This document shows positions 1-64,000 of a stretch of 64,000 nucleotides of DNA, in pieces (positions within the stretch are counted from its first letter, which is position 1; each line of letters opens with the position of its first letter). Source of the DNA: a virus; the IMG/VR virus record IMGVR_UViG_3300043773_002546, positions 1 to 64,000 of that record; one strand, 5' to 3'. The notes under the pieces were generated by a model. That model was given only the letters and a program-made list of their open reading frames with translations, did not search any database and was not told the origin of the DNA. The position numbers were made by a program, and so were the translations under genes.

Positions 1-1568
<1,568 letters not shown>

Positions 1569-1569
1569 C

Positions 1570-2025
1570 ATGAGCACGACTGTCAATATCGGCGCGTGCG
1601 CGTGCTGCAGCGACCAGCAGTGCGGCACACTGCTCATTACGTATGACTGGAGCGGTACAGGTCAAAACGACTTAGACACCGGCACAACTTTTTTGGGCGT
1701 TAAAGTTGGTTACTCGTGCGGTTTTAGCGGCCCATACATTTCATGGGGCGGCGATAATACAAGCGTGAACGCGACTGAAAGGGTTGAAATACGCTGGCTG
1801 CAGGCGCTTATCGACAATCAATGGTCCGGCAGCGTAAATGTAGATCTTGCCGCGGGCTGGTTCATTCCTGCCGAAGGCAGCGGGCCGTGCACGGTGCGCG
1901 TGCGCTGCCTTGAGGGCGGGCCAGAGCAATCAAAAACCATTTATCCGGGAGAGCAAAGCAGTTGCGCGTCCGAAAATGTCGGCTACATTACCATCGACGA
2001 CAACGGCACGTTTACGTTGTATTGA
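1570..2025 (+). CDS. Cys-rich hypothetical protein, probably fibre-associated
   Basis: ATG 1 nt after the collagen stop; CACC and other Cys residues. Confidence 0.65.
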   Translation: MSTTVNIGACACCSDQQCGTLLITYDWSGTGQNDLDTGTTFLGVKVGYSCGFSGPYISWGGDNTSVNATERVEIRWLQALIDNQWSGSVNVDLAAGWFIPAEGSGPCTVRVRCLEGGPEQSKTIYPGEQSSCASENVGYITIDDNGTFTLY

Positions 2026-2032
2026 TGGGCAT

Positions 2033-3925
2033 ATGACCGCTTCTCGTCGCCTGATTCTGATTCACAAGCGCGCGCCAGGTGACACGGTCGTAATGACGGG
2101 CCTGGTCCGAGACATCGCCCTAGCGCGCCCCGGCGAGTTCGAGATCGCCGTGGACACGCACGCCCCGGAGATGTGGGAAAACAATCCGCACATCGTGCCG
2201 CTCAAAGATATGAAACAGCGTGGCCCGGTTGAGCACATTAAGCTCACCTACGGCAAAGGTTTGCGCGACCAGACGCACGAGACGGTTCACTTCTTAAGCT
2301 ACTTCCACCGGGACTTTGAGGTTCAGACACGCGTACGCGTTCCGCTAACACTTCCCTACCCAGACCTGCACCTGAGCGAAGAAGAAAAGTCCCGGCGAAT
2401 CGTGGAAGGACGTTACTGGGTGTTCCTATCTGGCGGAAAAACCGACTTTACCGCCAAGGTCTGGGGCGCTGCCGCCTGGCAAGAAACTATCCGGCAGCTG
2501 ACTGCCCTGGGCATCCCCTGCGTTCAGATTGGCGGCTCCCATAAAACGCACTGGCACCCGGAGGTCCCTGGGGCGTTAAACCTCATAGGCCGGACTAGCA
2601 TGCGCGACTGGCTGCGGCTGATCGCCCAGGCCGACGGTGTTATTTGCGGGGTCACCGGCGCCATGCACATCGCCGCCGCGCTACAGCGCCCGTGCGTCGT
2701 TTTGGCGGGCGGCAGGGAAGCCTGGTGGTGGGAAGCCTATGTCCGAGAGAACCGGGGCCTGGGCGACGCTGAGGTGGCCCAAAAGCTGGCCGTTCCGCAC
2801 AGGTTTCTGCACACCATCGGCCTCCTAGACTGTTGCCAGCGCCACGGTTGCTGGAAGAACAAAGTCGTGCCCTTGAACAACGACCCGTCGGTCTGCAAAT
2901 ACCCCATTGTGACGCCCGGCCAGGCCGTGCCTAAGTGCCTGAATATGATCACCCCAGAACACGTCGTCGAGGCGGTAATGAGCTACTACGAAGACAAGAC
3001 CCTGCCCCCGATCAAGCCCCTAGACCAAGTGCACCGTTTCGCAGCTCTAGAGTGTACCGTTTCGCAGGTGCCCGCCCTGACCAGCTCCGCCCAGCTGGCG
3101 CACGACGACCCGGCGCCCACCGCGACCGTGCCGCCGACCAGTGTTAAAGACAATGATATCTTTGAGCACCCCGTCTTCGGCGGCAAAGCCACGGTGTTCG
3201 TGCTGCTTTACGGCGGCAGCGAATACCACGCCATGCACATGCGCTGCCTGAACAGCATTATCTCCACGACCCCGGCCGGGCGGATCGAGCTGCGGGTGGG
3301 ATCCAACGCCCTGTGTCCGGAAACGCGCGACGTCATAAATCGTTTGGTAGCCCACGGAGTCATCAAAAAGCATTACGAGCACCCGCAAAACAGTTACAAA
3401 TACCCTGTCATGCGCAAAATGTTTTACGACCCAGAGTCACCGATCACCACGAACTACCTGCTGTGGTTCGACGATGACTCAATTTGCGACCGCAATCAGC
3501 ACTGGTTCCTGCTCTTGGCGAAACACCTGATCGCTAACCCGGCTTCCGCACTGGTTGGCGCCGACATGGTGCTGCGGCTGTCACCTGACCAACTGGCGCT
3601 CTACAAGTCGCGTCCCTGGTATCGCGGCAAACCTTTTCGGCTCAAAAACGGCCAGCCTGCGCCAAACGGGAACTACACCAAGTTCGTCGCCGGGGGCTTC
3701 TTTGCCCTAAAGACCGACGCCATGCGGGCGGCCGATATTCCGGACGCGGCGCTTACGCACAACGGCGGAGACTACACAATTGGCGAGCAGCTTTACCAGG
3801 CGGGCTATGCCGTCTCCGGCTGGAATCGGCAAAAGCAGTTCGTGCACACATCTAGCGTGCCCAGGCGCGGCGAGAGCCAGCCGCACTTTGGCACCGCTAA
3901 CTGGCAGAAGCAGTACCAGCCATGA
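2033..3925 (+). CDS. Glycosyltransferase family 9 (ADP-heptose transferase-like) fused to a C-terminal GT-A-like domain
   Basis: RAPGDTVVMTGLVRDI N-terminus; GRTSMRDWLRLIAQADGVICGVTGAMHIAAALQRPCVVLAGG; Cys-rich end CLNMITPEHVV; second domain with WFDDDS. Confidence 0.85.
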   Translation: MTASRRLILIHKRAPGDTVVMTGLVRDIALARPGEFEIAVDTHAPEMWENNPHIVPLKDMKQRGPVEHIKLTYGKGLRDQTHETVHFLSYFHRDFEVQTRVRVPLTLPYPDLHLSEEEKSRRIVEGRYWVFLSGGKTDFTAKVWGAAAWQETIRQLTALGIPCVQIGGSHKTHWHPEVPGALNLIGRTSMRDWLRLIAQADGVICGVTGAMHIAAALQRPCVVLAGGREAWWWEAYVRENRGLGDAEVAQKLAVPHRFLHTIGLLDCCQRHGCWKNKVVPLNNDPSVCKYPIVTPGQAVPKCLNMITPEHVVEAVMSYYEDKTLPPIKPLDQVHRFAALECTVSQVPALTSSAQLAHDDPAPTATVPPTSVKDNDIFEHPVFGGKATVFVLLYGGSEYHAMHMRCLNSIISTTPAGRIELRVGSNALCPETRDVINRLVAHGVIKKHYEHPQNSYKYPVMRKMFYDPESPITTNYLLWFDDDSICDRNQHWFLLLAKHLIANPASALVGADMVLRLSPDQLALYKSRPWYRGKPFRLKNGQPAPNGNYTKFVAGGFFALKTDAMRAADIPDAALTHNGGDYTIGEQLYQAGYAVSGWNRQKQFVHTSSVPRRGESQPHFGTANWQKQYQP

Positions 3926-4275
3926 GCAGTCTAACCCTGGGCCGCGACGACCTGATGCGCCTCGCCTTCGAGGAAGATTTCTTCGACGCTAACCCGGCTC
4001 TGGCCGAGCTGCGCGAGGAAGTGCGAACATGCCGCGCGGCTTACCAGAGCGACGCTGCCTCCAGCCGCTGCCGCTGTGGCGGAGATCCGAGGTTAATCCT
4101 GGGCTGCCTGGGCGCCTTGTTAACGCGCCTGGAAAGCCTACGCACCGAGGATCACGCGGCCCTGGCGCAGTTCTTCGCGTATGTCGGGGCCAAGCGCAAC
4201 AAAAATGTCAGCTCCGTTACAATATACTATCGCGGTACGTCGCAAACCCCGCTGCGAAAGATCCGGCTTCCATGA
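3922..4275 (+). CDS. Hypothetical protein
   Basis: ATGA overlap with the previous gene; ORF track. Confidence 0.65.
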   Translation: MSSLTLGRDDLMRLAFEEDFFDANPALAELREEVRTCRAAYQSDAASSRCRCGGDPRLILGCLGALLTRLESLRTEDHAALAQFFAYVGAKRNKNVSSVTIYYRGTSQTPLRKIRLP

Positions 4276-4550
4276 GCACCGTCAGCCCCGTCACATCGAA
4301 ACTTTTCTACGGCACCGGCTCGCAGGCGGTGGCCGACGGCGTAGCTTCGCTGCCGGTGAAGGTCCGCCTCCGCGACAGCCTGCTGCGCCCCGTGGCGGGC
4401 GTAGCAGTCGAGCTGGTGGCCGACCGAACGGGCGTCACAATCGAGCAGCCGGGCCTCACGGACGCCGCCGGATTGGCCATCGGTTTCGTGCGGGCCACGA
4501 CGCCCGGCCCTGTTAACATCAGCTGCCTGGTGCCGCAGGCCGAAGAATAG
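4272..4550 (+). CDS. Small Ig-like (Big_1/invasin-type) domain protein
   Basis: AVADGVASLPVKVRLRDSLLRPVAGVAVEL...TDAAGLAIGFVRATTPGPVNIS matches the bacterial Ig-like group 1 pattern. Confidence 0.65.
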   Translation: MSTVSPVTSKLFYGTGSQAVADGVASLPVKVRLRDSLLRPVAGVAVELVADRTGVTIEQPGLTDAAGLAIGFVRATTPGPVNISCLVPQAEE

Positions 4551-4574
4551 CACCACGCCGCCAAGGAGGGCGCC

Positions 4575-5117
4575 ATGAGCAGTTGCGAGAATCCGTCGTC
4601 GTACGAAGGCTTAGTCGAGCTGGACGGCCGTCTTGGGCTGAACTTCTACAGCCCCGAGCTTATCCCCGAACCGCCCACAGGCAACGGCCGCCGGATCCAC
4701 CTGGTCTGGTCCGTCTCGCGTTACAACTACCACGACACAGACGGCATCCGGGTGCGGATCACGGCCCAGGACGCCGAAGGCATGCCCGACAAGGTCTTTG
4801 CCTATTTGCTGTTGCCGATGAAGCCCGGGGCTGGAGAACGGGTGGGAGAGTTTAGCCACGTTTGCTCGCCCGTAGACCTAGAAGAGTACCCCGAAGACGA
4901 GCCCGTCGCCGGACAGCGCCCCGAGTGGTTCCGCCTGAACTACGTCGACGTGCTCCTGCGCTCGCGCACCGAGGTCCACGAGTTCATCAAGGAAGTGTGC
5001 GGCGACGTGAATCGCCTCAAGAGCACGCTGGACCTTATGGACACGCTGCTGCCTGGCGGCGAGTTATGGGTTGGCGGCGCGCCGGAAGCCGAGTCTTCCT
5101 CATCCGAAGGAGTCTGA
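4575..5117 (+). CDS. Hypothetical protein
   Basis: AAGGAGG Shine-Dalgarno; 180 aa ORF. Confidence 0.75.
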   Translation: MSSCENPSSYEGLVELDGRLGLNFYSPELIPEPPTGNGRRIHLVWSVSRYNYHDTDGIRVRITAQDAEGMPDKVFAYLLLPMKPGAGERVGEFSHVCSPVDLEEYPEDEPVAGQRPEWFRLNYVDVLLRSRTEVHEFIKEVCGDVNRLKSTLDLMDTLLPGGELWVGGAPEAESSSSEGV

Positions 5118-5119
5118 CA

Positions 5120-5422
5120 ATGGCCGAACTGGTTGTGCTGGAAGATAGCACCATACTGACGATGATCAACGACAAGAAGTTTGCCCAGACCATTCCTTGT
5201 CTGTTCAACAAGGCAGTTATATTTACGCAGCAAGGCGGCGGTTGCGGCGCCTGTCGCCGTAAGCGCGAACAACGTATGCGTGAGGAAATGGCGCGCATCA
5301 AGTCCTGCCTTGGCTCCTTAGACGTTACTAAGAAGAACGAGCTTAAAGCGCTGCTGGGCGCCAAAAAGATTCGCGTGACATTTACGCGCCCGGGCGGCGA
5401 AGTCGTCCAGCTAACCTTCTAG
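5120..5422 (+). CDS. Hypothetical protein with CxxC
   Basis: AAGGAG SD; GCGACRR motif. Confidence 0.7.
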   Translation: MAELVVLEDSTILTMINDKKFAQTIPCLFNKAVIFTQQGGGCGACRRKREQRMREEMARIKSCLGSLDVTKKNELKALLGAKKIRVTFTRPGGEVVQLTF

Positions 5423-5452
5423 CCGCACCTGCCACGCGTAGGCTGCGATCTT

Positions 5453-5529
5453 CCGCCGCTCTGTTCCAACCGAATGCCTGCGTACCACGCAGGTCAGGCT
5501 GCGCGCCAGTAGGTTGGGCGGGGCGGCGG
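5453..5529 (+). ncRNA. Candidate structured RNA or terminator (nested stems)
   Basis: ccgccgc/gcggcgg, ccaacc/ggttgg and cctgcgt/acgcagg pair in nested order; followed by ttgtatttt. Confidence 0.4.
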
Positions 5530-5578
5530 TTGTATTTTGCGTTGCTAAATTTGCGCAAAAATAGCGGCATATTCAATG

Positions 5579-5622
5579 TTCTATGTACTGCTATCAACAC
5601 GGGAGTGTTGAAGTACATAGAA
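5579..5622. promoter_or_regulatory. Long hairpin just upstream of the RBS of 5645..6043
   Basis: ttctatgtact/agtacatagaa (11 bp) plus tcaacac/gtgttga (7 bp); AAGGAGG follows at about 5629. Confidence 0.6.
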
Positions 5623-5644
5623 ATTATCAAGGAGGCGTTTCGCC

Positions 5645-6043
5645 ATGTTCCTTTCTCTTTTGGCTGATCACGATCTCGATGATGTCCGCAGCTCGGACGA
5701 CACCCACCGGGCTATCACCGCGCGCATCGACCGCGAAGTTAACGACGGCACGCTGGTGCCCGAGTTTGTGCAAAAGCAGATTGACGACGTGACCGAGCAA
5801 ATCGGCCACCTGGTCATGGCGGAGTTTCCGGACAAGAAAGATGCAACCCCAGAAGAGCAGGAAGAGATGCGCTACCTGCGCGTTCATGCCTACTACCTGG
5901 AGTTCATTCGCAGCATCGAAAAGTCCCAGCGGGCCCAGGCCACGCGGGAGTTTGATGAGTACTTTGGCGTGCTGATCCGCAACGCCAACGAGCCGATGTA
6001 CACCGTCGGCGTCGACTCCAACGGCGAAGTCTTCGCCGCTTAA
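5645..6043 (+). CDS. Hypothetical protein bracketed by hairpins
   Basis: Strong SD; GC3-rich codons. Confidence 0.75.
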   Translation: MFLSLLADHDLDDVRSSDDTHRAITARIDREVNDGTLVPEFVQKQIDDVTEQIGHLVMAEFPDKKDATPEEQEEMRYLRVHAYYLEFIRSIEKSQRAQATREFDEYFGVLIRNANEPMYTVGVDSNGEVFAA

Positions 6044-6050
6044 CCCCATC

Positions 6051-6115
6051 GCTGCAGCCTTGAGGCTGGGCACTCACATCCCAAAGATGTAAGTGACCCA
6101 GCCTCAAGGTGCAGC
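6051..6115. other. About 30-bp imperfect inverted repeat (long stem-loop)
   Basis: gctgca-g-ccttgaggctggg-cactcacatc / ccaaa / gatgtaagtg-a-cccagcctcaagg-tgcagc. Confidence 0.75.
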
Positions 6116-6157
6116 CTACGACTTAGCTCTCACGTTTTCCTTAGCTATCGGAGAATC

Positions 6158-6661
6158 ATGAGCAAAAAGAAAAAGCTCTCCCGGACCCTGGACCCCCAGC
6201 CCCGCAAGCGTCGCGCGAAGTTCGTCATGGCCCGGCCCAACGACGACATCGACGCCTACGGCTGGTCGCTGAAAAACGTCCGTACGCCGACCGAAGACAA
6301 AGACATCGCGGGGCGCCCCGTGTTCCACGTTCCCGTCAGCATCGAGGACATCCGCCGCTACGGCACCGAGGTGCAGTTCCTCTGCCCCGAGTACGTGCAG
6401 ATGCAGCTGGACAATTGCCCAAGCGTCACCGGCGCCTTGGAAAAAGCGAAGGCCGCGAGCTGGACGCCCGAGGCCCTCAAGAAACTGCAGGACGCAGTGA
6501 TTAAAGTTTTCAGCGAGAAAGTGCTTGTCGACGTGGCCGGGCACTTCTACGCGATCGCCCCGGTGGTTGCCGAGTTTCTCGCCGCGCGCGCTGCCCATCG
6601 CGACATGTTTGGTCACGAGGACGAAGAGGACGAGGAAGAAACTACAGCGAAGCCAAAATGA
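6158..6661 (+). CDS. Hypothetical protein
   Basis: GGAG SD; 167 aa ORF. Confidence 0.75.
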   Translation: MSKKKKLSRTLDPQPRKRRAKFVMARPNDDIDAYGWSLKNVRTPTEDKDIAGRPVFHVPVSIEDIRRYGTEVQFLCPEYVQMQLDNCPSVTGALEKAKAASWTPEALKKLQDAVIKVFSEKVLVDVAGHFYAIAPVVAEFLAARAAHRDMFGHEDEEDEEETTAKPK

Positions 6662-6917
6662 CAAAGTCGCGCCGGTAGCCCATAACAGGGCCGCGTTTAC
6701 CAAGGAGCAAGTCGTCATCGGTCTTGCCGTCGGCGTCGACAGGGTAGGGCCCGCTGGCGTTAGACACGCCGGGACGGTTCAGGCCCAGCTCCGCTGCTTT
6801 CTGGAGTACCATGTTGCTCGTCGCCGCGGCCATGAGCTCCTCGATGCCTTTCCCGGCTACCGTGAACTCCGCCCGACCGCTTGCCACCTTCGACATGTTA
6901 TCGAGAATGGAAACCAT
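6642..6917 (-). CDS. Hypothetical protein
   Basis: Start chosen at CAT 6915-6917, with AGGAG (ctcct 6926-6930) 8 nt upstream. Confidence 0.6.
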   Translation of the reverse strand: MVSILDNMSKVASGRAEFTVAGKGIEELMAAATSNMVLQKAAELGLNRPGVSNASGPYPVDADGKTDDDLLLGKRGPVMGYRRDFVILASL

Positions 6918-7407
6918 GAAAAAAACTCCTAGTGATGCTGAACCGGTCACAACCCTGGCCAGTTTAGCGCCGATCTTAAAGCTCGACAAGCTACAAATTA
7001 AGAGCGTTTTGCGGTCCTACAACTACACTGATGACCCGTCGCCGTTGCCGCGCTACGTTACGCTGCACCTGCTTTTGGCGGACATCTTAGAGCGACTGGC
7101 ATTTCTCAAGCCCAGTCAGCGCCAGGCAATTGCCGACGCCTACGACGCGGAGATCGCAGCCAACATGCCGCAGTGGCAAACCCTGGCATTTGCCGACGGT
7201 AACTGGTGCACCTGGACCGGCCGCACGGGCTGGCTGGACCTGACAAGCGGCGACACCATTGATGTGCTGCCCGCGCCTCCAGTGGAGACGATCGGGTACA
7301 ATTTGGTCGTGCTCTATGACCGCGCTATCGCCCAGATCCAGAAGCGAGCTCAACATGCCCAAGAACATCCTGCAGGAAGCCCTGACGAGCCGGGAGACGT
7401 TTGCTAG
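6916..7407 (+). CDS. Hypothetical protein
   Basis: ORF track frame; start uncertain (6907 or 6916). Confidence 0.6.
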   Translation: MKKTPSDAEPVTTLASLAPILKLDKLQIKSVLRSYNYTDDPSPLPRYVTLHLLLADILERLAFLKPSQRQAIADAYDAEIAANMPQWQTLAFADGNWCTWTGRTGWLDLTSGDTIDVLPAPPVETIGYNLVVLYDRAIAQIQKRAQHAQEHPAGSPDEPGDVC

Positions 7408-8029
7408 CGTTCTTCTGACGTTGTTCCTGGATCGATTTGGCATGGAGGCGCTGGAGTGGGATCCGGCCACGATCACCCTGGAGCTCGAGGAGGAGTTTGA
7501 TATCAAACTTCCCCAATTAACTCTGGACAAGCTCCTGGTGGCGATCCAGATCCTCACCACCGACAGCTTCTTCAAGTCAGCGCCCGACTTCATCGACTTT
7601 TGCAATGTCCTTTCCGGCGCCACATACCGGCCCGATATGTGGGACCCTGCGGACGCTGAAGAGGTCGCGTGGGGTCTCACCGAAGCGTTGCTGATTTCGC
7701 CGCCCGACGAAGGTGACCAAGAGCCGTTCACCGACGAAATTCGCGCCTACATCGGCTCTGTGCTTGACTCCGAGGGGCTAATCAACCCGCCGGACATTCT
7801 ACGCATAGCATTGCGGCAGGTGCGCGTCTCGCCAGCAATCGAGGACTTCTCCGACGACCCGGAAATGTTCGCCTCAATTTACGAGGTAGAGCGCGGCAAG
7901 ACCGAAGACATTAATCAGACAATTGTTACCAAGACGCAGCTCTTAGCCGCGCAACTTGCGGCGCTGGATCTGAAAAACGGTAGCGCAAAAAACGTAGCAC
8001 AAATGCTGCAGGCGTCCCTGCAGCGTTAA
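7355..8029 (+). CDS. Hypothetical acidic phage protein, possibly virion
   Basis: Globular-looking 224 aa ORF overlapping the upstream gene. Confidence 0.7.
   Translation: MPKNILQEALTSRETFASVLLTLFLDRFGMEALEWDPATITLELEEEFDIKLPQLTLDKLLVAIQILTTDSFFKSAPDFIDFCNVLSGATYRPDMWDPADAEEVAWGLTEALLISPPDEGDQEPFTDEIRAYIGSVLDSEGLINPPDILRIALRQVRVSPAIEDFSDDPEMFASIYEVERGKTEDINQTIVTKTQLLAAQLAALDLKNGSAKNVAQMLQASLQR
7493..7510. repeat. Dispersed palindrome copy (gagtttgatatcaaactt)
   Basis: Perfect 16-bp palindrome with TTGATATCAA core, inside a CDS. Confidence 0.7.
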
Positions 8030-8047
8030 GCTGCAGAAAGACAGTCA

Positions 8048-8245
8048 ATGCTTGTGCTCTCGCGTAGCCTCAATGAGGCTATTAAAATCGGCGACAACGT
8101 AACCATTACGATTGTCGAGATTCTTAAAGACCGCGTAAAGTTGGGCATTACCGCACCGCCAAACATCCGTGTTTTTCGCGCGGAGCTTTTGCGGCAGCCA
8201 CCCAAGGAGAAAAACAGCCATGGGCTGGAACGACCGAATGGGTGA
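8048..8245 (+). CDS. csrA: Carbon storage regulator CsrA homolog
   Basis: MLVLSRSLNEAIKIGDNVTITIVEILKDRVKLGITAPPNIRVFRAEL matches the CsrA consensus. Confidence 0.93.
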   Translation: MLVLSRSLNEAIKIGDNVTITIVEILKDRVKLGITAPPNIRVFRAELLRQPPKEKNSHGLERPNG

Positions 8246-8355
8246 CGACCCGTACGGGCCAACCGAAGATGAGCGCCAGTCGTATTTTGACTGGCTGGAA
8301 TACAACGATTACCTCCTGCGACTTGACGCCGCATTAAACGAAGAGGAAAAACAAA

Positions 8356-8664
8356 ATGAGTCAAAGCAAAATCAAAGCGCCCCAGCTGAAGATCAACCCG
8401 GATGCACTGGTAAAAGATCAAGCGCTGCTCGACAGCATTTCCTTGGTCACGGCGATCTTTGCGCACGCGAAGAGGCGCCCGGCTGTCCGCGCCGCGTTTT
8501 TCGCGATTCTCAGGGGCACGGCGACGCTGCTGATGGCCGAGGACAAGAAGTTCCCGACCGCGCTGCAGCTGATGGACAAGGACGCGGTTGAGGAAGGCTA
8601 CGGCGAATCTGTACTGGTTAAAAAGAAGACAGCGAAAAGAAAAGGAGCGTTACGTGGCAAGTAA
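8356..8664 (+). CDS. Hypothetical protein
   Basis: GAGG SD; ORF track. Confidence 0.65.
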   Translation: MSQSKIKAPQLKINPDALVKDQALLDSISLVTAIFAHAKRRPAVRAAFFAILRGTATLLMAEDKKFPTALQLMDKDAVEEGYGESVLVKKKTAKRKGALRGK

Positions 8665-8932
8665 AAAAGAAACGCGAATTCGTACGCGCTGTTTAAACAA
8701 TATCTGGGCCGATTTGGAAAAACTGCACGAACAGCTAATAAGTAACAAAGTAGAACGCATCCCGTCGTGGGATCTGCGCGCAATCCAGCAGCTTACCAGC
8801 GGGTTAAAAGCGGCTGTCAATCACTACGTTGGTTTGCCAGATCGTTTTGACACGTTAGCCCGCCATGTCGCCATCCAGCGCGAGCATATAAAGCTGCTCG
8901 AGCGGAAGAAGGCTGTCACCCGCCGACGCTGA
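8654..8932 (+). CDS. Hypothetical protein
   Basis: GTG start after AAGGAG; the 3' end overlaps the convergent gene. Confidence 0.55.
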   Translation: MASKKETRIRTRCLNNIWADLEKLHEQLISNKVERIPSWDLRAIQQLTSGLKAAVNHYVGLPDRFDTLARHVAIQREHIKLLERKKAVTRRR

Positions 8933-10051
8933 CTTCACCGCAGGTTCGGCGCCCTTCTCGGTCAGGAGCCGGTCGAGCGTGCCAGCCATGCCGCGGTCAA
9001 GCGTGGGGACGATCGCCGCGAGCTTATCGCGGTCGAGGTACACGCCACCGGCGGTTACAGCGTCGGCGAACTCGTCGCCCAGCCAAGCCCGGTACTCGTC
9101 CACCGCCACCTTCTCCAGGTCGTCCAGGTGGTAGACATTGCCCGTCGTGGTCTCGACGTGCGCGGCCATGAAGTCCGCGGCCACCTTCTCAGTGATCGCA
9201 AAGAGGACCTCTTCGGCCCGCGCCAGTCCGCCCTCGTCGTAAAGGCGGCAAAGGTGGGTGCTGCGGTCGATGTTGTCGACCACGCTGGCCAGCTTTAGCC
9301 GGGTCTCTTCCGTGCGGGCGTCGTCCGGGTTGGCATCGACCATCTCGGCCAGCTTGACCAGCTCGCCAGCCAGTTCGGCGTGGTTGCGGCGCAGAAGCTC
9401 GGCACGGCCGCGGATCATCTCCGAAGCCACCTTGGCAGCGCAGGCCCCGCGGCCCGCCGCCAGGTCGAGCGTGCCCTCAGCCGGGCTCACGTCTGCGGCG
9501 TACTCCAGGGCCTTATCGAGAATTTTTGTGGCGATCTTGTGCCGGTCCTCGAAGGCAAACTCGTCGCGGTACTTCTTAAAGTGCGCCGAGGCGTACTTAA
9601 CTTCCGTGGCGTTACGGAGCGGCCAGTGCCGCTCGACGGCGCCAGTGTCCGTGCGCCAGACGATAGCAAAATCCTCGTCAGGCAGCGTTGTCAGGTCGCT
9701 CCCGGCGGCAGCGGATTGTTTCTCCCACAGTTCGTTTACAAGCCCAGCGATGCCAAAATAGTTAGCAGCGGCTTTAATACGCTCTTTGATGCTGGCAGCT
9801 GCGGCGTTATCAAACGCGGCCCGCTTGTCGCCAAAGAACAGGGCTGACATGTAGGTTGCGGGTGCGGAGTGGCACGGATAAAGTTTAGTAGCGAGGTCTG
9901 CGTACACGTGGCGCGGCAGCGCTTCGGCGTCACCGTGCAGCCGCTCGTGGCTGGCCGACTTCACGAAATCGGGCAGCGGATAAAGGCTCGTCAGCCGGTG
10001 AGTTTCGCGGCCGGAAATGTCGCGCGTGTGATCCAGAGGATTGTTTGACAT
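8855..10051 (-). CDS. Hypothetical large-phage protein (MSNNPLDHTRDISG...)
   Basis: Long GC3-biased ORF; start at CAT 10049-10051 with SD upstream. The longer 5' extension in the track overlaps the primase-like gene. Confidence 0.75.
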   Translation of the reverse strand: MSNNPLDHTRDISGRETHRLTSLYPLPDFVKSASHERLHGDAEALPRHVYADLATKLYPCHSAPATYMSALFFGDKRAAFDNAAAASIKERIKAAANYFGIAGLVNELWEKQSAAAGSDLTTLPDEDFAIVWRTDTGAVERHWPLRNATEVKYASAHFKKYRDEFAFEDRHKIATKILDKALEYAADVSPAEGTLDLAAGRGACAAKVASEMIRGRAELLRRNHAELAGELVKLAEMVDANPDDARTEETRLKLASVVDNIDRSTHLCRLYDEGGLARAEEVLFAITEKVAADFMAAHVETTTGNVYHLDDLEKVAVDEYRAWLGDEFADAVTAGGVYLDRDKLAAIVPTLDRGMAGTLDRLLTEKGAEPAVKSASAGDSLLPLEQLYMLALDGDMAG

Positions 10052-12689
10052 GGGGCTTCCTACCTCGCTAGTTCGCCGCCATAACCACATGAACGCCCTG
10101 GCGGCATTGGGCGTGGCGCCGGAAAAACCTACGTTTCCGGCGGTGGTGGGATGTCCATTATGCCATGCTGAGACGCTATACCTGTTCGACGATCTGGGGA
10201 CCGACGGCATCTGGATGCACTGCGAAAACTGCCGTGCCCATGGAGATATCATAACCTTTGGCGCGCAAATCTGGAACACAAGCCTGGCCAGCGCTTTAAC
10301 GCGTTTTGCCGAGCTTGGCGCCATCGTCCGCAACGAGGGCGAGCGGGCTGCCGGAGAGTATTCCAGGGCGCTAAACCGCATGACAGCGGCCGAAACCTTT
10401 TGGGAAGAGACCCAAGGCCAGCTGTGGAACCACCATGATGATATTGTCGCCTGTCGGCTCCGCGAGCTGGGCCTAGATAAAGACCTAGCAGCTTGCCGCG
10501 GCCTCATTGGCGTAGCGCACCCGGACCAGATTGCCGCCTTCTGTAGCGAGATCGGGCGCGCTAGTCCCTCCCGCGCCCGTGAACACGGCCCCAGTCTCGT
10601 GTTGCCGTTCTACGACTTACCCGGCCGCATGACAGGCGCGCTGTTGGTGCAATACACAGAATCGTTTCAGTCGCGACGCACGTTCATCCCTCTGACAAAT
10701 TACAAACGCCGCAAGCCGGACGCCGGGTACTACTTTCTGCAAACAGCCCTTATGCCGGTGCCTAAAACCTTGCGCGACAGCTACTTTGTAGTAGACGACC
10801 CCTTCTGGGCGTTGAAAGCTCAAACAGCGCAACTGAAGTCCGGCGCGGGCCTTTTGCCCATAGCCGCCAGCTACCACGGCCCCGACGCCTTGAGTTACGG
10901 TAACACCTGGGCGTCTTTTCCCCATACACCGCGGTTTTTCCAGGGCGCCGTGTGCAGTCCCGAGCTTGTCTCCCAAGCCGCCGCCGCCCGGGGCTACGTC
11001 TGCGTCACGCCCCACGAGAGCATCGAGCGAGCTGCCACGCCGACGAGGACTATTCACCGCCTAGCCGAAATCCGCCGCGCTGCGCAGACCTGGCAACAGG
11101 CCCTGGAAGAGTTTTTTAGCGCCAGCAGTGAGCTAATGGCACAAGCTTTTGCTACTAAGCTGGCCGTACCACATGACAAATTGCACCTGTTCTTCAAAGC
11201 CCAAGAAAAAAAGTTCTCACCGGAATTCGCCGGACGGGTCATGGCTCGAGTAGCGGCGCCGCCGGTGGTCCCCACCAAGGTTCATCGCCGCTGGGTGGTT
11301 ATCGAGCGCGACGGCGGCTGGTGGAGTCACACTGGCACGCATGTCTGCAGCGCCCTGGTCCGCATTGAAAGAATTGTCCATGTTCGCGACGGCAACAAGT
11401 TCTACAGCGGCACAATCACGACGCCGGACGGTGAATTAACTTTCACCGACAGCGCCAAAAAGATCGAGAAGATGGGGCTACTGGCTTACGCCCAGCAGCA
11501 CGCCGCCGCGGAGGGCATTCTCCTTCGATACGATCCGGCCTGGAATGTGCGGTCGCATTTGATATCAATGACTCTTCACGAGCCTGAGCTGCTAACCGTC
11601 TCAGGAGCTCTGGGCTGGGACGACCAGTCGAGCCGTTTCTGCTTCTACGGCTACTCGCTGGCTAACGATGGCGCGGTGGTCCCCGACCCGGTGCCTGGCG
11701 TCCGCGCCAGCCGCCAAGGCGATTTTCCGCTGCCGGACATCGTAGCGCCCTTATCGCTGCGAAATCTACTGACCGTCTCCGAGGACAACGCTTTCCTGTG
11801 GGCCATGTTCGCCGCCACTGCCGCCGACCTGCTAGCGCCGGTTCTGGGCAAACCCGCGCCGATCGTGGCCTTGGATCCCGCCAGCTTCGAAGCCGCCCAA
11901 AAAATCGGCGCCGCTCTGGACTGCGGCTGGGACAAAATCCCGGCCCGTTCCTACCGGCACGTCATGGACAGCGTCGTGGCGTCGGTAAACACCGCGCCCT
12001 GGCCGGTGTTTGTGTCCCACGCCTACAACGACACCTTTTGCAGCCCGGCCGTGCCCCGTTGCATAGCCGGGCCTGGGTTCGTCCGCCTGGAACCGACCTG
12101 CGCCGCAGCCGCGCCAAGCTACGGGTGGCACCACTGTACGTTACGGCCGCCAGTACAACCGCCCGACGCCACGCCCCTGCGGTACGTCCTGCCGGTCTAC
12201 ATTCAGGCTGCCCTGCGGGGCCGGTTAACGTTTTTAACCGCTGCAGGCTCGCCCTGGCTGGCCGTCCTGGAACACCTGGCGGGGTGGCTTGATGAAACTT
12301 ACGGCGGCACGTTTAATATGGCCCTTGCCCGAAACCGGGTGATGCCGCCCAACCGCGCCCACGAGGCGTTGATGGGCGCTATCAACCAGGCCTTAGCTGG
12401 CGGGCATCTTGATATACTTCCACGACCACGCCGAAAAGATCAACCTAAAAATTACTTGCTGCGAAATAAACAGCACTGGTGGTTGAATCAACACGCCATA
12501 GATCGCTATTTTTATAGCGTCGGAAAACTCGCGCCAAATTGGCTGGCGGTCCAAGAATTACTCGAAACGAATCGCCTGTTCTGCGGAACAAACACAGTAC
12601 ACAACATGCCTGGAATTCTCGTTCATCGTGAATGGGGCGATCGTTTCTGGAGTGATTACCGGCCTGATCAGGCCAAAGACTTGGGTTAG
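10050..12689 (+). CDS. Primase-like protein with N-terminal CHC2-type zinc finger; catalytic TOPRIM motifs look degenerate
   Basis: CPLCH...WMHCENCRAHGDIITF...SLASALTRF; GAGGA SD 9 nt upstream. Confidence 0.6.
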   Translation: MGLPTSLVRRHNHMNALAALGVAPEKPTFPAVVGCPLCHAETLYLFDDLGTDGIWMHCENCRAHGDIITFGAQIWNTSLASALTRFAELGAIVRNEGERAAGEYSRALNRMTAAETFWEETQGQLWNHHDDIVACRLRELGLDKDLAACRGLIGVAHPDQIAAFCSEIGRASPSRAREHGPSLVLPFYDLPGRMTGALLVQYTESFQSRRTFIPLTNYKRRKPDAGYYFLQTALMPVPKTLRDSYFVVDDPFWALKAQTAQLKSGAGLLPIAASYHGPDALSYGNTWASFPHTPRFFQGAVCSPELVSQAAAARGYVCVTPHESIERAATPTRTIHRLAEIRRAAQTWQQALEEFFSASSELMAQAFATKLAVPHDKLHLFFKAQEKKFSPEFAGRVMARVAAPPVVPTKVHRRWVVIERDGGWWSHTGTHVCSALVRIERIVHVRDGNKFYSGTITTPDGELTFTDSAKKIEKMGLLAYAQQHAAAEGILLRYDPAWNVRSHLISMTLHEPELLTVSGALGWDDQSSRFCFYGYSLANDGAVVPDPVPGVRASRQGDFPLPDIVAPLSLRNLLTVSEDNAFLWAMFAATAADLLAPVLGKPAPIVALDPASFEAAQKIGAALDCGWDKIPARSYRHVMDSVVASVNTAPWPVFVSHAYNDTFCSPAVPRCIAGPGFVRLEPTCAAAAPSYGWHHCTLRPPVQPPDATPLRYVLPVYIQAALRGRLTFLTAAGSPWLAVLEHLAGWLDETYGGTFNMALARNRVMPPNRAHEALMGAINQALAGGHLDILPRPRRKDQPKNYLLRNKQHWWLNQHAIDRYFYSVGKLAPNWLAVQELLETNRLFCGTNTVHNMPGILVHREWGDRFWSDYRPDQAKDLG
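11555..11572. repeat. Dispersed palindrome copy (gcatttgatatcaatgac)
   Basis: TTGATATCAATGA; read as L-I-S-M in the CDS. Confidence 0.75.
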
Positions 12690-12695
12690 ACAATT

Positions 12696-13037
12696 ATGGC
12701 GCCAATGTGGTTTGAATCTCCGGACGACGACGTTCGCGTCCGACGGCACGACGACGGCCTGGACGGCGACTTCATCGAGGAAGAGTGGCAATTTGTCCAC
12801 GACGACGATGACGACGATGAAGACGAGGACGACGACCTCCTCTTAACGCCCAGGCCAACGTTCTACATCGACGAGGAAGAAGACGACGACGACTCCATCG
12901 ATTGGGCCGACGACGACAAGGCGTGGAGCGAAGACGACGACGAAGAAGAAGATGACGAGGACGACGAAGACCTCGATGAATGGTTCTCCGAAGAAGAGGA
13001 GGACGACGACGAATACGCCGACGAAAACGAGGAATAA
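12696..13037 (+). CDS. Extremely acidic small protein (about 63 D/E of 113 aa)
   Basis: Hand count of the translation; acidic runs are interrupted by W/F/Y. Confidence 0.75.
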   Translation: MAPMWFESPDDDVRVRRHDDGLDGDFIEEEWQFVHDDDDDDEDEDDDLLLTPRPTFYIDEEEDDDDSIDWADDDKAWSEDDDEEEDDEDDEDLDEWFSEEEEDDDEYADENEE

Positions 13038-13039
13038 AC

Positions 13040-13492
13040 ATCCAAACTTTTTTGCCGTACGCCAAATTTAACAAATGCGCGTACTGCTTGGATAAGAAAA
13101 GGCTTTTTAAACAAGCCGTCGAAAGCAAGCAGTTGCTATTAGCGCTCGGCGTATCTGTCGGCGCCCACAAGCCAACCAAATCTAGAGCTTGGCAAAATCA
13201 CCCCGCGGCCCGCATGTGGCGCGGACACGAGCTGGCCCTGGCGATCTACTCGGCGCACATCGCGCGGGAATGCCTGCGCCGCAAGATAAAGACCAAGTTG
13301 CTCAACGAGTTTCTGGACGTCGTGCGGCGGCTGCGCAAACAAGGCCAGCCAGCGCGGTATCCGCCATGGATGCGCGACTGGTCGATCATGACCAGCCACC
13401 GAAGCAATTTGCTGCGCAAAGACAAAGACTGGTACAGTCGGTTCGGTTGGCTGGTCAAACCCGATCTTCCTTATAAGTGGCCCATACCATGA
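13040..13492 (+). CDS. Pyrimidine-dimer DNA glycosylase/endonuclease V-like (MSMEG_6728-type) protein
   Basis: QTFLPY, LDKKRLFKQAVE, NHPAARMWRG, PPWM, SHRSNLLRKD, DLPYKWP; apparent ATC start. Confidence 0.8.
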   Translation: MQTFLPYAKFNKCAYCLDKKRLFKQAVESKQLLLALGVSVGAHKPTKSRAWQNHPAARMWRGHELALAIYSAHIARECLRRKIKTKLLNEFLDVVRRLRKQGQPARYPPWMRDWSIMTSHRSNLLRKDKDWYSRFGWLVKPDLPYKWPIP

Positions 13493-14007
13493 GCTGGTTT
13501 GTAGTTGACGTAGAAAGTGACGGGCCAATCCCGCCAGAGTTCAGCATGATCTGTTTCGGCGCTGTGCTTGTAGAGCCCGGCCTAAACCGAACTTTCTACG
13601 GCGAGGTGGCGCCGATCTCCGCGCGCACAAACCTAGCCGCAGCCGCGATTAGCGGCATCTGCCGCGCGCAGCACGAGACGTTTGAAGACCCGGCCGTGGT
13701 CATGGCCCGGTTTGCTGAATGGGTGCAGGCAAACACTAAGGGGCGCCCCGTGCTGCTCTCGGATAATCCGGCGTTTGATTGGCAGTGGATTAACTACTAC
13801 TTCCACAAATATCTAGACAAGAATCCGTTCGGCTATTCGGCGCGACGCATCGGCGACCTGTACTGCGGCCTGACCAAAAACGCCTACGCCCAGTGGAAAC
13901 ACTTGCGCAAAACTAAGCACGACCACAATCCAGTTAACGACGCCAAGGGTAACGCCGAAGCGCTGCTAGCTATGCGCGACATGGGATTGCAGGTGACATT
14001 TCAATGA
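13489..14007 (+). CDS. DEDD 3'-5' exonuclease/exoribonuclease
   Basis: VVDVESDG, SDNPAFDWQWI, HNPVNDAKG. Confidence 0.85.
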   Translation: MSWFVVDVESDGPIPPEFSMICFGAVLVEPGLNRTFYGEVAPISARTNLAAAAISGICRAQHETFEDPAVVMARFAEWVQANTKGRPVLLSDNPAFDWQWINYYFHKYLDKNPFGYSARRIGDLYCGLTKNAYAQWKHLRKTKHDHNPVNDAKGNAEALLAMRDMGLQVTFQ

Positions 14008-14327
14008 ATACTGTAACGCACGATGAGTACCAGGTCTCAGCCCGTGTAGTGCTGCGCAAAGGCGACGTTTTCCGCGCAAACGGCGGGCCGTATTACGTTA
14101 TGCAAGACGAGAACGGCAAAAGAGTAAAATCGTCTATGGCGGCCAAAGGGCCCTTTCGGTTTCGCGCCTATTGCGAGCGCGGGCGCAAGAAATGGATCGA
14201 AGCGACCAGTATCAAAGAGGGCGGGTTCGTGATACTACCGCTGACGAAGTGGCGCACGATCGATCTGACCAACTTTGTGAATCGTCCATACAAAATTCTT
14301 GGCAAGAAACGGGAGAAAAAGCGATGA
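14004..14327 (+). CDS. Hypothetical protein
   Basis: ATGA-coupled ORF. Confidence 0.65.
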   Translation: MNTVTHDEYQVSARVVLRKGDVFRANGGPYYVMQDENGKRVKSSMAAKGPFRFRAYCERGRKKWIEATSIKEGGFVILPLTKWRTIDLTNFVNRPYKILGKKREKKR

Positions 14328-14488
14328 GCCGCACCCGCAAGCGTCCATACACCAAGTCCAAGCGTTTCGATACGAGCTGCCGTTGCCATGGCAGCTGCAG
14401 CTATTGCCGTAACAACCGCCTGCATACGGAACGCAATCGCAAGGTTGTCGCCGAAGAACAGCTTCGCGAGTACACGCTCGACAGTTGA
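14324..14488 (+). CDS. Small basic Cys/His-rich phage protein
   Basis: SKRFDTSCRCHGSCSYCR; ATGA overlap. Confidence 0.65.
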   Translation: MSRTRKRPYTKSKRFDTSCRCHGSCSYCRNNRLHTERNRKVVAEEQLREYTLDS

Positions 14489-14508
14489 GCGGCGCACTGG
14501 AGGTTGTT

Positions 14509-14952
14509 ATGGAAATCTCGATCCGGCTCAAAGATATCAATGAGCTTGGCCTAATCGACGTCACGGCGATCATGACGCGGCTGTCTTGGTCAGACTCCGG
14601 CAGCGACAGCTCGATTCAGAAGGAACTCGACAAGCGTTACATCCACATCCGGCCCGGACCGCACCCCAATATGCGCCTGGCGCTGATCTGGCTGGACGAC
14701 ATTCTCGTCGGTTGGGTTGGCACCCGGCCGTGGCCTGAAAAGTTCAAAGGAAAGCCCATTACGGCGCAGACCGTGGAGTGCTTTATCGACCCCGAGTATC
14801 GCCGCCAGGGCTTCGCCCGACTCGGCCTGCAGGCGCTGATCAGTGCTGGCTTTCTCGACCGAGACAAGCCGGTGTCGGTCTACGCCCCCGAGGTTGTCGG
14901 CACGGCGCGCAGCTGCGGCTGCAAAACAGTTATTCTTTGCGAGAGCACCTAA
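14509..14952 (+). CDS. GNAT acetyltransferase
   Basis: Motif A FIDPEYRRQGFARL; GGAGG SD. Confidence 0.75.
   Translation: MEISIRLKDINELGLIDVTAIMTRLSWSDSGSDSSIQKELDKRYIHIRPGPHPNMRLALIWLDDILVGWVGTRPWPEKFKGKPITAQTVECFIDPEYRRQGFARLGLQALISAGFLDRDKPVSVYAPEVVGTARSCGCKTVILCEST
14527..14544. repeat. Dispersed palindrome copy (ctcaaagatatcaatgag)
   Basis: 16/18 match to the consensus. Confidence 0.75.
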
Positions 14953-15188
14953 TGAAACGCTACCACGAAGAAAAGCACATCAGCGAACATCGCGTAAAGA
15001 TATACAAGCAGCTGGGCGGTTATATGGACCCAGAGGACGCGCAGTACGTCCCAAACACGGGCAAGTTTCGTAAAACGCTGCGCTGCTCCGGCTGTGGGCG
15101 AGCGCGCTGTCAACTCTGCCACCCCGAAAAATACCCCAAGCGCATTCCGACCCGACAGGAGCGGCAGGACTATTGCGACGACGAATGA
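14952..15188 (+). CDS. Small Cys-rich hypothetical protein
   Basis: CSGCGRARCQLCHP; TAATG coupling. Confidence 0.6.
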   Translation: MKRYHEEKHISEHRVKIYKQLGGYMDPEDAQYVPNTGKFRKTLRCSGCGRARCQLCHPEKYPKRIPTRQERQDYCDDE

Positions 15189-15601
15189 CAGTTGAAACGG
15201 ACAACACGTTTGAGCAATGCAAGCGCGAAAACATCGACAACCTGAATTTCCAACGGATTATCACGGCTATTCGCGCGACCAGTTTCGGCTGGGGCGGGGC
15301 CAACGCTGACAAGCCCGCCGACTGGTTTTTGCAGCGTTGCATCGCGTTTGCCGTTGACGTCATGGACAGCGCGTACAACCACGCGCTAGAGTGCAACGAG
15401 GAATCGTTTTGCGAGTGCGGCGGCTTTCGCGCTATCGCCCGGCCTAATGGCGTTGTGATGCTGCAGTTCGTGATTGATTCGTGGTGGCCCGAAGCCTGGG
15501 AAGAAGACGACGGCCCCGGCCTGGCGCAACAGACGACCCACGCCGACGGCCCGTTTATCGTGGGCCCGCGGCGTATTCTTAAACTTCACAAGGAGCAGTA
15601 A
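15185..15601 (+). CDS. Hypothetical protein
   Basis: Coupled ORF. Confidence 0.6.
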   Translation: MTVETDNTFEQCKRENIDNLNFQRIITAIRATSFGWGGANADKPADWFLQRCIAFAVDVMDSAYNHALECNEESFCECGGFRAIARPNGVVMLQFVIDSWWPEAWEEDDGPGLAQQTTHADGPFIVGPRRILKLHKEQ

Positions 15602-16350
15602 TGGGTTCGTGTTTCAACGAACAGGTCTGGGAAGGCACCCTGACCGACACACAAGTAGCCGAAGAATATCGAAAGTATGTTGAGCGGTGCGAAATTGAAT
15701 ACGGCACTGATGCCTATAACGGGACCTTTAGCACGTTGCCGAACATCCAAATCGAGAAAAGGGTGTTTAATAACCACGAAGAAGCCCGCGTTCACGTCAT
15801 GAACAATACCCGCAAATGGGAAAACGCCCTGGCGGTGAAGTACAAGGACGTGCGCAAGGAAAACACCAAAGAGCCCACGTTCGGCGGCAAAACCTGGAAA
15901 GAGAAGACGCGCTACCACGTCGTCTTGGGCGGCAACACGGAGCTCGATCAGCCCCGCGACGTGCACAACTGCCGTGCTGTGATGACTGATTTTGACCGCG
16001 ACACCCGCGCGACCACCGTGCTAATAGCAGACCAGCTGACTGGCGCGCAGAAGGCCAAGCTGGTCAAGCTATATAACGAATGGTCGGCCCGTAGCGCCGC
16101 GCACCAAAAAATCGCTACCGACCTGGTCGCCCTGTGCGAACGCATCAGGCAAGTGCGCGAGACAGTCGAGCCCGCGGACTTCGCGCAGCTCAAGAAACTC
16201 TACACCCAGCGAAAGAAAGCCTGGGCGGCCTTGGGCAAAGCCTCTGTCAAGCTTCGCGATTTGGATCTGAAACTCAGCGCCAGGCTGTACAAAACCGAAG
16301 AGGTCGATCACGGCCTCAAGTGGTTTGTCGGCGGCTGGTGCGCAGAATAA
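15601..16350 (+). CDS. Hypothetical phage protein
   Basis: 249 aa; ends KWFVGGWCAE. Confidence 0.7.
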   Translation: MGSCFNEQVWEGTLTDTQVAEEYRKYVERCEIEYGTDAYNGTFSTLPNIQIEKRVFNNHEEARVHVMNNTRKWENALAVKYKDVRKENTKEPTFGGKTWKEKTRYHVVLGGNTELDQPRDVHNCRAVMTDFDRDTRATTVLIADQLTGAQKAKLVKLYNEWSARSAAHQKIATDLVALCERIRQVRETVEPADFAQLKKLYTQRKKAWAALGKASVKLRDLDLKLSARLYKTEEVDHGLKWFVGGWCAE

Positions 16351-16358
16351 GGAAAAGT

Positions 16359-16688
16359 ATGGGAGACCCTGTCCCTTTTGCGCTGCGAGTTGCTAACAGT
16401 AACCCGCGCAGCCTGTTTTCTCAATTCGAGATTGTTAGCGTAATCGAGTGTGAGCATCCGCGCTTTGACGGGCCATATATCGAGACTGTCAACGATCTCG
16501 AGGAACTAGCAGAGCATCCGTACGCGCACAGCCCGCCGTTTTATATTTTGTACGGCCGATACGCTGATGCCGTGCACCCGGAGTACGGCGCCGCGCGCGA
16601 GATCCGGCGTTTTGAGCATCTCAAAGACGCCAAAGAACTGTTGGTCGAGCTTAACGGCTCTATCGAAGAAGACCAAGACGATGAATAA
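16359..16688 (+). CDS. Hypothetical protein
   Basis: AAGGA SD. Confidence 0.6.
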   Translation: MGDPVPFALRVANSNPRSLFSQFEIVSVIECEHPRFDGPYIETVNDLEELAEHPYAHSPPFYILYGRYADAVHPEYGAAREIRRFEHLKDAKELLVELNGSIEEDQDDE

Positions 16689-16719
16689 CAAGTACGCCAT
16701 TTCAAACAAAGGAAAAAAC

Positions 16720-17034
16720 ATGAATCCTGCTCAAGACATTCTTGACCGCGGCACTGAGCTGGCCGTCGCCGTAACCCGCGAGACCACGCTGGAGAACGGT
16801 CGCCACGCCGTCAAGCTCGCCGCCATTGAACGCATCATGAAGAGCGGCGACAACCCGATGACCGGCAAGCCGCATAGCTTCTCGAGCGCCGAGGCCGCCG
16901 TGTCCCTGGACAGCCAGTACTCCAATTACCTGGATGACCTGGCGCAGGCGCAGCACGAGCGGATTATGGCCCGCGCACGCTACGACGCGGCGATTGCGGC
17001 CGCGCGGTTGGCGTGCGGAGAAATGGCGGTATGA
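16720..17034 (+). CDS. Hypothetical protein
   Basis: AAAGGA SD. Confidence 0.65.
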   Translation: MNPAQDILDRGTELAVAVTRETTLENGRHAVKLAAIERIMKSGDNPMTGKPHSFSSAEAAVSLDSQYSNYLDDLAQAQHERIMARARYDAAIAAARLACGEMAV

Positions 17035-17375
17035 CCGAAACCACACCAGAAACCGGAACGCTTGAGGCTGTAAAAGCCGCAATACGTAATTTCGAGGTCA
17101 CGCAGACCAAGTATCGTGATTACGGCGCACACGACACCGAGCCGGACTGTATTTTCCAGCACATTCTCTGGAAAGTGATCAACGACGAAGACACCAGTAT
17201 CCCTATGTCTGGCGCGGGCTGGGAACTGTACGCCAATAGCATGGACTGCGACGAAGCGGCCAACGCCCTGCACCTGGCGTGCCTGGGCGCCGTGCAGCAA
17301 CTCTTTGCCTGCCCGATAGCCGAGCGCAAAAAGCTGCGCGCTTATCTCAAAGACTATTGCTGGCGGTACAACTAA
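17031..17375 (+). CDS. Hypothetical protein
   Basis: ATGA overlap. Confidence 0.6.
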   Translation: MTETTPETGTLEAVKAAIRNFEVTQTKYRDYGAHDTEPDCIFQHILWKVINDEDTSIPMSGAGWELYANSMDCDEAANALHLACLGAVQQLFACPIAERKKLRAYLKDYCWRYN

Positions 17376-17378
17376 CCG

Positions 17379-17396
17379 GTCATTGATATCAAACCG
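17379..17396. repeat. Dispersed palindrome copy (gtcattgatatcaaaccg)
   Basis: Lies in the short gap between two convergent stop codons. Confidence 0.8.
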
Positions 17397-17410
17397 TTAA
17401 CGCCCGGCGA

Positions 17411-19342
17411 CTAGAAGAACCGGCCGCCGATACCGCCGCCCATGTCGTCGTCAATCCAGTTGTCAGGGTTCTGCGAATCGGCAAACTGCTGGCTCACTCG
17501 GCCCAGTCCGGCCAACTGCGCAAAGTTTGGCCAGGCCTGGTTGGTGTGCCACAACGCCGCGCAGCCGATATTCACCGCCTGCGCGAAGTCGTCGCTTAAC
17601 AGTACGTTGCGCTGGATCGTATAGATGTCGCTGCCGCTGCGCGAGTCGGCCTTGTTCTCGATGAGGGCAAGGAAATCGGAGATCAGGCCCGGGTTCTCCT
17701 GGCTCTCCCAGTCGTACTGGAAGAACCGCACCTGGATGAGCTTGATGGCTTGGCAAGTGTAAAGCAGGCTGCGTGTCTTATCGAGCGAGTAGTGCGCGCG
17801 GTGATTGATCTGTGTGGGCGGCTTGTAGACCATGAGATCTTGGCTGGCGCTGCGCACCAACCGCACGGCCATGACGCGGTCCAAATTAAACCCGGCCTGG
17901 ACCATAACCGTCTCGCGCACCGTCCCGGCGCCGGTGTAGTCATGCGCGACCAAGTCGCACTTAAACTTGTTGGCAATCCGCATGCACTCCTTGGCCTCCT
18001 GGAGGTGGTCGCCGCCGATAATCAAGCGCCGCGCCCACAGGCAGTCGATCGTGCCGTCCGGCCTAAACCCAAGCACCGCCGCCACGGTGAAGGAGATGCC
18101 CTCCTCGCCACCACCGCCCCAGTCGACCGCTAAGATGCGGTTTTTGTAATCGTGCAGATTCTTCAAACAAGCCGGGTCAGGTTCTTTCTTGTTCGCCCAC
18201 GGTAGGATCGCAGCGTTGCGGAGTTCGGTCTCTGACACAAGCTTCTGCCCGGCGTCGATACTTTCGCCCAGCACCTCGTTGTAGAACTGCGCCTGGGTCA
18301 TGTTGCCCCAGCCTTCGCGCTTGAGTAACAGCGTGTTCCACTTTTCAGGGTCGCCGTAGTGCAGCGGCAACAAGAGCTGCGGCACGTGATATCCGGCAAA
18401 CTGCCAGCGGCGGTCGGGGTGGCGGTGGACCCAACGGCCCAGGCGCGGGTTAACTGGCTTTTGGCATTTTGCGCAAACCGTGCCGGGAGACGCTTCGGAA
18501 ATGTCGTCTCGATACGGCCCGATCATCGCGTCAAGGTCGTGCTCGCGGGAAGGAATGTTCCAATGTTTACATCCAGGCGTCTGACACGGAATAAACCATT
18601 CTGCGGATGAACTACGGCGATACAATCCTTCGAGGGGGTTGTCCAAACTTTTAGGGGTCCCCGTGAAATGGCTCATCGCAAAGCGCGAGTAAGACATGGT
18701 TTCCTGAATGATTGGAATAAACTCCGGATCCATGTCTTGCACCTCGTCGATGCACATCCGGTCGGCGCTTACACCTCGGACCCGGTCTGCGTCGAGCATT
18801 GCAAAGCTAAAGAGCATCATGCTCTTGTTTTTAAAGCTGCGTTGCAGCACGTTGTTCTCAGTGTCAGTGCCAGACCACTGCGATTTCACCGGCGACTGCT
18901 CAATGAAGCTTCGCACGTAGTTGTTACTGAAACGACGAATCTGTTCAAACAACGGCGTTACATACAGCGTCTTAAAAAACGGGAGGCTGTTTGCTACCAC
19001 CACGCCGTGAGCCGCCAACGACGTGGACTTGCTCAACTGGCGGCCCGTTTTCCACACCTGGTTCTTCGGCATTAACACGCGGAAGAGGGGCGAAAATGGA
19101 AAATGGTCGTGAATACCATACGGCCTGCCATTCAGCCGCAACACCAGCGGCAGAATGGGTTCAAGAGACGGAAACGCCTTCTGCTCGGCCAGAGCCTTCA
19201 ACAAAACAACTTTGGCTTCGGCTGAGTGCTGGTCTTTTACGTCGATCGTCGATAATTCTTCCAGCAGCGCGCGAACGCCAACGTGAGCTTCCGCGGCTGC
19301 TAATTCCTGCAGGCTCCCACCCTGCTCTATTGTTGAGGGCAT
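17411..19342 (-). CDS. terL: Terminase large subunit (GpA-like)
   Basis: KTGRQLSKST (Walker A-like), RGVSADRMCIDEVQD (Walker B), FTGTPKS, EWFIPC..C, FYNEVLGE, LAVDWG nuclease motif. Confidence 0.88.
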   Translation of the reverse strand: MPSTIEQGGSLQELAAAEAHVGVRALLEELSTIDVKDQHSAEAKVVLLKALAEQKAFPSLEPILPLVLRLNGRPYGIHDHFPFSPLFRVLMPKNQVWKTGRQLSKSTSLAAHGVVVANSLPFFKTLYVTPLFEQIRRFSNNYVRSFIEQSPVKSQWSGTDTENNVLQRSFKNKSMMLFSFAMLDADRVRGVSADRMCIDEVQDMDPEFIPIIQETMSYSRFAMSHFTGTPKSLDNPLEGLYRRSSSAEWFIPCQTPGCKHWNIPSREHDLDAMIGPYRDDISEASPGTVCAKCQKPVNPRLGRWVHRHPDRRWQFAGYHVPQLLLPLHYGDPEKWNTLLLKREGWGNMTQAQFYNEVLGESIDAGQKLVSETELRNAAILPWANKKEPDPACLKNLHDYKNRILAVDWGGGGEEGISFTVAAVLGFRPDGTIDCLWARRLIIGGDHLQEAKECMRIANKFKCDLVAHDYTGAGTVRETVMVQAGFNLDRVMAVRLVRSASQDLMVYKPPTQINHRAHYSLDKTRSLLYTCQAIKLIQVRFFQYDWESQENPGLISDFLALIENKADSRSGSDIYTIQRNVLLSDDFAQAVNIGCAALWHTNQAWPNFAQLAGLGRVSQQFADSQNPDNWIDDDMGGGIGGRFF

Positions 19343-19346
19343 ATCT

Positions 19347-19484
19347 ATGTCTCGCTATCGTCGAGATCAAAAAGACGAACCAGAGCTGCAATGGCTGGAG
19401 GACGGGATTAACATCCTAATCAACTCCTTTTGCCTAAGCGTTTCTATGTTCGTCAAAGGCGTGCGCGCCATGTTTCGTGGCTGA
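19347..19484 (+). CDS. Small hypothetical protein (45 aa)
   Basis: Translated by hand; GAGGG SD 7 nt upstream. Confidence 0.45.
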   Translation: MSRYRRDQKDEPELQWLEDGINILINSFCLSVSMFVKGVRAMFRG

Positions 19485-19784
19485 TCGCCGCAACCGCAGG
19501 AGAGTATACTAGACGGTGACTCTCTGTGGTTGTTTGCCTTCAAGGAACCGACACATGCCCACCGTGGGACGCTCCGCCAAACTGTACCAAGAAAGGCGCC
19601 AACCTTATCTGCGCGCCACCCTCCGCGGCCCAGGTCCGCATCTAAACATTGAGGACAACGCCGTGCATGAACTGCCACTTGAGCCGCCACTGCCGTCGCC
19701 TCCGCTTGTTCAGCCGCAGGATTGCGCGCCCGCTAACGATTCTGGCCAGACTCAATACTGGCCGCATGGAGACAACACCGCGCC

Positions 19785-19964
19785 GTGAGTAACAATGATT
19801 TCCCTCTTTTCTTCACAATTGCTGTTCCGCTATTAGTTTCCGGCCTGATCGGCATTTTTGCCGGAATTATCCCCTGGCACATCTTTGTAGCGCTGTTGAT
19901 TGCGCTGTACGTAATTCTCTGCGTTGCCAACTCTATGGACGACAGCAAGCGGAGATATAAATGA
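19785..19964 (+). CDS. Small two-transmembrane protein (holin-like, unproven)
   Basis: GTG start, 59 aa, two hydrophobic segments and a basic C-terminus; ATGA overlap with the next gene. Confidence 0.55.
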   Translation: MSNNDFPLFFTIAVPLLVSGLIGIFAGIIPWHIFVALLIALYVILCVANSMDDSKRRYK

Positions 19965-20338
19965 GCCTGTTTGATTTCCTGGCCGTGGTGCTCGCCAGCG
20001 GCGCCGTAATCCAGGTCTGGCATCAAGGTTCAATCTTCGCCAGCTGGCGCGCTTATCTGCAGGCCGTGCAGGACGTTACGGATCCCGACACACTCAAAGG
20101 CAAGCTTTTAGAGTTGGTCATGTGCCCGTTCTGCAAGAGCTACCATGTTCCCCTGTACTTGTTTCTGCTGATCTTGGCAGGCGATTGGATTAGCGCTACC
20201 ATCGGGACTGGCGTGCGTGTAGTGGTCTATTCTCTCGCCGCCACCCGGCTTGGCAACATCATTGACGGCCTGTTGCCGCCAAATTTGCGCTATGACCCAC
20301 CCATCGGAGGACAGCATGACTCAGGACAGCACGAATGA
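19961..20338 (+). CDS. DUF1360-like membrane protein
   Basis: Hydrophobic; LLELVMCPFCKSYHV. Confidence 0.6.
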   Translation: MSLFDFLAVVLASGAVIQVWHQGSIFASWRAYLQAVQDVTDPDTLKGKLLELVMCPFCKSYHVPLYLFLLILAGDWISATIGTGVRVVVYSLAATRLGNIIDGLLPPNLRYDPPIGGQHDSGQHE

Positions 20339-20711
20339 CCAAACCGTCGAAGCCAAACGCCCGCCCTTCGATGTTCAGTTCTTTCAGGCCGCCCACGAAT
20401 TTACGACCGGCGCGTTAGAAAACGTCCCTGAACTGCATGGCGTGGCGATTGTGCCGCTTTGGCAAACCCAACCGGAAAACACGCCTTCCGGGCTGTTGCG
20501 GCTCCGAAATCCGCAGCCGCCGTTTATTGCGAGCTTGCTCATGCTATTGCAGAAGCTGACGGCATTTAGCGTGGAAGCGCACCGCGACATGGTCAAGCAA
20601 TTGCAGATGTTCGACGGGTATGCTTCCGAGTTGGCTTCGCAAATAAAGGCTCGGCGTGACGAACTCGCCGGGCTGCCCAACAACAACACCGACACAACAC
20701 CCGATGCCTGA
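20316..20711 (+). CDS. Hypothetical protein
   Basis: GGAGG SD. Confidence 0.65.
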   Translation: MTQDSTNDQTVEAKRPPFDVQFFQAAHEFTTGALENVPELHGVAIVPLWQTQPENTPSGLLRLRNPQPPFIASLLMLLQKLTAFSVEAHRDMVKQLQMFDGYASELASQIKARRDELAGLPNNNTDTTPDA

Positions 20712-21000
20712 CACAGCCGGACTGACCACAGAGATTTCTATTCCCGCAAATGACGCGGTACTCGCGGATTTGCTGCATGACCGGTATAGCCGGATGGAAC
20801 GCGGAGAAGTCCGCATTGAGCTCGAAGAGCTTTACGGCAAGGTTTGGGACGAAGAAGAGCTGCAGCAGCAGTTTCAGGTCGACCGGCACGAAGCACCCTA
20901 CGCGCATCTCGTCCGCAAAGAAGACGGCAAGCAGTGTACGCTAGCCTACACAGAAACCCCGCGATTCTATTTTTTGCTCCACGAGGAAGCCCATGACTGA
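20704..21000 (+). CDS. Hypothetical protein
   Basis: Overlapping ORF. Confidence 0.6.
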   Translation: MPDTAGLTTEISIPANDAVLADLLHDRYSRMERGEVRIELEELYGKVWDEEELQQQFQVDRHEAPYAHLVRKEDGKQCTLAYTETPRFYFLLHEEAHD

Positions 21001-21418
21001 CCGTCACTACGACACCGGCGCAAGCCGCAACGGCGACTGCGAAGACGTGCGCTACGACTTGATTTCGCCGATTGGGTTAGAGGCGCTGGCCCGTACGTAC
21101 GCCGAAGGCGCTGCTAAGCGTGGGCGCAACAACTGGGAAAACGGCATGCCCGTCAATGACTTGCTCAATCACGCCTTGGCACACATCTACAAGTTTCTTG
21201 GCGGCTGTCGTGCAGAGGATCACCTTGCTCACGCCGCATGGAACGTGCTGGGCGCTATCCATAGCCTCAAGCTTTGGCCAGAGCTCAACGACGGCACGCT
21301 TCGCGGCGCGGATTGCGCCTGCCCAGAAAACGCAAATGTGGTCGCCAAAATGCCCGCCGTCGCCGATGACGTCAAGACGCGATTGGCCGCGTTGACTGGG
21401 ACAAAAGCGGCGTCTTAA
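20993..21418 (+). CDS. dATP/dGTP diphosphohydrolase domain protein (DUF5664-like)
   Basis: RYDLISPIGLEALARTYAEGAAKRGRNNWENG...HLAHAAWN. Confidence 0.8.
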   Translation: MTDRHYDTGASRNGDCEDVRYDLISPIGLEALARTYAEGAAKRGRNNWENGMPVNDLLNHALAHIYKFLGGCRAEDHLAHAAWNVLGAIHSLKLWPELNDGTLRGADCACPENANVVAKMPAVADDVKTRLAALTGTKAAS

Positions 21419-21579
21419 TTCTTTCGCTCGCAATATCGAGCCGCGCCGCTTTGCGCAATTTGCCCAGCAGCGCCGCTGCCTGAACAGCGCCAAAGACTTG
21501 CGGCTGCAACTGGCGGCGGTTGTTGGCTCGTTTTACCGGGCCTAATTTCTCGAGCTTTGCGGTCTTATTTGCCGCGCTC

Positions 21580-21611
21580 TTGATTTCCGTTTTTCACGCG
21601 GTAGTGTGAAA
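21580..21611 (+). promoter_or_regulatory. Possible sigma70-type promoter with an overlapping inverted repeat
   Basis: TTGATT-16 nt-TAGTGT; TTTCAC/GTGAAA arms. Confidence 0.3.
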
Positions 21612-21636
21612 TACACACCCATCAAGAGACCCATCT

Positions 21637-22422
21637 ATGCCACGCGAAAAATCACGCGCTGCAGCTGCCGTGTCCCGCGTCTGGGACGAGGACGACAGAG
21701 ACGCGGCAGACTTTTCTCCAGGGACGACCGACACCAGCACGGAAGCTGCGATTCGCTCAGCCACCGACGACCCTCAGCCAACCGAAGAACTCGGCGAGCT
21801 AATCGACGGCGGCGAGGACGAGATTACCGACGACTTTGAGGAGCGGATCAATCCGGCTCCGGTCGCCGTCGCTGTTGACGGCGTCGATCATCCCCAAGCG
21901 GCGGACCGCCTCGCGGCCGACGCTATGAAGAAAGAAGTTTCTCCCATGCCCAGCAACAAAGACATGACCAAGGCTGATCACGTTCGCGCCGAAATTGAAC
22001 GGCGGCAGAAATCCGGCGAGTCGATGAGGCCCAAAGATATCATTGAGGCGCTGGCCAAGAAGGGCGTGAAAGTCACTCCGCCCCAGGTCTCAGTGCTTGT
22101 GAAAAAGCTTGTCGGCCCGGCGTCAAAGCTTGCCCCCACCGATCAGACCCCGGCCCAGAAAGCCAAAGCGGCGATCAACCGTTTGACCCGTGCGGCTTCA
22201 GCCGTCAAGAAGCCAATCTCGGCAGCTCCGGTTGCTAAGAAACCGGTCACGGCGCCGTCGGCGGCACGGTCGGCGGGCAAGACAAAGGCAGCGCCACAAA
22301 GCAGCGACAGCGAGTACTCAACGCTGTTCGCGGCGGCTAATTTTGTGGGCGCCTGCGGCGATCTTGCCGCGGCCCGCAAAACGCTGGAAGCCTACGAACG
22401 GCTCACCGCCGCCCGCGCGTAA
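21637..22422 (+). CDS. Hypothetical protein with acidic N-terminus and Ala/Lys/Pro-rich, possibly DNA-binding, C-terminus
   Basis: Composition; ORF track. Confidence 0.65.
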   Translation: MPREKSRAAAAVSRVWDEDDRDAADFSPGTTDTSTEAAIRSATDDPQPTEELGELIDGGEDEITDDFEERINPAPVAVAVDGVDHPQAADRLAADAMKKEVSPMPSNKDMTKADHVRAEIERRQKSGESMRPKDIIEALAKKGVKVTPPQVSVLVKKLVGPASKLAPTDQTPAQKAKAAINRLTRAASAVKKPISAAPVAKKPVTAPSAARSAGKTKAAPQSSDSEYSTLFAAANFVGACGDLAAARKTLEAYERLTAARA

Positions 22423-22530
22423 AGAATTAGGGAACCCGGTCGGTCCGGCGGCGTGGGAAACTGCGCCGCCGGACCCGCCATGCTTATCGGGATGTTCGCG
22501 CGGCTATCCCGCCCGCGCGCGGAGAAACTC

Positions 22531-22809
22531 ATGCCCACATTATGTCCGGTCACGGAGGACGCGACGGAAAAACTCGTCATGCCCGCCGGGACGCTTAAAC
22601 GCATACACGTGCACCAGCAAGTCGTTCGCAACAACGTCAAACACAACACCGATATTCCGGCGGTCACCGTGCAGTGGCGCGGCAAAAGCTACAAAGCTCG
22701 CGACGTTCAGATTCGCGGCCCGAGCACCGTCATGCAACGAATGCACGAGCCGCTCTCTTGCGGCGCACGCATCTGGATTGAAACTACACAAGAAGTCGAG
22801 ATCTCATGA
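22531..22809 (+). CDS. Conserved phage hypothetical protein
   Basis: IHVHQQ...PLSCGARIWIET motif recalled from many phages. Confidence 0.65.
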   Translation: MPTLCPVTEDATEKLVMPAGTLKRIHVHQQVVRNNVKHNTDIPAVTVQWRGKSYKARDVQIRGPSTVMQRMHEPLSCGARIWIETTQEVEIS

Positions 22810-23117
22810 GCCGCTACCACGAAGACCAGCGCGACGAAGACAAAAACAAAATTGACGACGCCATCGCGCAGTTTGAGTCGCTTCGCGCCGCCTACAGCGA
22901 CCTCGTCGCAATTCCTGAAATCGTGACGCTCCACGACGTCTGCGGCATAGCCCTTGACACAACCAAAGGGCCGCAACAAGTCGGCGACGTCTGCTCTCGC
23001 GAGGAAATCGTCGCTGTCCTCAAAGCCATTGAAGACAATCCCTGCGGTGATATCGCCCTGATCGCGCAGCTCACATTAAACGACTATCGCCAGACCAAAA
23101 CCACCAACCAGGAGTAA
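22806..23117 (+). CDS. Hypothetical protein
   Basis: ATGA overlap. Confidence 0.65.
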   Translation: MSRYHEDQRDEDKNKIDDAIAQFESLRAAYSDLVAIPEIVTLHDVCGIALDTTKGPQQVGDVCSREEIVAVLKAIEDNPCGDIALIAQLTLNDYRQTKTTNQE

Positions 23118-23120
23118 TCC

Positions 23121-23483
23121 ATGTCACACATCGTGACCGTAAAGACTGAGGTGCGGGACGAAATGGCGGTCCGCGCCGCCTGCCTGCGCCTGCATTGGGA
23201 ACAGCCGACTTTCGGCGACTTCCGCGTGTTCAGCGTCAACAAGACCGGCCTGGGCGTCAAGGCGCCCGGCTGGCAGTTTCCCATCGTCTGCAATCTCTCC
23301 ACCGGCGCGGTGGACTATGACAACTACAACGGCCACTGGGGCGAGCAGAAGCGGCTCGACGAGTTCTTCCAGGCCTACACCGTAGAGCGCGCCAAGCTCG
23401 AAGCCCAGAAGAACGGCTACAGCGTCTTCGAGGAGACGATGTCCGACGGTTCCATCAAGCTCTCTGTCACCGTGGAGGCCTAA
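23121..23483 (+). CDS. DUF1257 (Ycf35-like) protein
   Basis: MSHIVTVKTEVRD...YDNYNGHWG...QAYTVE...GYSVFEETMSDGSIKL. Confidence 0.8.
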   Translation: MSHIVTVKTEVRDEMAVRAACLRLHWEQPTFGDFRVFSVNKTGLGVKAPGWQFPIVCNLSTGAVDYDNYNGHWGEQKRLDEFFQAYTVERAKLEAQKNGYSVFEETMSDGSIKLSVTVEA

Positions 23484-23488
23484 AGCAC

Positions 23489-23680
23489 ATGAGCAAGATC
23501 ATCGAAATCATCGTCAGCCCCAAGGGCGAGAGCAAGATCGAGACCAAGGGCTTCGCCGGTAGCGGCTGTCAGTCCGCCAGCGCCGCCTTCGAGGCCGCGC
23601 TCGGCGCCAAGACCAATGAGCAGCTCACCTCCGAGTATTACGCGGAGACCGAACAGAACCAGAACTACACCCAGAACTAG
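23489..23680 (+). CDS. DUF2997 protein
   Basis: IEIIVSPKGESKIETKGFAGSGCQSASAAFEAALG...TSEYY. Confidence 0.8.
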   Translation: MSKIIEIIVSPKGESKIETKGFAGSGCQSASAAFEAALGAKTNEQLTSEYYAETEQNQNYTQN

Positions 23681-23688
23681 GAGCGAGC

Positions 23689-25179
23689 ATGTCACTGGTT
23701 AACAAGATCAAGGAACTCATCTGCGCGGGTTTTTCGGGCATCTGGGTCGATTCCCAGGAGACCGACGACGCCGTTGCGGCGCTGAAGAAGCTCGCCGAGG
23801 AGCGGGACTGGGGCATGGAGGTCTGGGACATCGATCGCCAGCTCTACCAGCACCCCGGAATCGCTCCGGGCCCGGTCCAGGCGCTGCGCTGGCTCGACAC
23901 GCCCGAGGCGCGAGCCAAGAGCACGCAGCTGCTGGTGCTCAAGAACTTTCACAAGTACCTGCCTAACCCCGAGGTCATGCAGGTCCTGGCCAACCGCGTG
24001 GTCAACGGCAAGGCTATCGGCCAGCACGTGGTCGTAGTCTCGCCGGTCCTGCAGTTGCAGCCGGAGATTGAAAAGCTCTTCACGATCGTGCACCACGAGC
24101 TGCCGGATCGCAGCCAGCTGTCGACGATCGCCAACGAGCTGTTCACCGGTGAGGGCAACGGCTTCGCCAAGCCCGCCGAAGACGTGATCGCCACGGTCGT
24201 CGACGCCGCTAGCGGCATGACCCGCGCCGAGGCCGAGAACGCTTTCGCCCTGTCACTGGTCCGCCACAACACGCTCCTGCCGGACGTGGTGTGGAACCTC
24301 AAAGCCGGTAACCTCGAAAAGGCTGGCACACTGCAGCTCTACCGCGGCGACGCCAGCTTCAACGGCTTGGGCGGCTTGGAGAACCTGAAGTCATTCTGCC
24401 TGCGCGCCATGAAGCGTCAGGGCGAAACTGATCCTGAGAAGCGCCCCCGCGGCGTGCTCCTGCTCTCGCCCCCGGGCTGCGGCAAGTCGCAGTTCGCCAA
24501 GGCGTTGGGCAACGAGGTCGGCCGCCCCACGGTGATTCTCGACATCGGCGCAATGATGGGCAAGTTTGTCGGCGAGTCCGAGGGCAACCTGCGCCGCGCG
24601 CTGGCTACAATCGACGCCATGGCGCCCTGCGTCTTGTTTGTCGACGAGATCGAGAAAGCCTTGGCAGGCACCTCGACCTCTGGCCAGACGGACAGCGGCG
24701 TCACGGCCCGCCTCTTCGGCACGCTCCTGACGTGGCTCAACGACCACAAGAGCGACGTGTTCTTCGTCGGCACCTGCAACGACGCCAGCAAGCTCCCGCC
24801 GGAGTTCACTCGCGCCGAACGCTTTGACGGCGTGTTCTTTGTGGATCTGCCGAACGATGATGCACGGCAGTACATTTGGAACCTCTATCTCGAGAAGTTC
24901 AAGCTTGATAAGAAGCAGGCCCGGCCCGACGACAGCCAGTGGACCGGCGCCGAGATCAAGTCCTGCTGCCGCCTGGCGGCGCTTCTGGACGTGTCGCTCA
25001 CCGAGGCCGCGCAGAACGTCGTCCCAGTCGCGGTCACGAACGCCGAGGCCATCGAAAACCTCCGCCTCTGGGCGGACGGTCGCTGCCTCTCGGCAGATTT
25101 CAAGGGCTTTTTCAAGCGCTCTGTGGCCCAGCAAAAAGGCGGCACGCGGCGAAAGCTGTCCTCGCCGAGCCAGAATTAA
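23689..25179 (+). CDS. AAA+ ATPase (Ycf46-like)
   Basis: PRGVLLLSPPGCGKS, CVLFVDEIEKA, LPPEFTRAERFD. Confidence 0.9.
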   Translation: MSLVNKIKELICAGFSGIWVDSQETDDAVAALKKLAEERDWGMEVWDIDRQLYQHPGIAPGPVQALRWLDTPEARAKSTQLLVLKNFHKYLPNPEVMQVLANRVVNGKAIGQHVVVVSPVLQLQPEIEKLFTIVHHELPDRSQLSTIANELFTGEGNGFAKPAEDVIATVVDAASGMTRAEAENAFALSLVRHNTLLPDVVWNLKAGNLEKAGTLQLYRGDASFNGLGGLENLKSFCLRAMKRQGETDPEKRPRGVLLLSPPGCGKSQFAKALGNEVGRPTVILDIGAMMGKFVGESEGNLRRALATIDAMAPCVLFVDEIEKALAGTSTSGQTDSGVTARLFGTLLTWLNDHKSDVFFVGTCNDASKLPPEFTRAERFDGVFFVDLPNDDARQYIWNLYLEKFKLDKKQARPDDSQWTGAEIKSCCRLAALLDVSLTEAAQNVVPVAVTNAEAIENLRLWADGRCLSADFKGFFKRSVAQQKGGTRRKLSSPSQN

Positions 25180-25181
25180 GT

Positions 25182-25199
25182 CTCATTGATATTAAACCT
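25182..25199. repeat. Dispersed palindrome copy (ctcattgatattaaacct)
   Basis: Starts 3 nt after the AAA gene stop codon. Confidence 0.7.
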
Positions 25200-25240
25200 G
25201 TTACCGGCGCGCCTGCGAAGGCGGCCTGAAGAGAAACCGC

Positions 25241-25735
25241 ATGGGCTACACGACTGATTTCTCCGGCGAGTTCACGCTTGACCGGCCCCTCACGCCCGAG
25301 CACAAGGCGTACCTCACAAAATTTAACGAGACGCGCCGTATGCGGCGCGACCCGCAAATCGCCGCCACGCTCCCCGACCCCGTTCGTGAAGCCGTCGGTT
25401 TGCCGGTCGGGCCCGAAGGCGATTATTTCGTCGGCGGGCCGGGCTTCATGGGCCAGAATGACGACCCCAGCGTGGTCGAGCACAATTCGCCGCCAAACAG
25501 TCAGCCGGGCTTGTGGTGCCAATGGACGCCGAACGAAGAAGGTACGGCGATCGTGTGGGACGAGGGCGAAAAATTCTACGAGTACACCGAATGGCTTTGG
25601 TATTTAATCGAAAATTTTCTGAAGCCCTGGGGCTATGTCCTCAACGGCACCGTGCGCTGGCAAGGCGAAGACAGTAACGACTGCGGCGCAATCAAAGTTA
25701 AAAACAACGACATCTCCACGAGGGCGCGGGCTTGA
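25241..25735 (+). CDS. Conserved phage hypothetical protein
   Basis: MGYTTDFSGEF...QPGLWCQW...GEKFYEYTEWL. Confidence 0.75.
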   Translation: MGYTTDFSGEFTLDRPLTPEHKAYLTKFNETRRMRRDPQIAATLPDPVREAVGLPVGPEGDYFVGGPGFMGQNDDPSVVEHNSPPNSQPGLWCQWTPNEEGTAIVWDEGEKFYEYTEWLWYLIENFLKPWGYVLNGTVRWQGEDSNDCGAIKVKNNDISTRARA

Positions 25736-26676
25736 GCACCGTCACCGAAACGACTAATACCGTTACTCCGATCACAGAAGCCGCTCGCGATATTCGCGAG
25801 AACATGGGTGCCGTCAAAGTTTCTTTCAGCTGGCTGGGAACACAGCGAAGCCTTTCCGATGCCCAGACCCGGCAAGCAGCCAACCAGTTCGACGCCGACG
25901 CCGAGCTTGTTTCGGCCTACAAGAAGCTCATCGATACAAAGCACCCGGCCTTCAAAGCGGTCAACGCTATCAAGAGCCGTGTCGTCAGCTACTGGCGCGG
26001 GCTCACCATGCCCTATCCAACCGACGGTGTTCGCCTCATCAAGCGCGACGACATCGACGGCTTCAACCGGCGCATGGAAGAGTTCCGCGACGAGCTTCGC
26101 GCGGCGGTCGCAAACCTCCAGCTGGAGTACGAAACGCTCAAAGACCGCGCGCGTGAAAACCTGGGCGCACTTTACGATCCGGCTGATTACCCAGCGTCCC
26201 TGGAAAACTCGTTCGCAATCTCTTGGGAGTATCCGCCAGTCGAGCCGCCGCGGTATTTGATGAACTTTAACCCTGAGCTCTACGCGCAAGAGCAGGCCCG
26301 CATCCAGCAGCGGTTCGAGCAGGCTGTGACCATGGCTGAAGACGCTTTTGCTGAGCAGCTTCAGGAACTGGTCAGCCATCTTATCGAGCGCCTGACGGAC
26401 AAGAGCGACGGCACGTCGAAGACCTTTCGCAACACGACCGTGGAAAACTTCCGCGAGTTCTATGAGCAGTTCAAGCGGCTCAACGTCCGCGGCAACACCG
26501 AACTGGACGCCCTGATCAACCGGGCAAACGACCTGGTAGCCGGTGTCGACCCTCAAGACCTCCGCGACAGCGCCGCACGGCGGCAGGAACTGCGCGAGCA
26601 GATGGGCGAGGTCCGCAACACTCTCGACGATCTGCTGGCCAACCAGCCGCGCCGTCGCGTCATGCGGATGGACTAA
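25732..26676 (+). CDS. DUF3150-like helical protein
   Basis: TTG start; resembles a family usually found with the DUF1257/DUF2997/AAA module (recalled). Confidence 0.6.
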   Translation: MSTVTETTNTVTPITEAARDIRENMGAVKVSFSWLGTQRSLSDAQTRQAANQFDADAELVSAYKKLIDTKHPAFKAVNAIKSRVVSYWRGLTMPYPTDGVRLIKRDDIDGFNRRMEEFRDELRAAVANLQLEYETLKDRARENLGALYDPADYPASLENSFAISWEYPPVEPPRYLMNFNPELYAQEQARIQQRFEQAVTMAEDAFAEQLQELVSHLIERLTDKSDGTSKTFRNTTVENFREFYEQFKRLNVRGNTELDALINRANDLVAGVDPQDLRDSAARRQELREQMGEVRNTLDDLLANQPRRRVMRMD

Positions 26677-27701
26677 TGGGCGACGTCAACGACCTTCTGC
26701 CGGATCTGGCGACGCCTGCGAATGCGCGTCGGATTCGCGCGCCCAAACACGACTTCAAAAATGGCGAGGGCCGGGTATTTGCCCACCGGCACAGCAACGG
26801 CAACGGCTGGGTCGCCGACACGGCCCACGTCGCCGAATCAGTCTTGGTGACCAGCAGTGCCGGAGTCTACGGTTATGCCCGTGTGACTGACGGCGTGCAG
26901 CTGACGGCTCGAGCCCGAGTAGGCGATTACGCGCGGGTTATGCACCGCGTCAAGCTTTCCGGTGACGTTCACGTTCGCGGGACGGCTCTTGTGCGCGACG
27001 GAGTCAACTTAACCGGCAACGTGTTTGTCTGCGGGCAGGCAGAACTCTCCGGCGGCACCACGGCCGACGGCAAAGCGCACATCTCTGATTGGGCCTTAGT
27101 TCATAACACCCGGCTCAACGGCCCCAAAGTAGCCTACACGCTGGAAATCCAAGGCAACGCGAAGATCTTCGACAGCACGCTCTATGGTCCGTGTAAGGTC
27201 AGCGACTCGGCGCTGTTGCAGAACTCCACGCTCAATTACGGTCGCTGCACCGGGGCGGGAAAACTCCTCAACTCCACGGCCAACACTAGCATCGACCAAG
27301 AGTTGGTGCCGTGGATTCACGGCTACGGCAGACGGCGGCGGCGGGCAAACAGCGCGCTGGACCTTTCGCGGGCTCCGAGCCTGGAAGGCCGCATGATTGC
27401 CGTCCAAGGCATCTTAATCAACAGTTGCCTTACAATGCGGCCCTGTGCGATCGCAGCCGGTGCGTGCCTGGTGAACTGTAATCTCTCGCTTTACAACCAG
27501 GACCTCGCGCAGCTATTTCCGGAGTTTCCCGACGGTGTGCTCGCGGATTTCAGAACTGCCAACCTCGGCATGCTGATCGCGCGTTACCGCCCTGCAGAAG
27601 TCGCGGCCGCCGCGCCCATTCCGGTCATCGCCGCGGTGGGCGTCGTGCCGAGCTTTGACCAGCCCCGCCAACGGCGCCTGATGCGCATGGAGGACGCATG
27701 A
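26676..27701 (+). CDS. Beta-helix (hexapeptide-like repeat) protein
   Basis: VYGYARV...VGDYARV...SGDVHV periodicity. Confidence 0.6.
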   Translation: MGDVNDLLPDLATPANARRIRAPKHDFKNGEGRVFAHRHSNGNGWVADTAHVAESVLVTSSAGVYGYARVTDGVQLTARARVGDYARVMHRVKLSGDVHVRGTALVRDGVNLTGNVFVCGQAELSGGTTADGKAHISDWALVHNTRLNGPKVAYTLEIQGNAKIFDSTLYGPCKVSDSALLQNSTLNYGRCTGAGKLLNSTANTSIDQELVPWIHGYGRRRRRANSALDLSRAPSLEGRMIAVQGILINSCLTMRPCAIAAGACLVNCNLSLYNQDLAQLFPEFPDGVLADFRTANLGMLIARYRPAEVAAAAPIPVIAAVGVVPSFDQPRQRRLMRMEDA

Positions 27702-27970
27702 ACCTCTACGTGCGACCCAACGGCACACTGCAGGCGATCTACGATGAGGCCGTAGACCTGCAGCAGATCGGCGGCGTAAACATCAAACGCGCTAGTCATG
27801 TCGAGCCCGCAACAGATCGGCCAGGGCAGTGGACTGCGGATCTCCAACCGGTCGGAGGCCCCGTATTGGGGCCCTTCGCCACGCGCCGCGAGGCGCTGGA
27901 CGCCGAGATCGCTTGGCTTGACGCTCAACTTGCGCGCGGGCCAGTCACCATTGTGGAGGCCGCGCCATGA
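27698..27970 (+). CDS. Hypothetical protein
   Basis: RASHVEP...W.ADL.PVGGPVLGPF motif; ATGA overlap. Confidence 0.7.
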   Translation: MNLYVRPNGTLQAIYDEAVDLQQIGGVNIKRASHVEPATDRPGQWTADLQPVGGPVLGPFATRREALDAEIAWLDAQLARGPVTIVEAAP

Positions 27971-28332
27971 GCAGTTGCCTGCACTGGGCGATCGAAGACG
28001 AACAAGGAGACAATCCAACCACGCGCGCCGGTGACTTCGAGTTCCGCGTCTGGTACGAAATTAATCCCGGTTGTTCCGGTGTCATGTACACCAGTAATGG
28101 CGATGGCGACCCAGGTTACCCACCTTCCGTAAATTTAATCAGCGCGGATTGCACGGAAGTTTATTTCGAAGATGAACAGCAGCGCCGCCCGCCCACAGAG
28201 AAAGAAAACGAACTCTTGGGCGAGTGGTGCCTGACGTATCTGGATACTGACGCAAAAGAACACAGCGCGGTTTGCGACCGCGCGTTAGAATACAGCTACA
28301 TCGAACCTGATTATGATGATCGGGAAGACTGA
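27967..28332 (+). CDS. Hypothetical protein
   Basis: ATGA overlap. Confidence 0.6.
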   Translation: MSSCLHWAIEDEQGDNPTTRAGDFEFRVWYEINPGCSGVMYTSNGDGDPGYPPSVNLISADCTEVYFEDEQQRRPPTEKENELLGEWCLTYLDTDAKEHSAVCDRALEYSYIEPDYDDRED

Positions 28333-28408
28333 TGGTAGCTGGCCCGCACGACGGATCGTGCGGGCGCAGTGGATGATTGTTTTGTTTTACTTTTTAAGGA
28401 ATGACTCC

Positions 28409-28726
28409 ATGAAGACTCTTGTTGCCCTTTGTGCGATCCTGGCTGGCGGTGTTGTCCTGGCTGGCGAGCCGGTGAGCGTGCTCAACCACAGCGCGCCCGC
28501 GGCTGCGGCTCCCGTTGCCGCTCCGGCTCCGGCCGTGCAGACGGCCCCGGCGCCGACAACCAGCGGCCCGGCGATTATTGCCCTGCCGCGTCGCGGCGGT
28601 TGCCCGAACGGCCGCTGCCAGCTCTACAGCGTCGAAGAGCAGACCCGCGAAAGCACCCGGAACCGAGTGCTTGGCGGTCAGGTAATCCGCCGCGGCAACC
28701 GCACGGTGGTCCGTCCGGTTCGCTGA
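28409..28726 (+). CDS. Secreted Ala/Pro-rich peptide
   Basis: Signal peptide MKTLVALCAILAGGVVLA; GGCPNGRCQ. Confidence 0.65.
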   Translation: MKTLVALCAILAGGVVLAGEPVSVLNHSAPAAAAPVAAPAPAVQTAPAPTTSGPAIIALPRRGGCPNGRCQLYSVEEQTRESTRNRVLGGQVIRRGNRTVVRPVR

Positions 28727-28755
28727 ACCCGGATTAAAAAACACGTGTCTCTACG

Positions 28756-28794
28756 GAGGGCGCAGGGGCGTAAACCCCTGCGCCCTCTCTTTTT
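28756..28794 (+). terminator. Intrinsic terminator
   Basis: 13-bp stem gagggcgcagggg/cccctgcgccctc, 6-nt loop, then tcttttt. Confidence 0.8.
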
Positions 28795-28809
28795 ACCCCC
28801 AGGAAACTC

Positions 28810-30258
28810 ATGGCCCGACTGAGCCGCAAGCACAAGAACGCGATCATCAACGTTATCAGCAAATGGCGTGACGCCTTCGCGGGTATCAACCCCGTCAATC
28901 ACGATCGGATCCGCGAGCTTATCAACAGCGCGTACAGCAAAAAGACCAAGCAGGTGCGCGTCAAGAGCAAGCGCAGCCGCCAACTCTGGAAGACAGTCAA
29001 GCTCGACGCCCCCACGATCCACTTCCTGCGCTCACCGGTGGCCTTCGACATCGCCCAGGCTGTGCTCCGCGGCAGATTGGCCAAGAAAGACGCCGAAGTG
29101 CTCTGTGTCAGCTACGGCATCGACAAGTCGTTCGTGAAAGAGCTGCACCGCGACGTCATGACCAGTTCTTTTGGTCATCATCACTGGCACCGCGGCACGT
29201 CAGCACTGACGGACGTTTGGGAAGCAACGCTGGAGACGGCGGTCGACGGCGCGCAGAGCGCCGCGTTCAACCCGGAACCGGACGGCGACGGGTCCGCAGC
29301 CATGCGCGAAGCGGCGCGGCGTCACAAGCAGTTTGCACCCGCGTTTCCAGATATGCCGGGGTTGTCGCGCAACGCGAGGATTCGCGAGATCCAGAACAAC
29401 GATTTTGGCCTGACCAAAGGCCTGCACAAAACGATTGGCGCCGTTGCGATCCAAGTCATGAAGGCATTTAGCTGCCGCGAACCTGCTCACAGCTTTAATC
29501 AGCAACTGCTGCAAATTCCTTGGAGCAGTAGCGCCAACTCCGCCACGTTGTCTCGCTGTGAACGTGCGTCGGTCGGCGGCTGGGGCAGCAACTACATGGA
29601 CGCCGAAATTGTCTACGAACTGATGGGCATCAAAGACGTCAACCAGACCTGGGCTTACGAGCTGATGCGCGAGGCACACCTGGTGATGTTTTTCCAGAAC
29701 CAGGTTCTCGTCCTAGCCGAGCGACCCACGGTGCACACCAACGCCGACGGCGAGTTGCACAACGACGAAGGCCCTGCAGTTCATTGGGCCGACGGCGCCA
29801 AGCAGTACTACATTGACGGCCACGAACTGGGGCATCTCGGCGAGCTAATCGTCGATCATCCCGAGCAGCTGACTCTGGAGCACATCAACGGCGAGGAAAA
29901 CGAAGAGGTCAAGCGCCTGGCGATTGAGCAATACGGCTGGGGCCGTTACCTCGAAGAAATTGGCGCTCGCGTGGTTGACCGGCGCGACAACGCCGTTGAC
30001 AACACGATCGAGGCTCTGGTCTCCGTCCGGCAAAAGATTTGGCGGCGACAGTGGGGGTGGCGTTCCACGCCCGAAGAGCAAACCATCGAGCAGCGCAAGC
30101 TGATTCTGTCATGTCGATCCACCGCGCGGCAGTATTTTCTGGCCGTGCCCGAGACCGTGAGGAATTGCGAAGAAGGGCAGCACTGGATGGCTGAAGGCGC
30201 CAACACCAGGCATGTCGCCGCCCTGCGTCATCCCGTGCGCGTTATCGGCGCGTCCTGA
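28810..30258 (+). CDS. DUF6745-like protein
   Basis: LHNDEGPAVHWADG..YYIDG; NEEVKRLAIEQYGWGRYL; STARQYFLAVP. Confidence 0.7.
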   Translation: MARLSRKHKNAIINVISKWRDAFAGINPVNHDRIRELINSAYSKKTKQVRVKSKRSRQLWKTVKLDAPTIHFLRSPVAFDIAQAVLRGRLAKKDAEVLCVSYGIDKSFVKELHRDVMTSSFGHHHWHRGTSALTDVWEATLETAVDGAQSAAFNPEPDGDGSAAMREAARRHKQFAPAFPDMPGLSRNARIREIQNNDFGLTKGLHKTIGAVAIQVMKAFSCREPAHSFNQQLLQIPWSSSANSATLSRCERASVGGWGSNYMDAEIVYELMGIKDVNQTWAYELMREAHLVMFFQNQVLVLAERPTVHTNADGELHNDEGPAVHWADGAKQYYIDGHELGHLGELIVDHPEQLTLEHINGEENEEVKRLAIEQYGWGRYLEEIGARVVDRRDNAVDNTIEALVSVRQKIWRRQWGWRSTPEEQTIEQRKLILSCRSTARQYFLAVPETVRNCEEGQHWMAEGANTRHVAALRHPVRVIGAS

Positions 30259-30284
30259 AACTCCCCGTACAAGGAACTAAAACC

Positions 30285-30857
30285 ATGGCTACTGCCACTG
30301 CCTCTAAGAACGTGACCGTTTCCAAGACTCTCTCCGACATTTCCGCCGCCGTCGAGGCGATCAAGAACGACGGCCTGCAGCACTTCCCCGAAGCCGCCAG
30401 CATCGGTGACGCCGTCCGCCAGGGCGACGTCTATATCCAGCTTATCGAAGAGGCCGATGTCGCGGCCGCTGGTCCCCTGTTCAAAAAGCTGGCCGAGCCG
30501 GTGCTCCAGCTCGCGCCGGGCAACACCAAGGGCAGCCGTCACTGTCTCGACAGCGCCGAGGGCGTTGAGATGTGGGAGCCGACGCTCACCGACGAAAGCG
30601 TGCTCAAGTACGTCTTCGCCAAGAACAACGCGCCGCTGCCGAAGAACTACCAGCAAACGTATATCGGCGAGCACCGCGACGAGCGCCAAGAAGTGGCCAG
30701 CGCCATCAATATGGCCGGGCCGATCTTCAAGCTCTCTAAGCCAAATACCCTCGTCCACCCCGAGCACGGCGACTGGGCCTTGCCTTGCGGCACCTACCGT
30801 GTGATCTTTCAGCGTACGGTTGACGAGGCCGACCGGGTCCGTCGCGTTCTCGACTGA
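30285..30857 (+). CDS. RQGDV-motif protein, the usual partner of DUF6745
   Basis: VRQGDVYI...HPEHG...LPCGTYRVIFQR. Confidence 0.7.
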   Translation: MATATASKNVTVSKTLSDISAAVEAIKNDGLQHFPEAASIGDAVRQGDVYIQLIEEADVAAAGPLFKKLAEPVLQLAPGNTKGSRHCLDSAEGVEMWEPTLTDESVLKYVFAKNNAPLPKNYQQTYIGEHRDERQEVASAINMAGPIFKLSKPNTLVHPEHGDWALPCGTYRVIFQRTVDEADRVRRVLD

Positions 30858-30858
30858 T

Positions 30859-30876
30859 TTCATTGATATCAAATCG
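30859..30876. repeat. Dispersed palindrome copy (ttcattgatatcaaatcg)
   Basis: Starts 2 nt after a stop codon. Confidence 0.8.
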
Positions 30877-30921
30877 GGGATGCGCGCTAAGTAGCGCCGT
30901 CCTTACTTTGGAGACTAGCAT

Positions 30922-31002
30922 TTGCTACGACTTTTAATCGCTGCCGGATTCACGCTGTACCTTTGGTCTGCGCTGAATCCATCTCAAAGAAAGCGCTGTT
31001 GA
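30922..31002 (+). CDS. 26-aa hydrophobic peptide
   Basis: TTG start 8 nt after GGAG; translated by hand. Confidence 0.4.
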   Translation: MLRLLIAAGFTLYLWSALNPSQRKRC

Positions 31003-31100
31003 TGTTGCGTTTCGTATATCCGTTGGAAATTATCCTGCTCGTCACCGGCGCCTTGCTATTCGCATATACGATGGACTGGATTGAACGTTTACGCAAATAG
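31002..31100 (+). CDS. 32-aa single-transmembrane peptide
   Basis: TGATG coupling to the previous peptide; MLRFVYPLEIILLVTGALLFAYTMDWIERLRK. Confidence 0.5.
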   Translation: MLRFVYPLEIILLVTGALLFAYTMDWIERLRK

Positions 31101-31108
31101 GAAAACCC

Positions 31109-31633
31109 ATGGGTATTGACGTTTACCTGAAGTGGAAAAACATGAATCAAGATGAAAAGAAGCAGCAGATTACGGGCTTCTCAATCACAGCGGGCGGCCA
31201 GGGATATCTTCGCGAGGCCTATCACGGCGGCCCCTACGCCACCCGAATACTCTGCCGCGAAGCTTTTGAGAGCGAGACCTCTGAGGCGCCGATCCCGGCC
31301 GCCGTGCTCCGCGAACGGCTCACTAACGTTACCGAACCCGCCCGGGGCGTTGAAGGCGGTGATTTGGCTGCCATGCTGATTACAGCGCTATTTGGTTCTA
31401 TGACAGACGAGAACGGCAATTTGCCTGATGGCGCCCATGTCCAGGGCGGCCACACCGGCGATCCGACGACCGAACCAATGACCGTAGAGGAAGCCGTCAT
31501 TCTGCGAAACGAGCGACTCTACGGCGGCGATGGCGCCGAAGAGGCGCTCCAGTCATTCCGGGATTTTGTGGCCCTAGCCGAGCGCAAAGAGCGCGAGACC
31601 GGCGAACCCTGCACGATTTACGCGAGTTACTAG
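31109..31633 (+). CDS. Hypothetical protein
   Basis: AGGA SD; GYLREAYHG. Confidence 0.7.
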   Translation: MGIDVYLKWKNMNQDEKKQQITGFSITAGGQGYLREAYHGGPYATRILCREAFESETSEAPIPAAVLRERLTNVTEPARGVEGGDLAAMLITALFGSMTDENGNLPDGAHVQGGHTGDPTTEPMTVEEAVILRNERLYGGDGAEEALQSFRDFVALAERKERETGEPCTIYASY

Positions 31634-31642
31634 GACGCACAC

Positions 31643-32104
31643 ATGAGCGAAGACAACACAACGCCACCGCCGTCTTATGGCACGCCTGAATGGTGGGTGC
31701 AGCAGGCACGCAAAGAAGCAGAAACACGGGCCCACGGAGTAGACGGGCTGAAAGAAGCCCTCCCATTCTTAGCCCGGACGGGCATCACCACGCTCACGAT
31801 GAGCTACAACGGCGAAGGCGACAGCGGTGACATCGAGGATATCGAAATTCAAGGCGCTGAAACCGCGCCTAAGACCGGCGAAGCGCTGGACGAGGCACTA
31901 AAGATGTTTCCGGAGGAAACCAACGCCTACGCCCGGTTCTGCGTCGAGGAGCTTAAGGACCGCGCGTTCGAGATCCTCCCGGCGGGCTTCGAGATCAACG
32001 AGGGCGGCTACGGCCAAATCGTTCTGGATTGTGAAAACAACAAGGTCCGGATCGAACACAACGAGCGAATCATGGAGATCCGATACGACGAACAGGAGTG
32101 GTAA
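31643..32104 (+). CDS. DUF6878-like protein
   Basis: MSYNGEGDSGDIEDI...GFEINEGGYG. Confidence 0.65.
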   Translation: MSEDNTTPPPSYGTPEWWVQQARKEAETRAHGVDGLKEALPFLARTGITTLTMSYNGEGDSGDIEDIEIQGAETAPKTGEALDEALKMFPEETNAYARFCVEELKDRAFEILPAGFEINEGGYGQIVLDCENNKVRIEHNERIMEIRYDEQEW

Positions 32105-32529
32105 TGGCACACCCATACCATCACGCGGTCAGCTCGGCGCGGCGCTTCGGCGGCGTGCCCGAGGACTACATCAAGTATCACGACTGGTTTGACGGTTCAA
32201 AAGCCCACGTCGCCGACTTTCGCCATCGAGCCCTTCGCCATCACACGGAGGGTATTTTCATGCTGGAGCAAATTTTTGGCGCCACCATGACCAATTCGGA
32301 CGGACGCGTTGTACCCGTTCGATATATCGGCGAACAGCACGTCCAAGAAGATCTTGGCCGTATTCCAACCGTAGCAGAATGGCTCGAGCGCATCGAGCCC
32401 GCGCGCTGGATGTTAGGCCGCGGCAAAGATCTGGCACGAGAACTTGAAAAGGAGCAACCCGATGGGATTGTGCGTATTTCCGACAGCCGACCTGCTGCGC
32501 CTGACGCTGCATGCGATCTTGGCACCTAA
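32104..32529 (+). CDS. DUF6915-like protein
   Basis: MAHPYHHAVSSARRFGG...HRALRHHTEGIF...EQHVQEDLG. Confidence 0.75.
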   Translation: MAHPYHHAVSSARRFGGVPEDYIKYHDWFDGSKAHVADFRHRALRHHTEGIFMLEQIFGATMTNSDGRVVPVRYIGEQHVQEDLGRIPTVAEWLERIEPARWMLGRGKDLARELEKEQPDGIVRISDSRPAAPDAACDLGT

Positions 32530-32926
32530 TCACCGCATGGGCTACGAATCCGACGCGCCGCCAGCGCCCGGCTTGTTGCTCGTGCACGACCAGGGCGTCT
32601 ATCTGATGTCCAACGGCCTACCAGCCGACACAGCAGCCGCCGAGACCGGCCAGCACGTCGTGTATGCCGACGGTTGTAACCCAAACATTGGCTCGTTTGA
32701 CGAATGGTACGACACCAGCCGAGAGCTTGTAGGCGGTGACGATTTCGTCGAGGTTTTGCCGTTTGGCGATCCGCAAGAGTTTGTGACGAACTGCACAAAT
32801 TACCACGAGTTTTGCGTTGACCTGACTGACAACCAGCTGGAAGCGTTCTTTCGCGAATCCAAAGCCCGCCCCAGCACAGCCCGCAGAGGTAACGGCAATG
32901 CCCGCCGCTCGAGTCCGGCTAACTGA
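32462..32926 (+). CDS. DUF3085-like protein
   Basis: LLLVHDQGVYLMSN...VYADGCNP...GGDDFVE. Confidence 0.7.
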   Translation: MGLCVFPTADLLRLTLHAILAPNHRMGYESDAPPAPGLLLVHDQGVYLMSNGLPADTAAAETGQHVVYADGCNPNIGSFDEWYDTSRELVGGDDFVEVLPFGDPQEFVTNCTNYHEFCVDLTDNQLEAFFRESKARPSTARRGNGNARRSSPAN

Positions 32927-33182
32927 AGACGATCTCAAAGATATCAAACCCGGCAGTGAACTTTATCGCCGAGCTGCAGACACGCTGAAAGACAACCAAG
33001 ACGGCGCGGCGTATCTCGAGTACGCCCGAGACCGGCTTCATTGCGACGGCGAGTTGGAATTTGATGACGACGCCACAGTTAGCCTGGGCGCGGATGAAGG
33101 CGCTTACGTCATGGCCTGGGTGTGGGTGTCCGACGATACCATGCGCGCCGAAGGGTACCTAGAGAAAGAAGAAGATGTTTGA
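32898..33182 (+). CDS. Hypothetical protein
   Basis: GELEFDDDATVS..EGAYVMAWVWV. Confidence 0.65.
   Translation: MPAARVRLTEDDLKDIKPGSELYRRAADTLKDNQDGAAYLEYARDRLHCDGELEFDDDATVSLGADEGAYVMAWVWVSDDTMRAEGYLEKEEDV
32934..32951. repeat. Dispersed palindrome variant (ctcaaagatatcaaaccc)
   Basis: Combines half-sites seen at 14527 and 40444. Confidence 0.55.
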
Positions 33183-33570
33183 AAAAAGTAAAATCCGTAA
33201 AGAGTTTGAACGCCTGGCCGAAGACAACGAAATTCCTATGGCGACAATTGTTAATACGCAAATGTCGCTGCGAACAATCGGCGGCGGCAATTCTGTCGGC
33301 GACGTTGAATCAAGAAACACAGCTGAGCAATTCGTTTGGACGAGCGAGTCAGCTTCTTTAGGCTGGTGTCTAGGCGGCCGCGCGTTTGAGATGCTGCAGC
33401 AGCTGCTATCTAGGCCAAAAGAAATCGAAGACTGCAAAGACGGTTTTTTAGACGCGGCAGATGGGTATTTCAGTCAGCTGCGCGACGAACTCGACGAAAT
33501 TGACCCGGGAATTAAAAAGCCGAGTAACGACGGGAGCAGCGATGACGACAAAGACACAGACGAAAACTAA
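33175..33570 (+). CDS. Hypothetical protein
   Basis: ORF in a chain of overlapping genes. Confidence 0.55.
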   Translation: MFEKSKIRKEFERLAEDNEIPMATIVNTQMSLRTIGGGNSVGDVESRNTAEQFVWTSESASLGWCLGGRAFEMLQQLLSRPKEIEDCKDGFLDAADGYFSQLRDELDEIDPGIKKPSNDGSSDDDKDTDEN

Positions 33571-33796
33571 CCCCAAGCGCGTTGTGGTGTTTGTCGAGGG
33601 CGGCCTGGCCGAGGCCAGCATGGACGAAGGCGTGTCCTGGGAGCTTATCGACTGGGACAACATCAAAGATGGTCATGACCACTGGACAACCGAAGAAATT
33701 GACACGTTTGCCGCCTGGAGCAAAGGCTTGATTAGCCCCAAAACTATCGCGCGTTTACGCGAATACGCCAAGGAGCACGACGATGCCGAAGATTAA
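33542..33796 (+). CDS. Hypothetical protein
   Basis: VVVFVEGGL; overlapping chain. Confidence 0.6.
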   Translation: MTTKTQTKTNPKRVVVFVEGGLAEASMDEGVSWELIDWDNIKDGHDHWTTEEIDTFAAWSKGLISPKTIARLREYAKEHDDAED

Positions 33797-34007
33797 TCAA
33801 CCAATCAAAATTATCAAAAACGACTTGATCACGATCCTGGAATTTATCCGGGTCGCTGTAACGGAATTTCCAAAAGCGACTGACCATATTTTAACTCATA
33901 TGGATTTATCCGACGAGGCGTTCAAGGAAACGTACGTCATGGTGGCCAGCGCGGTCGACTTCGACTTTGACGACGACGGAGACAACGACGATGGCAGCGA
34001 CAGTTGA
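33783..34007 (+). CDS. Hypothetical protein
   Basis: AAGGAG SD. Confidence 0.6.
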   Translation: MPKINQPIKIIKNDLITILEFIRVAVTEFPKATDHILTHMDLSDEAFKETYVMVASAVDFDFDDDGDNDDGSDS

Positions 34008-34155
34008 AACGCTCCGCGACTGGCTCAACACTTTTCCGCCAACTTGGACTGTTTATGTCGACGAGGGCGGCTTAACGCTTGTAGCGCGGGCAAACAAAAA
34101 AAGCGTCAAGTACGAATATGAACTTGGCGGAGAACCGGAGAACGACGATGAGTGA
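33991..34155 (+). CDS. Small hypothetical protein
   Basis: Overlapping chain. Confidence 0.5.
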   Translation: MAATVETLRDWLNTFPPTWTVYVDEGGLTLVARANKKSVKYEYELGGEPENDDE

Positions 34156-34486
34156 AATCGTAGAAGTCAGCGGCGACACAATTTACGTAATTGACCGCCG
34201 CGTTGACCTGTCCGCAGAAGAGCGCCCGTTTCTGTATGACACAATCGACTGGCTCGCCCTGGCCAAGCAAAAAAGAGAACTGGTGGGCGTTATCAGCTTA
34301 GAAAACGGCCACGCTTTTGATGACGCGCCAGCTCACCCGCTGGACGGGCTGCTCGGCCTAATTGACCATGTCCAGGACGACGCCGAAGCCATGGGTTATC
34401 CGGTCGTCTATGGCTACGACTTGGAAATGTACAAAGAAGACCACCCCAACACGGAAATCCCAGATGGCGAAGAAAAAGCCACGTAG
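34148..34486 (+). CDS. Hypothetical protein
   Basis: GGAG SD. Confidence 0.6.
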   Translation: MSEIVEVSGDTIYVIDRRVDLSAEERPFLYDTIDWLALAKQKRELVGVISLENGHAFDDAPAHPLDGLLGLIDHVQDDAEAMGYPVVYGYDLEMYKEDHPNTEIPDGEEKAT

Positions 34487-34841
34487 CGTAGACATCGACC
34501 GGTTTGAGACGACCGAGCCAAACAAGTTCATTGAAATCAGCGTCGGCTACAGCGAGGGCGGGTCAATGTGGGGCGTACAAAACGCCCGCGCCTATTATCT
34601 GCACTGCACGCCGATCAAAATCGAGCAGCACAACGGGTACGCAACCAGATCGTACATGCTGTTTCACGGGCGCAAAGCCAAGCTTGAAGACGCCGCGCGT
34701 TTCAGTCAGAAAAAGCTTGACACGTTGGCTGAGACAGCGCGAAAAGCCTGTGCCGCACGGGATGAAGAAATTATGCGGCTTGTTAACGCCGTGCTGACAG
34801 AAGAAAACCTGACGCTGGCTGACGCTATGGTGACCGCATGA
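34464..34841 (+). CDS. Hypothetical protein
   Basis: Overlapping chain. Confidence 0.6.
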   Translation: MAKKKPRSVDIDRFETTEPNKFIEISVGYSEGGSMWGVQNARAYYLHCTPIKIEQHNGYATRSYMLFHGRKAKLEDAARFSQKKLDTLAETARKACAARDEEIMRLVNAVLTEENLTLADAMVTA

Positions 34842-35128
34842 GCGATGATGACATTCTTTGGATTTGGGACGTGTGGGGCAGCAAAGAAGAGCTGTACGAC
34901 GAGTTTCTTAAAGGCCCGGACAAATGGAGCGACACTTTTCGGTATTGGGTGCTGCGCCACGTTGCCGACGGGCTGCTGGACAACTGGCTGGAAACGCACG
35001 ATGACACCGACCTGATTCGCGAGGCGGCCGAATTCATGGAGTGCGAAGCCATGAACGAAGTCGGCGACCCGGACGTTGACCAAATGGTTGAACTGTGTCA
35101 AAGAACGCAACATGACCAAAAAAACTGA
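34838..35128 (+). CDS. Acidic hypothetical protein
   Basis: ATGA overlap. Confidence 0.6.
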   Translation: MSDDDILWIWDVWGSKEELYDEFLKGPDKWSDTFRYWVLRHVADGLLDNWLETHDDTDLIREAAEFMECEAMNEVGDPDVDQMVELCQRTQHDQKN

Positions 35129-35462
35129 CAAATACGCGCCGTTCTGCAAAACAAAACGGTTTGACATTTTTCATCATCGCGTAGTGCGCAACCCCGACCT
35201 GGGCGTGCCGCGCGACATGTATACGGCTTGGCACCACAGCGACGATATGCCGCGCCCAATGTGCGTCGTCACTGTCTATCCGGACTACAAAAACTGGGTT
35301 GAGTGGATCGAAGTTGCTGACGACTATCGTCGCGAAGGCATCGCTACCGAAGTATGCGCGGCGCTGAGTGAAAAACTTGGCGGTTTAAACATGGGCGGCG
35401 CCACCAGTGTTGGCGAAGCGTTTGTCGCAGCATGGGAGAAACACACAAATGCTACGAATTGA
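35112..35462 (+). CDS. GNAT-like protein
   Basis: EWIEVADDYRREGIATEV motif A. Confidence 0.6.
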   Translation: MTKKTDKYAPFCKTKRFDIFHHRVVRNPDLGVPRDMYTAWHHSDDMPRPMCVVTVYPDYKNWVEWIEVADDYRREGIATEVCAALSEKLGGLNMGGATSVGEAFVAAWEKHTNATN

Positions 35463-35615
35463 ATTTGAGTACGGGTACGACGGCGAATTGATTCACAACA
35501 TCGTTGACGACAAAACTGATGAGCTGGTAGCGATGGTTTTTGCCGGGCAGGAAACCGCCGAACAGATGATCGAAAGCCTAGACAACGCGCGCGCACTTGC
35601 CGTACTGGAAAAAAT

Positions 35616-35834
35616 GTGAGCGCAAACGACAAGTACTACGCAGACCTGCGCTGGGCGCCAGAAGACATTCAAACGCTGCGCCCAGATTGGTCGCTTGAGC
35701 GTTGTGAAGAATGGCTCATAGCCAACCAAAAGTACATTAGAGACCGGCTATGTGAACTTGGTTGGGACGTTATTGAAATGATGATACACACCGACGACAT
35801 GGGAATAACACATGAGCCACGTGAGCCAGACTGA
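35616..35834 (+). CDS. Hypothetical protein
   Basis: GTGA overlap. Confidence 0.55.
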   Translation: MSANDKYYADLRWAPEDIQTLRPDWSLERCEEWLIANQKYIRDRLCELGWDVIEMMIHTDDMGITHEPREPD

Positions 35835-35969
35835 GCATGTTTGGGAATTCACGTTTATGGTGGTGCAGGCAGCAGAGACATACGAAGCCGCACTAGAAGC
35901 GGCGCATGACTATCTAGCCGAATACGCCGACAAAAGAGAACTGGAGCCGGTGCAATCCCGGATTATTGA

Positions 35970-36431
35970 ATGACCGCCAAACTTGCCTACCTAATGCGGC
36001 ACGACAACGAATTCGATCCCGAGCACATGCGCGAGATCATCTATGACCTGTTTGCGGGCTCATTCGAGAGCGACTGCGGCAGCACCGACGAGATCATCGA
36101 CACGCTGTGCATGGCGATCTTCAAATACCGCTGCGCCACGGAAGACGACCTCGACGTTGACCGGGTGTTTATCTCCGACAAGAAACTGGCCGAGTGCTAC
36201 TTCTGCGACAACGTTGAAAAAATCCTTGTTGCGCACGGTTTTGACAAGGAAAACGCCGCAGAGTACGCCTCTTGGCCTGAGACCCTTCCGGTTGATGCAA
36301 CCTGGGAAAAAGAAGCCCTGCGCGAGCTGGCGCTAATTCAGGCTGGTCACGACCTAGTAGTCCGCGACCAACTCAAGCAGCTCTGGGCCGAAGAGAAAGC
36401 CAAAAAGGAGGCCGCCGAAAAGGTGGTTTGA
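35970..36431 (+). CDS. Hypothetical protein
   Basis: ORF track. Confidence 0.65.
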   Translation: MTAKLAYLMRHDNEFDPEHMREIIYDLFAGSFESDCGSTDEIIDTLCMAIFKYRCATEDDLDVDRVFISDKKLAECYFCDNVEKILVAHGFDKENAAEYASWPETLPVDATWEKEALRELALIQAGHDLVVRDQLKQLWAEEKAKKEAAEKVV

Positions 36432-36441
36432 TATCAATGGA
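36424..36441. repeat. Dispersed palindrome copy (tggtttgatatcaatgga)
   Basis: Spans a stop (TGA 36429) and the next start (ATG 36437). Confidence 0.8.
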
Positions 36442-36763
36442 ACCGCGAGTGTTCACAAAGGGCGTTTTGAAAAGCGTCAACACCATGGCGCACGTCCAAG
36501 GTTATAACCGCATCGTGGACGAAAAGTTTCTCGACCGGCTGCCCGATGAGAAGTTCTACGTGCCGAATTTTGTGCTGCTGCACGAGCACAAAGCGGGCAA
36601 GCTCTGCGATCCGCACGTTCGGTGCGTGTTTGATCACGAAGGTGACTATTTTATCATCGACGTGGAGATGGGCTGCTGGGAAAAGCTGCCTACAGCCAGC
36701 GAAATGGCCCGCATGATTCGTCACGTAGAGACCCGCAGGGCTGAAGGAGACGTCTACGTATGA
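36437..36763 (+). CDS. Hypothetical protein
   Basis: ORF track. Confidence 0.65.
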   Translation: MEPRVFTKGVLKSVNTMAHVQGYNRIVDEKFLDRLPDEKFYVPNFVLLHEHKAGKLCDPHVRCVFDHEGDYFIIDVEMGCWEKLPTASEMARMIRHVETRRAEGDVYV

Positions 36764-37206
36764 GCATCGACCTGATCCGCGAAAAGCAGCGGCAGATTCT
36801 TGCGGCCAAAGAAGCGGCCAAGAAAGCGGCTGAAGAACGCTCTAAAGCGGCAAAAAAGGCCTTTGACGAAACTGGCATTCCGGCCATGTGGGCGGCCATC
36901 AAAGACATCAAAGTCCCGCATTGGCGCGGCAACGGCAGCCGAGAAAACAACCCGCTCGTCGAGATTCCGCTGTCCGAACACGTTAAGTCAATTAACGACG
37001 TGAGCATCTGGTTGCTCGACCACGACGGCGGCATCAAGATCAGCTGGTACGCCGAGAGTACGGACAAAGGCGCCCTGTGGTTGCGCGTCGGCGGCCGAGA
37101 AGGCCGCACCGGCGATAGTTACACTGCCGAGAGTCTTCGAGACCATTTTGTGGACTACATGGCCAAGCTGTTGCCGCCCCTGGAGAATACAAATGCCAAA
37201 GTTTAA
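36760..37206 (+). CDS. Hypothetical protein
   Basis: AAGGAG SD; ATGA overlap. Confidence 0.65.
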   Translation: MSIDLIREKQRQILAAKEAAKKAAEERSKAAKKAFDETGIPAMWAAIKDIKVPHWRGNGSRENNPLVEIPLSEHVKSINDVSIWLLDHDGGIKISWYAESTDKGALWLRVGGREGRTGDSYTAESLRDHFVDYMAKLLPPLENTNAKV

Positions 37207-37383
37207 TCACGCCTATACGTTGTCGTTTGAGATCACGAGCAATCACGAAGAAGGCGAGGATCTCACCGGCCTTGATTTGCGCAAAGCGCTGCTTAAGCGA
37301 CTGGACAATCTAAGCGACGATGACATGCTTGAAGCGTGCGAACCATTCGACACGTTTGAAATCGAAGACGACGAGGAGGATTA

Positions 37384-38319
37384 ATGATTTTGCTCACTGG
37401 GGCCGCGGGCTTTATTGGCTCAAACGTGCTCCAAGCCCTGAACGACCAGGGCCGAGACGATATCATCTGTGTAGATGACCTGACCAACGGCGCCAAGTGC
37501 CGCAACCTAGTCGGAAAAAAATTCTGGCGGTACGTTGACCGTCGCGCCGTGTTTGGCTTAGACCGCGCGCTGTTTAGTGAAATCATCCATTTAGGCGCCA
37601 ATGTCGACACAACTTGCACTGACGGTCGCGCAATGGTTCGCGACAACTACGACGTCTCGTTTGAGCTCTACAAGCATTTTGTACTCGACAATCCCGAGTG
37701 CACATTTGTTTACGCCTCAACCGCCGGAGTCTACGGCTTAAACGACAAAACGGCCGCGGCGGGTTTCCGCGAAACGCCCGAATGCGAGGATCCGCACTCG
37801 CCGTATGCGTTCAGCAAGTGGCTGTTTGACAGCTACATGCGCATTGAATTAGGCGCGCTGCATACCATGTCGATCACGGGCCTGAGATTCTTTAACGTCT
37901 ACGGCCCCGGCGAGCAGCACAAAAAACGCATGCGCTCGGCTATCGGCAACATGATCAATGATATCAATGAGGGCAGACGGCCCGTGCTTTTTGACGGTAG
38001 CGAATGGATCATGCGAGATTTCGTCTGGGTCGGCGACGCGGTCAATACCGTGCTCTGGGCCTTAGACAGCCGCCCGCGTGGGATCTTCAACGTCGGTAGT
38101 GGGGTAGCCAGATCCTTCCTAGACGCCTACAACGCTGTAGCCGACGCCGCCGCGTACGACGGTCACCCTCAGTACGTAGACTTCCCTAAAGACTTGCGTC
38201 ACTATCAGTGTTTTACGCAAGCTGATCTGACTAATCTGCGCGCCGCTGGTTTTACCCATAAGTTTGCGACGCTTGAAGAAGGCGTAAAACAGTACGTTGC
38301 GCAGTATCACAGGAGTTAA
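37384..38319 (+). CDS. hldD: ADP-L-glycero-D-manno-heptose 6-epimerase
   Basis: LTGAAGFIGSNVLQALNDQGRDDIICVDDL, YASTAGVYG, YAFSK, GLRFFNVYGPGEQHK..M, RDFVWV.D. Confidence 0.9.
   Translation: MILLTGAAGFIGSNVLQALNDQGRDDIICVDDLTNGAKCRNLVGKKFWRYVDRRAVFGLDRALFSEIIHLGANVDTTCTDGRAMVRDNYDVSFELYKHFVLDNPECTFVYASTAGVYGLNDKTAAAGFRETPECEDPHSPYAFSKWLFDSYMRIELGALHTMSITGLRFFNVYGPGEQHKKRMRSAIGNMINDINEGRRPVLFDGSEWIMRDFVWVGDAVNTVLWALDSRPRGIFNVGSGVARSFLDAYNAVADAAAYDGHPQYVDFPKDLRHYQCFTQADLTNLRAAGFTHKFATLEEGVKQYVAQYHRS
37954..37971. repeat. Dispersed palindrome copy (atcaatgatatcaatgag)
   Basis: 16/18 match; inside hldD. Confidence 0.75.
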
Positions 38320-38321
38320 AC

Positions 38322-38687
38322 ATGTGCGCGCGCAGGACGCCGCGCTTGTTGCGTTCGCCGCAAGCTGTTATGACCTTCAAAAAAATGCCTTTGGAGGAAT
38401 GGCTCGCCCTGCCAGAGTGCCCAATGCACGAAGCAGATAGCGAACGCGCCAAGACCGAACAGAAAGTTAAAAACAATCGGCATTTACGGCGGTTGCACCC
38501 ACTGCACCTGGGGGTGTTTGTCGCCGAGACCCGCGATGGCCGCCAGTTTCGCATCAACGGTTATTCGCGGGCTTATGTCTGGGAGCACTCGCTTTCAGAC
38601 AAGACTCCCAAAACTGTCGACGTTAACATTTTGCACGTGCGTAACGTGGAAGAAGTTAACGCGCGATATCAAACGTTTTACTCGTGA
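38322..38687 (+). CDS. Short ParB/sulfiredoxin-like protein
   Basis: HL..LHP.HLGVFVAETRDGRQFRINGYSRAYVW resembles the DGH(T/H)R core; start may be 38370. Confidence 0.5.
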   Translation: MCARRTPRLLRSPQAVMTFKKMPLEEWLALPECPMHEADSERAKTEQKVKNNRHLRRLHPLHLGVFVAETRDGRQFRINGYSRAYVWEHSLSDKTPKTVDVNILHVRNVEEVNARYQTFYS

Positions 38688-38726
38688 GCGTCGTGTTGGC
38701 GCTCGTTTCCCTAGAAGGACTCTACC

Positions 38727-40049
38727 ATGACGACTCGAAACCAGACCGATAATAACAACGCCGCTACCCCTTGTGCGCGCAGAAGTCGTAATTTTCAAGG
38801 TCTGGTTGGAATTGATAAAAGAACGCGCACTCGCGTGTTCATGAACCATCTTACGCCTGCAATGGTTGAGGGCGTGCCTGCCGAGTTTGCAGAAACGCCC
38901 GCAACGCGGTTGCAGCTGTATGCCGCAATCACTGCGCGCCACGAAGAAGAGATGACCGATCCGCTGTGCGTAACAACAGCGTCGGTTGGGTTTAAGATGC
39001 CCTGGAACGTGCTGACGCGCAACGCTGCGTATCAGCGCGACGAGTTTCTCAAGAAAAACAAGGTTGCGCGGATAGTCAACAATTGGCGTCCAGCCAAGTT
39101 TCAGTCGTTGCGCGTGGCGATGATCCCAGTTTACGACGACAATGGCACAATGATCGACGTGCGTTTCGAAGTTGCCGACGGGTGGCATCGTCGCAGCGCG
39201 CTTGTCCAGCTGCAAATGACCGCAGGAAACACGTTGTTTACGATCTCCTGCGAAATCACGCCGTGTCGCAATCAGGCAGAAGCCGCGTCGATCTTTTCGG
39301 CGTCCAACAATCCTGACGAGCGCGCGCCGACGTCTTCTAAAGAGCAGTGGAAGGCTGCTTTTGTCGAAGGGCAAACAGACGTCGTTGGCGTCGTCGAGCT
39401 GTGCGACGAATACGGCCTCAACGCGCGCTGCACGAGTCGAACACGGCGTTGGCCGTACGTTGACTTCGGCTTCGCAATCCGAAACGCCATCAGCGACCCG
39501 CGTATCGGCCTGGAAGGCATGCACCGCGGGTTGCAGATCTACGGCAACGCGCAGCTTTTTGGGTTGCGCGCTCCCAAGCTCGAGCACGTGCCACATGCGC
39601 TGTCAGCGCAGATGTTCATCGGCGTATGCCGGTTTATCGCGCTGTTCGAAATGCCCGGGTACGCGCATGACGTTGTGATTCAGCGAATGTTCGCAGATCC
39701 GTCGTTCTTGCACCGTATGCGTTACCACCTCGAGACAATGTCGCTGGAAGACATCGCTGACGCGATTGGTTTTTCAGTGTCGCGTCATAACGAGCAGCAC
39801 ATTCGGCAGTGGAAAATTACTGCCTCACTTGTGCGAATCTACGAGGAGTACGTGACCAAGCCCCGATCGAGCAAGCAGAGCCTCTGGCCTGAGTGCCCCG
39901 TCGAGCTGCGTACGTTGTTCCACTCGATCCGGCATGAAGAAGACGAGCAGCGCCGTGCGCAGCGTGTCGCGCAGATGCACCGGACCCTGGTTCGGATGAA
40001 TCTGCCGCCGCGCTTCGAGGTTTGCGTTGTGCGGCCTATCACCCGCTAA
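38727..40049 (+). CDS. ParB-like (DGQHR-type) domain protein with a long C-terminal region
   Basis: AYQRD...KVARIVNNWRPAKFQSLRV...FEVADGWHRRSAL...EAASIFSASN. Confidence 0.7.
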   Translation: MTTRNQTDNNNAATPCARRSRNFQGLVGIDKRTRTRVFMNHLTPAMVEGVPAEFAETPATRLQLYAAITARHEEEMTDPLCVTTASVGFKMPWNVLTRNAAYQRDEFLKKNKVARIVNNWRPAKFQSLRVAMIPVYDDNGTMIDVRFEVADGWHRRSALVQLQMTAGNTLFTISCEITPCRNQAEAASIFSASNNPDERAPTSSKEQWKAAFVEGQTDVVGVVELCDEYGLNARCTSRTRRWPYVDFGFAIRNAISDPRIGLEGMHRGLQIYGNAQLFGLRAPKLEHVPHALSAQMFIGVCRFIALFEMPGYAHDVVIQRMFADPSFLHRMRYHLETMSLEDIADAIGFSVSRHNEQHIRQWKITASLVRIYEEYVTKPRSSKQSLWPECPVELRTLFHSIRHEEDEQRRAQRVAQMHRTLVRMNLPPRFEVCVVRPITR

Positions 40050-40052
40050 AGC

Positions 40053-40217
40053 TTCCCGGACTAGCCGGTCGGCCTCCGCGACCGTCTGAGAGGCTGTGCG
40101 GGGCCCTGAGAAGGGCCCGCCAGCTCTGTCCGGAATCAAAATTTCTTTAACCTGGTCTTCCTTCGGAAGACATTAGGTCAGCCTAAATCGGACAAACTGA
40201 CCTTAAGTGCTTGTCCG
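40053..40217 (+). ncRNA. Candidate structured non-coding RNA with two possible H-type pseudoknots
   Basis: Complementary segments are listed in the findings; GAGA tetraloop hairpin at 40101-40118. Confidence 0.45.
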
Positions 40218-40267
40218 GCTTTGACTTCCAGCTTGCGTTTTTAAACCTGACAAGGCGGCATTTGGAG

Positions 40268-40356
40268 GCATTTGTCGTAAGTCGTTTATTTGCAACACCT
40301 TACGACGCGCAGGTATTCCGCATTTGTCGTAAGTTGTTTGCTAGCAACACTTTACG
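40268..40356. repeat. Two tandem imperfect inverted repeats, period 52 bp
   Basis: gcatttgtcgtaagt is identical at 40268 and 40320; the arms gtcgtaag/cttacgac flank copy 1. Confidence 0.75.
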
Positions 40357-40443
40357 CGTTTTTTTTTTGTTGCTGGCTGTCACAGAAAGGACCCCGCGCT
40401 GCTTGGATACGGCGCTACCACGCACCGACAACCCGTATCGAAT

Positions 40444-40461
40444 CTCATTGATATCAAACCG
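40444..40461. repeat. Dispersed palindrome copy (ctcattgatatcaaaccg)
   Basis: Ends 7 nt before the probable ATG at 40469. Confidence 0.8.
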
Positions 40462-40468
40462 CCCGCGA

Positions 40469-41242
40469 ATGGTGCGGCGGAATCGCGATGGCATTGTGCC
40501 CGGCTGTGTCTTGTACCGCGGCCAGAGCCCATTTCTAGAAGGCGCTGCGGGCAGGTACGTCGTGGTCATGACCATGTTCGCTGATAACACCAAGACCGGC
40601 GACATGCCGCAGATCTGGATTCTCTGCGAGCACGCGCATCCGCTCGAGGCTAAAGCGCTGGGCCATCACGTCGCTGTGTGCGGCGGCTGCCCGATTACGC
40701 AGCTTTGCTACGTGAACCTGGCCAAACGCCCACGCAGCGTCCACGAGCAGTACCAGGCTGGAATGTATACCGCCGACCCTCATGCCTACGACAACATCGT
40801 GCGCGTCAATGGCGTCAGATTTGGCGCCTACGGCGACCCGGTGTTAATTCCATTGCCGCTCGTGGACCACTTGGCCACCTTGGACGTGAACCACAAACGC
40901 TGGACGGGCTATACCCACCAGTGGCAGCTGGCGCAGTACCAGGACTACCGCAAGTATTTCATGGCCAGCGTGCACACCCTCGAGGAAATGCACCAAGCTT
41001 GGAGTATGGGCTGGCGGACGTTTCGGGTGGGCAAGATGAGCGAGCAAGCTACCGCGGGCGAGATTCACTGCCCGGCGCAGACAGCACAAGACTTGCAGTG
41101 CATTGACTGCTTTGCCTGCAATGGCAACGATCGCGACCAGAGCCTGCCCATGGCGCGGAGCGTATTCGCGCAACCACATGGCCTGCAAGCTGAGTCACGT
41201 TGGAACAAGTTTATGGGAGGCTACGACAATGCCCAGGATTGA
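40469..41242 (+). CDS. Cys-rich phage protein (GP88-like, possibly Fe-S binding)
   Basis: KTGDMPQIWIL, CGGCP...CYV, VRFGAYGDP, TGYTHQW, CPAQ...CIDCFAC. Confidence 0.65.
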   Translation: MVRRNRDGIVPGCVLYRGQSPFLEGAAGRYVVVMTMFADNTKTGDMPQIWILCEHAHPLEAKALGHHVAVCGGCPITQLCYVNLAKRPRSVHEQYQAGMYTADPHAYDNIVRVNGVRFGAYGDPVLIPLPLVDHLATLDVNHKRWTGYTHQWQLAQYQDYRKYFMASVHTLEEMHQAWSMGWRTFRVGKMSEQATAGEIHCPAQTAQDLQCIDCFACNGNDRDQSLPMARSVFAQPHGLQAESRWNKFMGGYDNAQD

Positions 41243-41380
41243 CGACGAGTACGAAGACACGAGCGACGACGGCTATGACGCCGCTAAAGATCTCTGGCTC
41301 ACGGATGGAGTGCCCTACAACGACAAGACCCGCGAGATAGCGCAGGAAGAACTGCGCATGCAGCGCGAAGCGGAGGGCCG

Positions 41381-41653
41381 ATGATTATCAAGTGCGTGGT
41401 GGCCTGCATGCGCACCGAGGGCGCTGATTTCTATTTCTGCAAAATTCAGTGCGCTCAATACGAGTACGACAACGGCACGCATTACGACATGGCTGAAATG
41501 GCCGCAGACACAGACGGCTACGACAGCCCCATGGTGACGTTCGACGAGAACGACGGGCCTGATTGGCTGTTCGAGCATTTCGTCTGGGACTCGGCCACGG
41601 TGATTTCTAGCGAAGACGGCGAAGCCGAAGACGACAAAGACAACGACGCTTGA
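41381..41653 (+). CDS. Hypothetical protein
   Basis: GGAGG SD; ATGA overlap. Confidence 0.6.
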   Translation: MIIKCVVACMRTEGADFYFCKIQCAQYEYDNGTHYDMAEMAADTDGYDSPMVTFDENDGPDWLFEHFVWDSATVISSEDGEAEDDKDNDA

Positions 41654-41688
41654 CGCGCACTTTTAGCCCAGTAGGATAACGCCCCGCT

Positions 41689-41964
41689 ATGAGCAAGGAC
41701 GCAGCTTTCCGCGAACGAATCTCGGATCTCATTGATATCAATCCGGACGCCCTATTGGCGGACGGCCTCGAGGATGCCTACATCGGGCACACGGTCAATC
41801 ACCACTACAATCACGTGGCGGTGTACGACTACGAGAAGTGCATCAATATTCTGGTCGAGCGCGACGGCATGGACTACGACGGCGCCGACGAGTTTTTGCA
41901 GTTCAACACCTTGGGCGCCTACGTCGGCCCCGACGGTCCGTTGTTTATTTGGAGCGCGTCATGA
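41689..41964 (+). CDS. Conserved phage hypothetical protein
   Basis: LLADGLEDAYIG...VAVYDYEKCI..L...EFLQFNTLGAYVG. Confidence 0.7.
   Translation: MSKDAAFRERISDLIDINPDALLADGLEDAYIGHTVNHHYNHVAVYDYEKCINILVERDGMDYDGADEFLQFNTLGAYVGPDGPLFIWSAS
41728..41745. repeat. Dispersed palindrome copy (ctcattgatatcaatccg)
   Basis: CTCATTGATATCAAT; inside a CDS. Confidence 0.8.
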
Positions 41965-42503
41965 CGACGATTCGCAATAACCCGCACTATGCCAAGCGCA
42001 ACGACCCGTGCCCCTGCGGAAGCGGCCAAAAGTACAAGAAGTGCTGCAGCGAGCAGCTGCCTGCGCCTAAGCCGCAGCGCCAGGTCTACATCGATTCCGG
42101 CGAAGACGCGATTCGCTGGGTTATCACCGACGCAACGGGCCGGGCGTTTTTCTCTGACAAAGACAACCGCGTGCTGGTTTTCACGGACCGAGCGGTAGCT
42201 GTAGCGCTGGCGTCGCTGGCAGATTTTGAATCGCAGCTGCCCAACGAGATTAACATCGCTGGCGTCGGCCCCAGCAAGTTCGAGCATTTGAAAGAGATCA
42301 TGCCTTATGTGGAGATCTCTGATATCGACACCGCCGCCGCGCTGGTTCGCGAACGGATCGCGGTGAAGACAGCGGAACTCCAAACCAACGAAGGAACTAC
42401 TGATGGCAACCAAGACCAAGAAGCCGGTGCGCAAAGCCAAGAAGGCGACGGCAACACCGGTCAAGAAGAAGCCGCTGACCAAGGCCCAGAAGCTCAAACG
42501 TGA
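41961..42503 (+). CDS. SEC-C motif protein
   Basis: RNDPCPCGSGQKYKKCC. Confidence 0.8.
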   Translation: MTTIRNNPHYAKRNDPCPCGSGQKYKKCCSEQLPAPKPQRQVYIDSGEDAIRWVITDATGRAFFSDKDNRVLVFTDRAVAVALASLADFESQLPNEINIAGVGPSKFEHLKEIMPYVEISDIDTAAALVRERIAVKTAELQTNEGTTDGNQDQEAGAQSQEGDGNTGQEEAADQGPEAQT

Positions 42504-43080
42504 GATCGCCAAGCGGAACAAGCTGTTCGCCGCAGCCGACCATGCCGAGAAGCGCGTCCTGATCGCCAAGGACGTCATCGCCCAGATTAAGCTGGGCCGC
42601 TTCAAAGCAGCGACGCAGACCTGGGTGACGCCCAACGTGCTCCGCAAGCCGGGCGCTGATCACAGCGGCGGCGTCGATCTTACCCGAGAGTTTGGCTACG
42701 ACGCGCCTGTACGCGAGCTGTTTCTGGACAAGAAGATCGCGTCCTGCGACTGCTGCGCGTTGGGCGCCATGTTTATGAGCTGCACGCTCTACAACAATAA
42801 CCAGACCGCGGAAGACTTTGAGGAGGAAGTTAATTGGGATTTTGACGGGCGCGTTGAAGGCTATCACGGCGGGTTTGCCAACGGGCTTGACAAGTTCTTT
42901 TCGCATTCGCAGCTCGCGTTGATCGAAGCTGCATATGAGGGCGGCGACGGCGCATTTAGCGCGCCAAAGTCTAAACAGACAGCCGTCTATGACTGGATAG
43001 GCAGCCTGCCAAACGCCGAGAAACGACTGGTGGCGATTATGGAAAACATCATTGAAAACAACGGGAAGTTTGTGCCATGA
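42403..43080 (+). CDS. Hypothetical protein with a Lys-rich N-terminus
   Basis: AAGGA SD; 225 aa. Confidence 0.7.
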   Translation: MATKTKKPVRKAKKATATPVKKKPLTKAQKLKREIAKRNKLFAAADHAEKRVLIAKDVIAQIKLGRFKAATQTWVTPNVLRKPGADHSGGVDLTREFGYDAPVRELFLDKKIASCDCCALGAMFMSCTLYNNNQTAEDFEEEVNWDFDGRVEGYHGGFANGLDKFFSHSQLALIEAAYEGGDGAFSAPKSKQTAVYDWIGSLPNAEKRLVAIMENIIENNGKFVP

Positions 43081-43340
43081 GCAACAGTAACAACGGTATT
43101 TCGCCGTTTGGGTGGCTGATCATTTTTGCCGTAGCGTGTGCTGTGCTTGGGCAGTTTTTTGGCAGCAACAACGGCGGGACATCAAGCGCGCCTACGGCTA
43201 CCAGCAGCTCCAGTTCTGCCGAGCGCCGTTACGTTGAACAGCGGTTCAAGCAAGAAGGCTATAGCTCAAGCGACGCGGCTACGGCTGCTGAGGCCGTATT
43301 GAAATTTCAGCGCGCTCAAGATGCGCGCCGCAATCGGTAA
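43077..43340 (+). CDS. Membrane-anchored hypothetical protein
   Basis: One hydrophobic segment. Confidence 0.6.
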   Translation: MSNSNNGISPFGWLIIFAVACAVLGQFFGSNNGGTSSAPTATSSSSSAERRYVEQRFKQEGYSSSDAATAAEAVLKFQRAQDARRNR

Positions 43341-43601
43341 AGGCGCGAACGCAATGGGGTGCATCACATCGCGCGGCTACGATTGGCCGCCAAAACCCTA
43401 CAAGCGAATCGTCGTGCGCGACATGCTTGTAGACCAAATCGAAAACGGCGAAGTGAAAAAAGTTCGCGTGTCAGTGGAAGATTACGTCTGGGTGCGCCCG
43501 GGTTGTGAAATTCCCAACGGCGGCGGAGGATCGGGCGCGTCATATGACGACGACGCCAGCCCCGGCCAAGAGACCGCAATACGAAACATGGAGGACAGCT
43601 G

Positions 43602-44006
43602 ATGGACTGGATTAACGTCAAGACGCAGCTTCCGGAAGAGGGCCAAGAGCTCTACTATTTCAGCCCAATCTTGGGCATATGGCGCGGCAAGTACACCTAT
43701 AAGCCGTTCACGCATGCCGTGTGGTACGACGAGAACAATCAGCCGCACGAAGAGGAGACGTCGGAGGCTTTGCGCAACGCCGTCAGCCCGCACGTGTTTT
43801 ACTGCGGCGCTGGCAACTGCGACACCGACGAGGTGACGCACTGGCGGCCGTATGACGAGGCGCGCGCAGCTGAAGGTTTGATTCCGCTGCCGCCGATGTA
43901 CAACCCGCCAGAGATGGGCGTGTTGCGCGAGTTTCATGACGACGGCGAAGCAGAGTTTATCCGGCAGAACCAGGTGGTCATCCGAGAAATGCAGGTCAAG
44001 TCATGA
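43602..44006 (+). CDS. DUF551-like protein, paralog A
   Basis: MDWINVKTQLP...VTHWRP. Confidence 0.7.
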   Translation: MDWINVKTQLPEEGQELYYFSPILGIWRGKYTYKPFTHAVWYDENNQPHEEETSEALRNAVSPHVFYCGAGNCDTDEVTHWRPYDEARAAEGLIPLPPMYNPPEMGVLREFHDDGEAEFIRQNQVVIREMQVKS

Positions 44007-44272
44007 CCGGCGTAACGATTACCGCTGAGCTATATGCCATCGCCGCTAGGCAGCGGGAAGGCGCACCGGACGGCGCAACTTTGGCGCTTGCCGACGACTG
44101 CGAACGGCTGGCCGAAGAGGTCGCCAAACTGGCACTGTGGGCGATTGATTTGGAAGAAACGTTGCGCATGATTGCTACGCCCAGGCGCCCCGACGGCACT
44201 TATAACCTGTGCCGCGAGGCTTGCGAGCAGCTAGCCCGAGAAACGCTAACAAAAAGACGGAACGATGAGTGA
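44003..44272 (+). CDS. Hypothetical protein
   Basis: ATGA overlap. Confidence 0.55.
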   Translation: MTGVTITAELYAIAARQREGAPDGATLALADDCERLAEEVAKLALWAIDLEETLRMIATPRRPDGTYNLCREACEQLARETLTKRRNDE

Positions 44273-44305
44273 CATCGTTGAGCAGCTTAACGCGAAGGAA
44301 CCAGC

Positions 44306-45019
44306 ATGGACTGGATCAATGTCAAGACGCAGCTTCCGGTGGACGGCCAGGAGCTGTATTACTTCAGCCCGATTCTGGGTCTGTGGAAGGGCAAGTACAA
44401 GTACAGCCCGACGACGCACTCGGTGGATGCCGAGGGCAATCAGCACCCGATATCGGAGAAGCTCGCTGCGCTGATCAGTCCGCACGTATTCATCGGCGGA
44501 GGCGGGTGCTGCGACACGGACGAAGTAACGCACTGGCAGCCGTACGACGAGCAGCGCGCAGCGCAGGGGTGGGTGCCGCTGCCCCCGATGTACGCGCCGC
44601 CGGAGATGGAAGATCTGCGTGACTTTCACGACGACGGCGAGGCGGAGTTCGTACGGCAGAATCAGGTGACGCTCAAAGAGATGCAAGCGGCTACGCGCGC
44701 GGCGCAGGCAGATGACTACGTGATGTCGGAAGCTGAAGCGGCGGCGCTTTCGCCTGACGCGCCAAAGAATCGGCCGACGGTAGAACCTAAGAAACTGTGC
44801 GTTGCGCCGTCGCCGGATACATCTTGGTTAGATGCGCAGCAACTTATGGTTGATCCGCCGTCTGGTTGGCTTTACGGGTTTCCCAAAGTGTGGGACAAGC
44901 TCCAGCATCCCGATATGACGCAATGGCTCATCGACAACGGTTATCCGGAAGCAGAAGCCAAGAGCGGTCTGCCCGTGCGTTTTATGCCGGTATTGGAGAA
45001 CGAAAGTGGTCGCGTTTAA
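44306..45019 (+). CDS. DUF551-like protein, paralog B with a C-terminal extra domain
   Basis: Aligns to 43602..44006 over about 125 aa; extra MVDPPSGWLYGFPK...WLIDNGYP domain. Confidence 0.7.
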   Translation: MDWINVKTQLPVDGQELYYFSPILGLWKGKYKYSPTTHSVDAEGNQHPISEKLAALISPHVFIGGGGCCDTDEVTHWQPYDEQRAAQGWVPLPPMYAPPEMEDLRDFHDDGEAEFVRQNQVTLKEMQAATRAAQADDYVMSEAEAAALSPDAPKNRPTVEPKKLCVAPSPDTSWLDAQQLMVDPPSGWLYGFPKVWDKLQHPDMTQWLIDNGYPEAEAKSGLPVRFMPVLENESGRV

Positions 45020-45266
45020 CCACGACCAAAAACCCGAAGAACCCGTTTTGGAGTGGTGCCGCGAACTGGTGCGCGCCATGAAAGACGGCGGTGTATGGGG
45101 CATCCCGCGGTCTGGGACTGTGTTCCAGATGGATCAGAAGAACAAGCGGCTTATCTGCCGCAGTCTGGGCCCCGATAACGACGACGGCGATTTCCTGGCG
45201 ACGCAGCGCGTGTTTGCGCACATTGGCTGGGACGTCGTCATGGCAGACGAAGTGGAGGAAACATGA
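45006..45266 (+). CDS. Hypothetical protein
   Basis: Overlapping chain. Confidence 0.55.
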   Translation: MVAFNHDQKPEEPVLEWCRELVRAMKDGGVWGIPRSGTVFQMDQKNKRLICRSLGPDNDDGDFLATQRVFAHIGWDVVMADEVEET

Positions 45267-45733
45267 CTGACGACAAAAAAGATGAAGAGATTGCGCGGCT
45301 CAAAGAAGCCATCCGCCGCCTTGCAGACCAGGATGCCACGTTGTCGGTGGTTGGCGGGAACGTCATTGTTGAGATGGACGCGCTCACCGACGAGGAGCGG
45401 GAGGCGATCTCCAGGGTGTACGATTTGCTGTGCGACCGCTCCCGCGAACTGCAAAGCGCCACGCGGCTTGACGAGGCTCGCCCGCTGATTCAGTGGGCGA
45501 AGACACTGCAAGGTCTGTGGGAGCGGGTTTCCGGTACTACGGCGATTTCCGGTGCCGGAAAATCGGCCCCAGCAGCGAACACACCGCTCACGCTCACCGA
45601 CGAGGAGCGGGAGGCGGTGGAGACTTGCATTGCCGATGACGAGGCGATGACGCATCACTCGCGGGCCGCCACGCTGCGCGGCCTGCTGGAGCGTTTTCCC
45701 CCACTCATATCCGAAAAACACCGAAAACCGTAG
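45263..45733 (+). CDS. Modular hypothetical protein with a repeated LTDEEREA motif
   Basis: 26-bp direct repeat at 45381-45406 and 45591-45616. Confidence 0.65.
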   Translation: MTDDKKDEEIARLKEAIRRLADQDATLSVVGGNVIVEMDALTDEEREAISRVYDLLCDRSRELQSATRLDEARPLIQWAKTLQGLWERVSGTTAISGAGKSAPAANTPLTLTDEEREAVETCIADDEAMTHHSRAATLRGLLERFPPLISEKHRKP

Positions 45734-45758
45734 AGATTTCAATACGATTGGGGCGTAA

Positions 45759-46121
45759 ATGAGTGACAACGATAAGCGTCTTAAGGCGCTGGAAGCGCTG
45801 AGCGCGCTGGATCAGAAACTCGGTTTTGACGGGCTGCACTGGCCCAAGGACGTGGAAATCGACGGCCTGAAGCTTGTCTGCACTTGCGGCGCATGCCCGG
45901 AGCAATACTCCGTGTTCGGCGCGGACGGCAAACCGGTTGGATATCTTCGTTTGCGGCACGGGCATTTTCGCGCCGACGTGCCGCACTGTGGCGGCGCGAC
46001 GATCTATACAGCTCAACCCAAGGGCGACGGCATCTTTGCCAACGACGAGCGGCAGTATTACCTGACCAAGGCCGTTGCAGCGATTAAGAAATGGATGGCC
46101 AAACATGACACTGCCGTATGA
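45759..46121 (+). CDS. Hypothetical protein
   Basis: TCGACPEQY...GYLRLRHG. Confidence 0.65.
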   Translation: MSDNDKRLKALEALSALDQKLGFDGLHWPKDVEIDGLKLVCTCGACPEQYSVFGADGKPVGYLRLRHGHFRADVPHCGGATIYTAQPKGDGIFANDERQYYLTKAVAAIKKWMAKHDTAV

Positions 46122-46326
46122 GCGATACCGGGCGGTGAATAACGCCCGGGAGTTTATGTACGCCTTGCTGGACCCGAAGCAGACGCCCAAGGTTCCCAAG
46201 GCCGTGCGCCAGTGGGCGCATCGTGCGCTGCGCCATTACCCGCTTCCGTATGAAATGAAGATGGCGGCTGAAAAGGCGCCCGACCTATTTGAGGCACCAA
46301 ACGATGCAGTGGGTGGAGAGATATAA
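46108..46326 (+). CDS. Conserved small phage protein
   Basis: MTLPYERYRAV...PKVPKAVRQWAHRALRHYP. Confidence 0.65.
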   Translation, partial: TLPYERYRAVNNAREFMYALLDPKQTPKVPKAVRQWAHRALRHYPLPYEMKMAAEKAPDLFEAPNDAVGGEI

Positions 46327-47296
46327 ACGAAACCGCTGGACCATCTCTCGCGTCAGCGGGCGGTGGGCGCATCGGTTTGCGATTTTCTACGTGATCATGG
46401 TGGCGGCGACAAAGAAGCGCGCTTGTTTTGCCACGGATCACGCTACGGTTGTGCGAAAGATTTATCAGGTGCGGTACTTGTGGTTTAAACGGGCCAAGGA
46501 GCTCATGGCTACCGGCCTGTGGCAGCCAGGCCACGGCATCACGCGGTCGTCGGCGGACTACACCGCTCGGCGCTGCCTGTTTTGCCGCCCGAGCTGCGTG
46601 TTTTACGCCCACGGCAACTCGAACAAGCTCCGGCCGTGTAAACAGTCCCGCATCTGCCCGTTCTGTTACGCCCGCACCGTGGCCTACATCTACTGGAACG
46701 TGCGGCAGTACCTGAACACTCGGCGCAAGCAGGCCGACAACGAGATCGTGACCTGCGTGGTCCAGAAAGAGTACCTGGCCGCAAAGGGCTTTACGCCCGA
46801 GACTGGCATGGTCGCTGGCATGCACAGCCCCAACGTCCGGCGGTTGCGGGCGGTTATTGAGAAACACGTGCAACGTTATGAGCGACAGGCCAAGACTATT
46901 CAGCGCCGCACCGATGGAGCCATGTGGTCGGTGATCGTCGAGCCCAAACGTCGCGGCTGGCGCATCGAGACTCGGCAGTACTTCGTGGCCCGCGCTGGCA
47001 CCAAGTTGCCGGTTGTGCGGCTCGTAGACGCCAAGACGGTCTACACCAAATCCGCAAAAATCCAAACTTTTGTGCGGTCCGGCAAGATCTTGGGTCGTTT
47101 CGTCCGCTATCCGGCGGGCATGTTGACGGCCTACGCGGATCTGGCCGGAATTGCCATGCAGGCTACCTACGGGCTGCGCTTGCGCCGCGGCACGGGTCGA
47201 TTTCGCACCTGCGGTAGCGGGCTGGCCGCGGCCTTCAAGCAAGCGAGCAAGAAAAATGAGCGAACGAAAACCCAAGAAAACGCCCAAGCGTCTTAA
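46304..47296 (+). CDS. Zn-binding protein resembling a degenerate rolling-circle Rep
   Basis: RCLFC...CKQSRICPFCYAR; C-terminal TYGLRLRRGTGRFR; no intact HUH. Confidence 0.45.
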   Translation: MQWVERYKRNRWTISRVSGRWAHRFAIFYVIMVAATKKRACFATDHATVVRKIYQVRYLWFKRAKELMATGLWQPGHGITRSSADYTARRCLFCRPSCVFYAHGNSNKLRPCKQSRICPFCYARTVAYIYWNVRQYLNTRRKQADNEIVTCVVQKEYLAAKGFTPETGMVAGMHSPNVRRLRAVIEKHVQRYERQAKTIQRRTDGAMWSVIVEPKRRGWRIETRQYFVARAGTKLPVVRLVDAKTVYTKSAKIQTFVRSGKILGRFVRYPAGMLTAYADLAGIAMQATYGLRLRRGTGRFRTCGSGLAAAFKQASKKNERTKTQENAQAS

Positions 47297-48386
47297 GACG
47301 TCTTGCGCGATCAGGCAGCGGCTGCAGTTTGTTTTGCAGACGGTGTACAACGGCAAAATTACGTACTTCGCCAAGGCCGCTGGGATGGGCACCCAGCTGA
47401 CACACTTTTCCGAGGTTGTGCGCGGCGCCAAAACGCCCACGCCTAGGTTTATCGCCACGGTTGTCAATCAAGCGGGCATTAACGCCGAGTTTCTGCTCTG
47501 CGGCACCGGGCCGGTCATGGGCACCTCGCGGCTCGAGTACGCAGCCGAGAACCCGGCGCCAAACCTGGAACAGCTCTGGCCCCGCTTTGACACGACCACG
47601 ATGCAGTTCACGGCGAATGACGCCCGGTCGTGCCCGGAAACACAGCCAGGCGAACCGACCGAGCTTGCGTTGGCGCGCAAGATCCACGCGACTCGCGGAG
47701 CAGGCAAGCCAGTGATCGTGTATCTGACCGAGGCGTATGCGATGGCGGGCGCCTGTTCGCCGCTCGCGGAGATGCTGCGTAAACGGTACGTTACCGCCGT
47801 GGCTATGACGGGCGGCGCCGCCTACCGCGACGTTGAACTGGCCCGCTTTGCCGGTTGCGCGCTTAATCCGGCGTTCCCGCACGCGCTCATTGATATCAAT
47901 GAGGCGACTATCCTGGCCGCCAGCAGCGGCATCGGCTACGGCGAAGCCCTGGGACGTTGGTGCTACCCGCGACCCGAGACCCGCTGTACGAGCGTGATTG
48001 CCACTGCTTACGAGATTGGCTGCCCGGTGACCGTGCACACCACAATCGGCGAGAGCCCTAACCACTGGTTTCCCGTTTCACGCGCAGCGCAACTGGGCGC
48101 GGCAATCGGCGCGGCGACCTACACGGACATGCTTGTGCTGACTGAATATTTTAAGCGCTGTAGCGGGTCGCCTGGCGGCGTGTTTATTTCCAGCGACATT
48201 GCTGGGCTGGAGCTGTACCGGTACGCCGTGGCGGCTACGCAGCAAGACGCGCTTGCGCCGCGCGTCGAGGACGTGCAAACCCACTTATTGATTGGCGGGG
48301 AGTTCCGGCTCACCTTTCCCGCGTTATTGACTTCCTGTGACGCCGTATACGACGGAAGTGCAGACGATGGCAGACGCCACAAATGA
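47256..48386 (+). CDS. XRE-type HTH fused to a deoxyhypusine-synthase-like domain
   Basis: N-terminal FAKAAGM...GINAEFLLCGTG; C-terminal VTAVAMTGGAAYRDVE, GIGYGEALGR, SVIATAYEIGCPVTVHTTIG. Confidence 0.6.
   Translation: MSERKPKKTPKRLKTSCAIRQRLQFVLQTVYNGKITYFAKAAGMGTQLTHFSEVVRGAKTPTPRFIATVVNQAGINAEFLLCGTGPVMGTSRLEYAAENPAPNLEQLWPRFDTTTMQFTANDARSCPETQPGEPTELALARKIHATRGAGKPVIVYLTEAYAMAGACSPLAEMLRKRYVTAVAMTGGAAYRDVELARFAGCALNPAFPHALIDINEATILAASSGIGYGEALGRWCYPRPETRCTSVIATAYEIGCPVTVHTTIGESPNHWFPVSRAAQLGAAIGAATYTDMLVLTEYFKRCSGSPGGVFISSDIAGLELYRYAVAATQQDALAPRVEDVQTHLLIGGEFRLTFPALLTSCDAVYDGSADDGRRHK
47886..47903. repeat. Perfect 18-bp palindrome CTCATTGATATCAATGAG
   Basis: The only perfect copy found; inside the HTH fusion gene. 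Confidence 0.9.
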
Positions 48387-49431
48387 ACCTGTGCTAGAAG
48401 CGTCGGATCACATCACGAACTATTTTAAGACGGCCGCGCCCCTATTGGCCGACAACCAGCGCGTGAAGATCACTGCCGCTGTTATGGAGCTGCTCCGATT
48501 TACCTCCGGCGCCGCGGTCGTAGCCCAGTGCGATCCCGCCCTGGCCCGCATAGGCTTGATCGAACTGCTCGGCGAGCTCTGCGGCATCGAGTGGGAGAAG
48601 ATTCCTTTCTCGATCACCAAGACAGCGCTGGGCAGTCCCGATCCGACAAGCGACGTGTTTGAGGCTTTGAAGACTTTCGCCAACGTGATCCAGGCCGACG
48701 CGGCGCTGGGCACTGAGGAGGTTTTTCGGTCTCTTTTTACGGTAGCGGAGCAGCCCGCAGCTCCGCCTTTGCAACCCAAGCGGGCACCCAAGGTTGCAGC
48801 ATCGGCCGACGTGGCCAAAATTTTCACGCGGTCGCCTAAGTTTAAGCCAGATTGCGGCGTGGAGCTGCTCAACTGGCAAAGCGAGTATCCCAACGGCGGC
48901 ATGGGCCCGCAGTTGTGGGGTCTACGGTTTGCCGAAAACGAAGATCAAGTTCAGGTGCTGTTGGAAACCGGCGAGCTGGTTAATCTGCCCGCGCAAATTT
49001 TTACCTTGGCTCGCACGACGGAACCGGCGGATTTTTCTGCTGTTCCGCTGGAATTGCTGGCTGCGGCGCGTTCTTTCTGGCCAGGCAAAGAGGCGGAGCT
49101 GGACACGCAATTTGGGCAGTTTACGCGGCCGTTGTATTACTGCCCATACGGAGCGCAAGCTATCGCGGCGTTGCGAGACGTTGCGAATAACCCAGCGTCT
49201 TATCCGCCACCAAACGCAGCGGCGGTGACTTTAAGCGTTGACGGCACTCCATATTTCGTTACGCTGGAAACCCGCGCATCAAAAACTGGCGTTTACGTAA
49301 CGGCCAAACTTATTGACGCAGCCGAAAATATTGTTATGCGATTGGACAAACCCCGGCAGTTTTCTGACTTGGGCGTGTATTTGTTCCCGCTTCCCGACAT
49401 GGTGATCGCCTTGGCGGTAAAGGAGCGCTGA
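48367..49431 (+). CDS. Hypothetical protein
   Basis: 354 aa ORF. Confidence 0.7.
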   Translation: MADATNEPVLEASDHITNYFKTAAPLLADNQRVKITAAVMELLRFTSGAAVVAQCDPALARIGLIELLGELCGIEWEKIPFSITKTALGSPDPTSDVFEALKTFANVIQADAALGTEEVFRSLFTVAEQPAAPPLQPKRAPKVAASADVAKIFTRSPKFKPDCGVELLNWQSEYPNGGMGPQLWGLRFAENEDQVQVLLETGELVNLPAQIFTLARTTEPADFSAVPLELLAAARSFWPGKEAELDTQFGQFTRPLYYCPYGAQAIAALRDVANNPASYPPPNAAAVTLSVDGTPYFVTLETRASKTGVYVTAKLIDAAENIVMRLDKPRQFSDLGVYLFPLPDMVIALAVKER

Positions 49432-50951
49432 TGTTTCGCAAGCCGCGGATTCTCTTGGTTGGCGACCTTCTTCTTGACGAGTGGGTGCACGTCAAAGCGC
49501 GCGCAGCAAATCCAGAAGGCGCGGCGGCAATTGTTAGCGGCACAGCCGACGACCGCGGCATGTCTTTGGGCGGCGTCGGAATCGCGGCTGCGCTTTTTAA
49601 ACGGCTTGGCGCCAGCGTCAAACTCATGTCGCGCCTGTCGAAGAACACGCACGGCTCGGTCGCGCACGCCCTGATGCACCGCGAACGAATCACGTGCAAG
49701 CACACAACGTTTGCCGACAACTGGACGATGCCACTTAAACGGCGTTACGTCAATGACGCAGGCGTGGTGATTTTTCGTTACGACGAGGAGCAACCGCTGG
49801 ATCAGATGCTGGAAACCGCGGGCACGCATTTTGACACAGCTCGCTATGACGAGCTTGTAAAACGTGCTGATTGCGTGCTGGTGCTTGATTACGACAAAGG
49901 TTACTTGAGCGGTTTTGGTCGTTACATGGTTGAGCGCGCCAGAGAAGCGAACACACCTATTCTGGTAGGCGCCAAACCAATCCGCCTGCGTGAGTATGCA
50001 GGCGCGGACCTGGTGAAGGTCAACGCGCACGAAGCTGCCGAGTTTCTTGACGCCGATTATGGAGACGTCACAGAGAATCTGCCCAAGGCCGCCGAATCTT
50101 TGTGCCACGCTGTATCTTCGCGTGCGGCGGTTATTACGGCCGGGTCATATGGCTCGGCTTGCGCGGTGATGACAAACAAGAACATCACCGCGTCTTTTTC
50201 GTTACCTGCGTTTCCTTGTTTTCCTGCAATTAAAAACTGTGTGGGAGCTGGCGACGCGTTTTTTGCGGGATTGACGATTGACTACGTCACGGCTCGCACA
50301 CGTTTGCGCGGTGCCGGGACGTTGCGCAACATGCGCGCGGCAATCACCGCGGCGGGCGCCGTTGCGGCCGTTTTTTTGGAGAGCGGCCCCGACGGCGTAT
50401 CGCCGCCGGTGCCTGTGCTGGCGCGCTACGATTTGCTGTGCGCTGAATCGCCAGACGCCAAGATCATGTCTCTCGACACCCTAGCCTGGCTTGCCCAGGC
50501 CTGGCGCAAGAACGAGGATGCCGTGGTTTTTACTAACGGCTGCTTTGATCTGCTACACGAGGGGCATTTGCATCTTTTGGACGAGGCCCACCGGCAAGGC
50601 ACACGCCTTATTGTCGCGGTTAACAGCGACGACAGTGTACGAACGTTGAAAGGAGAGGGACGACCAGTCCAACCATTTACGACGCGGGCCAAGCTGTTGG
50701 CGTCGTTGAGTTGCGTGGATGCGGTTGTCTCGTTGGATGAGGAGGATTTTGTTGGAAACACTGCGCTGCGCTCAATGCTTACGACCCTCCAGCCGGACGT
50801 TTTGGTCAAGGGCGACGAATACGCGGAAAGCGAAATCGTCGGCTGGGAAGAGATGGTCAAACGAGAGCCACCGGGGCGCGTGTGGCGCTGTCCCATGCTT
50901 TCCGGCCGCAGCACCACAAACGTTATACAGAAAGTCAAACACAACACATGA
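49431..50951 (+). CDS. hldE: Bifunctional heptose kinase/adenylyltransferase
   Basis: ILLVGDLLLD, GAGDAF (PfkB); VVFTNGCFDLLHEGH, VAVNSDDSVRTLKGEGRP, LVKGDEY. Confidence 0.9.
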   Translation: MFRKPRILLVGDLLLDEWVHVKARAANPEGAAAIVSGTADDRGMSLGGVGIAAALFKRLGASVKLMSRLSKNTHGSVAHALMHRERITCKHTTFADNWTMPLKRRYVNDAGVVIFRYDEEQPLDQMLETAGTHFDTARYDELVKRADCVLVLDYDKGYLSGFGRYMVERAREANTPILVGAKPIRLREYAGADLVKVNAHEAAEFLDADYGDVTENLPKAAESLCHAVSSRAAVITAGSYGSACAVMTNKNITASFSLPAFPCFPAIKNCVGAGDAFFAGLTIDYVTARTRLRGAGTLRNMRAAITAAGAVAAVFLESGPDGVSPPVPVLARYDLLCAESPDAKIMSLDTLAWLAQAWRKNEDAVVFTNGCFDLLHEGHLHLLDEAHRQGTRLIVAVNSDDSVRTLKGEGRPVQPFTTRAKLLASLSCVDAVVSLDEEDFVGNTALRSMLTTLQPDVLVKGDEYAESEIVGWEEMVKREPPGRVWRCPMLSGRSTTNVIQKVKHNT

Positions 50952-51205
50952 GTAATTTCGATTTCGGCAATTTTATTGACGACGATAACAAGTTCGAGGA
51001 GATGCCGTTGACCGACGCAGAAGAGAATTGCCTGTCGCCTTATGGAATTCTCAGCGCGATGCTGGGTCGGTTAAAAGCTCGGCGAGTTTACAATCGTCTG
51101 GTAAAAATTGCGCAACGAATTAGTGACGCCAAAGGCGGACGCCCTGCCATCCTCTTGGACGAAGATGGCGGCGAATTTGTGACCATTCATGAAGAGCATG
51201 TATGA
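50948..51205 (+). CDS. Hypothetical protein
   Basis: ATGA overlap. Confidence 0.6.
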   Translation: MSNFDFGNFIDDDNKFEEMPLTDAEENCLSPYGILSAMLGRLKARRVYNRLVKIAQRISDAKGGRPAILLDEDGGEFVTIHEEHV

Positions 51206-51942
51206 GCAACACCACCGAAACTCGAGTGGATATGCGGCAGCTGGCGCAGCGGATAAACCTGGGGAACCAGAACATGTCGCTGCAGTGGTTTGAGTTGTTG
51301 GCGGTGACCGACAATGGCGCCGCAGCTGGCCCGCAGACGGAGACGACGCTTTGCGAAAAGTACTGCCAGAAGTACAGGCCGCACATGACGACGTCGACGA
51401 CCAAAGGTTGGATGACCAACTGGCTAGACATCTTTCGCCGTAACGGCGTGGCCCAGAAGGTGGCAGCGGCGGAGTTTCAGAGCGAGACGCGCTGGGAGTT
51501 GACGCCGCTGGGGCGGCAGCTGTGGGCGCACTGCACGACGCCTTCTCCGGAAGAGAACGATACGGCCAATGCGGCGTTTCGGTCTCGGATGTGCAAGCTG
51601 GCGATCGACGGCGCGGCGCCCGTGATCAGGTCTTGTCTGGAACGACTGGACGAGGATATCGCCAACTTTAAGCGCGAAGCAGCCGCGTCTGGCACGCCGC
51701 TGAGCATGGCGCTGTACGTGCGGATTCCGCACCCCGAGCTGTCCACGCCCCGAGAGAACGACCGCCATACGGCTTACGTTTTGTCGATCGACCTCGACGG
51801 CAGCCTCCCGCCACAACCCCCGGGCGACACGGCGCGGCCAGTGACTAGGCAAGAGCGCAGCGGCCGTCGGCGGCGACGGCGCGCTTCGCAGGCCTCGAGC
51901 AATAATTTTTCGGTTTCAGTCATTTCTCACCGGCGGCGCTAG
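51202..51942 (+). CDS. Hypothetical protein
   Basis: ATGA overlap. Confidence 0.6.
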   Translation: MSNTTETRVDMRQLAQRINLGNQNMSLQWFELLAVTDNGAAAGPQTETTLCEKYCQKYRPHMTTSTTKGWMTNWLDIFRRNGVAQKVAAAEFQSETRWELTPLGRQLWAHCTTPSPEENDTANAAFRSRMCKLAIDGAAPVIRSCLERLDEDIANFKREAAASGTPLSMALYVRIPHPELSTPRENDRHTAYVLSIDLDGSLPPQPPGDTARPVTRQERSGRRRRRRASQASSNNFSVSVISHRRR

Positions 51943-51951
51943 GAGACAAGG

Positions 51952-52542
51952 ATGTACCTGTTTATTGACACGGAAACCGGCGGGCTGACGCCCGATTTTA
52001 GCCTGCTGACCGTTTCTGCAATCGTCGCCGACAAGGACTTTAACTTTCTTTGCGGCGGCAACGCGGACGACACGCTTTACATGGAGATTCGCCACGATAC
52101 CTATGTGGTGACTCCGGAGGCGTTGGCGATCAATAAACTGGACCTCATCCACCACAGCGCCAGAGGACTGAAGCCGGACCAGGCGCGGGGTAGGTTTATG
52201 GAATTTTTGACAAGTGCCTACCAACGCTGCGGCCAGAACAAACTTGTTCCAGCCGGGCACAACGTGACGTACGACTTAGATTTCCTGTGGCACCACCTGG
52301 TGCCGAAGGAGGACTGGCGGAAATTCTGTACCTACCCCGCCCTGGATACCGCAATCATCGCGCGGTTTTTGAACGCCGTGCACATCCTCGACGGGCAATA
52401 TAAACTAACGGAAGTGTGCGCCGCGTTTGGCGTGCATTTCGAAAACGCGCATCACGCCGAAGCCGATAACAAGGCAACCCTGGCGCTGGCCCGACAATAC
52501 GCGGCGATGATGCGAGCCCTGACCGAGGCGCCAACGAGCTGA
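51952..52542 (+). CDS. DEDDh 3'-5' exonuclease (Pol III epsilon-like)
   Basis: FIDTETGG, AGHNVTYDLDFL, LDT, AHHAEAD. Confidence 0.88.
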   Translation: MYLFIDTETGGLTPDFSLLTVSAIVADKDFNFLCGGNADDTLYMEIRHDTYVVTPEALAINKLDLIHHSARGLKPDQARGRFMEFLTSAYQRCGQNKLVPAGHNVTYDLDFLWHHLVPKEDWRKFCTYPALDTAIIARFLNAVHILDGQYKLTEVCAAFGVHFENAHHAEADNKATLALARQYAAMMRALTEAPTS

Positions 52543-52558
52543 TTCGCAATACGAAAGG

Positions 52559-53053
52559 ATGCGTATGCGTAACGTATTTTCTCTGCTGTTGGACTGGCGG
52601 CAGGAAATCGGCTACCGGCTGGAGAGTCGGCACCGCTCCAATGATTGGGCCCCGCTCCGCGACGAGCACATGCGGGAGCATTCCGCGTGCATCGCTTGCG
52701 GCCGACGCGGCGAAGAGGTGCATCACGGCGTCCCCGTAAAATACTCTCCCGCGCGCGAGCTTGATCCGACAAACCTGTACACCTACTGCTGTAACGACCA
52801 CCGCGGCCTGGCGCATCTGGGGGACACGGCAACCCACAACCCGGAGCACGCGCTGCTGGCCAAGATCAAACGCGCCTGCGTGGCGCGTTACCGCGACGAG
52901 CTGCCGTCGCAGTTGAATTTGCAAGAAGGCGTGATTTACCGAACTGTGCTGGACGCCATGCACGAGGAATTTGAGACGCGCATGTCGGATCACGTTGCCA
53001 AAGCGTTGAAAACAGTGCAGCGGTTCGTGGACAAACAGCGCCCCCAGAAATGA
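52559..53053 (+). CDS. HNH endonuclease-like protein
   Basis: CIACG...EVHHGVPV...ELDPTNLYTYC.NDH. Confidence 0.75.
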   Translation: MRMRNVFSLLLDWRQEIGYRLESRHRSNDWAPLRDEHMREHSACIACGRRGEEVHHGVPVKYSPARELDPTNLYTYCCNDHRGLAHLGDTATHNPEHALLAKIKRACVARYRDELPSQLNLQEGVIYRTVLDAMHEEFETRMSDHVAKALKTVQRFVDKQRPQK

Positions 53054-53850
53054 GCCTCGCTCTTTTTACTATTTCTCAAGATGAAACTGACGCTTTGCAG
53101 TTGTGGCTAGCGCACCATCGCGCCCACGCGCCGACGGCCGAGCTGTACGTCTTGGATCACGAGTCCGCAGGTGACGCGGCGCTAGTTCTGCAGGACGAGC
53201 AGGCTAATGGCGTGACCGTAGTGCCCGTGCGCCACGACGTCAGTTTTGACTACGACTGGTTGACACGCACCGTCGAGGATTTTGCCGGGTTTCTCTTGCG
53301 AAGCTACGCGGCAGTCGGTTTTGCCGAGGTCGACGAATTGCTTTTGCCCACCGCGGCGAGCACTTTGGAGGCGCTGCTGTTGACTACGACGGAGCCGTTT
53401 GTTCGCGCCGAAGGCCGCTGCCTGGTGCACCATCATCCCGAGGAGCCGCCGTTGCGTTTGGATCAACCGCTGCTGGCGCAGCGCCGTCATTGGTATCGCT
53501 CGGAGCGTTACAGCAAGATCTGCCTGTTTCGCGAACGGGTGTATTGGAAAAACGGTTTTCATGCGGCCTATAACGTGCCCGCCACGCAACACGCCACTCC
53601 GGCGCTGATTAACCTGCACTTGCACCAGGCTGACTACGCCCAAGCCTTGCGGCGGCATCAGCGCAACGCTGGTCGACGCTGGGACCCGCGTTTTCGCCAG
53701 TCGGACCTTGGTGTGCACCAGCGGTTGGACAACCCCGACGAGCTTGCGCGCTACCTGCTAGCCAACCTTGACCGACCCCGCGAGTACGCCGAGCTGGAAG
53801 AGATTCCCGCTGCTTACCAGGAAAGTTACCGTGTATGTCTGCCCCGTTGA
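53050..53850 (+). CDS. GT-A glycosyltransferase-like protein
   Basis: LWLAHH...LYVLDHES...FAEVDELL; LHLHQAD. Confidence 0.7.
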   Translation: MSLALFTISQDETDALQLWLAHHRAHAPTAELYVLDHESAGDAALVLQDEQANGVTVVPVRHDVSFDYDWLTRTVEDFAGFLLRSYAAVGFAEVDELLLPTAASTLEALLLTTTEPFVRAEGRCLVHHHPEEPPLRLDQPLLAQRRHWYRSERYSKICLFRERVYWKNGFHAAYNVPATQHATPALINLHLHQADYAQALRRHQRNAGRRWDPRFRQSDLGVHQRLDNPDELARYLLANLDRPREYAELEEIPAAYQESYRVCLPR

Positions 53851-54629
53851 CTCTCTACGTGCTGCACAGCACACGAGCGCCAGAAATTGTTGCCGACGGC
53901 GTGACCGCGGCGCGCTGGGCCAGCCAATACCCGTGCCATGTCACGGTAGTCGTTGACGACGCGGCCGCCTATGCCGATTGTGGCGCGGACTTGATTGTCC
54001 CTAGCGCGGTGCCCGCAACGGGCCTGCTGGCCGACTGGCGGTTTTACGAAGGGCTTCAGGCCGCGATTGATCAGGGACTCGAGTTTGAGCAATCGATCTG
54101 TTTCCGAGACGACGCTTTGTTTTTGCAGAAAGGCCTGGATCGTTGGGCAGCGGAGACCTTCTACCGCGATGATGTGGCCTTGGCGGCAACCGCTGATCGG
54201 CATTACTACGCTGATAGTTTTTTGCGTGTGGCCGACCTGTTTTCGCGATGGCGCGTGCCGCATGAAATTTGGGATCGCGCACCGGCGGGGTTTACCGCGG
54301 TGAGTCAAGTGTTTTGCCTGCGGGCAACTTTAGCTAAGGAATTGTTTCATCGCCGCTTGCTGGTCCCGGAAGGTTTTAAAGAGTGGACGTTGCCGTTCTC
54401 TTGCTACGCTTCCTGGACCTGCCAGCTGCTAATGATGGCTTCGCGTTTGGTTGGCTCGCCTGACCGTCCGCAGGTGCCGTTTTATGTGAACGACGGCTGG
54501 GGCGGCATGTATAACGCTCCGCCATATCTGTTGCATGAAAATTTTCTGGTCTACTGGTCTGCGCGGCACGTTGCCGGATACAGCGAGGCGGACCTTCGCG
54601 ATTGGTGCAAAAAACGGAGGGACGCGTAA
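53835..54629 (+). CDS. Hypothetical protein, possibly a GT-A fold
   Basis: VVVDDA, FRDDALF; adjacent to the glycosyltransferase. Confidence 0.55.
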   Translation: MSAPLTLYVLHSTRAPEIVADGVTAARWASQYPCHVTVVVDDAAAYADCGADLIVPSAVPATGLLADWRFYEGLQAAIDQGLEFEQSICFRDDALFLQKGLDRWAAETFYRDDVALAATADRHYYADSFLRVADLFSRWRVPHEIWDRAPAGFTAVSQVFCLRATLAKELFHRRLLVPEGFKEWTLPFSCYASWTCQLLMMASRLVGSPDRPQVPFYVNDGWGGMYNAPPYLLHENFLVYWSARHVAGYSEADLRDWCKKRRDA

Positions 54630-55234
54630 TGAACGACCCGCGCATGTTGCAACTTTCGCCGCTGGAACGAAAGTTTTTTAAGCTTTACGTTGACGCGGTT
54701 AAGCGTGACTACCACGTGATGCAATCTGCCGTAGCGATGATGAACCCCAACGAACTGGGCGTTATTTGCCCAACGCACGCAACCCGCGTTGCCGACGGAA
54801 TTCAGGAATTCTATCTTGAATTTGACGAAGCGCTGACGCGCCTGAATTCTAAGCATCGTTTTACACGTCGCGCGATAACGCCGTCGCCCAGCGACAACGA
54901 GTTAATTGGCCTGACTACCGCAAGCTTTTTTAAATTAGTTGCCGTGGTCAAAACCGATTCGTCGCATTACGGCGATACTAAAGACGGCGGTTGGTTTAGC
55001 GGCGAGACAGAAAACTGGGAAAAGAATCTGGCTTCGCTCAAAAAATCTTTAACGCCGTCTGATAAACCGCCTCCGGTATCGCCTTTAGTTGCGGCAATGC
55101 TGCAATTATTTAACGCGCTGGTTAACAAAACCATGCCGTTTCAAATGTATTACCAACCGCCGCAAGCACAGGCAGAGGAAGAAGACTGGGAAGATCCCGA
55201 CGAAGATAACGCCGCGCCCGAAGATTTTGACTAA
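54629..55234 (+). CDS. Hypothetical protein
   Basis: TAATG coupling; AT-richer codons. Confidence 0.65.
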   Translation: MNDPRMLQLSPLERKFFKLYVDAVKRDYHVMQSAVAMMNPNELGVICPTHATRVADGIQEFYLEFDEALTRLNSKHRFTRRAITPSPSDNELIGLTTASFFKLVAVVKTDSSHYGDTKDGGWFSGETENWEKNLASLKKSLTPSDKPPPVSPLVAAMLQLFNALVNKTMPFQMYYQPPQAQAEEEDWEDPDEDNAAPEDFD

Positions 55235-55245
55235 GGGAGAAACCT

Positions 55246-56424
55246 GTGGAACCGTTGTTTGTATTTACCGCTGATTTGCATCTAGAGGACGGGGCTTGGT
55301 CGACCCGGCCCGGTATTTACGGCGACGCGTATTACAGCTTCGCCCAAATTATTGACTACTGCATCGAGCAGCAGCTGCCGTTGATCATGGGCGGCGACGT
55401 GCTCGAGAAAAAGAGCAACTCCGCGCGGCCAATCGCCAAGCTCTGCGAGGGCCTGTCCCGTATGCAGGCGGCGGGCGTGCCGGTGTACTACATCCAGGGC
55501 AACCACGAGTATGACCGAAATGCTCCCTGGCTTTCGGTTCACCCTTGGTCACAGCACATCCATCAACAGACCGTGGAGATCCAGGGCCACTCGATTTACG
55601 GGCTCGACTGGCTGCCCAAAGGCGAGATCCAGGAGGCTTTCAAGGCGATTCCCAGGGGCACGCACATTCTCGTCACACATCAGGTTTGGGAAGATCTCAT
55701 GAAGGGCGTGGGGCGGACCGAGTGCGCTATCGCCGACGTGCACAACACGCGCACGATTCTGGCGGGCGACTTTCACGTCACAACCACAATCGAGGGCGTC
55801 AACGCGGACGGCTTGCGCACAGAGATGCTTTCGCCTGGGTCGATTTGTATGCAGGACCTGGGCGAGAGTCCGGCAAAATGGTTTTTTGTGATCTGCCGCC
55901 ATCCCGAGGGCGGTTTTCATTTCGAACGCAAAACGCTCCAGACTCGATCGTTCGCCAAATTTGTGGTGAACGACCAGGAGTATCTCGACCAGCTTTGCGC
56001 TGGCGGTCTGGTCCAAGAGATCGAGTGCCTTGCCAAGCAAATTTCTACGGAAGCCAAAACCGCGGGCGTCGACAAGCCAATCGTACGAATCAAGTTTGAC
56101 AAGAACCTGCCCGACGCGTTTTTGCGGTTAACCACCGCGGCAGGCGACGCCTGCCACTTGTTCTGTGAGGCGCTGGCGGAACGCGGCCAAGCCGAGCGGC
56201 AGCAGACAACACGCAGCAGCGCTAAAAACGATCTTTTGGCGGCGCTAGCCGACTTGCTGGGCGATGAAACCCCGGCGTACAAATTAGCGGCCGCGTTGGT
56301 AACGGCCGAAGACCCGGCAAAAAAACTCGAAGGCGTTTTTGCAGAATTTCAAGAAGGGACAAGTCATGCAGTTGTTACGTTTGGAAGTCCGGAACTGGGT
56401 ACACCATCGACACCGGGTGTGTGA
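55246..56424 (+). CDS. sbcD: SbcD/Mre11-like metallophosphoesterase nuclease
   Basis: FTADLH, MGGDV, YIQGNHE, THQ, AGDFH, SPGS. Confidence 0.85.
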   Translation: MEPLFVFTADLHLEDGAWSTRPGIYGDAYYSFAQIIDYCIEQQLPLIMGGDVLEKKSNSARPIAKLCEGLSRMQAAGVPVYYIQGNHEYDRNAPWLSVHPWSQHIHQQTVEIQGHSIYGLDWLPKGEIQEAFKAIPRGTHILVTHQVWEDLMKGVGRTECAIADVHNTRTILAGDFHVTTTIEGVNADGLRTEMLSPGSICMQDLGESPAKWFFVICRHPEGGFHFERKTLQTRSFAKFVVNDQEYLDQLCAGGLVQEIECLAKQISTEAKTAGVDKPIVRIKFDKNLPDAFLRLTTAAGDACHLFCEALAERGQAERQQTTRSSAKNDLLAALADLLGDETPAYKLAAALVTAEDPAKKLEGVFAEFQEGTSHAVVTFGSPELGTPSTPGV

Positions 56425-58519
56425 ATTCACGCGCGGGTTGGTTGCCATTCTGGGCGAGAACGGCTCCGGCAAGAGCAGTCTCTTCGGCGCGCTGAAGTGG
56501 CTCCTGACCGGCGAGAACCCTAACTACGGCAGCAAGACTGACAACATCAGTCAGTACGCCAAAGAAGGCGAGCCGTCTTTCGCCAGCCTGGAGTTCGAAC
56601 ACTCCGGGCACATTGCCGTAGTGACCCGCCATCTTCTTCCTGAGAAGGAGCAAGCCACGCTTACCATTGACGGCGTGGAAGCAGGCCGGGGCGAGAAAGG
56701 CGTCACTGCCGGAATCGAAAAGCTCTTAGGCGTGGACGCCAAGTTTATCTCGCGTTTTATTATTGTCGGTCAAACGGAGATTTTCTCGTTTATCGACGAC
56801 AATCAGACCGACACAGATAAATTCTTCCAGCGGTTGTTTAACACCGCCAAGGCCGACAAGTGCCAGGACGTGATCGGCAAGAACATTTCCAAGATCCAGA
56901 TCCCCGAGGTGCTCAAGACTCCGGCGCAGCTGGACACGGAAATCCAGACTGCCAAGGACGCGCTGTCCGAAACGGACCGGCAGATTCACGGCTTGCCCGA
57001 CATGGCCGCCTTCCTGGCTGAGCAGAAAGAGCAGCAGAAGACGATTCAGGCCTGGCGGAACCGCGAAAAGGCCGCCGCTGAGCTGGCCAAGCTTGACGCC
57101 CAGCTCCAGACGGCCAACGCCCAATTAGAAACCGCAAAGGAAGACTCCGACCGCTACGAGTCAGACTTGGAGGCGCTCGAGGAGGCATCCCAGGGCCAAG
57201 AGGAGGCGATCACCGCCGCCCGCACGGCGCTGGGCCACTGGCAGAGCTACAAGAGCGTTGCCAAGTCGCGGGAGCAGCTTCAGACCACGCGTCAGGCGAT
57301 AGCCGCCTCGCGAGCCAAAGACCCCGAGCCGGAGAAGCCGGGAGCGCTTTCGGCGGAGGAACTAGCCAAGGACGCCCACAGCCGCCGTGAACGCATTAAA
57401 GAGATCAACGCGTTTATCCGTATGTTCGACGAGCATGGCGAGGCGGAGTGCCCGACCTGCCACACGCCGTCGAGCCAGCTGGCCGATCAGGTCGAGAAGC
57501 GCAAGGCGGAGCTGCTTGTCCGGCAGCAGGAAGAAACAGAACTGACCCTTGCGTACAGCGCGCAGTGGAAACTAGAAGAAGCCTGGAAACGTTGGGAGAG
57601 TCGCGAACGCGATCGGGCGCTTTCTGAACAGAAACTCGCCGCCGCCGAACAAAGCCTGCAAGACGTCCAGCCGCCGGTCTTGAGCGAAGCCGACCTGTCG
57701 CAGACGGTCACCGATTATGACTCGTTCCAGAAGGCCAAGCAGGACATCCTGCCGCTGGCGCAGGCGGCCAAGGTCCGCAATGCCCAGCTGGAGGGCGCGC
57801 TCGTGAGCCTGGCCGAACGGCGGAAGCAACTGCTCAATGATATCAATGAGGCAGAGGTTACCGAGGCCGACGCCACGCTGGCGCAGCAGCGGCTCAACCA
57901 TGTCCAAGAGCAATTTGCCCAGCGTACGAAGCTCGACACAGCTCGCGCTACGCTTGTGCATGCCCGCGACGCCCTTCAGGCCCAACGGGACGCCGCCGAG
58001 GCCGAAGTGACCTTGGCGGGTAGACTCAGGGAATGGACGCACGTCGCTGAAACAGCCCGCGAGGCCCTCAAGAATGCTCCGCGGCTGGTTGCTCAACGCA
58101 ACCTGCAACGGCTAGAAACAAGTATTAACGAACTGTTGCAGATTTTTCAGGTGAACTTCCAGGTGCGGGTTGCCGAGCGCGACACGCCTACGTTTATTGC
58201 GGAGTTCTACGATGGTCGCCGACAAGTTGCCCAGCGACTCTCCATCGGACAAAAAACTGTCTTGGCACTTGCGTTTCGAGTCGCCGTCAACGCCATGTTC
58301 GCCGAAGAAATCGGACTCTTGGCGCTGGATGAGCCAACTGCATCGCTGGATCAGCCGCGTATTCGGGCGCTAGCCCCGGTCCTGGAAAAGCTTCGAGAGC
58401 TTTCCACGGCTAAAGGGCTGCAATGTCTGCTTGTGACGCACGCGACGACCTTGTCGCACCTCTTTGAATCCGCTATTGAACTTGAACCCCCAGAGTTGCG
58501 TCATGCAAGCAGTAACTGA
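56366..58519 (+). CDS. sbcC: SbcC/Rad50-like ATPase
   Basis: GENGSGKSS, Q-loop, coiled coil with CPTC zinc hook, LSIGQK signature, LALDEPT, LVTH. Confidence 0.9.
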   Translation: MQLLRLEVRNWVHHRHRVCEFTRGLVAILGENGSGKSSLFGALKWLLTGENPNYGSKTDNISQYAKEGEPSFASLEFEHSGHIAVVTRHLLPEKEQATLTIDGVEAGRGEKGVTAGIEKLLGVDAKFISRFIIVGQTEIFSFIDDNQTDTDKFFQRLFNTAKADKCQDVIGKNISKIQIPEVLKTPAQLDTEIQTAKDALSETDRQIHGLPDMAAFLAEQKEQQKTIQAWRNREKAAAELAKLDAQLQTANAQLETAKEDSDRYESDLEALEEASQGQEEAITAARTALGHWQSYKSVAKSREQLQTTRQAIAASRAKDPEPEKPGALSAEELAKDAHSRRERIKEINAFIRMFDEHGEAECPTCHTPSSQLADQVEKRKAELLVRQQEETELTLAYSAQWKLEEAWKRWESRERDRALSEQKLAAAEQSLQDVQPPVLSEADLSQTVTDYDSFQKAKQDILPLAQAAKVRNAQLEGALVSLAERRKQLLNDINEAEVTEADATLAQQRLNHVQEQFAQRTKLDTARATLVHARDALQAQRDAAEAEVTLAGRLREWTHVAETAREALKNAPRLVAQRNLQRLETSINELLQIFQVNFQVRVAERDTPTFIAEFYDGRRQVAQRLSIGQKTVLALAFRVAVNAMFAEEIGLLALDEPTASLDQPRIRALAPVLEKLRELSTAKGLQCLLVTHATTLSHLFESAIELEPPELRHASSN
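57833..57850. repeat. Dispersed palindrome copy (ctcaatgatatcaatgag)
   Basis: 17/18 match; inside sbcC. Confidence 0.8.
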
Positions 58520-59435
58520 TGAAGTCGCCCTAAAACTCCATACCGACGCCAATGGCCATGTGTGGTACGTCCTTGGTATTGGGGGCGTGCACAACACGGG
58601 CATGATCGCCGACACGTTTTTGATGCAGCCTGTGATTCACGGCTTTGGCATTAGAGCGCGCCTTTTGGGCACGCCTAGAAACGCCGAGCTGATTACGCAG
58701 CTCTACCTGCGACGGCGTAAAAACGAAGTAGTGTCTGTTGAGGTGGCCGGACCAAATATCTGCGAGTCGCCTGCTGAGCTCAACGACCCCGCGCTGGTGC
58801 TTTTGCGCATGCGCAGCGCGCAGCTGTCTAGTGCCTGTGGCGGCTGGCACACGGTCACCGACAAGGATTATTTGACCTATGCTTTGCTGGCGCGGATGCA
58901 GCGCACGCATTTTCAGTTTGATACAGCCACTCAGGCGTACCTGCGGGCGCACCCAGTGTTCCACGCGATGACGCTCATTCCGACTTTGTCGAGTGAGCGA
59001 TTGGCGCAACTGCTCATTGATATCATTGACCCCCGCTGGTACGTAGATCGCCGGGCGCCGGAACGGGCCAGCAAGTTGGAGCTGTACTTGGGTTTAACAC
59101 CTCGTGCCCAGGCCAGTGTCTCTAATTCCGATCGTCTGATCACTCGTCCTCGGGAGTTGCGTTGCGCTACTGTGCTCGGAACCTGGAAGACTGCGGGCTA
59201 CCACGATGTTGACACGCAGGACCCCCGAAACTGGCTGTATCGCGTTTATGCGGCAGCCGGAGGCGGCCCACGTGGCGACCTGCGTGCGGGCCAGGCGCTT
59301 GTTCGCTATCTTCGGTACAACTGGCTGGACGCCCTGGAACGCCGCCCCGGTGTGCGTGACGGGTTGTTCGCGCCGGAGCTGTATTTCCGCACACCGGCTG
59401 AGATCGAAGTTTACCGCGAACACATGAAGAGCTGA
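58503..59435 (+). CDS. Protein with a Nop/IS110 C-terminal-like domain, no recognisable DEDD nuclease
   Basis: AHPVFHAMTLIPTLSSERLAQLLIDIIDPRWY...SKLELYLGLTP; C-terminal DLRAGQALVRYLRYNW. Confidence 0.55.
   Translation: MQAVTDEVALKLHTDANGHVWYVLGIGGVHNTGMIADTFLMQPVIHGFGIRARLLGTPRNAELITQLYLRRRKNEVVSVEVAGPNICESPAELNDPALVLLRMRSAQLSSACGGWHTVTDKDYLTYALLARMQRTHFQFDTATQAYLRAHPVFHAMTLIPTLSSERLAQLLIDIIDPRWYVDRRAPERASKLELYLGLTPRAQASVSNSDRLITRPRELRCATVLGTWKTAGYHDVDTQDPRNWLYRVYAAAGGGPRGDLRAGQALVRYLRYNWLDALERRPGVRDGLFAPELYFRTPAEIEVYREHMKS
59013..59030. repeat. Dispersed palindrome copy (ctcattgatatcattgac)
   Basis: 16/18 match. Confidence 0.75.
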
Positions 59436-59436
59436 A

Positions 59437-59688
59437 ATGGAAAATTTCTCCTGGACGACTGCTGCGCTGATCTTTGTGACCTACGTCATCATCGACGTGC
59501 TCTATGCGCTATACGTGCAGTCTGTCGCTGGGCAACGCCCAATGTCCGCAGCTGTGTTTGGCTCGGCAATCTACAGTTTGGGCGCCTACGGCGTGGTCAC
59601 ATACTCACACAATATGTGGTATCTGATTCCTTTGGCCAGCGGCGCTTTTCTGGGAACTTATTTGGTCGTCAAGTACAAGAAGGATTAA
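59437..59688 (+). CDS. Small multi-pass membrane protein
   Basis: Three hydrophobic segments in 83 aa. Confidence 0.7.
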   Translation: MENFSWTTAALIFVTYVIIDVLYALYVQSVAGQRPMSAAVFGSAIYSLGAYGVVTYSHNMWYLIPLASGAFLGTYLVVKYKKD

Positions 59689-59690
59689 CT

Positions 59691-60188
59691 GTGCTGGAGG
59701 TCACTATCACGCTGCGGTTTAACCGGCCATGCCTGGGCGCCGCCAAGCGCAAAAGGCACGGGAGCTCTGTATTTTGCTTTGACCGAGATCCAAGCGGACG
59801 GGTTATGTTCTTGCCCGCGGCCTGGCTTTCAGTTCTACGTTACGCGGCAAAGCTCGCTAACCGGCATCATACCGCGGTCAAGGACATAGACTGGTGCCCG
59901 GTCATCGTCGGAACTCCGCGCGAAGACTGGCGCCGTACGGTAGTCACCAATCACGGCCCAAACGCCAAGAGCCACTACGTCCTGCACGAGGCATTTCGAC
60001 CTGGCGACGACGTCGTGATTTCAGCTGTGTTGCCCGACGAGATTAATTTGCCGGAGTTCACGCATTTGCTGACGCTCGTGGGCAAATACAAGGGGTTTTC
60101 CCCGTTTAACAATCCGCAGGAAAAGTATGGGACATTTGAAGTCGTATCAATCGAACCCGTCGCCGGACCCGGGATCGACGGCAACTAG
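59691..60188 (+). CDS. Stand-alone RAMP/Cas7-like protein (putative)
   Basis: GTG start after AAGGA; VTITLRFNRPCLG, FDRDPSGRVMFLPAAWLSVLRYAA, HEAFRPGD, LLTLVGKYKGFSP...KYGTFEVVSI. Confidence 0.5.
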   Translation: MLEVTITLRFNRPCLGAAKRKRHGSSVFCFDRDPSGRVMFLPAAWLSVLRYAAKLANRHHTAVKDIDWCPVIVGTPREDWRRTVVTNHGPNAKSHYVLHEAFRPGDDVVISAVLPDEINLPEFTHLLTLVGKYKGFSPFNNPQEKYGTFEVVSIEPVAGPGIDGN

Positions 60189-60189
60189 A

Positions 60190-61737
60190 ATGAGCGCCCC
60201 ACAGCAGCCCGTGGTGATTACCCGGGTCAACAACGTATTGACGCTCTCTGGCCCGGATAACGCGCCGCTGGATCCGCAATTGATCCGTCGGTTGACGCAT
60301 GATTTGCGCTATGAGCACATGGAAGCCGTCAACGGCCCTGCCCGCCGCGACCCGATTACCGGGCAAAAGTTGTTCTTCCAAACCAAGGAGTACAAACTCT
60401 ACCGGGTTGAGAACGGCAAGGTCGTCGTGCTTTCGGGTTATCTTGCCCGAATGGTAAACCGCCTGCGCAAGCTAGGCTGCCCGGCAACGCTGGTGAACGC
60501 CAGCCCGCCGCGGAAACGTCCTGATTGCTACACGCCGCAGTGGGATAAGCTGGCAGGCAAAATTGAATTCCGCCCGCGGCAAGAAGAATGCCTGCGGACG
60601 ATTGCCCGTGTACCCTGCGGGATTATTAAAGCCGTTACGGGTTTCGGAAAAACGACATTAATTGGCGCCGCGGCGCAACTGTTTCCCGATGCTCGCATCG
60701 ACGTGATCACCAAGAGCGTCGACGTCGCCGAGCGTATCGCGCGCAGCCTGCGGCGGTTTGTGCCCAAAGTAGGCCGCATCGGCGATGGCTGGAAAGACAG
60801 GCAAAGGGTGACGGTGATTACCGCAGGCAGTCTGCAGCACGCCGACGGCGACGCTGATTTTATGTTCGCTGACGAAGTTCACCAGCTGGCCACGGTAAAT
60901 TTTTCCACAGCCCTGGCTAGCCGTTATCGCAATTCGCGAAACTTTGGTCTTTCAGCAACGCCTTACGCGCGCATGGATAACGCGCACCAGGTGCTTGAGC
61001 CGCTTTTTGGCCCAATGGTCTTTGAGCTGACGTACCAACAAGCGGTCACGTTAGGCCTGGTTGTTCCCGTGCGCGTTCGCTGGTTGCCCATGCGATTGCG
61101 TACGAATCCGGCTGAACGTTACAGCCAGCGTGTGGCCCGCAAACGCTACGGTGTTTGGACAAACTACGAGCGAAACCAAATCATTGCCTCCGCTGTGAAC
61201 GAGTATCCGGCCGACACGCAGGTGTTAATCCTTGTAGAAACAATTGAGCATGCGGTTCACCTGGGCGCCCAGCTTCCCGACTTTACCCTGATGTACGGGT
61301 CAATGACGCCTACGGACGCTGTCTATTACAAGAAGCACAAGCTTTTGCCGGAGAATTACTCGCCACTGACCTACGAGCAGAAGCACGACATGCGTGCAGC
61401 GTTTGAAGCCGGGACGCTGAAAAAAGTGATCGCGACTGACGTGTGGGCAACTGGAGTTGACTTCGAGCAGCTTTCTGTTCTAGTACGCGCCGACGATCGC
61501 GACAGCGACATTGTCGACGTGCAGGGGCCGGGACGCGTCAGCCGCGTTTACACCGCGCCCGACGGTACCCGCAAAGACTACGGCGAGGTCGTCGACTGCA
61601 TGGACACCTTTGACCCAACCTTCTACCGGAAGAGTCTAGGACGACGTAATAGCTACAAAGAATTGGGATGGGAGCAAAATTGGCATGACGCCCAAAGAAG
61701 TTGGCGTGGCAGTGGCGGCCAGGGAACTGGCGCCTGA
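60190..61737 (+). CDS. SF2 DEAD/DEAH-type helicase (UvsW-like)
   Basis: RPRQ, AVTGFGKT, DEVH, GLSATP, VIATDVWATGVD, QGPGRVSR. Confidence 0.88.
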   Translation: MSAPQQPVVITRVNNVLTLSGPDNAPLDPQLIRRLTHDLRYEHMEAVNGPARRDPITGQKLFFQTKEYKLYRVENGKVVVLSGYLARMVNRLRKLGCPATLVNASPPRKRPDCYTPQWDKLAGKIEFRPRQEECLRTIARVPCGIIKAVTGFGKTTLIGAAAQLFPDARIDVITKSVDVAERIARSLRRFVPKVGRIGDGWKDRQRVTVITAGSLQHADGDADFMFADEVHQLATVNFSTALASRYRNSRNFGLSATPYARMDNAHQVLEPLFGPMVFELTYQQAVTLGLVVPVRVRWLPMRLRTNPAERYSQRVARKRYGVWTNYERNQIIASAVNEYPADTQVLILVETIEHAVHLGAQLPDFTLMYGSMTPTDAVYYKKHKLLPENYSPLTYEQKHDMRAAFEAGTLKKVIATDVWATGVDFEQLSVLVRADDRDSDIVDVQGPGRVSRVYTAPDGTRKDYGEVVDCMDTFDPTFYRKSLGRRNSYKELGWEQNWHDAQRSWRGSGGQGTGA

Positions 61738-62416
61738 TTGGCATACGCGGCTGAGCCCAAAACAGCTGGCCGCGTACATTCGGTATCAATTCATTCGGTT
61801 ACACGAGAACGAGCATGACTGGGACGCCCCTGCGCACAACCGCAGGCGGACCCACTGGGACGGCGGCAAGGACAGCTACGGCGTAAACCACACGCCGGTC
61901 TGGACACGGATTGCCAACCTGATCCGCGACAACCACGCCGATCCCGGGCTATGGGTCCAGGCGCATTTTTCGCCGATCGCCGTGCTGAAGGCGGGCGTCC
62001 AGCATTCGGGCATGCCCGAGATTCGACCAACGCGGCTGTGCGCTGGGCAGTCGCTAGGAATTTACAACGAGTACTGCGAACAGTTGCCTGCAATTTTGTC
62101 GCAGAACTTTGAGATCGCCGGGGGAACACTGGCCAAGCAGATCAAGGCCACAGACACCTTTCGCATGGAGCCGGAAGACCAGATCTTCTACTGCATCTGC
62201 GACGAAAGCACCGTGTCGGCCTCGCCCTTTTTCCGTCACGCCTTCGCTGCCCAGCTGGACTGCTGGCGCGGCGTAGAGCGTTATCTTTGGCTGGCAGCGC
62301 TGGATTACGAAGCGCAGCAACGCCTTTACGATGCCGCGGTTGAACCATGGTGCGTTACGGAACTCTTACAGGAATCAGTGAAAGATATTAGGCGTCATTG
62401 GGAGCATTACGCATGA
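61685..62416 (+). CDS. Hypothetical protein upstream of the DnaB-like helicase
   Basis: 243 aa; ATGA overlap with the next gene. Confidence 0.7.
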   Translation: MTPKEVGVAVAARELAPDWHTRLSPKQLAAYIRYQFIRLHENEHDWDAPAHNRRRTHWDGGKDSYGVNHTPVWTRIANLIRDNHADPGLWVQAHFSPIAVLKAGVQHSGMPEIRPTRLCAGQSLGIYNEYCEQLPAILSQNFEIAGGTLAKQIKATDTFRMEPEDQIFYCICDESTVSASPFFRHAFAAQLDCWRGVERYLWLAALDYEAQQRLYDAAVEPWCVTELLQESVKDIRRHWEHYA

Positions 62417-64000
62417 GCTTGAGCGAAGGACCGCGCGATCGTATTCATCATGATGTGCCGCTGCAGCCCGACGAAGTCGTCGCGCTGTTTCGCGGGTTTA
62501 TCCGTCACCCCAGTCTCATGGACGAGGGGTTGCGGCTCGGCTTGACTGCCGAACACTTTAACGGCCCAGGCGAATATCGCTTGGCCGTTCTTTTTACCGT
62601 GCTGCACAACGCTTTTGAGCAGTATGGCACGTATACCAAAGAAATGATTCTCACCAGCTTGCGGTCTAACCAAACCAGCGGCCAGGTGGCAATTGGCCCA
62701 GCGGACATCGAGTTCCTCCTGGGCGACGAAACCAATCAAGGCTTTATCAGCGAGACTTTTGACGAGCCCCGCGTTGATGCCGAAGCCGCCAAGGCCGAAC
62801 GTCGGTTCTGCGAGAACCTTCTGCGGCGATTCATGCGGGTGCGGCTCATCAAACAATCGCTGCAACATCAGCTTGGCGCGGCAGCGGCGGCCTCGGCCCC
62901 GACAAATATCGCTGAGCTGCTGGGCCGCTTTCACCGCGTCAGTCAGCGGGTCGAGCACCTAGGCGCTGATGTCCGTAACTCGGCGATGATGCCCGCTTTC
63001 GGCGAACAGATCGAGCTGCCGCCGCCAGCGATTCCCGTAGGCTTGCCTTGGCTCGATCAGTACACAGGTGGTATCCGTACTGGCGACGTGATCGGCGTGC
63101 TGGGCCCATACGGCGGCGGTAAATCGACGCTGTTGACCGTGGCGGCCGTGCGGATTGCGCATCACTTCGCTCTCAACGGCGAGAACAAGCTTTCCGTGTT
63201 CATCGGCTATGAGGACGGCGGCGCCAAATGGAACCACATGTTCTGGAGCGCTGCTGCCCGCATTGAACGCAAGGTGTTTACTGACTACGGCACTGACATT
63301 TGGGCGCAATTCTCGACGCGCGAGACGCTTAAAGACTACGACCGGCTGCTGCCGGAGAACCGCAACGGCGAGATCATGTTTGGCGAGCGCGAACGCTGGG
63401 AGGCGGCTATCCCTTGGCTCAACCGGCACTTTGTGTTCTTGGATTTCTCCTGTAACTCCGACACCGGCGGGCAGGGAGCAGGCGGCGTGCCAGAAATCGT
63501 CAACGCCCTGGAGCGGCTGGCTGAGGAACGCGGTATGGAGATTGGTTTCGTGGCCATCGACTACGCGGGCATTCTTGTCGAGCGCATGATGGGTTCTCGC
63601 AGCACGGATCTGAAAGACATCATTCGTCCAATCAAGAAAGTGCCAGACGACTTGCGCACGCTCTTGGCAGTGCCTACGGGCGCCACGGTAATGCTCGCGC
63701 ATCAGCTGGCTCCCGGCGACATCAAAGGCCGTCCGGTCTATAAGTACGTCGGCCACGATGACGCGTCGGGCTCCAAAAGTTTTGCCGAGAATGTGCATTC
63801 GTGCATGGGCATCAACCACCGCGACCACTCGACCAACGTTTCCACGATTTACTGGTCAAAGATCCGCGCTTTGCGGCCAGTCTCGCCTTATGGCCTGATC
63901 AAGATGGACGATCACGTTGTGGACGTGCATCTGGTCAACGACGATTACGTTGCCTGCCCAACGACCCGCGCCATCATCCGCAAGGGCGACGTGCGCGTGG
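62413..64000 (+). CDS. dnaB: DnaB-like replicative helicase, 3' truncated by the window edge
   Basis: Translated by hand (absent from the track): GLPWLDQYTGGIRTGDVIGVLGPYGGGKST, GYED, VAIDYAG, LAHQL. Confidence 0.8.
   Translation, partial: MSLSEGPRDRIHHDVPLQPDEVVALFRGFIRHPSLMDEGLRLGLTAEHFNGPGEYRLAVLFTVLHNAFEQYGTYTKEMILTSLRSNQTSGQVAIGPADIEFLLGDETNQGFISETFDEPRVDAEAAKAERRFCENLLRRFMRVRLIKQSLQHQLGAAAAASAPTNIAELLGRFHRVSQRVEHLGADVRNSAMMPAFGEQIELPPPAIPVGLPWLDQYTGGIRTGDVIGVLGPYGGGKSTLLTVAAVRIAHHFALNGENKLSVFIGYEDGGAKWNHMFWSAAARIERKVFTDYGTDIWAQFSTRETLKDYDRLLPENRNGEIMFGERERWEAAIPWLNRHFVFLDFSCNSDTGGQGAGGVPEIVNALERLAEERGMEIGFVAIDYAGILVERMMGSRSTDLKDIIRPIKKVPDDLRTLLAVPTGATVMLAHQLAPGDIKGRPVYKYVGHDDASGSKSFAENVHSCMGINHRDHSTNVSTIYWSKIRALRPVSPYGLIKMDDHVVDVHLVNDDYVACPTTRAIIRKGDVRV

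What the first reader, a model, noticed from the sequence alone, without database searches (positions are those of the whole stretch)
7493..59030. Dispersed AT-rich palindrome CTCATTGATATCAATGAG repeated across the window: candidate parS/matS-like genome-organising site system
Seen by eye: 14 good copies (7493, 11555, 14527, 17379, 25182, 30859, 32934, 36424, 37954, 40444, 41728, 47886, 57833, 59013) and weaker ones at 3149 and 22030. TGATATCA occurs 11 times and TTGATATCAA 8 times; a simple 60% GC model predicts about 0.4 and 0.015. Nine copies lie inside unrelated genes, in two reading frames (LIDIN/LKDIN/FDIK and HLISM), and use AT-ending codons in GC3-rich genes such as sbcC. That points to selection at the DNA level. 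Established: parS, matS, SlmA and Noc sites are dispersed palindromes bound by dimers and tolerated in coding DNA. Inference: a phage protein binds every few kb to partition, condense, protect or process the genome. In-window candidates are the two ParB-like proteins (flanked by copies at 37954 and 40444) and the HTH fusion whose gene holds the only perfect copy.
Basis: partly seen in the sequence, partly recalled or inferred. Interest (0 to 1): 0.88.

Follow-up and report, generated by a model that had tools for sequence, protein, structure and literature searches.

The report
Evenly spaced palindrome array in phage
A roughly 197-kb uncultured phage writes one AT-rich DNA palindrome about every 5 kb along its genome, even inside genes by using rare codons. 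Its close relatives keep the same evenly spaced array with altered flanks, so these are most likely docking sites for a paired DNA-binding protein that is not a ParB.

Summary
All 16 listed copies exist. TGATATCA occurs 11 times in the window (0.28 expected) and 31 times in the 197-kb genome. The wider motif S-WWW-GATATC-WWW-S occurs 40 times.

Inside genes it is about 10 times commoner than in synonymous-codon shuffles. That result repeats in two relatives.

Spacing is more even than random in three genomes.

Relatives keep the GATATC core but change the flanks: TGATATCA here, AGATATCT in G002 and G006. Sites between genes mostly keep their place. Sites inside genes turn over, often through synonymous changes alone.

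Sites between genes tend to sit right after stop codons. Three of them sit just upstream of a promoter-like motif (CTAAAT-N16-GCATAT) found across the phage family.

The ParB reading fails. No ParB_N or ParA domain was found, and the two "ParB-like" genes are missing from a complete motif-dense relative.

The best candidate binder, still weak, is the gene holding the window's perfect copy. It encodes a 434-repressor-like HTH fused to a deoxyhypusine-synthase-like domain.

The closest known case is the 17-bp dyad repeat of Cluster O mycobacteriophages, whose function is unknown.

This scan has noted similar dispersed palindrome arrays in other phage genomes before. This one has no ParB.

The parts
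3149..3166 (.). site GACAATGATATCTTTGAG, inside the GT9 heptosyltransferase-like gene 1847-3925
   Evidence: Kept at the same codon in G002 and G006.
7493..7510 (.). site GAGTTTGATATCAAACTT, inside a gene (EFDIKL)
   Evidence: G002 and G006 encode EFDV(D/E)L with GC-rich codons and have no site.
11555..11572 (.). site GCATTTGATATCAATGAC, inside a gene, second frame (HLISM)
14527..14544 (.). site CTCAAAGATATCAATGAG at the start of, or just upstream of, the GNAT gene
   Evidence: Kept in place in G002, G006 and two of the three further contigs L141, L142 and L145.
17379..17396 (.). site GTCATTGATATCAAACCG in the 35-nt gap between convergent genes (17013-17375 on +, terminase large subunit 17411-19342 on -)
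   Evidence: The same spacer holds a site in G002 and G006.
22030..22047 (.). weaker site CCCAAAGATATCATTGAG inside 21637-22422 (Lys/Ala/Pro-rich tail protein)
25182..25199 (.). site CTCATTGATATTAAACCT (GATATT variant). The 18-mer starts 2 nt after the stop of AAA ATPase gene 23689-25179.
   Evidence: G002 and G006 have a site at the same spot with their own flanks.
30859..30876 (.). site TTCATTGATATCAAATCG, starting 1 nt after the stop of 30285-30857
   Evidence: G002 has a site at the same spot, and G006 has one in the corresponding interval.
32934..32951 (.). site CTCAAAGATATCAAACCC, codon 14 of 32898-33182
   Evidence: Kept at the same codon in G002.
36424..36441 (.). site TGGTTTGATATCAATGGA. 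Its TGA is the stop of 35970-36431, and its ATG is a possible start of the next gene.
37954..37971 (.). site ATCAATGATATCAATGAG inside NAD-dependent epimerase gene 37384-38319
40444..40461 (.). site CTCATTGATATCAAACCG, second frame of ORF 40211-41242
41728..41745 (.). site CTCATTGATATCAATCCG, codon 15 of 41689-41964 (LIDINP)
   Evidence: The G006 orthologue reads LREAHP and has no site.
47886..47903 (.). perfect 18-bp palindrome CTCATTGATATCAATGAG inside the HTH-fusion gene (ALIDINEA)
   Evidence: G018 and loci L148 and L157 have a site at or near the same position in the orthologous gene.
57833..57850 (.). site CTCAATGATATCAATGAG inside the SbcC/Rad50-like gene 56339-58519
59013..59030 (.). 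site CTCATTGATATCATTGAC inside 58464-59435
47256..48386 (+). best (weak) candidate binder: N-terminal 434-repressor/XRE-like HTH (about residues 14-82) fused to a deoxyhypusine-synthase-like Rossmann domain
   Evidence: AF2 model, pLDDT 84. Foldseek hits to DHS, E 1.6e-5. Marginal match to 434 repressor, E 0.19. HTH_3 at E 0.001 in homologue P0050. The family is present in every relative searched that carries the motif above chance and covers the region, and absent from 12 distant genomes with at most 4 copies.
5545..5572 (+). promoter-like motif CTAAAT-N16-GCATAT. This copy has no palindrome; three of the other four in the genome have the palindrome just upstream.

Best explanation
The copies form a genome-wide array of two-fold symmetric docking sites, consensus S-WWW-GATATC-WWW-S, here g-CTCAWTGATATCAWWS. 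The binder is most likely a phage-encoded protein that binds as a dimer or higher oligomer, one subunit per half-site. Selection keeps roughly one site every 4-5 kb. Where a spacer between genes is available, the site sits there, usually right against the upstream stop codon. Elsewhere it is written into a gene with AT-rich codons at peptides such as x-(I/K/F)-D-I-(N/K/F). The most likely effect is on transcription. A bound protein could act as a roadblock or insulator at gene ends and at convergent junctions, and as a modulator at about -45 of some CTAAAT-N16-GCATAT promoters. The binder is not identified. The best candidate is the 434-repressor-like HTH fused to a deoxyhypusine-synthase-like domain (47256-48386). 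Shown: the enrichment, codon recoding, even spacing, positional conservation and flank change in relatives. Inferred: protein binding, the transcriptional effect and the identity of the binder.
For: - Enrichment over dinucleotide shuffles and over synonymous-codon shuffles in three genomes.
- The two halves assort independently in G000 (P = 0.26). Hybrid sites such as CTCATTGATATCAAACCG cannot form a useful hairpin.
- In relatives the core stays fixed while the base at -4 flips: T 69/80 in G000, A 94/104 in G006, A 48/60 in G002. This also happens at sites kept in the same place, e.g. 25182 and 125657. That is the pattern expected when a trans-acting reader shifts its preference.
- The same peptide LKDIK carries a site in G000 and G002 but is encoded CTGAAGGACATCAAGCAG in G006.
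- Sites between genes are kept in place far more often than sites inside genes: 7/9 against 4/18 in G006, and 6/6 against 5/14 in G002.
- Sites between genes lie within 7 nt of a gene 3' end 16 times against 6.1 expected. One occupies half of a 35-nt gap between convergent genes.
- Three of five CTAAAT-N16-GCATAT motifs in G000, and 5 of 11 in G018, have GATATC 7-30 nt upstream, against about 0.02 expected per motif.
- The palindrome is among the most enriched words in the DNA between genes.
Against: - No binding data exist, and the binder is unknown.
- About 60% of sites are inside genes and most are not near any recognisable promoter. No element lies at a fixed distance downstream.
- Site density is uniform across early and structural modules in G002, and spacing is more even than random. 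This fits an architectural role at least as well as gene-by-gene regulation.
- Motif-dense G006 has no palindrome upstream of its five promoter-like motifs.
- Canonical hairpin terminators exist, e.g. 28755-28788, so roadblock termination is not needed everywhere.
- The candidate's HTH recognition helix differs almost completely between G000 and G006 although the GATATC core is unchanged. The gene is also present in motif-poor G015 and G016.
- No integrase was found, so a classical prophage immunity role is unlikely.
- My gene calls are a rough GC3-based script and are wrong at 109.6-113.1 kb.
Confidence: 0.5

Rival explanations
1. The array organises the genome rather than regulating genes. 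An oligomeric, bridging or spreading protein that is not a ParB uses evenly spaced sites to loop, condense, mark or protect the phage chromosome.
For: Spacing is under-dispersed in all three dense genomes: CV 0.66, 0.58 and 0.60, with P = 0.003, 0.0006 and < 0.0002. Sites inside genes turn over (4/18 kept in G006) while density and regularity are kept. Density is similar in all modules of G002. The candidate binder has a domain whose solved relatives (deoxyhypusine synthase) are tetramers by established knowledge, so it could bridge two sites (inference).
Against: Sites between genes are strongly conserved in position and sit at gene ends and next to promoter-like motifs. A pure spacing rule does not predict this. 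The low-density relative G018 shows random spacing (CV 1.05). There is no evidence of a bridging protein.
Confidence: 0.22
2. This is a ParB/KorB-type system. The ParB-like proteins 38322-38687 and 38727-40049 bind the palindromes as parS or OB-like sites to partition or silence the genome.
For: There is a weak PHROG match of 38727-40049 to 'ParB-like partition protein' (E 0.002). The genes lie between copies at 37954 and 40444. Earlier notes from this scan propose partner-less ParB proteins as binders of similar arrays in other phages (leads only).
Against: ParB_N is not found at E <= 1 in G000 or in G006, G012, G002, G018 and G035. No Pfam family was found for either protein at E <= 0.01. 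No ParA was found. Both genes are absent from complete, motif-dense G006, while 38727 has a homologue in motif-poor G015 and 38322 in G016 and G018.
Confidence: 0.04
3. The sites are read by a host protein, such as a nucleoid-associated protein or global regulator, that the phage recruits. Flank differences between relatives would then reflect different hosts.
For: Relatives differ in restriction-site avoidance: GCCGGC has 0 copies in G000 but is 2.7-3.3 times over expectation in G015, G016 and G018. This points to different hosts. No phage binder has been identified.
Against: The exact 18-mer is not multi-copy in any GC-rich genome among 185,579 species; hits are mostly AT-rich Anaerococcus. 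No known host-factor consensus that I recalled (IHF, FNR, Fur) fits the spacing. The host is unknown, so the degenerate motif could not be scanned in it.
Confidence: 0.1
4. RNA polymerase reads the motif directly as a promoter, terminator or pause signal of the phage's own polymerase. Alternatively it acts as a hairpin in RNA or as a cruciform in DNA.
For: It is among the most enriched words in the DNA between genes. It sits next to gene ends. There is a mild excess of left-right symmetry in the outer flanks of G002 (P = 0.009).
Against: Two-fold symmetry out to 14-18 bp is not expected of a promoter, and most genes lie on one strand. The halves assort independently in G000, and hybrid sites would leave only a 3-bp stem. 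Distances to the next start codon vary from 15 to 180 nt. A separate promoter-like motif exists.
Confidence: 0.08
5. The GATATC core is a target for DNA methylation, modification or restriction.
For: The core is the EcoRV site. GATATC is the most over-represented 6-bp palindrome in the genome (75 against 29.5).
Against: No D12-class or N6_N4 methyltransferase was found. The excess of GATATC is fully accounted for by the 40 extended sites. A modification target would not need conserved 14-18 bp flanks or even spacing.
Confidence: 0.03

Closest known systems
17-bp dyad repeat TGTTCGG-N3-CCGAACA of Cluster O mycobacteriophages (Corndog and relatives; PMC4351075, PMC6439249)
   Same: A two-fold symmetric word occurs 30 or more times across the phage genome. 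Copies are split between short spacers, gene starts and gene interiors. Most positions are shared among relatives, with losses by single, sometimes synonymous, changes. It is absent from the host. The authors infer a dimeric binder, doubt simple promoter control, and leave the function unknown.
   Different: The phage family is unrelated (about 70-kb siphoviruses against about 200-kb phages with their own RNA polymerase). The word is different: GC-rich arms with a 3-bp spacer against an AT-rich contiguous palindrome. The paper reports no even spacing, no lineage-specific flank switch and no gene-end bias.
Stoperators of Cluster A mycobacteriophages, bound by the L5 gp71-type immunity repressor (PMC9283540, PMC6550527)
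   Same: Dozens of binding sites for one phage regulator are distributed across the whole genome. The repressor also terminates transcription elongation at these sites (PMC9283540 abstract).
   Different: The solved repressor is monomeric and recognises an asymmetric sequence (PMC9283540 title). Here the sites are palindromic, about 60% are inside genes, and no integrase was found.
Phage 434 / XRE-type repressor and its 14-bp palindromic operators
   Same: The candidate binder's N-terminal domain aligns best, though marginally (E 0.19), with the 434 repressor DNA-binding domain. From my own knowledge, 434 operators are 14-bp palindromes with an AT-rich centre read by a dimer.
   Different: 434 has six operators at two promoters, not 40 across the genome. 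The candidate here carries a deoxyhypusine-synthase-like domain in place of the 434 C-terminal domain. Binding is untested.
KorB and its 12 OB operators on plasmid RK2; the dispersed SopB centromere sites of phage-plasmid N15 (own knowledge; 10.1101/862136 for N15 SopB)
   Same: Palindromic sites for one protein are scattered over a whole mobile genome.
   Different: Both binders are ParB-family proteins with ParA partners. Neither domain is found here.

Membership tests
ParABS partition system (parS) | A ParB protein with the N-terminal ParB_N (CTPase) domain | tested here: not met
   PF02195 has no match at E <= 1 in G000 or in G006, G012, G002, G018 and G035. The control search rings in 11 of 14 reference genomes. 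The only hint is a PHROG match at E 0.002 for 38727-40049.
ParABS partition system (parS) | A partner ParA-type ATPase | tested here: not met
   PF13614 (AAA_31) has no match at E <= 1 in G000.
ParABS partition system (parS) | The binder gene co-occurs with its sites in relatives | tested here: not met
   38322-38687 and 38727-40049 have no homologue in complete, motif-dense G006. Homologues occur in motif-poor G015 and G016.
KorB/OB-type operator network | A ParB-family regulator binding dispersed palindromic operators | tested here: not met
   Dispersed palindromes are present, but no ParB-family protein was found.
matS/MatP, SlmA-SBS, Noc-NBS (host chromosome organisers) | Sites bound by the named host protein and confined to a chromosome macrodomain | not testable with these tools
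   The host is unknown. Noc is a ParB paralogue and no ParB_N is present. The sites cover the whole phage genome rather than one domain.
Stoperator network (Cluster A mycobacteriophages) | An asymmetric site read by a monomeric repressor, oriented with transcription | tested here: not met
   The sites are two-fold symmetric over 14-18 bp.
Stoperator network (Cluster A mycobacteriophages) | Many copies across the genome that block transcription elongation | tested here: inconclusive
   There are many copies, with a bias to gene ends (16 against 6.1 expected) and one in a convergent gap. No transcription data are available.
Stoperator network (Cluster A mycobacteriophages) | A temperate phage with an immunity repressor and integrase | tested here: not met
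   PF00589 has no match at E <= 1. Serine integrases were not searched.
Cluster O-type dispersed dyad repeat (a phenomenon, not a homologous family) | A dyad-symmetric word, 30 or more copies, spread through the genome both between and inside genes | tested here: met
   There are 40 copies in 197 kb, 13-16 of them between genes and the rest inside genes.
Cluster O-type dispersed dyad repeat (a phenomenon, not a homologous family) | The same sequence motif, or related phages | tested here: not met
   The motif differs: TGTTCGG-N3-CCGAACA against WWWGATATCWWW. No nucleotide match to any of 50,697 phage records at megablast level.
XRE/434-type repressor-operator pair | An HTH_3-type DNA-binding domain in the proposed binder | tested here: inconclusive
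   No Pfam hit for the G000 protein itself. HTH_3 at E 0.001, below the curated cut-off, in homologue P0050. 434 repressor at E 0.19. The AF2 model shows a confident helical bundle at residues 14-82.
XRE/434-type repressor-operator pair | The protein binds the palindrome | not testable with these tools
   This needs EMSA, DAP-seq or a pull-down.

The most novel reading that the evidence does not exclude
A family of about 200-kb phages with their own RNA polymerase keeps a self-renewing, evenly spaced array of sites, one every 4-5 kb. Selection acts on density and spacing rather than on position. The sites would be read by a non-ParB oligomer, possibly the HTH fused to a deoxyhypusine-synthase-like domain, that loops, insulates or marks the whole phage chromosome.
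Probability: 0.2. Interest if true: 0.75.

Novelty: new variant of a known kind. Interest (0 to 1): 0.55.

Why it matters
Dispersed palindromes across phage genomes have been reported since 2015 (Cluster O), and no function has been assigned. This scan keeps finding them in unrelated phages, which suggests a general feature of phage genome biology that is not yet understood.

This case adds measurable properties that any mechanism must explain:
- Sites are written into genes by synonymous recoding.
- Spacing is more even than random in three genomes.
- Spacer sites are stable while sites inside genes turn over.
- Sites favour the first bases after stop codons.
- Flank preference switches in concert between sister lineages.

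It also shows that such an array can exist without any ParB-type protein. It supplies natural paired test material for identifying the binder: T-type against A-type sites, and motif-dense against motif-poor relatives.

Tried and rejected
- **ParB/ParA:** searched and not found.
- **Integrase and DNA methyltransferases:** tyrosine integrase, D12 and N6_N4 methyltransferases not found.
- **Hairpin or cruciform reading:** the halves assort independently in G000.
- **Known host-factor consensuses recalled from memory:** IHF WATCAANNNNTTR, FNR TTGAT-N4-ATCAA and the Fur box do not fit the spacing or the flanks. This rests on memory only.
- **The 107-aa basic protein 14004-14327 as binder:** It is paired with a DEDD exonuclease. 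It occurs only in motif-dense contigs (G000, G002, G006, G012, G040-42). It is 77-85% identical across T-type and A-type genomes. It models as a weak SH3/Tudor/BAH-like barrel (pLDDT 66, Z about 6). It was weakened because motif-dense G035 has the neighbouring gene but not this one.
- **Presence/absence comparison:** about 37 genes are shared by G000 and G006 but absent from G015 and G016. Many are sugar-pathway genes, so the comparison is not specific.
- **Other palindromes or spaced dyads:** none stands out in motif-poor G015. G016 has only a small set, CAGCAA-N4-TTGCTG, 6 copies.
- **Distant relative G004 (26% GC):** no comparable array.
- **Literature search by the motif sequence:** only unrelated hits.
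- **Megablast of 12 kb against phage records:** no match.
- **Exact 18-mer in viral contigs:** only AT-richer, unrelated contigs.
- **ESM Atlas for the 107-aa protein:** nothing informative.
- **The look-up of encoding contigs was closed.** The contigs of the closest HTH homologues (P0002-P0005, 75-85% identical) could not be fetched, so I could not test whether they carry T-type sites.
- **Nucleotide-level mapping of sites to G002:** mostly failed at gene borders and was replaced by protein-anchored mapping.

Full report
**What the window is.** The window is bases 1-64,000 of a 197,309-bp virus record (59% GC, one contig, estimated 96% complete). Nearly all genes lie on the + strand. The window holds a GT9 heptosyltransferase-like gene, a terminase large subunit on the minus strand, an AAA ATPase, an HldE-like sugar kinase/cytidylyltransferase, SbcD- and SbcC-like genes and a helicase. 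No phage record matches at megablast level.

**The observation.**
- TGATATCA occurs 11 times in the window, against 0.28 in dinucleotide shuffles.
- TTGATATCAA occurs 8 times, against 0.03.
- The 18-mer with up to 3 mismatches occurs 7 times, against 0.02.
- Genome-wide there are 31 TGATATCA and 40 WWGATATCWW, plus three one-base variants of the core. That is one site per 4.9 kb along the whole genome.
- The position matrix gives g-C-T-C-A-W-T-G-A-T-A-T-C-A-W-W-S-N-S.
- GATATC is the most over-represented 6-bp palindrome (75 against 29.5). The 40 extended sites account for the excess.

**Chance and coding.** I shuffled synonymous codons within each called gene, which keeps every protein and its codon usage. 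WWGATATCWW inside genes is 27 observed against 2.65 +/- 1.5, with a maximum of 7 in 300 shuffles. The same test gives 34 against 2.7 in relative G006 and 21 against 1.6 in G002. Copies inside genes use two frames. The third frame is impossible because ATTGAT then reads TGA. My gene calls come from a simple GC3-based script and are rough. One region, 109.6-113.1 kb, was miscalled; it is really a repeat-rich + strand gene.

**Protein site or hairpin.** Half-sites come in variants, CTCATTGAT and CGGTTTGAT, that combine as A|A', A|B' and B|B'. In G000 the left and right halves are no more alike than randomly re-paired halves (P = 0.26). Hybrid sites would give only a 3-bp stem. This favours two independently read half-sites, that is, a dimer. 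G002 shows a mild excess of outer symmetry (P = 0.009), which I cannot explain.

**Relatives.** Using the AAA ATPase and the most conserved structural protein as probes, I found a family of about 60 contigs, many around 200 kb and several with direct terminal repeats.
They carry their own palindrome on the same core: C-AAAGATATCTTT-G or ATAGATATCTAT. G002 has 30 sites in 119 kb, G006 has 52 in 204 kb and G001 has 8 in 22 kb.
- *Flank preference by lineage.* The base next to GAT is T in 69 of 80 half-sites in G000. It is A in 94 of 104 in G006 and in 48 of 60 in G002.
- *Survey across the family.* A search for WWWGATATCWWW (about 0.2 expected per genome; the reversed-pattern control gave about 0) found 49, 40, 40 and 23 copies in the dense lineages. 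Sister lineages have 8-21 copies and others 1-4. Eleven of the 12 more distant genomes have 0 copies; the twelfth, G023, has 4 copies against 4 for the control.
- *No replacement motif.* Motif-poor G015 and G016 have no substitute palindrome or spaced dyad of comparable size.

**Positional conservation.** G002 and G006 are syntenic with G000.
- Mapping through protein alignments, 5 of 14 sites inside genes are at the same codon in G002 and 4 of 18 in G006.
- At the other positions the relative often encodes the same or a similar peptide with GC-rich codons. Examples are LKDIK as CTCAAAGATATCAAACCG against CTGAAGGACATCAAGCAG, and EFDIKL against EFDVEL.
- By contrast, 6 of 6 sites between genes have a G002 site in the same spacer, and 7 of 9 have a G006 site there. 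Several are at the very same spot by the stop codon, but with the relative's flanks: 25182 CTCATTGATATTAAACCT against TTGAAAGATATCTTTGCG, and 125657 CGGTTTGATATCAAATCG against CGCAAAGATATCTTTGAG within an alignable stretch.

Flanks that switch together at conserved positions are what a changed trans-acting reader would produce.

**Placement.**
- Spacing is more even than random in all three dense genomes: CV 0.66 (P = 0.003), 0.58 (P = 0.0006) and 0.60 (P < 0.0002). It is random in low-density G018, with CV 1.05.
- Sites between genes favour gene 3' ends. Sixteen lie within 7 nt of a stop codon or overlap it, against 6.1 expected if each site were placed uniformly in its own spacer. These three genomes share ancestry, so the counts are not fully independent.
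- The motif's own TGA serves as the stop codon at 36424, 87940 and 108423.
- The site at 17379 fills half of the 35-nt gap between a + strand gene and the 3' end of the terminase gene.
- Distances to the next start codon vary from 15 to 180 nt, and no second element lies at a fixed distance.
- Ordinary hairpin terminators also exist, for example at 28755-28788.

**A promoter link for a subset.** While looking at sequence downstream of the sites I found a promoter-like motif, CTAAAT-N16-GCATAT (fuller form g-CTAAAT..cAAAA..ccGGGCATATt).
- It has 5 copies in G000 (5545, 80919, 95802, 102993, 164002) and 35 copies across six family genomes, including the motif-poor ones.
- In G000, three of the five have the palindrome just upstream, with its centre 9, 9 and 30 nt before CTAAAT.
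- In G018, five of eleven have TTTAGATATCA 7 or 12 nt before it. About 0.02 is expected per motif.
- In G006, none of five do.

So in some lineages the site sits where an activator, repressor or UP-like element would sit. This covers only a minority of sites.

**Who binds?**
Both genes are absent from complete, motif-dense G006 yet present in motif-poor relatives. The only hint is a PHROG match at E 0.002.
- *The HTH fusion 47256-48386: the best remaining candidate.*
  - Structure: the AlphaFold model (pLDDT 84) has a confident helical bundle at residues 14-82 followed by a Rossmann domain. The Rossmann domain matches deoxyhypusine synthases and the ArgZ C-terminal domain (Foldseek E 1.6e-5).
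  - DNA-binding domain: the N-terminal part aligns best with the phage 434 repressor DNA-binding domain, but only marginally (E 0.19). A homologue reaches HTH_3 at E 0.001, below the curated cut-off.
  - Distribution: the family is present in every relative searched that carries the motif above chance and covers the region. It is absent from the 12 distant genomes, which have at most 4 copies. That amounts to one clade, hence one evolutionary event.
  - Site in the gene: G018 and two other loci carry a site at or near the same IDIN codons inside the gene.
  - Against it: the recognition helix is almost entirely different between G000 and G006 although the core is unchanged. Motif-poor G015 and G016 also have the gene.
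- *The 107-aa basic protein 14004-14327.* It tracked the dense contigs and is 77-85% conserved. Dense G035 has the neighbouring gene without it, and its fold match is weak.

I therefore leave the binder unidentified.

**Other readings.**
- No D12 or N6_N4 methyltransferase was found.
- No tyrosine integrase was found, so the phage is probably not a classical temperate phage.
- The exact 18-mer is not multi-copy in any GC-rich bacterial genome of 185,579 species; hits are mostly AT-rich Anaerococcus. A host factor reading a degenerate motif cannot be excluded, because the host is unknown.

**Comparison with what is known.**
- *Cluster O mycobacteriophages.* This is the nearest described phenomenon. 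A 17-bp dyad repeat occurs 34 times in Corndog, with 14 copies between genes, about 10 near gene starts and about 10 inside genes. Positions are mostly shared among relatives and some losses are synonymous changes. The authors infer a dimeric binder, think promoter control unlikely and leave the function open (PMC4351075).
- *Cluster A stoperators.* These are the best-understood genome-wide site array. Their repressor also terminates transcription elongation at the sites, but the solved repressor is monomeric and reads an asymmetric sequence (PMC9283540 title and abstract; PMC6550527 listed). That the phages are temperate is from my own knowledge.
- *KorB/OB and N15 SopB sites.* They work through ParB-family proteins, which are absent here.
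- *This scan.* It has flagged similar dispersed palindromes in several other phage genomes, some attributed to ParB-like proteins. In the present family no ParB_N domain was found in the six genomes searched.

**Verdict.** The feature is real, selected at the DNA level, conserved as a system across a phage family, and not a parS/ParB system. It is most likely an array of docking sites for a phage-encoded dimeric or oligomeric DNA-binding protein. I put transcriptional roadblock or promoter modulation slightly ahead of a purely architectural role. Both fit parts of the data, and neither is shown.

Noticed in passing
window 5545-5572; also genome 80919, 95802, 102993, 164002: A promoter-like motif, CTAAAT-N16-GCATAT (g-CTAAAT..cAAAA..ccGGGCATATt), is conserved across the family. 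It has 35 copies in six genomes, including motif-poor ones. It may be a promoter class of the phage's own transcription machinery.
   Followed up: partly
whole genome G000: GCCGGC (134 expected), ATGCAT and ACTAGT have zero copies, which looks like restriction avoidance. Relatives G015, G016 and G018 have GCCGGC at 2.7-3.3 times expectation, suggesting different hosts or defences.
   Followed up: no
L030:14001-14073, 17568-17640, 17987-18335; L031:10904-10977; L032:2281-2354: The phage encodes tRNA-Lys(UUU), tRNA-Glu(UUC), tRNA-Met, tRNA-Asn(GUU) and a tmRNA (tag GAYAPALAA). These tRNAs read A-rich codons such as AAA, GAA and AAT, some of which the motif forces into genes. The site at 114871 lies 15 nt upstream of tRNA-Met.
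   Followed up: no
window 13477-14327: A translationally coupled pair, a DEDD 3'-5' exonuclease (Rv2179c-like) plus a 107-aa very basic beta-barrel protein, is found only in the motif-dense lineage.
   Followed up: partly
window 1847-3925, 37384-38319, 49431-50951: A GT9 heptosyltransferase-like gene, an NAD-dependent epimerase and an HldE-like kinase/cytidylyltransferase together look like an ADP-heptose pathway carried by the phage.
   Followed up: no
genome 109,600-113,100 (outside the window): A long + strand gene is built of repeats (NTASG.YS.V.GG type), like an adhesin or fibre. It accounts for the enriched GGCGG-N11-CCGCC and TACAGCGCC words.
   Followed up: no
window 21637-22422: This protein has a Lys/Ala/Pro-rich tail resembling histone H1-like or AlgP-like nucleoid proteins. 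It contains the weak site at 22030 and is partly conserved in all relatives.
   Followed up: no
relatives G016 and G006: Other small dyad sets were seen: CAGCAA-N4-TTGCTG (6 copies, 0.02 expected) in G016 and GGTACC-N9-GGTACC (7 copies) in G006.
   Followed up: no
loci L166-L244 (genome contigs): The exact 18-mer recurs many times in AT-rich Anaerococcus genomes, often near contig ends. It is probably part of an unrelated repeat or insertion element.
   Followed up: no

Follow-up and report, generated by a model that had tools for sequence, protein, structure and literature searches.

The question raised by this locus is what a protein with a Nop-type domain does when it is encoded in a phage genome that shows neither a transposon nor a guide array around it. 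The Nop fold holds the guide RNA in TIGR-Tas systems, in IS110 elements and in box C/D RNPs. The window analyzed here, 64,000 nt in length (positions 1 to 64,000 of IMG/VR record IMGVR_UViG_3300043773_002546), belongs to a phage genome of ~197 kb. The first-pass annotation placed a Nop/IS110-related gene, hereafter gene X (P0001), at 58503..59435 on the + strand, and the frame indeed translates without a stop into 310 residues that carry the motifs it described. All elements of its motif pattern are present in the order it gave, but the spacing between them is off by 1-4 residues in places. Gene X has 309 homologs in the 90% database and forms 743 clusters at 50% identity, all of them ~300-320 aa in length.

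Gene X is packed into a block with the order sbcD-sbcC-X-(p165)-SF2 helicase-p243-DnaB, and the features described here all lie on the + strand. The sbcC/rad50-like ATPase gene (56339..58519; PF02463, PF13476; PHROG 77, E 8.6e-34), whose actual start probably lies downstream of 56339, follows a gene for an sbcD/mre11-like metallophosphoesterase (55246..56424; PF00149, E 5.6e-8; PHROG 100, SbcD-like). The tight coupling to both neighbors that had been reported is evident, as gene X, its ATG included, overlaps the last 17 nt of sbcC (the sbcC stop codon closes at 58519) and a single nucleotide separates it from the following ORF at 59437. That ORF encodes a small hydrophobic protein of 83 aa (59437..59688) and occupies the spot between gene X and p165 in this genome only, with homologs elsewhere in the relatives L014 and L017. 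The conserved 165-aa protein p165 (59691..60188), usually encoded directly after gene X, matched no family in Pfam, PHROGs, PADLOC and NCBIfam-type profile searches; a likeness of p165 to RAMP proteins is unsupported, its Atlas score of 0.75 being at chance level. Further downstream are genes for an SF2 DNA helicase (ResIII/Helicase_C; 60127..61737; PF04851; PHROG 16, E 1.4e-33) and a DnaB-like replicative helicase (62398..64000, running past the window end), the latter assigned from a faint PF03796 match on homologs and from synteny.

The junction with sbcC is constant among the loci examined. The gene directly upstream of gene X is sbcC in 41/41 loci, including seven in which the gene X proteins are just 27-36% identical and the downstream genes differ, and the 3' side usually holds the SF2 and DnaB-like helicase genes. 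Gene X occurs once per genome in 5/5 complete relatives. The first-pass annotation had seen no transposon context, and this holds: gene X is a core gene that is present in one copy and keeps its syntenic place, in a lineage of uncultured ~200-kb phages. Fused SbcC-X proteins or longer forms of gene X were not found among the homologs, which is weak evidence. Since the 41 loci all stem from a single broad lineage of phages whose replication module is conserved, the adjacency to sbcC may reflect inherited gene order instead of partnership. A link of SbcCD or Mre11/Rad50 to Tas loci is described neither by Faure et al. (2025, PMC12045711) nor by Xu et al. (bioRxiv 10.64898/2026.09.09.750476).

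The C-terminal part of gene X (residues 121-310; 58863..59432) is a Tas-type Nop domain, as judged from structure matches and from the profile NF052498. Modeled by itself (pLDDT 88.1), the domain matched TasR best (Z 10.1 over 150 aa, rmsd 4.6; rank 1 of 48,161 chains) and TasH next (Z 9.0 over 149 aa, rmsd 3.6; rank 2), followed by the IS110 recombinase ISCro4 (Z 6.8), and only these 3 of the 48,161 chains reached Z >= 5. Nop5 (4.8), Prp31 (4.3) and Nop56/58 occupied ranks 4-7 with Z 3.9-4.8 over 101-119 residues. The seven chains that fit the domain best are all members of the Nop superfamily, so it is more than the generic helix-hairpin-helix fold that the first-pass annotation had named as part of the outcome that would count against it. 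Some 60-95 residues of the aligned TasR and TasH ranges stay unaligned to the model, and the matches are at the level of the fold. With the model of the whole protein (AF2, pLDDT 84.5), the matches were TasR (9MTY; Z 8.9 over 215 aa), IS621 (Z 8.0), TasH (Z 7.5) and ISCro4 (Z 7.1), after which came single-domain YqgF-like chains (Spt6) at ~Z 6. Foldseek against the PDB likewise put IS621 and TasR on top for the whole model, at E 0.05-0.1; the run with the C-domain was uninformative.

Profile searches point the same way at lower strength. NF052498 (TIGR_Tas_endo) scores 19.2 bits on gene X (E 9.4e-4, residues 125-201 only), below the equivalog cut-off of 100 bits, and weakly matches 44/70 diverse relatives at E <= 0.1, with a best E of 2.1e-9. 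Neighbors of gene X in the ESM Atlas carry PF02371; that profile has no match in this genome at E <= 10 and matches 1/70 members across the family, at E 0.028. Gene X itself matched nothing in Pfam (PF01548 included), PHROGs or PADLOC, and a BFVD search returned nothing below E 0.1. HMMER profiles against PDB sequences gave only noise, and no counterpart of gene X turned up among 50,697 phage records by tblastn or megablast; the neighboring helicase matched one distant cultured phage only.

Within this domain, the helix-hairpin-helix-like core HP..IPxL..LAQLL..DPRWY..SKL..YLGLTP (residues 150-200; 58950..59102) is made up of H150-P151, I159-P160-x-L162, LAQLL at 167-171, DPRWY at 176-180, SKL at 190-192 and YLGLTP at 195-200. 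A long helix at residues 255-279 (59265..59339), predicted by secondary structure and marked by conservation, carries GDLRAxQ..(Y/F)L...W, the element first written as RA...VRYL..NW, and includes the motif stretch RAGQALVRYLRYNW (261-274). The motifs are invariant or nearly so in 30 relatives of 55-88% identity, far beyond chance, and many are kept in 70 relatives down to 27% identity (H150 97%, D176/P177/R178 99-100%, G197 99% and W274 100%). In comparisons with SpTasH and its relatives, hhalign aligned the core, and the core only, the equivalent stretch of SpTasH giving E 0.011-0.035, which at the sequence level is consistent with homology but weak taken alone. The likeness of the 255-279 helix to the TasH consensus GAALRA.MKHFLADYW was seen by eye, and hhalign gave no reliable alignment there. 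The C-terminal helix has conserved aromatic and acidic residues (E300, Y304 and H307).

The N-terminal domain (residues 1-120; 58503..58862) had been taken for a new domain, but it has the RuvC/RNase-H-like fold found in IS110 and TasR, with degenerate catalytic positions. Its topology runs through strands b1 (9-14), b2 (20-24) and b3 (50-55), helix a1 (58-72), strand b4 (76-82), helices at 90-104 and a short strand b5 (~117-118). VIA matches of the domain are to RuvX/YqgF, to resolvases and to the RuvC domains of Cas12, TnpB and Cas9 (Z 5-6.3 over 90-113 residues), and with the whole protein the alignments to TasR (Z 8.9) and to IS621 (Z 8.0) begin at residues 7-8 of gene X. The reported lack of a DEDD motif is correct in the sense that no tetrad is conserved across the family; this protein itself fills three of the four catalytic positions, with D15, E80 and D122, as assigned by strand topology and not by superposition on a structure. 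Of 70 relatives, 38 have D and 21 have A at position 15, 43 have E and 18 have Q at position 80, none is acidic at position 125, and 22 possess the full acidic triad. An acidic residue at 15 and one at 80 co-occur at the rate expected if the two positions varied independently (odds ratio 1.01, p = 1.0), and the first-strand Asp and the Glu vary even in the closest clade of gene X. Judged from these 70 relatives, selection is not acting on the canonical RuvC acidic positions of the family, and the domain thus matches the inactivated form of the TasR RuvC domain. Where those residues vary, K11, H13, N60, H116, D122 and Y126 are conserved, and the top-conserved polar block of the domain is GGWH(113-116)...D122 (58839..58868; G113 100%, G114 96%, W115 99%, H116 93%, and D or E at 122 in 97%; n=70).

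Gene X is a compact TasR relative, in which a RuvC/RNase-H-like N-domain is joined directly to a Tas-type Nop domain. TaTasR (PDB 9MTY; Faure et al. 2025, PMC12045711) likewise has a RuvC-like domain followed by a Nop-type C-terminal domain in ~300 aa, and TasR is the top structural match of gene X both whole (Z 8.9) and by C-domain (Z 10.1). Both proteins are found in phages, and the TIGR_Tas_endo similarity is weak but recurrent. The nuclease-dead stem-loop TasRs PateTasR and CsTasR of Xu et al. (bioRxiv 10.64898/2026.09.09.750476) resemble gene X in having lost the canonical RuvC residues. Unlike TasR, gene X is accompanied by no TIGR array of either type in four complete genomes, and unlike the Tas loci of these two papers, it keeps its place after sbcC in an operon for replication and recombination. 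The long coiled-coil hairpin of TasR is also not predicted in gene X, where the helices after the RuvC-like domain are short (124-134, 141-149 and 151-156) and the longest overall is 255-279. Xu et al. (Extended Data Fig. 1) describe a "divergent tas clade" that lacks the coiled coil and a predicted array; gene X would fit that clade by description. The text of their preprint proposes no function for the clade and does not mention SbcC, Rad50 or Mre11. Nop5, Nop56, Nop58 and Prp31 share the superfamily fold of the C-domain at a distance. Unlike the box C/D Nop proteins, gene X has no fibrillarin-binding N-domain, predicted coiled coil or PF01798 match, and its N-domain is RuvC-like.

Given its constant position behind the SbcD and SbcC genes, the TasR-like fold has probably been co-opted into DNA recombination or replication of the phage. 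Our preferred reading, to which we give about even chances, is that gene X, TasR-like and array-less, binds nucleic acid as an accessory to the recombination-replication module of SbcCD and helicase that the phage encodes. According to this reading, gene X would have lost array-guided targeting and canonical RuvC cleavage and would serve as an accessory factor made in step with SbcC by translational coupling. It may recognize DNA ends, branched DNA or RNA-DNA hybrids, and may act with the SbcCD nuclease and the neighboring helicase in recombination-dependent replication or DNA-end processing. The residues K11, H13, N60, H116, D122 and Y126 probably line the former active-site pocket, and this conserved polar set, together with many conserved Arg and Lys residues, may serve binding or possibly non-canonical chemistry. 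It is quite possible that gene X binds some RNA, since the Nop fold is an RNA- or RNP-binding module in every characterized relative.

An alternative, which we consider unlikely, is that gene X is still RNA-guided and takes its guide from a source other than a recognizable TIGR array, for example from one distant gene, from a piece of a phage or host transcript, or from an RNA resembling tRNA or tmRNA. With this guide, gene X would be targeted to particular DNA, possibly along with SbcCD or the helicase. All characterized proteins with a Nop-type domain bind RNA (TasR/TasH, IS110, Nop5 and Prp31; PMC12045711), nuclease-dead TasRs are functional RNA-guided DNA binders, and the authors who described them leave an "alternative guide RNA source" open for the array-less clade that gene X fits (10.64898/2026.09.09.750476). 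Moreover, E300, Y304 and H307 are kept in the C-terminal helix, whose equivalent in PateTasR contacts box C. In agreement with the first-pass annotation, which saw no guide array, a periodicity scan of this genome and three complete relatives found nothing TIGR-like, only coding repeats (collagen-like, fiber and acidic), and the sbcC overlap and the 1-nt gap leave no room for an array directly beside gene X. A regex scan for box C/D stem-loops gave 22 unclustered matches against 13-22 in shuffles, which is chance level. By blastn against the three relatives, the short conserved elements in intergenic DNA were tRNAs and a terminator hairpin only; aragorn added a tmRNA, and Rfam one unrelated sRNA far from gene X. 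Synonymous-site variation is not suppressed inside gene X (p = 0.58), and the same test flagged known adjoining gene overlaps and one conserved sbcC ATPase stretch, with no further embedded RNA signal in the neighbors. These searches, which are weak for short or sequence-variable guides, lend no support to the proposal that a guide is encoded elsewhere. A long helical hairpin is also not predicted at the site of the Tas coiled coil, the element that lets a Tas dimer hold one dual-spacer guide. A related idea, which we rate as very unlikely, is that gene X couples RNA to SbcCD/Mre11-Rad50, with a transcript (a trans-encoded guide, nascent RNA or origin RNA) being used to recognize R-loops or specific sequences and so direct SbcCD cutting or helicase loading. 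If true, RNA would direct a step of the recombination-dependent replication of the phage, or of an attack on host or competitor DNA.

Two further alternatives were weighed. Gene X may be an active structure-specific nuclease with a remodeled His/His/Asp site instead of DEDD, serving as a Holliday-junction or branch resolvase, or as an R-loop or flap nuclease with SbcCD. The N-domain shares the RNase-H-like fold of the RuvC and RuvX (YqgF) resolvases (Z 5-6.3) and their recombination context, gene X lies in a recombination module, and no gene of the Endonuclease VII, RuvC (PF02075) or RusA families was detected in the 197-kb genome. Conservation of K11, H13, N60, H116, D122 and Y126, unlike that of the canonical residues, also fits this idea, and with H13, H116 and D122 the site could still be catalytic. 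We nevertheless regard it as quite unlikely that gene X is such a nuclease: in contrast to those resolvases, it lacks conserved carboxylates and carries a Nop domain; even in its closest clade the first-strand Asp and the Glu vary freely, and no RuvC-fold nuclease is known to work without these two residues. The other reading, to which we give almost no credence, makes gene X an IS110-type transposase gene, either live or decayed not long ago, and so part of a mobile element and not of the phage core. IS621 and ISCro4 do have the same two-domain layout of RuvC-like and Tnp/Nop-like domains (whole-protein Z 7.1-8.0; C-domain Z 6.8), gene X appears to share the IS110-family motif IPxL..A..LL..I.D...(F/Y)......L..Y.GL.P, and PF02371 and NF033542 each touch 1/70 members at E 0.03-0.06. 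Unlike IS110, however, gene X has no DEDD tetrad, conserved serine, bridge RNA region or element ends. The lack of an SG loop seen at the outset is real, as gene X has VSNSD after GLxP and the serine (S207) is kept in only 20/70 relatives. The C-domain is also nearer to Tas (Z 9-10) than to IS110 (Z 6.8). Finally, gene X is immobile, being a single copy at the same syntenic site in 41/41 loci where it overlaps sbcC and no non-coding DNA lies alongside to encode a bridge RNA; the fixed site, the single copy and the missing DEDD and serine contradict an identity as an IS110 transposase.

Gene X stands for a large, strongly conserved family (743 clusters at 50% identity) that has the TasR architecture with no array and no conserved cutting residues. 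The family is locked to SbcCD and to the replicative helicases of big uncultured phages. It bears on a question that the discoverers of TIGR-Tas left open in 2026, namely whether array-less TasRs are guided otherwise or are unguided, and the linkage of array-less TasR-like proteins to SbcCD provides a concrete, testable hypothesis with defined partner proteins and substrates. One outcome, if true, would mean that an RNA-guided effector has been exapted for DNA repair or replication without a guide; the other, if true, would be a new means of guide supply.

Gene X (window 58503-59435, + strand) has an uninterrupted reading frame of 310 codons. The window covers the first 64 kb of a phage record of 197,309 bp, estimated to be 96% complete, in which genes are densely laid out, for the most part on the + strand. 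No close cultured phage was found. Relatives of X number 309 in a 90%-clustered database and form 743 clusters at 50% identity, all of about 300-320 amino acids. The first-pass annotation had picked out a series of motifs in the X product (P0001), and every element is there: HP at residues 150-151, IPxL at 159-162, LAQLL at 167-171, DPRWY at 176-180, SKL at 190-192, YLGLTP at 195-200, and the C-terminal helix RAGQALVRYLRYNW at 261-274. The elements and their order were right, but the spacings between them were 1-4 residues off. The motifs, which are the best-conserved parts of this family, are not due to chance.

A confident AlphaFold2 model of X, based on 30 relatives (pLDDT 84.5, pTM 0.83), was compared with 48,161 PDB representatives. 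The best matches of the whole model were the TIGR-Tas proteins TasR (9MTY, Z 8.9 over 215 residues) and TasH (Z 7.3, residues 123-308). Among the structures in Foldseek's list, TasR (8.9) was followed by the IS110-family recombinase IS621 (8.0), TasH (7.5) and ISCro4 (7.1), with single-domain YqgF-like matches (Spt6) below them at Z near 6. When the C-terminal domain was folded separately (residues 120-310, pLDDT 88.1), the top matches were TasR (Z 10.1, 150 aa), TasH (Z 9.0, 149 aa) and ISCro4 (Z 6.8), the only 3 of the 48,161 chains to attain Z 5, followed by archaeal Nop5 (4.8), Prp31 (4.3), Nop5p (4.0) and Nop56/58 (3.9). All seven belong to the Nop superfamily and rank in the order Tas, IS110, snoRNP proteins, which rules out a mere generic helix-hairpin-helix fold and upholds, for the model, the earlier assignment of the C-terminal half to a Nop/IS110-type domain. 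The only family to match P0001 was NF052498 (NCBIfam, TIGR-Tas RNA-guided endonuclease; E 9.4e-4, residues 125-201), at 19 bits and so below the 100-bit cut-off. The same family matched 44 of 70 diverse X relatives at E <= 0.1 (best 2.1e-9), and Pfam Transposase_20 touched only one of the 70. SpTasH was located in Salicola phage CGphi29 (L007:14395-15321), and hhalign of the X family against SpTasH and its relatives aligned the helix-hairpin-helix core weakly (E 0.011-0.035). PF02371 occurs in a minority of the members of X's ESM Atlas neighbours. The homology of X is TasR-like and extends over two domains.

The N-terminal domain, earlier proposed to be new, is a known fold in degenerate form. 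Its first 110 residues resemble resolvases of the RuvX/YqgF, poxvirus, phage and chloroplast types, and also the RuvC domains in Cas12, TnpB and Cas9 (Z 5-6.3). The predicted order (b1 9-14, b2 20-24, b3 50-55, a1 58-72, b4 76-82, helices 90-104, b5 about 117, a3 124-134) is that of an RNase-H/RuvC topology. From the strand topology, the canonical catalytic positions would be 15 (end of b1), 80 (b4), and 122 and 125 (start of a3), occupied in P0001 by D15, E80, D122 and T125. Among 70 relatives (27-61% identity), D occupies position 15 in 38, A in 21 and S in 5; at position 80, 43 have E and 18 have Q; and position 125 is never acidic. Even inside a clade of 55-88% identity, position 15 varies. 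D122 is the only acidic position kept (D/E in 68 of 70). A full acidic triad is present in 22 relatives, and acidic residues at 15 and 80 occur together in 24, as under independence (odds ratio 1.01, p = 1.0). Given this variability and independence, the sequences indicate that selection does not maintain a canonical two-metal RuvC site. The earlier observation of no DEDD motif thus stands in the sense of a conserved tetrad, as does that of no SG catalytic loop, S207, the would-be counterpart of the IS110 catalytic serine, being kept in only 20 of 70. Conserved instead are K11 (K/R 93%), H13 (74%), W21, R53, N60, P84, R104, GGWH 113-116, D122 and Y126, a set that may form a remodelled pocket for binding or non-canonical chemistry.

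The position of X behind sbcC, within a replication/recombination operon, is obligatory. In 36 loci, from relatives sharing 27-61% identity, the genes run sbcD, sbcC, X, zero to three small genes (usually p165), SF2 helicase, p243 and DnaB-like helicase, and the start of X either adjoins the sbcC end or overlaps it. In seven more distant members (27-36% identity; L005, L006, L039-L042 and the P0135 contig) the downstream genes differ in part, and sbcC is directly upstream in all; overall, sbcC immediately precedes X in all 41 loci for which upstream sequence exists. The coupling to both neighbours noted earlier is indeed tight: the first 17 nt of X, ATG included, overlap the 3' end of the sbcC-like gene (stop ending at 58519), and the next ATG (59437) is 1 nt beyond the X stop.

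 An 83-aa hydrophobic ORF (window 59437-59688, +) lies between X and p165 in this genome only; its homologues in L014 and L017 precede sbcD by about 1 kb, so a small gene has changed place inside the module. The conserved 165-aa p165 (window 59691-60188, +), usually next after X, had no match in a family search, and a RAMP-like identity was rejected since the nearest RAMP cluster in ESM Atlas (0.75) was at chance level. The X-p165 interval is roughly 1.1-2.1 kb longer in L001/L002, L008 and L009 than in the other loci, with four called genes there in L001/L002. In L009, L012, L016, L035 and L036, the best helicase match begins 1.4-1.5 kb after p165, with no overlap, which suggests that the helicase gene carries an insertion in its 5' part, e.g., a homing endonuclease, intein or intron.

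The sbcC overlap on one side and the 1-nt gap on the other leave no space beside X for a guide. Applied to this entire genome and to three complete relatives, a scan for arrays (period 24-69 nt, with 30% or more of the columns invariant across four units) turned up coding repeats only (collagen-like, fibre, acidic); no array was found in these four complete genomes, in agreement with the first-pass annotation. A regular expression for box C (CUU or CCA), spacer and box D (UG), twice, inside a stem gave counts at chance level and no cluster. In blastn comparisons with the three relatives, the short conserved intergenic elements were only tRNA-Glu, tRNA-Asn and a terminator hairpin, to which aragorn added tRNA-Lys, tRNA-Met and a tmRNA. 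Because Tas arrays are sometimes located inside tas genes, synonymous-site diversity was measured along X; it was flat in 26 sequences (minimum window 0.71, permutation mean 0.70, p = 0.58), and the test was positive at the known sbcD/sbcC and p165/helicase overlaps. Diversity also falls at sbcC codons 641-652 (window 58259-58294; 0.42 vs mean 0.75, permutation p = 0.002), close to the C-terminal ATPase region, which is highly conserved; gene overlap does not explain this drop.

The non-coding and repeat features are otherwise as follows. The tRNAs (Lys, Glu, Met, Asn) lie at 98001, 101568, 114904 and 126281 of the whole record (G000:C1), the Glu and Asn genes being kept in distant relatives, and the tmRNA (tag GAYAPALAA) lies outside the window at G000:C1:101987-102335. 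The perfect GC-rich hairpin AACGGCGGTTGCGC...GCGCAACCGCCGTT (G000:C1:170954-170987) is conserved in relatives and matched inverted in G001, as expected for a palindromic terminator. A DUF3800-VIII sRNA (window 5455-5527, +; 51.7 bits, gathering score 40.2, E 1e-6) is the only Rfam match in the window. A 147-bp tandem duplication (1.9 copies, 100% identity; window 1-274) opens the record, and long collagen-like GXY coding repeats (periods 9/18/27/36/54; window 530-1500) lie in an ORF running off the 5' end. Since the final 300 bases hold divergent copies of the starting repeat unit, the record may be circularly permuted inside a repeat-rich fibre gene. An acidic coding repeat based on trinucleotides (GAC/GAA) lies at window 12745-13067, and repeats of this kind recur in relatives.

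TIGR-Tas was defined by Faure et al. 2025 (PMC12045711), who remarked that Tas, IS110 and box C/D proteins are related. Xu et al. (September 2026, bioRxiv 10.64898/2026.09.09.750476) reported one long Tas-tree branch without detectable arrays and found nuclease-dead TasR proteins to be RNA-guided repressors. The X family matches the description of that branch and may belong to it. SbcC, Rad50 and Mre11 are absent from the text of that preprint, and a literature search found no paper joining 'Nop domain', IS110 and SbcC.

What, then, does X do? An IS110 remnant is highly improbable, as exactly one copy of X is present in each of five complete relatives; this excludes a mobile IS110-like element and, with the fixed position behind sbcC, confirms the lack of transposon context. 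It is unlikely that X uses a trans-encoded or unconventional guide RNA. The array, box C/D, conserved non-coding and synonymous-site searches gave no support to the earlier proposal of a guide encoded elsewhere, and these negatives are real, though weak against a short or fast-evolving guide. Equally doubtful, or slightly more so, is an active nuclease or resolvase with a remodelled site; EndoVII, RuvC and RusA genes are undetectable in the genome, which leaves the resolvase niche open. The reading that we favour, with about even confidence, is that X is an accessory of the SbcCD/helicase module that would bind nucleic acid independently of a guide array, and whose synthesis would be kept in step with that of SbcC through translational coupling.

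What the first reader, a model, noticed from the sequence alone, without database searches (positions are those of the whole stretch)
58503..64000. Candidate new RNA-guided or strand-exchange module embedded in the phage replisome operon
Seen: sbcD-sbcC-[Nop-like]-[3TM]-[RAMP-like]-[SF2 helicase]-[unknown]-[DnaB-like], all + strand with gaps of 2 nt or less, or overlaps. Inference: relatives of two separate RNA-guided lineages sit next to a helicase and an Mre11/Rad50 pair. This suggests guide-directed origin firing, recombination-dependent replication or targeting of competitor DNA. The arrangement loosely parallels type IV CRISPR (Cas7-like plus helicase, no Cas1).
Basis: inference. Interest (0 to 1): 0.72.

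Follow-up and report, generated by a model that had tools for sequence, protein, structure and literature searches.

The report
Array-less TasR-like and Cas7-like phage pair
In the DNA replication and repair operon of an uncultured 197-kb lake phage, two small basic proteins fold like the guide-RNA holders of TIGR-Tas/IS110 and of CRISPR systems and sit next to a helicase, but no guide-RNA array and no cutting residues were found, so these folds seem to have been recruited for core DNA metabolism.

Summary
The window has a tight + strand operon: sbcD, sbcC, a 310-aa protein C, an 83-aa membrane protein D, a 165-aa protein E, an SF2 helicase F, an unknown G and a DnaB-like H. It continues into primase, UDG-PolA and RecA-like genes.

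Both fold guesses survived structure searches.
- C is a RuvC-like domain plus a Nop-like domain. Its only matches with Z of 8 or more are TasR (Z 10.5), TasH and IS110 recombinases.
- E is a minimal RAMP. Its best matches are Csm3, Cmr4 and type VII Cas7 (Z up to 10.6), and the G-rich loop is in the canonical place.
- F is XPB-like, not DinG-like.

The order sbcD-sbcC-C-E-F-G-H is kept in all 35 non-redundant related loci, down to 30% identity of E. The 3TM gene D is an insertion seen only in this window.

The RNA-guided reading has no support. Four complete genomes of the clade hold no TIGR, CRISPR or VIPR-type array. The genes have no flanking intergenic space, C has no embedded-RNA signal and no conserved acidic catalytic set, and no Pfam RAMP or Nop model matches.

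Best reading: nuclease-dead, array-less derivatives of guide-RNA-holding folds that work with the helicase in recombination-dependent replication. This scan has already found the same module in other genomes of this phage clade.

The parts
54629..55234 (+). up1: conserved acidic protein (pI 4.8) with an SSB-like acidic C-terminal tail (...PEDFD), directly upstream of sbcD. Possible phage SSB; this is inference.
   Evidence: sequence, pI. Homologues upstream of sbcD in relatives. No Pfam or PHROG hit.
55246..56424 (+). sbcD / Mre11-like nuclease
   Evidence: Pfam Metallophos 5.6e-8; phrog_100 SbcD-like.
56366..58519 (+). sbcC / Rad50-like ATPase
   Evidence: Pfam SMC_N 5e-17; phrog_77 SbcC-like 1e-33.
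58503..59435 (+). C: 310-aa basic protein (pI 9.25) with an N-terminal RuvC/RNase H-like domain (about 1-110) that lacks conserved acidic residues, and a C-terminal Nop/IS110-RBD-like helical domain. This is a TasR-like architecture. Family-wide motifs are GGWH(113-116) and DPRW(176-179).
   Evidence: AF2 model pLDDT 90. VIA: TasR 9mty_B Z 10.5 (228 aligned), TasH Z 8.1-8.8, IS621/ISCro4 Z 8.1-8.4, next best 6.8 or less. Foldseek: IS621 E 4e-3. Conservation in 34 sequences.
59437..59688 (+). D: 83-aa hydrophobic (2-3 TM) protein. It is inserted between C and E in this genome only and is not part of the conserved module.
   Evidence: hydropathy. Absent between C and E in all other loci; homologues elsewhere in L006 and L038.
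59691..60188 (+). E: 165-aa basic (pI 8.8) minimal RAMP (Cas7-like). It has a single RRM core and a G-rich loop (G131-x-Y-x-G-x-S-P...Y-G-x-F-x-V) between helix 2 and the last strand. Family invariants: E3, F10, G16, W68, H99-E100, P115.
   Evidence: AF2 model pLDDT 78.6. Foldseek top hits are all Cas7-type RAMPs. VIA: Csm Z 10.2-10.6, Csm3 5yjd_B Z 9.8 (rmsd 3.7, 134 aligned), Cmr4, type VII Cas7; 112 chains with Z of 8 or more. Alignments.
60190..61737 (+). F: 515-aa SF2 helicase/translocase of the XPB type (phage 'DNA helicase' phrog_16). It is the most conserved gene of the block.
   Evidence: Pfam ResIII 1e-9 and Helicase_C; phrog_16 1e-33. Closest solved sequences are archaeal XPBII/Rad25, E 9e-10. 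67-82% identity in near relatives.
61685..62416 (+). G: 243-aa conserved protein of unknown family, always between F and the DnaB-like gene. Possible helicase loader; this is inference.
   Evidence: No Pfam, PHROG or PDB match. Atlas hits below 0.9. Present in all loci.
62413..64000 (+). H: DnaB-like replicative helicase, cut by the window end. It is followed in the genome by a DnaG-like primase, UDG-PolA, an unknown gene, and RecA-like and SprT-like genes.
   Evidence: phrog_19 1e-15; Pfam DnaB_C and AAA_25, weak. Downstream genes.

Best explanation
C, E and F are fixed core components of the recombination and replication machinery of this phage clade. They are not a programmable defence system.

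- C is a nuclease-dead, array-less relative of TasR/IS110-type proteins.
- E is a minimal Cas7-like RAMP.
- F is an XPB-type duplex-opening helicase.

Proposed mechanism. After SbcCD processes DNA ends, or at an origin or stalled fork, F opens or branch-migrates the duplex. E coats the exposed single strand, or an RNA/DNA strand of an R-loop or D-loop, in the extended way Cas7 holds a guide. C uses its Nop-like and dead RuvC-like domains to clamp the branched or hybrid DNA without cutting it. G then loads the DnaB-like helicase H, and primase and PolA take over.

Shown: gene order and its conservation, the folds, the basic charge, the lack of catalytic residues and the lack of any guide array.

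Inferred: nucleic-acid binding, the order of events, and any physical contact among C, E and F.
For: 1. Position. The genes are packed with gaps of 2 nt or less, or overlaps, inside sbcD-sbcC-...-DnaB-primase-PolA-RecA.
2. The block sbcD-sbcC-C-E-F-G-H is collinear in 35 of 35 non-redundant loci from about 200-kb phage contigs, down to 30% identity of E.
3. E (62-77%) and F (67-82%) are the most conserved genes of the block, against sbcCD at 46-74%, C at 45-60%, G at 37-57% and H at 40-57%. This fits essential, constrained machinery. In some relatives F carries an in-frame LAGLIDADG (intein-like) insertion.
4. Folds. C matches TasR at Z 10.5, and only Tas/IS110 chains reach Z 8. E matches Csm3, Cmr4 and type VII Cas7 at Z 9-10.6.
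5. C has no conserved acidic set. Only D176, in the C-terminal domain, is kept across 34 sequences.
6. There are no TIGR, CRISPR or YNNGG arrays in this genome or in three complete relatives. The conserved intergenic segments that show no coding-like mismatch pattern are tRNAs, a tmRNA, a terminator hairpin and three unassigned stretches.
7. C, E and F are basic (pI 9.25, 8.8, 9.5) while sbcCD is acidic.
8. F's closest solved relatives are XPB duplex openers.
9. The E family has 298 clusters at 50% identity. All listed hits are small stand-alone proteins. It occurs in only one of 185,579 cellular species genomes, on a 13-kb MAG contig.
10. Xu et al. 2026 (bioRxiv 10.64898/2026.09.09.750476) independently note an array-less branch of compact TasR proteins in densely packed viral genomes.
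Against: - No experiment or expression data exist. No RNA run holds this DNA.
- The similarity is structural only. No sequence model of Nop, RAMP or Cas families matches, so common descent is likely but not proven.
- A single non-repetitive guide RNA, or guides taken from ordinary transcripts, would escape every scan I ran.
- Catalytically dead TasR and TasA proteins are still RNA-guided repressors (Xu et al. 2026), so a dead nuclease does not exclude guidance.
- The specific roles given to C and E (clamp, strand coat) are inference from the folds.
Confidence: 0.5

Rival explanations
1. This is a true RNA-guided module with an unrecognised guide source. C (TasR-like) and E (Cas7-like) would hold a non-arrayed guide, such as a single ncRNA encoded elsewhere, an RNA embedded in a coding region, or phage transcripts. 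With helicase F they would direct R-loop formation at the phage's own origins, or target competitor or host DNA.
For: - Both folds are otherwise known only as guide-RNA holders.
- Dead TasR and TasA proteins act as RNA-guided repressors, and Xu et al. leave open whether array-less viral TasR proteins use 'an alternative guide RNA source'.
- Some VIPR types pair a minimal RAMP with a helicase, and some encode a single vrRNA.
- A conserved, structured non-coding stretch of unknown role exists at genome 132035-132234.
Against: - Four complete genomes hold no array of any known type.
- The genes have no intergenic flanks.
- C shows no extended synonymous-site constraint. The peaks in E and F are short: one lies at the F start and one is a 15-nt patch.
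- The fixed position in a core replication operon, with very high conservation, differs from the patchy, fast-evolving distribution of defence and interference systems.
- No variable 'spacer-like' sequence was seen.
Confidence: 0.22
2. The resemblance carries no shared mechanism. C would be a RuvX/YqgF-like or resolvase-derived DNA-binding accessory with a helical domain. E would be a generic RRM-type accessory of the helicase, such as a loader, regulator or processivity factor. Neither would handle nucleic acid in a Cas7-like or Nop-like way.
For: - There is no sequence-level match to RAMP or Nop families.
- Z scores near 10 are only moderately above the tool's stated background of 7-8.
- RRM and RNase H folds are very common.
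- The N-terminal domain of C also matches YqgF, RuvX and RuvC at Z 5-7.
Against: - About 40 of the top 50 chains for E, out of 48,161 representatives, are CRISPR RAMPs, and 112 chains reach Z 8.
- E has the RAMP-specific G-rich loop at the canonical position, and a ...R-D-P...P-S-x-W...R stretch (consensus) that by my recollection parallels the region after the first strand of Csm3.
- For C, the only two-domain matches, and the only ones with Z of 8 or more, are TasR, TasH and IS110, followed by a clear drop.
Confidence: 0.15
3. This is counter-defence by mimicry. The phage would make guide-less copies of Cas7-like and Tas-like proteins to soak up host crRNAs or tigRNAs, or to poison host effector complexes.
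For: Phages are known to encode Cas-like decoys and anti-CRISPRs (general knowledge). Both proteins lack catalytic residues and arrays.
Against: - Anti-defence genes are usually accessory, variable and located in early or moron regions.
- These genes are universally kept, translationally coupled core operon genes, more conserved than sbcCD.
- E is only remotely similar to any Cas7, too distant to substitute in a host complex.
Confidence: 0.05

Closest known systems
TIGR-Tas TasR (TaTasR, PDB 9MTY; Faure et al. 2025, PMC12045711), especially catalytically dead TasR and the array-less compact viral TasR branch noted by Xu et al. 2026 (bioRxiv 10.64898/2026.09.09.750476)
   Same: Two-domain architecture: an N-terminal RuvC-like domain plus a Nop-like domain of about 300 aa (Z 10.5, 228 residues aligned). 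Phage-encoded. Like the branch Xu et al. describe, it sits in a densely packed viral genome with no room for an array, and it appears to lack a long coiled-coil hairpin.
   Different: No TIGR array of either kind in four genomes. No conserved acidic catalytic residues. No sequence-level match to Nop or to PDB Tas chains. Fixed inside a replication operon and always followed by a RAMP gene, which the Tas papers I read do not mention. I could not verify that C belongs to Xu et al.'s branch, because no sequences or IDs were available.
IS110-family bridge-RNA recombinases (IS621, PDB 8WT6/8WT9; ISCro4, 9T56)
   Same: Whole-length structural match to the RuvC-like domain plus the RNA-binding domain (Z 8.1-8.4, about 230 aligned; Foldseek probability 0.97-1.0).
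   Different: No conserved DEDD set. No transposon behaviour: the position is the same in 35 loci. No upstream non-coding region for a bridge RNA, since C overlaps sbcC by 17 nt.
CRISPR Cas7-type RAMPs of type III and type VII (Csm3, Cmr4, type VII Cas7)
   Same: RRM core, thumb-like hairpin and G-rich loop before the last strand. Z 9-10.6 to Csm3, Cmr4 and type VII Cas7, for example Csm3 5yjd_B at Z 9.8, rmsd 3.7 A, 134 aligned.
   Different: Smaller, at 165 aa. No CRISPR array or other cas genes. No match to the Pfam RAMPs or NCBIfam cas models. The Asp at the Csm3 catalytic-loop position is not invariant. A family-specific invariant His-Glu (H99-E100) of unknown role is present.
Vipr proteins of VIPR systems (bioRxiv 10.64898/2026.04.26.720920)
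   Same: A phage-encoded, minimal single-RRM RAMP without CRISPR context. Some VIPR types have a helicase as the accessory gene.
   Different: No vrRNA: there are no runs of 5 or more YNNGG units in four genomes. No long intergenic flanks. A core replisome context rather than a small accessory locus. A structural comparison with Vipr was not possible, because it is not in the PDB copy at hand.
Phage T5-type recombination module (SbcCD-like D12/D13 with the XPB-like branch-migration helicase D10) and the T4 gp46/47-UvsW logic
   Same: An Mre11/Rad50 pair and an SF2 XPB-like helicase sit together in a phage replication and recombination operon. The comparison with T5 and T4 rests on my own knowledge.
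   Different: As far as I recall, those modules have no TasR-like or RAMP-like genes between the nuclease and the helicase.

Membership tests
TIGR-Tas (TasR) | Nop-domain fold with an N-terminal RuvC-like domain | tested here: met
   VIA: Z 10.5 to TasR 9mty_B over residues 8-309; TasH Nop domain Z 8.1-8.8. Only Tas/IS110 chains reach Z 8. The match is structural only.
TIGR-Tas (TasR) | Associated TIGR array (dual-repeat or stem-loop units) next to or inside the gene | tested here: not met
   TRF and a custom interspaced-repeat scan of the 197-kb genome and three complete relatives found only coding repeats with spacings that are multiples of 3. Gene junctions are 2 nt or less. No synonymous-site constraint in C.
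TIGR-Tas (TasR) | Four conserved acidic RuvC catalytic residues (active TasR) | tested here: not met
   In 34 family members the only acidic position kept in 80% or more is D176, which lies outside the RuvC-like domain. Dead TasR proteins exist in the literature, so this does not exclude the wider family.
TIGR-Tas (TasR) | Coiled-coil dimerisation domain | tested here: inconclusive
   The model has no pair of long helices; the longest helix is 255-278. 228 of 294 TasR residues align. Residue-level superposition was not available.
TIGR-Tas / Nop superfamily | Sequence-profile match to Nop (PF01798) or to solved Tas chains | tested here: not met
   No Pfam hit. PF01798 finds nothing in the genome at E of 1 or less, while the controls ring. 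The profile of C against PDB sequences gives no Tas or IS110 hit at E of 10 or less.
IS110 transposase | DEDD catalytic set, mobile-element context and an upstream bridge RNA | tested here: not met
   No conserved DEDD. Same operon position in 35 loci. C overlaps sbcC, so there is no upstream non-coding region.
CRISPR RAMP / Cas7 | RRM core with a G-rich loop between helix 2 and the last strand, plus a thumb hairpin | tested here: met
   Secondary structure runs b1-a1-b-b-a2-loop-b4. The G131xYxGxSP...YGxFxV loop is conserved; distant members read GxYxGLSPxGxxxGxGRFxV. Z 9-10.6 to Csm3, Cmr4 and type VII Cas7.
CRISPR RAMP / Cas7 | Sequence-profile match to RAMP or cas models | tested here: not met
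   Pfam and NCBIfam scans of 37 near and 18 distant members at E of 10 or less give no RAMP or cas family. PF03787 finds nothing in the genome.
CRISPR-Cas system (any type, including type IV) | CRISPR array and partner cas genes (large subunit, Cas5, Cas6; DinG in type IV) | tested here: not met
   No arrays. The neighbours are sbcCD, an XPB-like helicase and replisome genes. F matches XPB, not DinG/XPD.
VIPR system | vrRNA made of 9-16 YNNGG repeats with a structured tail, in the long intergenic flanks of vipr | tested here: not met
   No run of 5 or more YNNGG units (one bad unit allowed) on either strand of four genomes; shuffled sequence gives 0-2. The flanks are 1-2 nt.
VIPR system | Vipr protein: structural or phylogenetic placement with Vipr rather than Cas7 | not testable with these tools
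   No Vipr structure or sequence is in the libraries at hand. BFVD gives three viral RAMP-like models at E 2e-5 to 2e-3.
SbcCD, XPB-type SF2 helicase and DnaB-like helicase | Family profile matches | tested here: met
   The DnaB_C match is weak in Pfam but reaches 1e-15 in phrog_19.

The most novel reading that the evidence does not exclude
The trio is a guide-array-less RNA-directed R-loop machine for replication initiation or restart. The TasR-like and Cas7-like proteins would capture phage transcripts, or one unrecognised ncRNA, as guides. With the XPB-like helicase they would install them in duplex DNA, creating the primer or loading site for the DnaB-like helicase. That would be RNA-guided effector folds working as a replication initiator rather than in defence or transposition.
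Probability: 0.12. Interest if true: 0.9.

Novelty: new variant of a known kind. Interest (0 to 1): 0.62.

Why it matters
TasR/IS110/Nop proteins and Cas7/Vipr RAMPs are the protein cores of two separate lineages of RNA-guided systems. Here both are fixed side by side, array-less and without cutting residues, between an Mre11/Rad50 nuclease and an XPB-like helicase in the core replisome operon of a widespread clade of about 200-kb lake phages.

This bears on an open question raised by Xu et al. 2026: what do array-less viral TasR proteins do, and where would a guide come from? It also offers a concrete partner set (E, F, G) to test.

Either outcome is informative. If the proteins work without a guide, these folds have a life in basic DNA metabolism, which matters for ideas on the origin of RNA-guided systems. 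If they do carry an RNA, this would be a new, non-arrayed way of guiding that is tied to replication.

Tried and rejected
1. Complex prediction with C, F and E (E as partner, own alignments) scored 0.00 in both runs. The tool gave no verdict, so this is not evidence either way.
2. The look-up of sequencing runs listed no RNA holder. The DNA is held by lake-water and freshwater metagenome runs from several studies.
4. tblastn of C and E against 50,697 GenBank phage records gave no match.
5. Loci for the most distant E-family members could not be fetched. The alignments were too divergent for patterns, or the scans found nothing in viral, metagenome or genome contigs. In everything I reached, C stays with them.
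6. Guide-RNA hunt:
   - TRF, interspaced k-mer chains and YNNGG runs found nothing non-coding.
   - Rfam found only a DUF3800-VIII RNA far away.
   - The promoter and terminator scan of the operon was at or below chance.
   - Most conserved 'intergenic' stretches look coding, with phase-biased mismatches, or are tRNAs, a tmRNA or a terminator hairpin.
7. Embedded RNA in coding sequence: the synonymous-site scan shows no signal in C. The peaks lie at the 3' end of E just before the F start (expected for translational coupling) and at a 15-nt patch in F.
8. E as the phage SSB: Pfam SSB and gp32 models find nothing in the genome. However, the conserved up1 protein has an SSB-like acidic tail, so I did not favour this idea.
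9. The Atlas search for G gave no hit at 0.9 or above. The PDB sequence search for G gave nothing.
10. Supplement tables of Faure et al. were searched for contig IDs of this clade, without result; the table was cut when stored.

Full report
**What is there**

The window is the first 64 kb of a 197,309-bp IMG/VR virus record that is 96% complete. From 55246 to the window end, eight + strand genes follow each other with overlaps or gaps of 2 nt or less:
- sbcD, 55246-56424
- sbcC, 56366-58519
- C, 58503-59435, 310 aa
- D, 59437-59688, 83 aa
- E, 59691-60188, 165 aa, GTG start
- F, 60190-61737, 515 aa
- G, 61685-62416, 243 aa
- H, from 62413

Pfam and PHROGs confirm sbcD (Metallophos), sbcC (SMC_N, phrog_77 at 1e-33), F as an SF2 helicase (ResIII, Helicase_C, phrog_16 at 1e-33) and H as DnaB-like (phrog_19 at 1e-15). 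C, D, E and G match no family.

Downstream, the genome continues with a DnaG-like primase, a family-A polymerase with an N-terminal UDG-like domain, an unknown 475-aa protein, a RecA-like protein and a SprT-like protein. An RNase T-type exonuclease lies upstream.

**The two fold claims**

I built alignments from metagenomic homologues: 309 hits for C and 255 for E, all unnamed and many on contigs of about 200 kb. I then predicted both structures.

E (pLDDT 78.6) folds as strand-helix-strand-strand-helix-loop-strand.
- Foldseek against the PDB returns only Cas7-type RAMPs at the top: Csm3, Cmr4, type VII Cas7 and Cas7-11, with E about 1e-4.
- An independent all-against-all search of 48,161 representative chains gives Csm at Z 10.2, Cmr-beta at 9.4, type VII Cas7 at 9.3 and Csm3 at 8.9. 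About 40 of the top 50 are CRISPR RAMPs.
- A second look finds 112 chains with Z of 8 or more, for example S. epidermidis Csm3 5yjd_B at Z 9.8, rmsd 3.7 A, 134 aligned.
- The conserved G131-x-Y-x-G-x-S-P...Y-G-x-F-x-V segment lies exactly where RAMPs carry their G-rich loop. In distant family members it reads G-x-Y-x-G-L-S-P-x-G-x-x-x-G-x-G-R-F-x-V.

C (pLDDT 90) has an RNase H/RuvC-like N-terminal domain and a helical C-terminal domain.
- Its only matches with Z of 8 or more are TasR 9mty_B (Z 10.5, 228 residues aligned over model residues 8-309), TasH (Z 8.1-8.8, C-terminal domain only) and the IS110 recombinases IS621 and ISCro4 (Z 8.1-8.4).
- Scores then drop to 6.8 or less, for proteins that match only the N-terminal domain.
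- Foldseek ranks IS621 first (E 4e-3, probability 1.0).

Neither holds at the level of sequence. No Pfam or NCBIfam RAMP, cas or Nop model matches any of 55 family members or anything in the genome, although positive controls ring. Profiles of C and E find no related PDB sequence.

**Linkage**

I fetched 48 and then 66 related loci from IMG/VR, plus one from JGI metagenomes. After removing duplicates, I searched their ORFs with family HMMs.

The order sbcD-sbcC-C-E-F-G-H is kept in all 35 non-redundant loci, down to 30% identity of E. C ends within a few to about 60 nt of the start of E almost everywhere. The exceptions are:
- a 1.7-kb, three-ORF insertion in L022 and L030;
- a 400-nt gap in L114;
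- this window, where the 83-aa hydrophobic gene D is inserted.

D is therefore not a module member. Its homologues in L006 and L038 lie upstream of the operon.

E (62-77%) and F (67-82%) are the most conserved genes in near relatives. sbcCD is at 46-74%, C at 45-60%, G at 37-57% and H at 40-57%.

A profile search of 1.84 billion representatives finds 298 clusters of E relatives. All listed hits are small stand-alone proteins of 62-259 aa, with no fusions. Among 185,579 cellular species genomes, only one 13-kb MAG contig holds a relative. I could not fetch loci for the most distant members.

**Is it RNA-guided?**

The defining partner of Tas, IS110, Cas7 and Vipr proteins is a guide RNA. I looked for one in several ways.
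- TRF and a custom scan for interspaced short repeats found only coding repeats (collagen-like and acidic, with spacings that are multiples of 3) in this genome and in three complete relatives that I downloaded whole.
- There are no runs of 5 or more YNNGG units, the vrRNA signature from bioRxiv 10.64898/2026.04.26.720920, in any of the four genomes. Shuffled sequence gives 0-2.
- The genes have no intergenic flanks.
- Promoter-like and terminator-like sites in the operon are at or below chance.
- Because Xu et al. report tigRNAs embedded in tas coding sequence, I scanned codon alignments of 35-36 relatives for excess synonymous-site conservation. C shows none (maximum window excess 0.10). The two peaks are the last 15 codons scored in E, just upstream of the F start, and a 15-nt patch in F.
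- Conserved intergenic DNA elsewhere is mostly unannotated coding sequence, four tRNAs, a tmRNA and a terminator hairpin. Three stretches remain unassigned; the longest, about 200 nt at genome 132035-132234, is moderately structured.
- No RNA sequencing run holds this DNA.

**Catalysis**

Across 34 diverse C sequences, the only acidic position kept in 80% or more is D176. It sits in a DPRW motif of the C-terminal domain. The positions where a RuvC fold carries its acidic set are not conserved. C is therefore best described as nuclease-dead.

In E, the Asp at the place of the Csm3 catalytic loop is not invariant. The family has its own invariant H99-E100 of unknown role.

C, E and F are basic, with pI 9.25, 8.8 and 9.5.

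**The helicase**

F's closest solved relatives by sequence are archaeal XPBII/Rad25 (E 9e-10), not DinG/XPD as in type IV CRISPR. From my own knowledge, XPB-like helicases next to SbcCD-like genes are known from phage T5 (D10 with D12/D13), where D10 migrates branches.

In several relatives F carries an in-frame LAGLIDADG insertion. I read this as intein-like, which is typical of essential replication genes.

**Interpretation**

The best-supported reading (confidence 0.5) is that C, E and F are core factors of recombination-dependent replication or repair, built from folds that elsewhere hold guide RNAs. In this picture:
1. F opens or migrates DNA.
2. E coats an exposed strand.
3. C clamps branched or hybrid DNA without cutting.
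4. G and H follow.

Only the anatomy, the conservation and the absences are shown. The biochemical roles are inferred.

The main rival (0.22) is a true RNA-guided module with a non-arrayed guide. This cannot be excluded, because dead TasR and TasA proteins are RNA-guided repressors, and because Xu et al. explicitly leave open whether array-less viral TasR proteins use another guide source. Mere fold convergence (0.15) and anti-defence mimicry (0.05) are less likely.

A three-chain complex prediction gave no verdict and counts for nothing either way.

**Relation to what is known**

- C works like, and probably descends from, the TasR/IS110 group. It fails the array, catalytic and sequence-profile tests for TIGR-Tas and IS110.
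- It matches the description of the 'compact TasR lacking the coiled coil, in densely packed viral genomes, no array' branch in bioRxiv 10.64898/2026.09.09.750476. I could not verify identity with that branch.
- E is a minimal RAMP like Vipr and Cas7, but it has no vrRNA, no crRNA and no sequence-profile match.
- None of the three papers I read mentions a Tas-like and RAMP-like pair or a replisome context. A full-text search for TasR together with RAMP and phage found nothing relevant.

**Earlier notes of this scan**

This scan has already reported the same module on other genomes of this phage clade, with similar verdicts. I used those notes as leads to the VIPR and Xu et al. papers and tested their claims on this DNA. 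One earlier claim, that only the RAMP-helicase pair persists in distant phages, is not borne out in the 35 loci I could reach, and I could not test it further out.

**Verdict**

This is a new variant of known kinds (an array-less, dead TasR-like protein plus a mini-RAMP plus an XPB-like helicase in a replisome operon). Interest 0.62.

Noticed in passing
window 5455-5527 (+): Rfam DUF3800-VIII RNA motif above the gathering score (51.7 bits, E 1e-6), in a 204-nt gap between ORFs.
   Followed up: no
window 54629-55234 (+): A conserved acidic protein directly upstream of sbcD ends in ...EEEDWEDPDEDNAAPEDFD, an SSB-like acidic tail. Pfam SSB and gp32 models find nothing in the genome, so this may be the phage SSB.
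   Followed up: partly
window 59437-59688 (+); L006:4605-4880; L038:4589-4837: The 83-aa hydrophobic gene lies between C and E only in this genome. In two relatives its homologue sits upstream of the operon, so it is a small gene that has moved.
   Followed up: partly
L022:10287-13046 (also L016, L026, L027, L028): The helicase F gene is about 1.2-1.4 kb longer in these loci. In L022, the only one scanned, the in-frame extra part holds a LAGLIDADG domain, so it is probably an intein with a homing endonuclease.
   Followed up: partly
L022:8258-9995 and L030: A 1.7-kb insertion between C and E. In L022 it reads as three ORFs without any Pfam match. It is the only large break of the C-E junction in the clade.
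   Followed up: partly
window 61147-61191 (+), inside F: A patch of unusually conserved synonymous sites (GGCATCTGGACAAAC) overlaps the only sigma-70-like match in the operon (61156-61184). It may be an internal promoter or a protein-binding site.
   Followed up: partly
genome G000:C1 98001-126354 (beyond the window): The phage encodes tRNA-Lys, tRNA-Glu, tRNA-Met, tRNA-Asn and a tmRNA (101987-102335, tag GAYAPALAA).
   Followed up: no
genome G000:C1 132035-132234 (beyond the window): A roughly 200-nt non-coding stretch conserved in relative G002 (72% identity, no codon-phase bias in mismatches). It is moderately structured (z about -3) and of unknown role.
   Followed up: partly
window 572-1363 (+) and genome 108763-111040: Long collagen-like Gly-X-Y coding repeats with periods of 9, 18, 36, 45 and 54. 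They mimic interspaced arrays in repeat scans.
   Followed up: no
window 1-274 and genome 195899-197290: Large tandem repeats at both ends of the record: 147 bp x 1.9 at the start, and 183 bp x 3.5 and 138 bp x 3.2 at the end. They may be related to the genome termini.
   Followed up: no
window 49431-50951 (+): A bifunctional PfkB kinase plus cytidylyltransferase-like protein (HldE-like), a sugar-nucleotide enzyme encoded by the phage.
   Followed up: no
L154 (RGVZ01000116.1, MAG 'bacterium WB9_2_064'): The only hit for E among 185,579 species genomes is a 13-kb MAG contig with 71% identity. It is probably a phage contig binned into a bacterial MAG.
   Followed up: no
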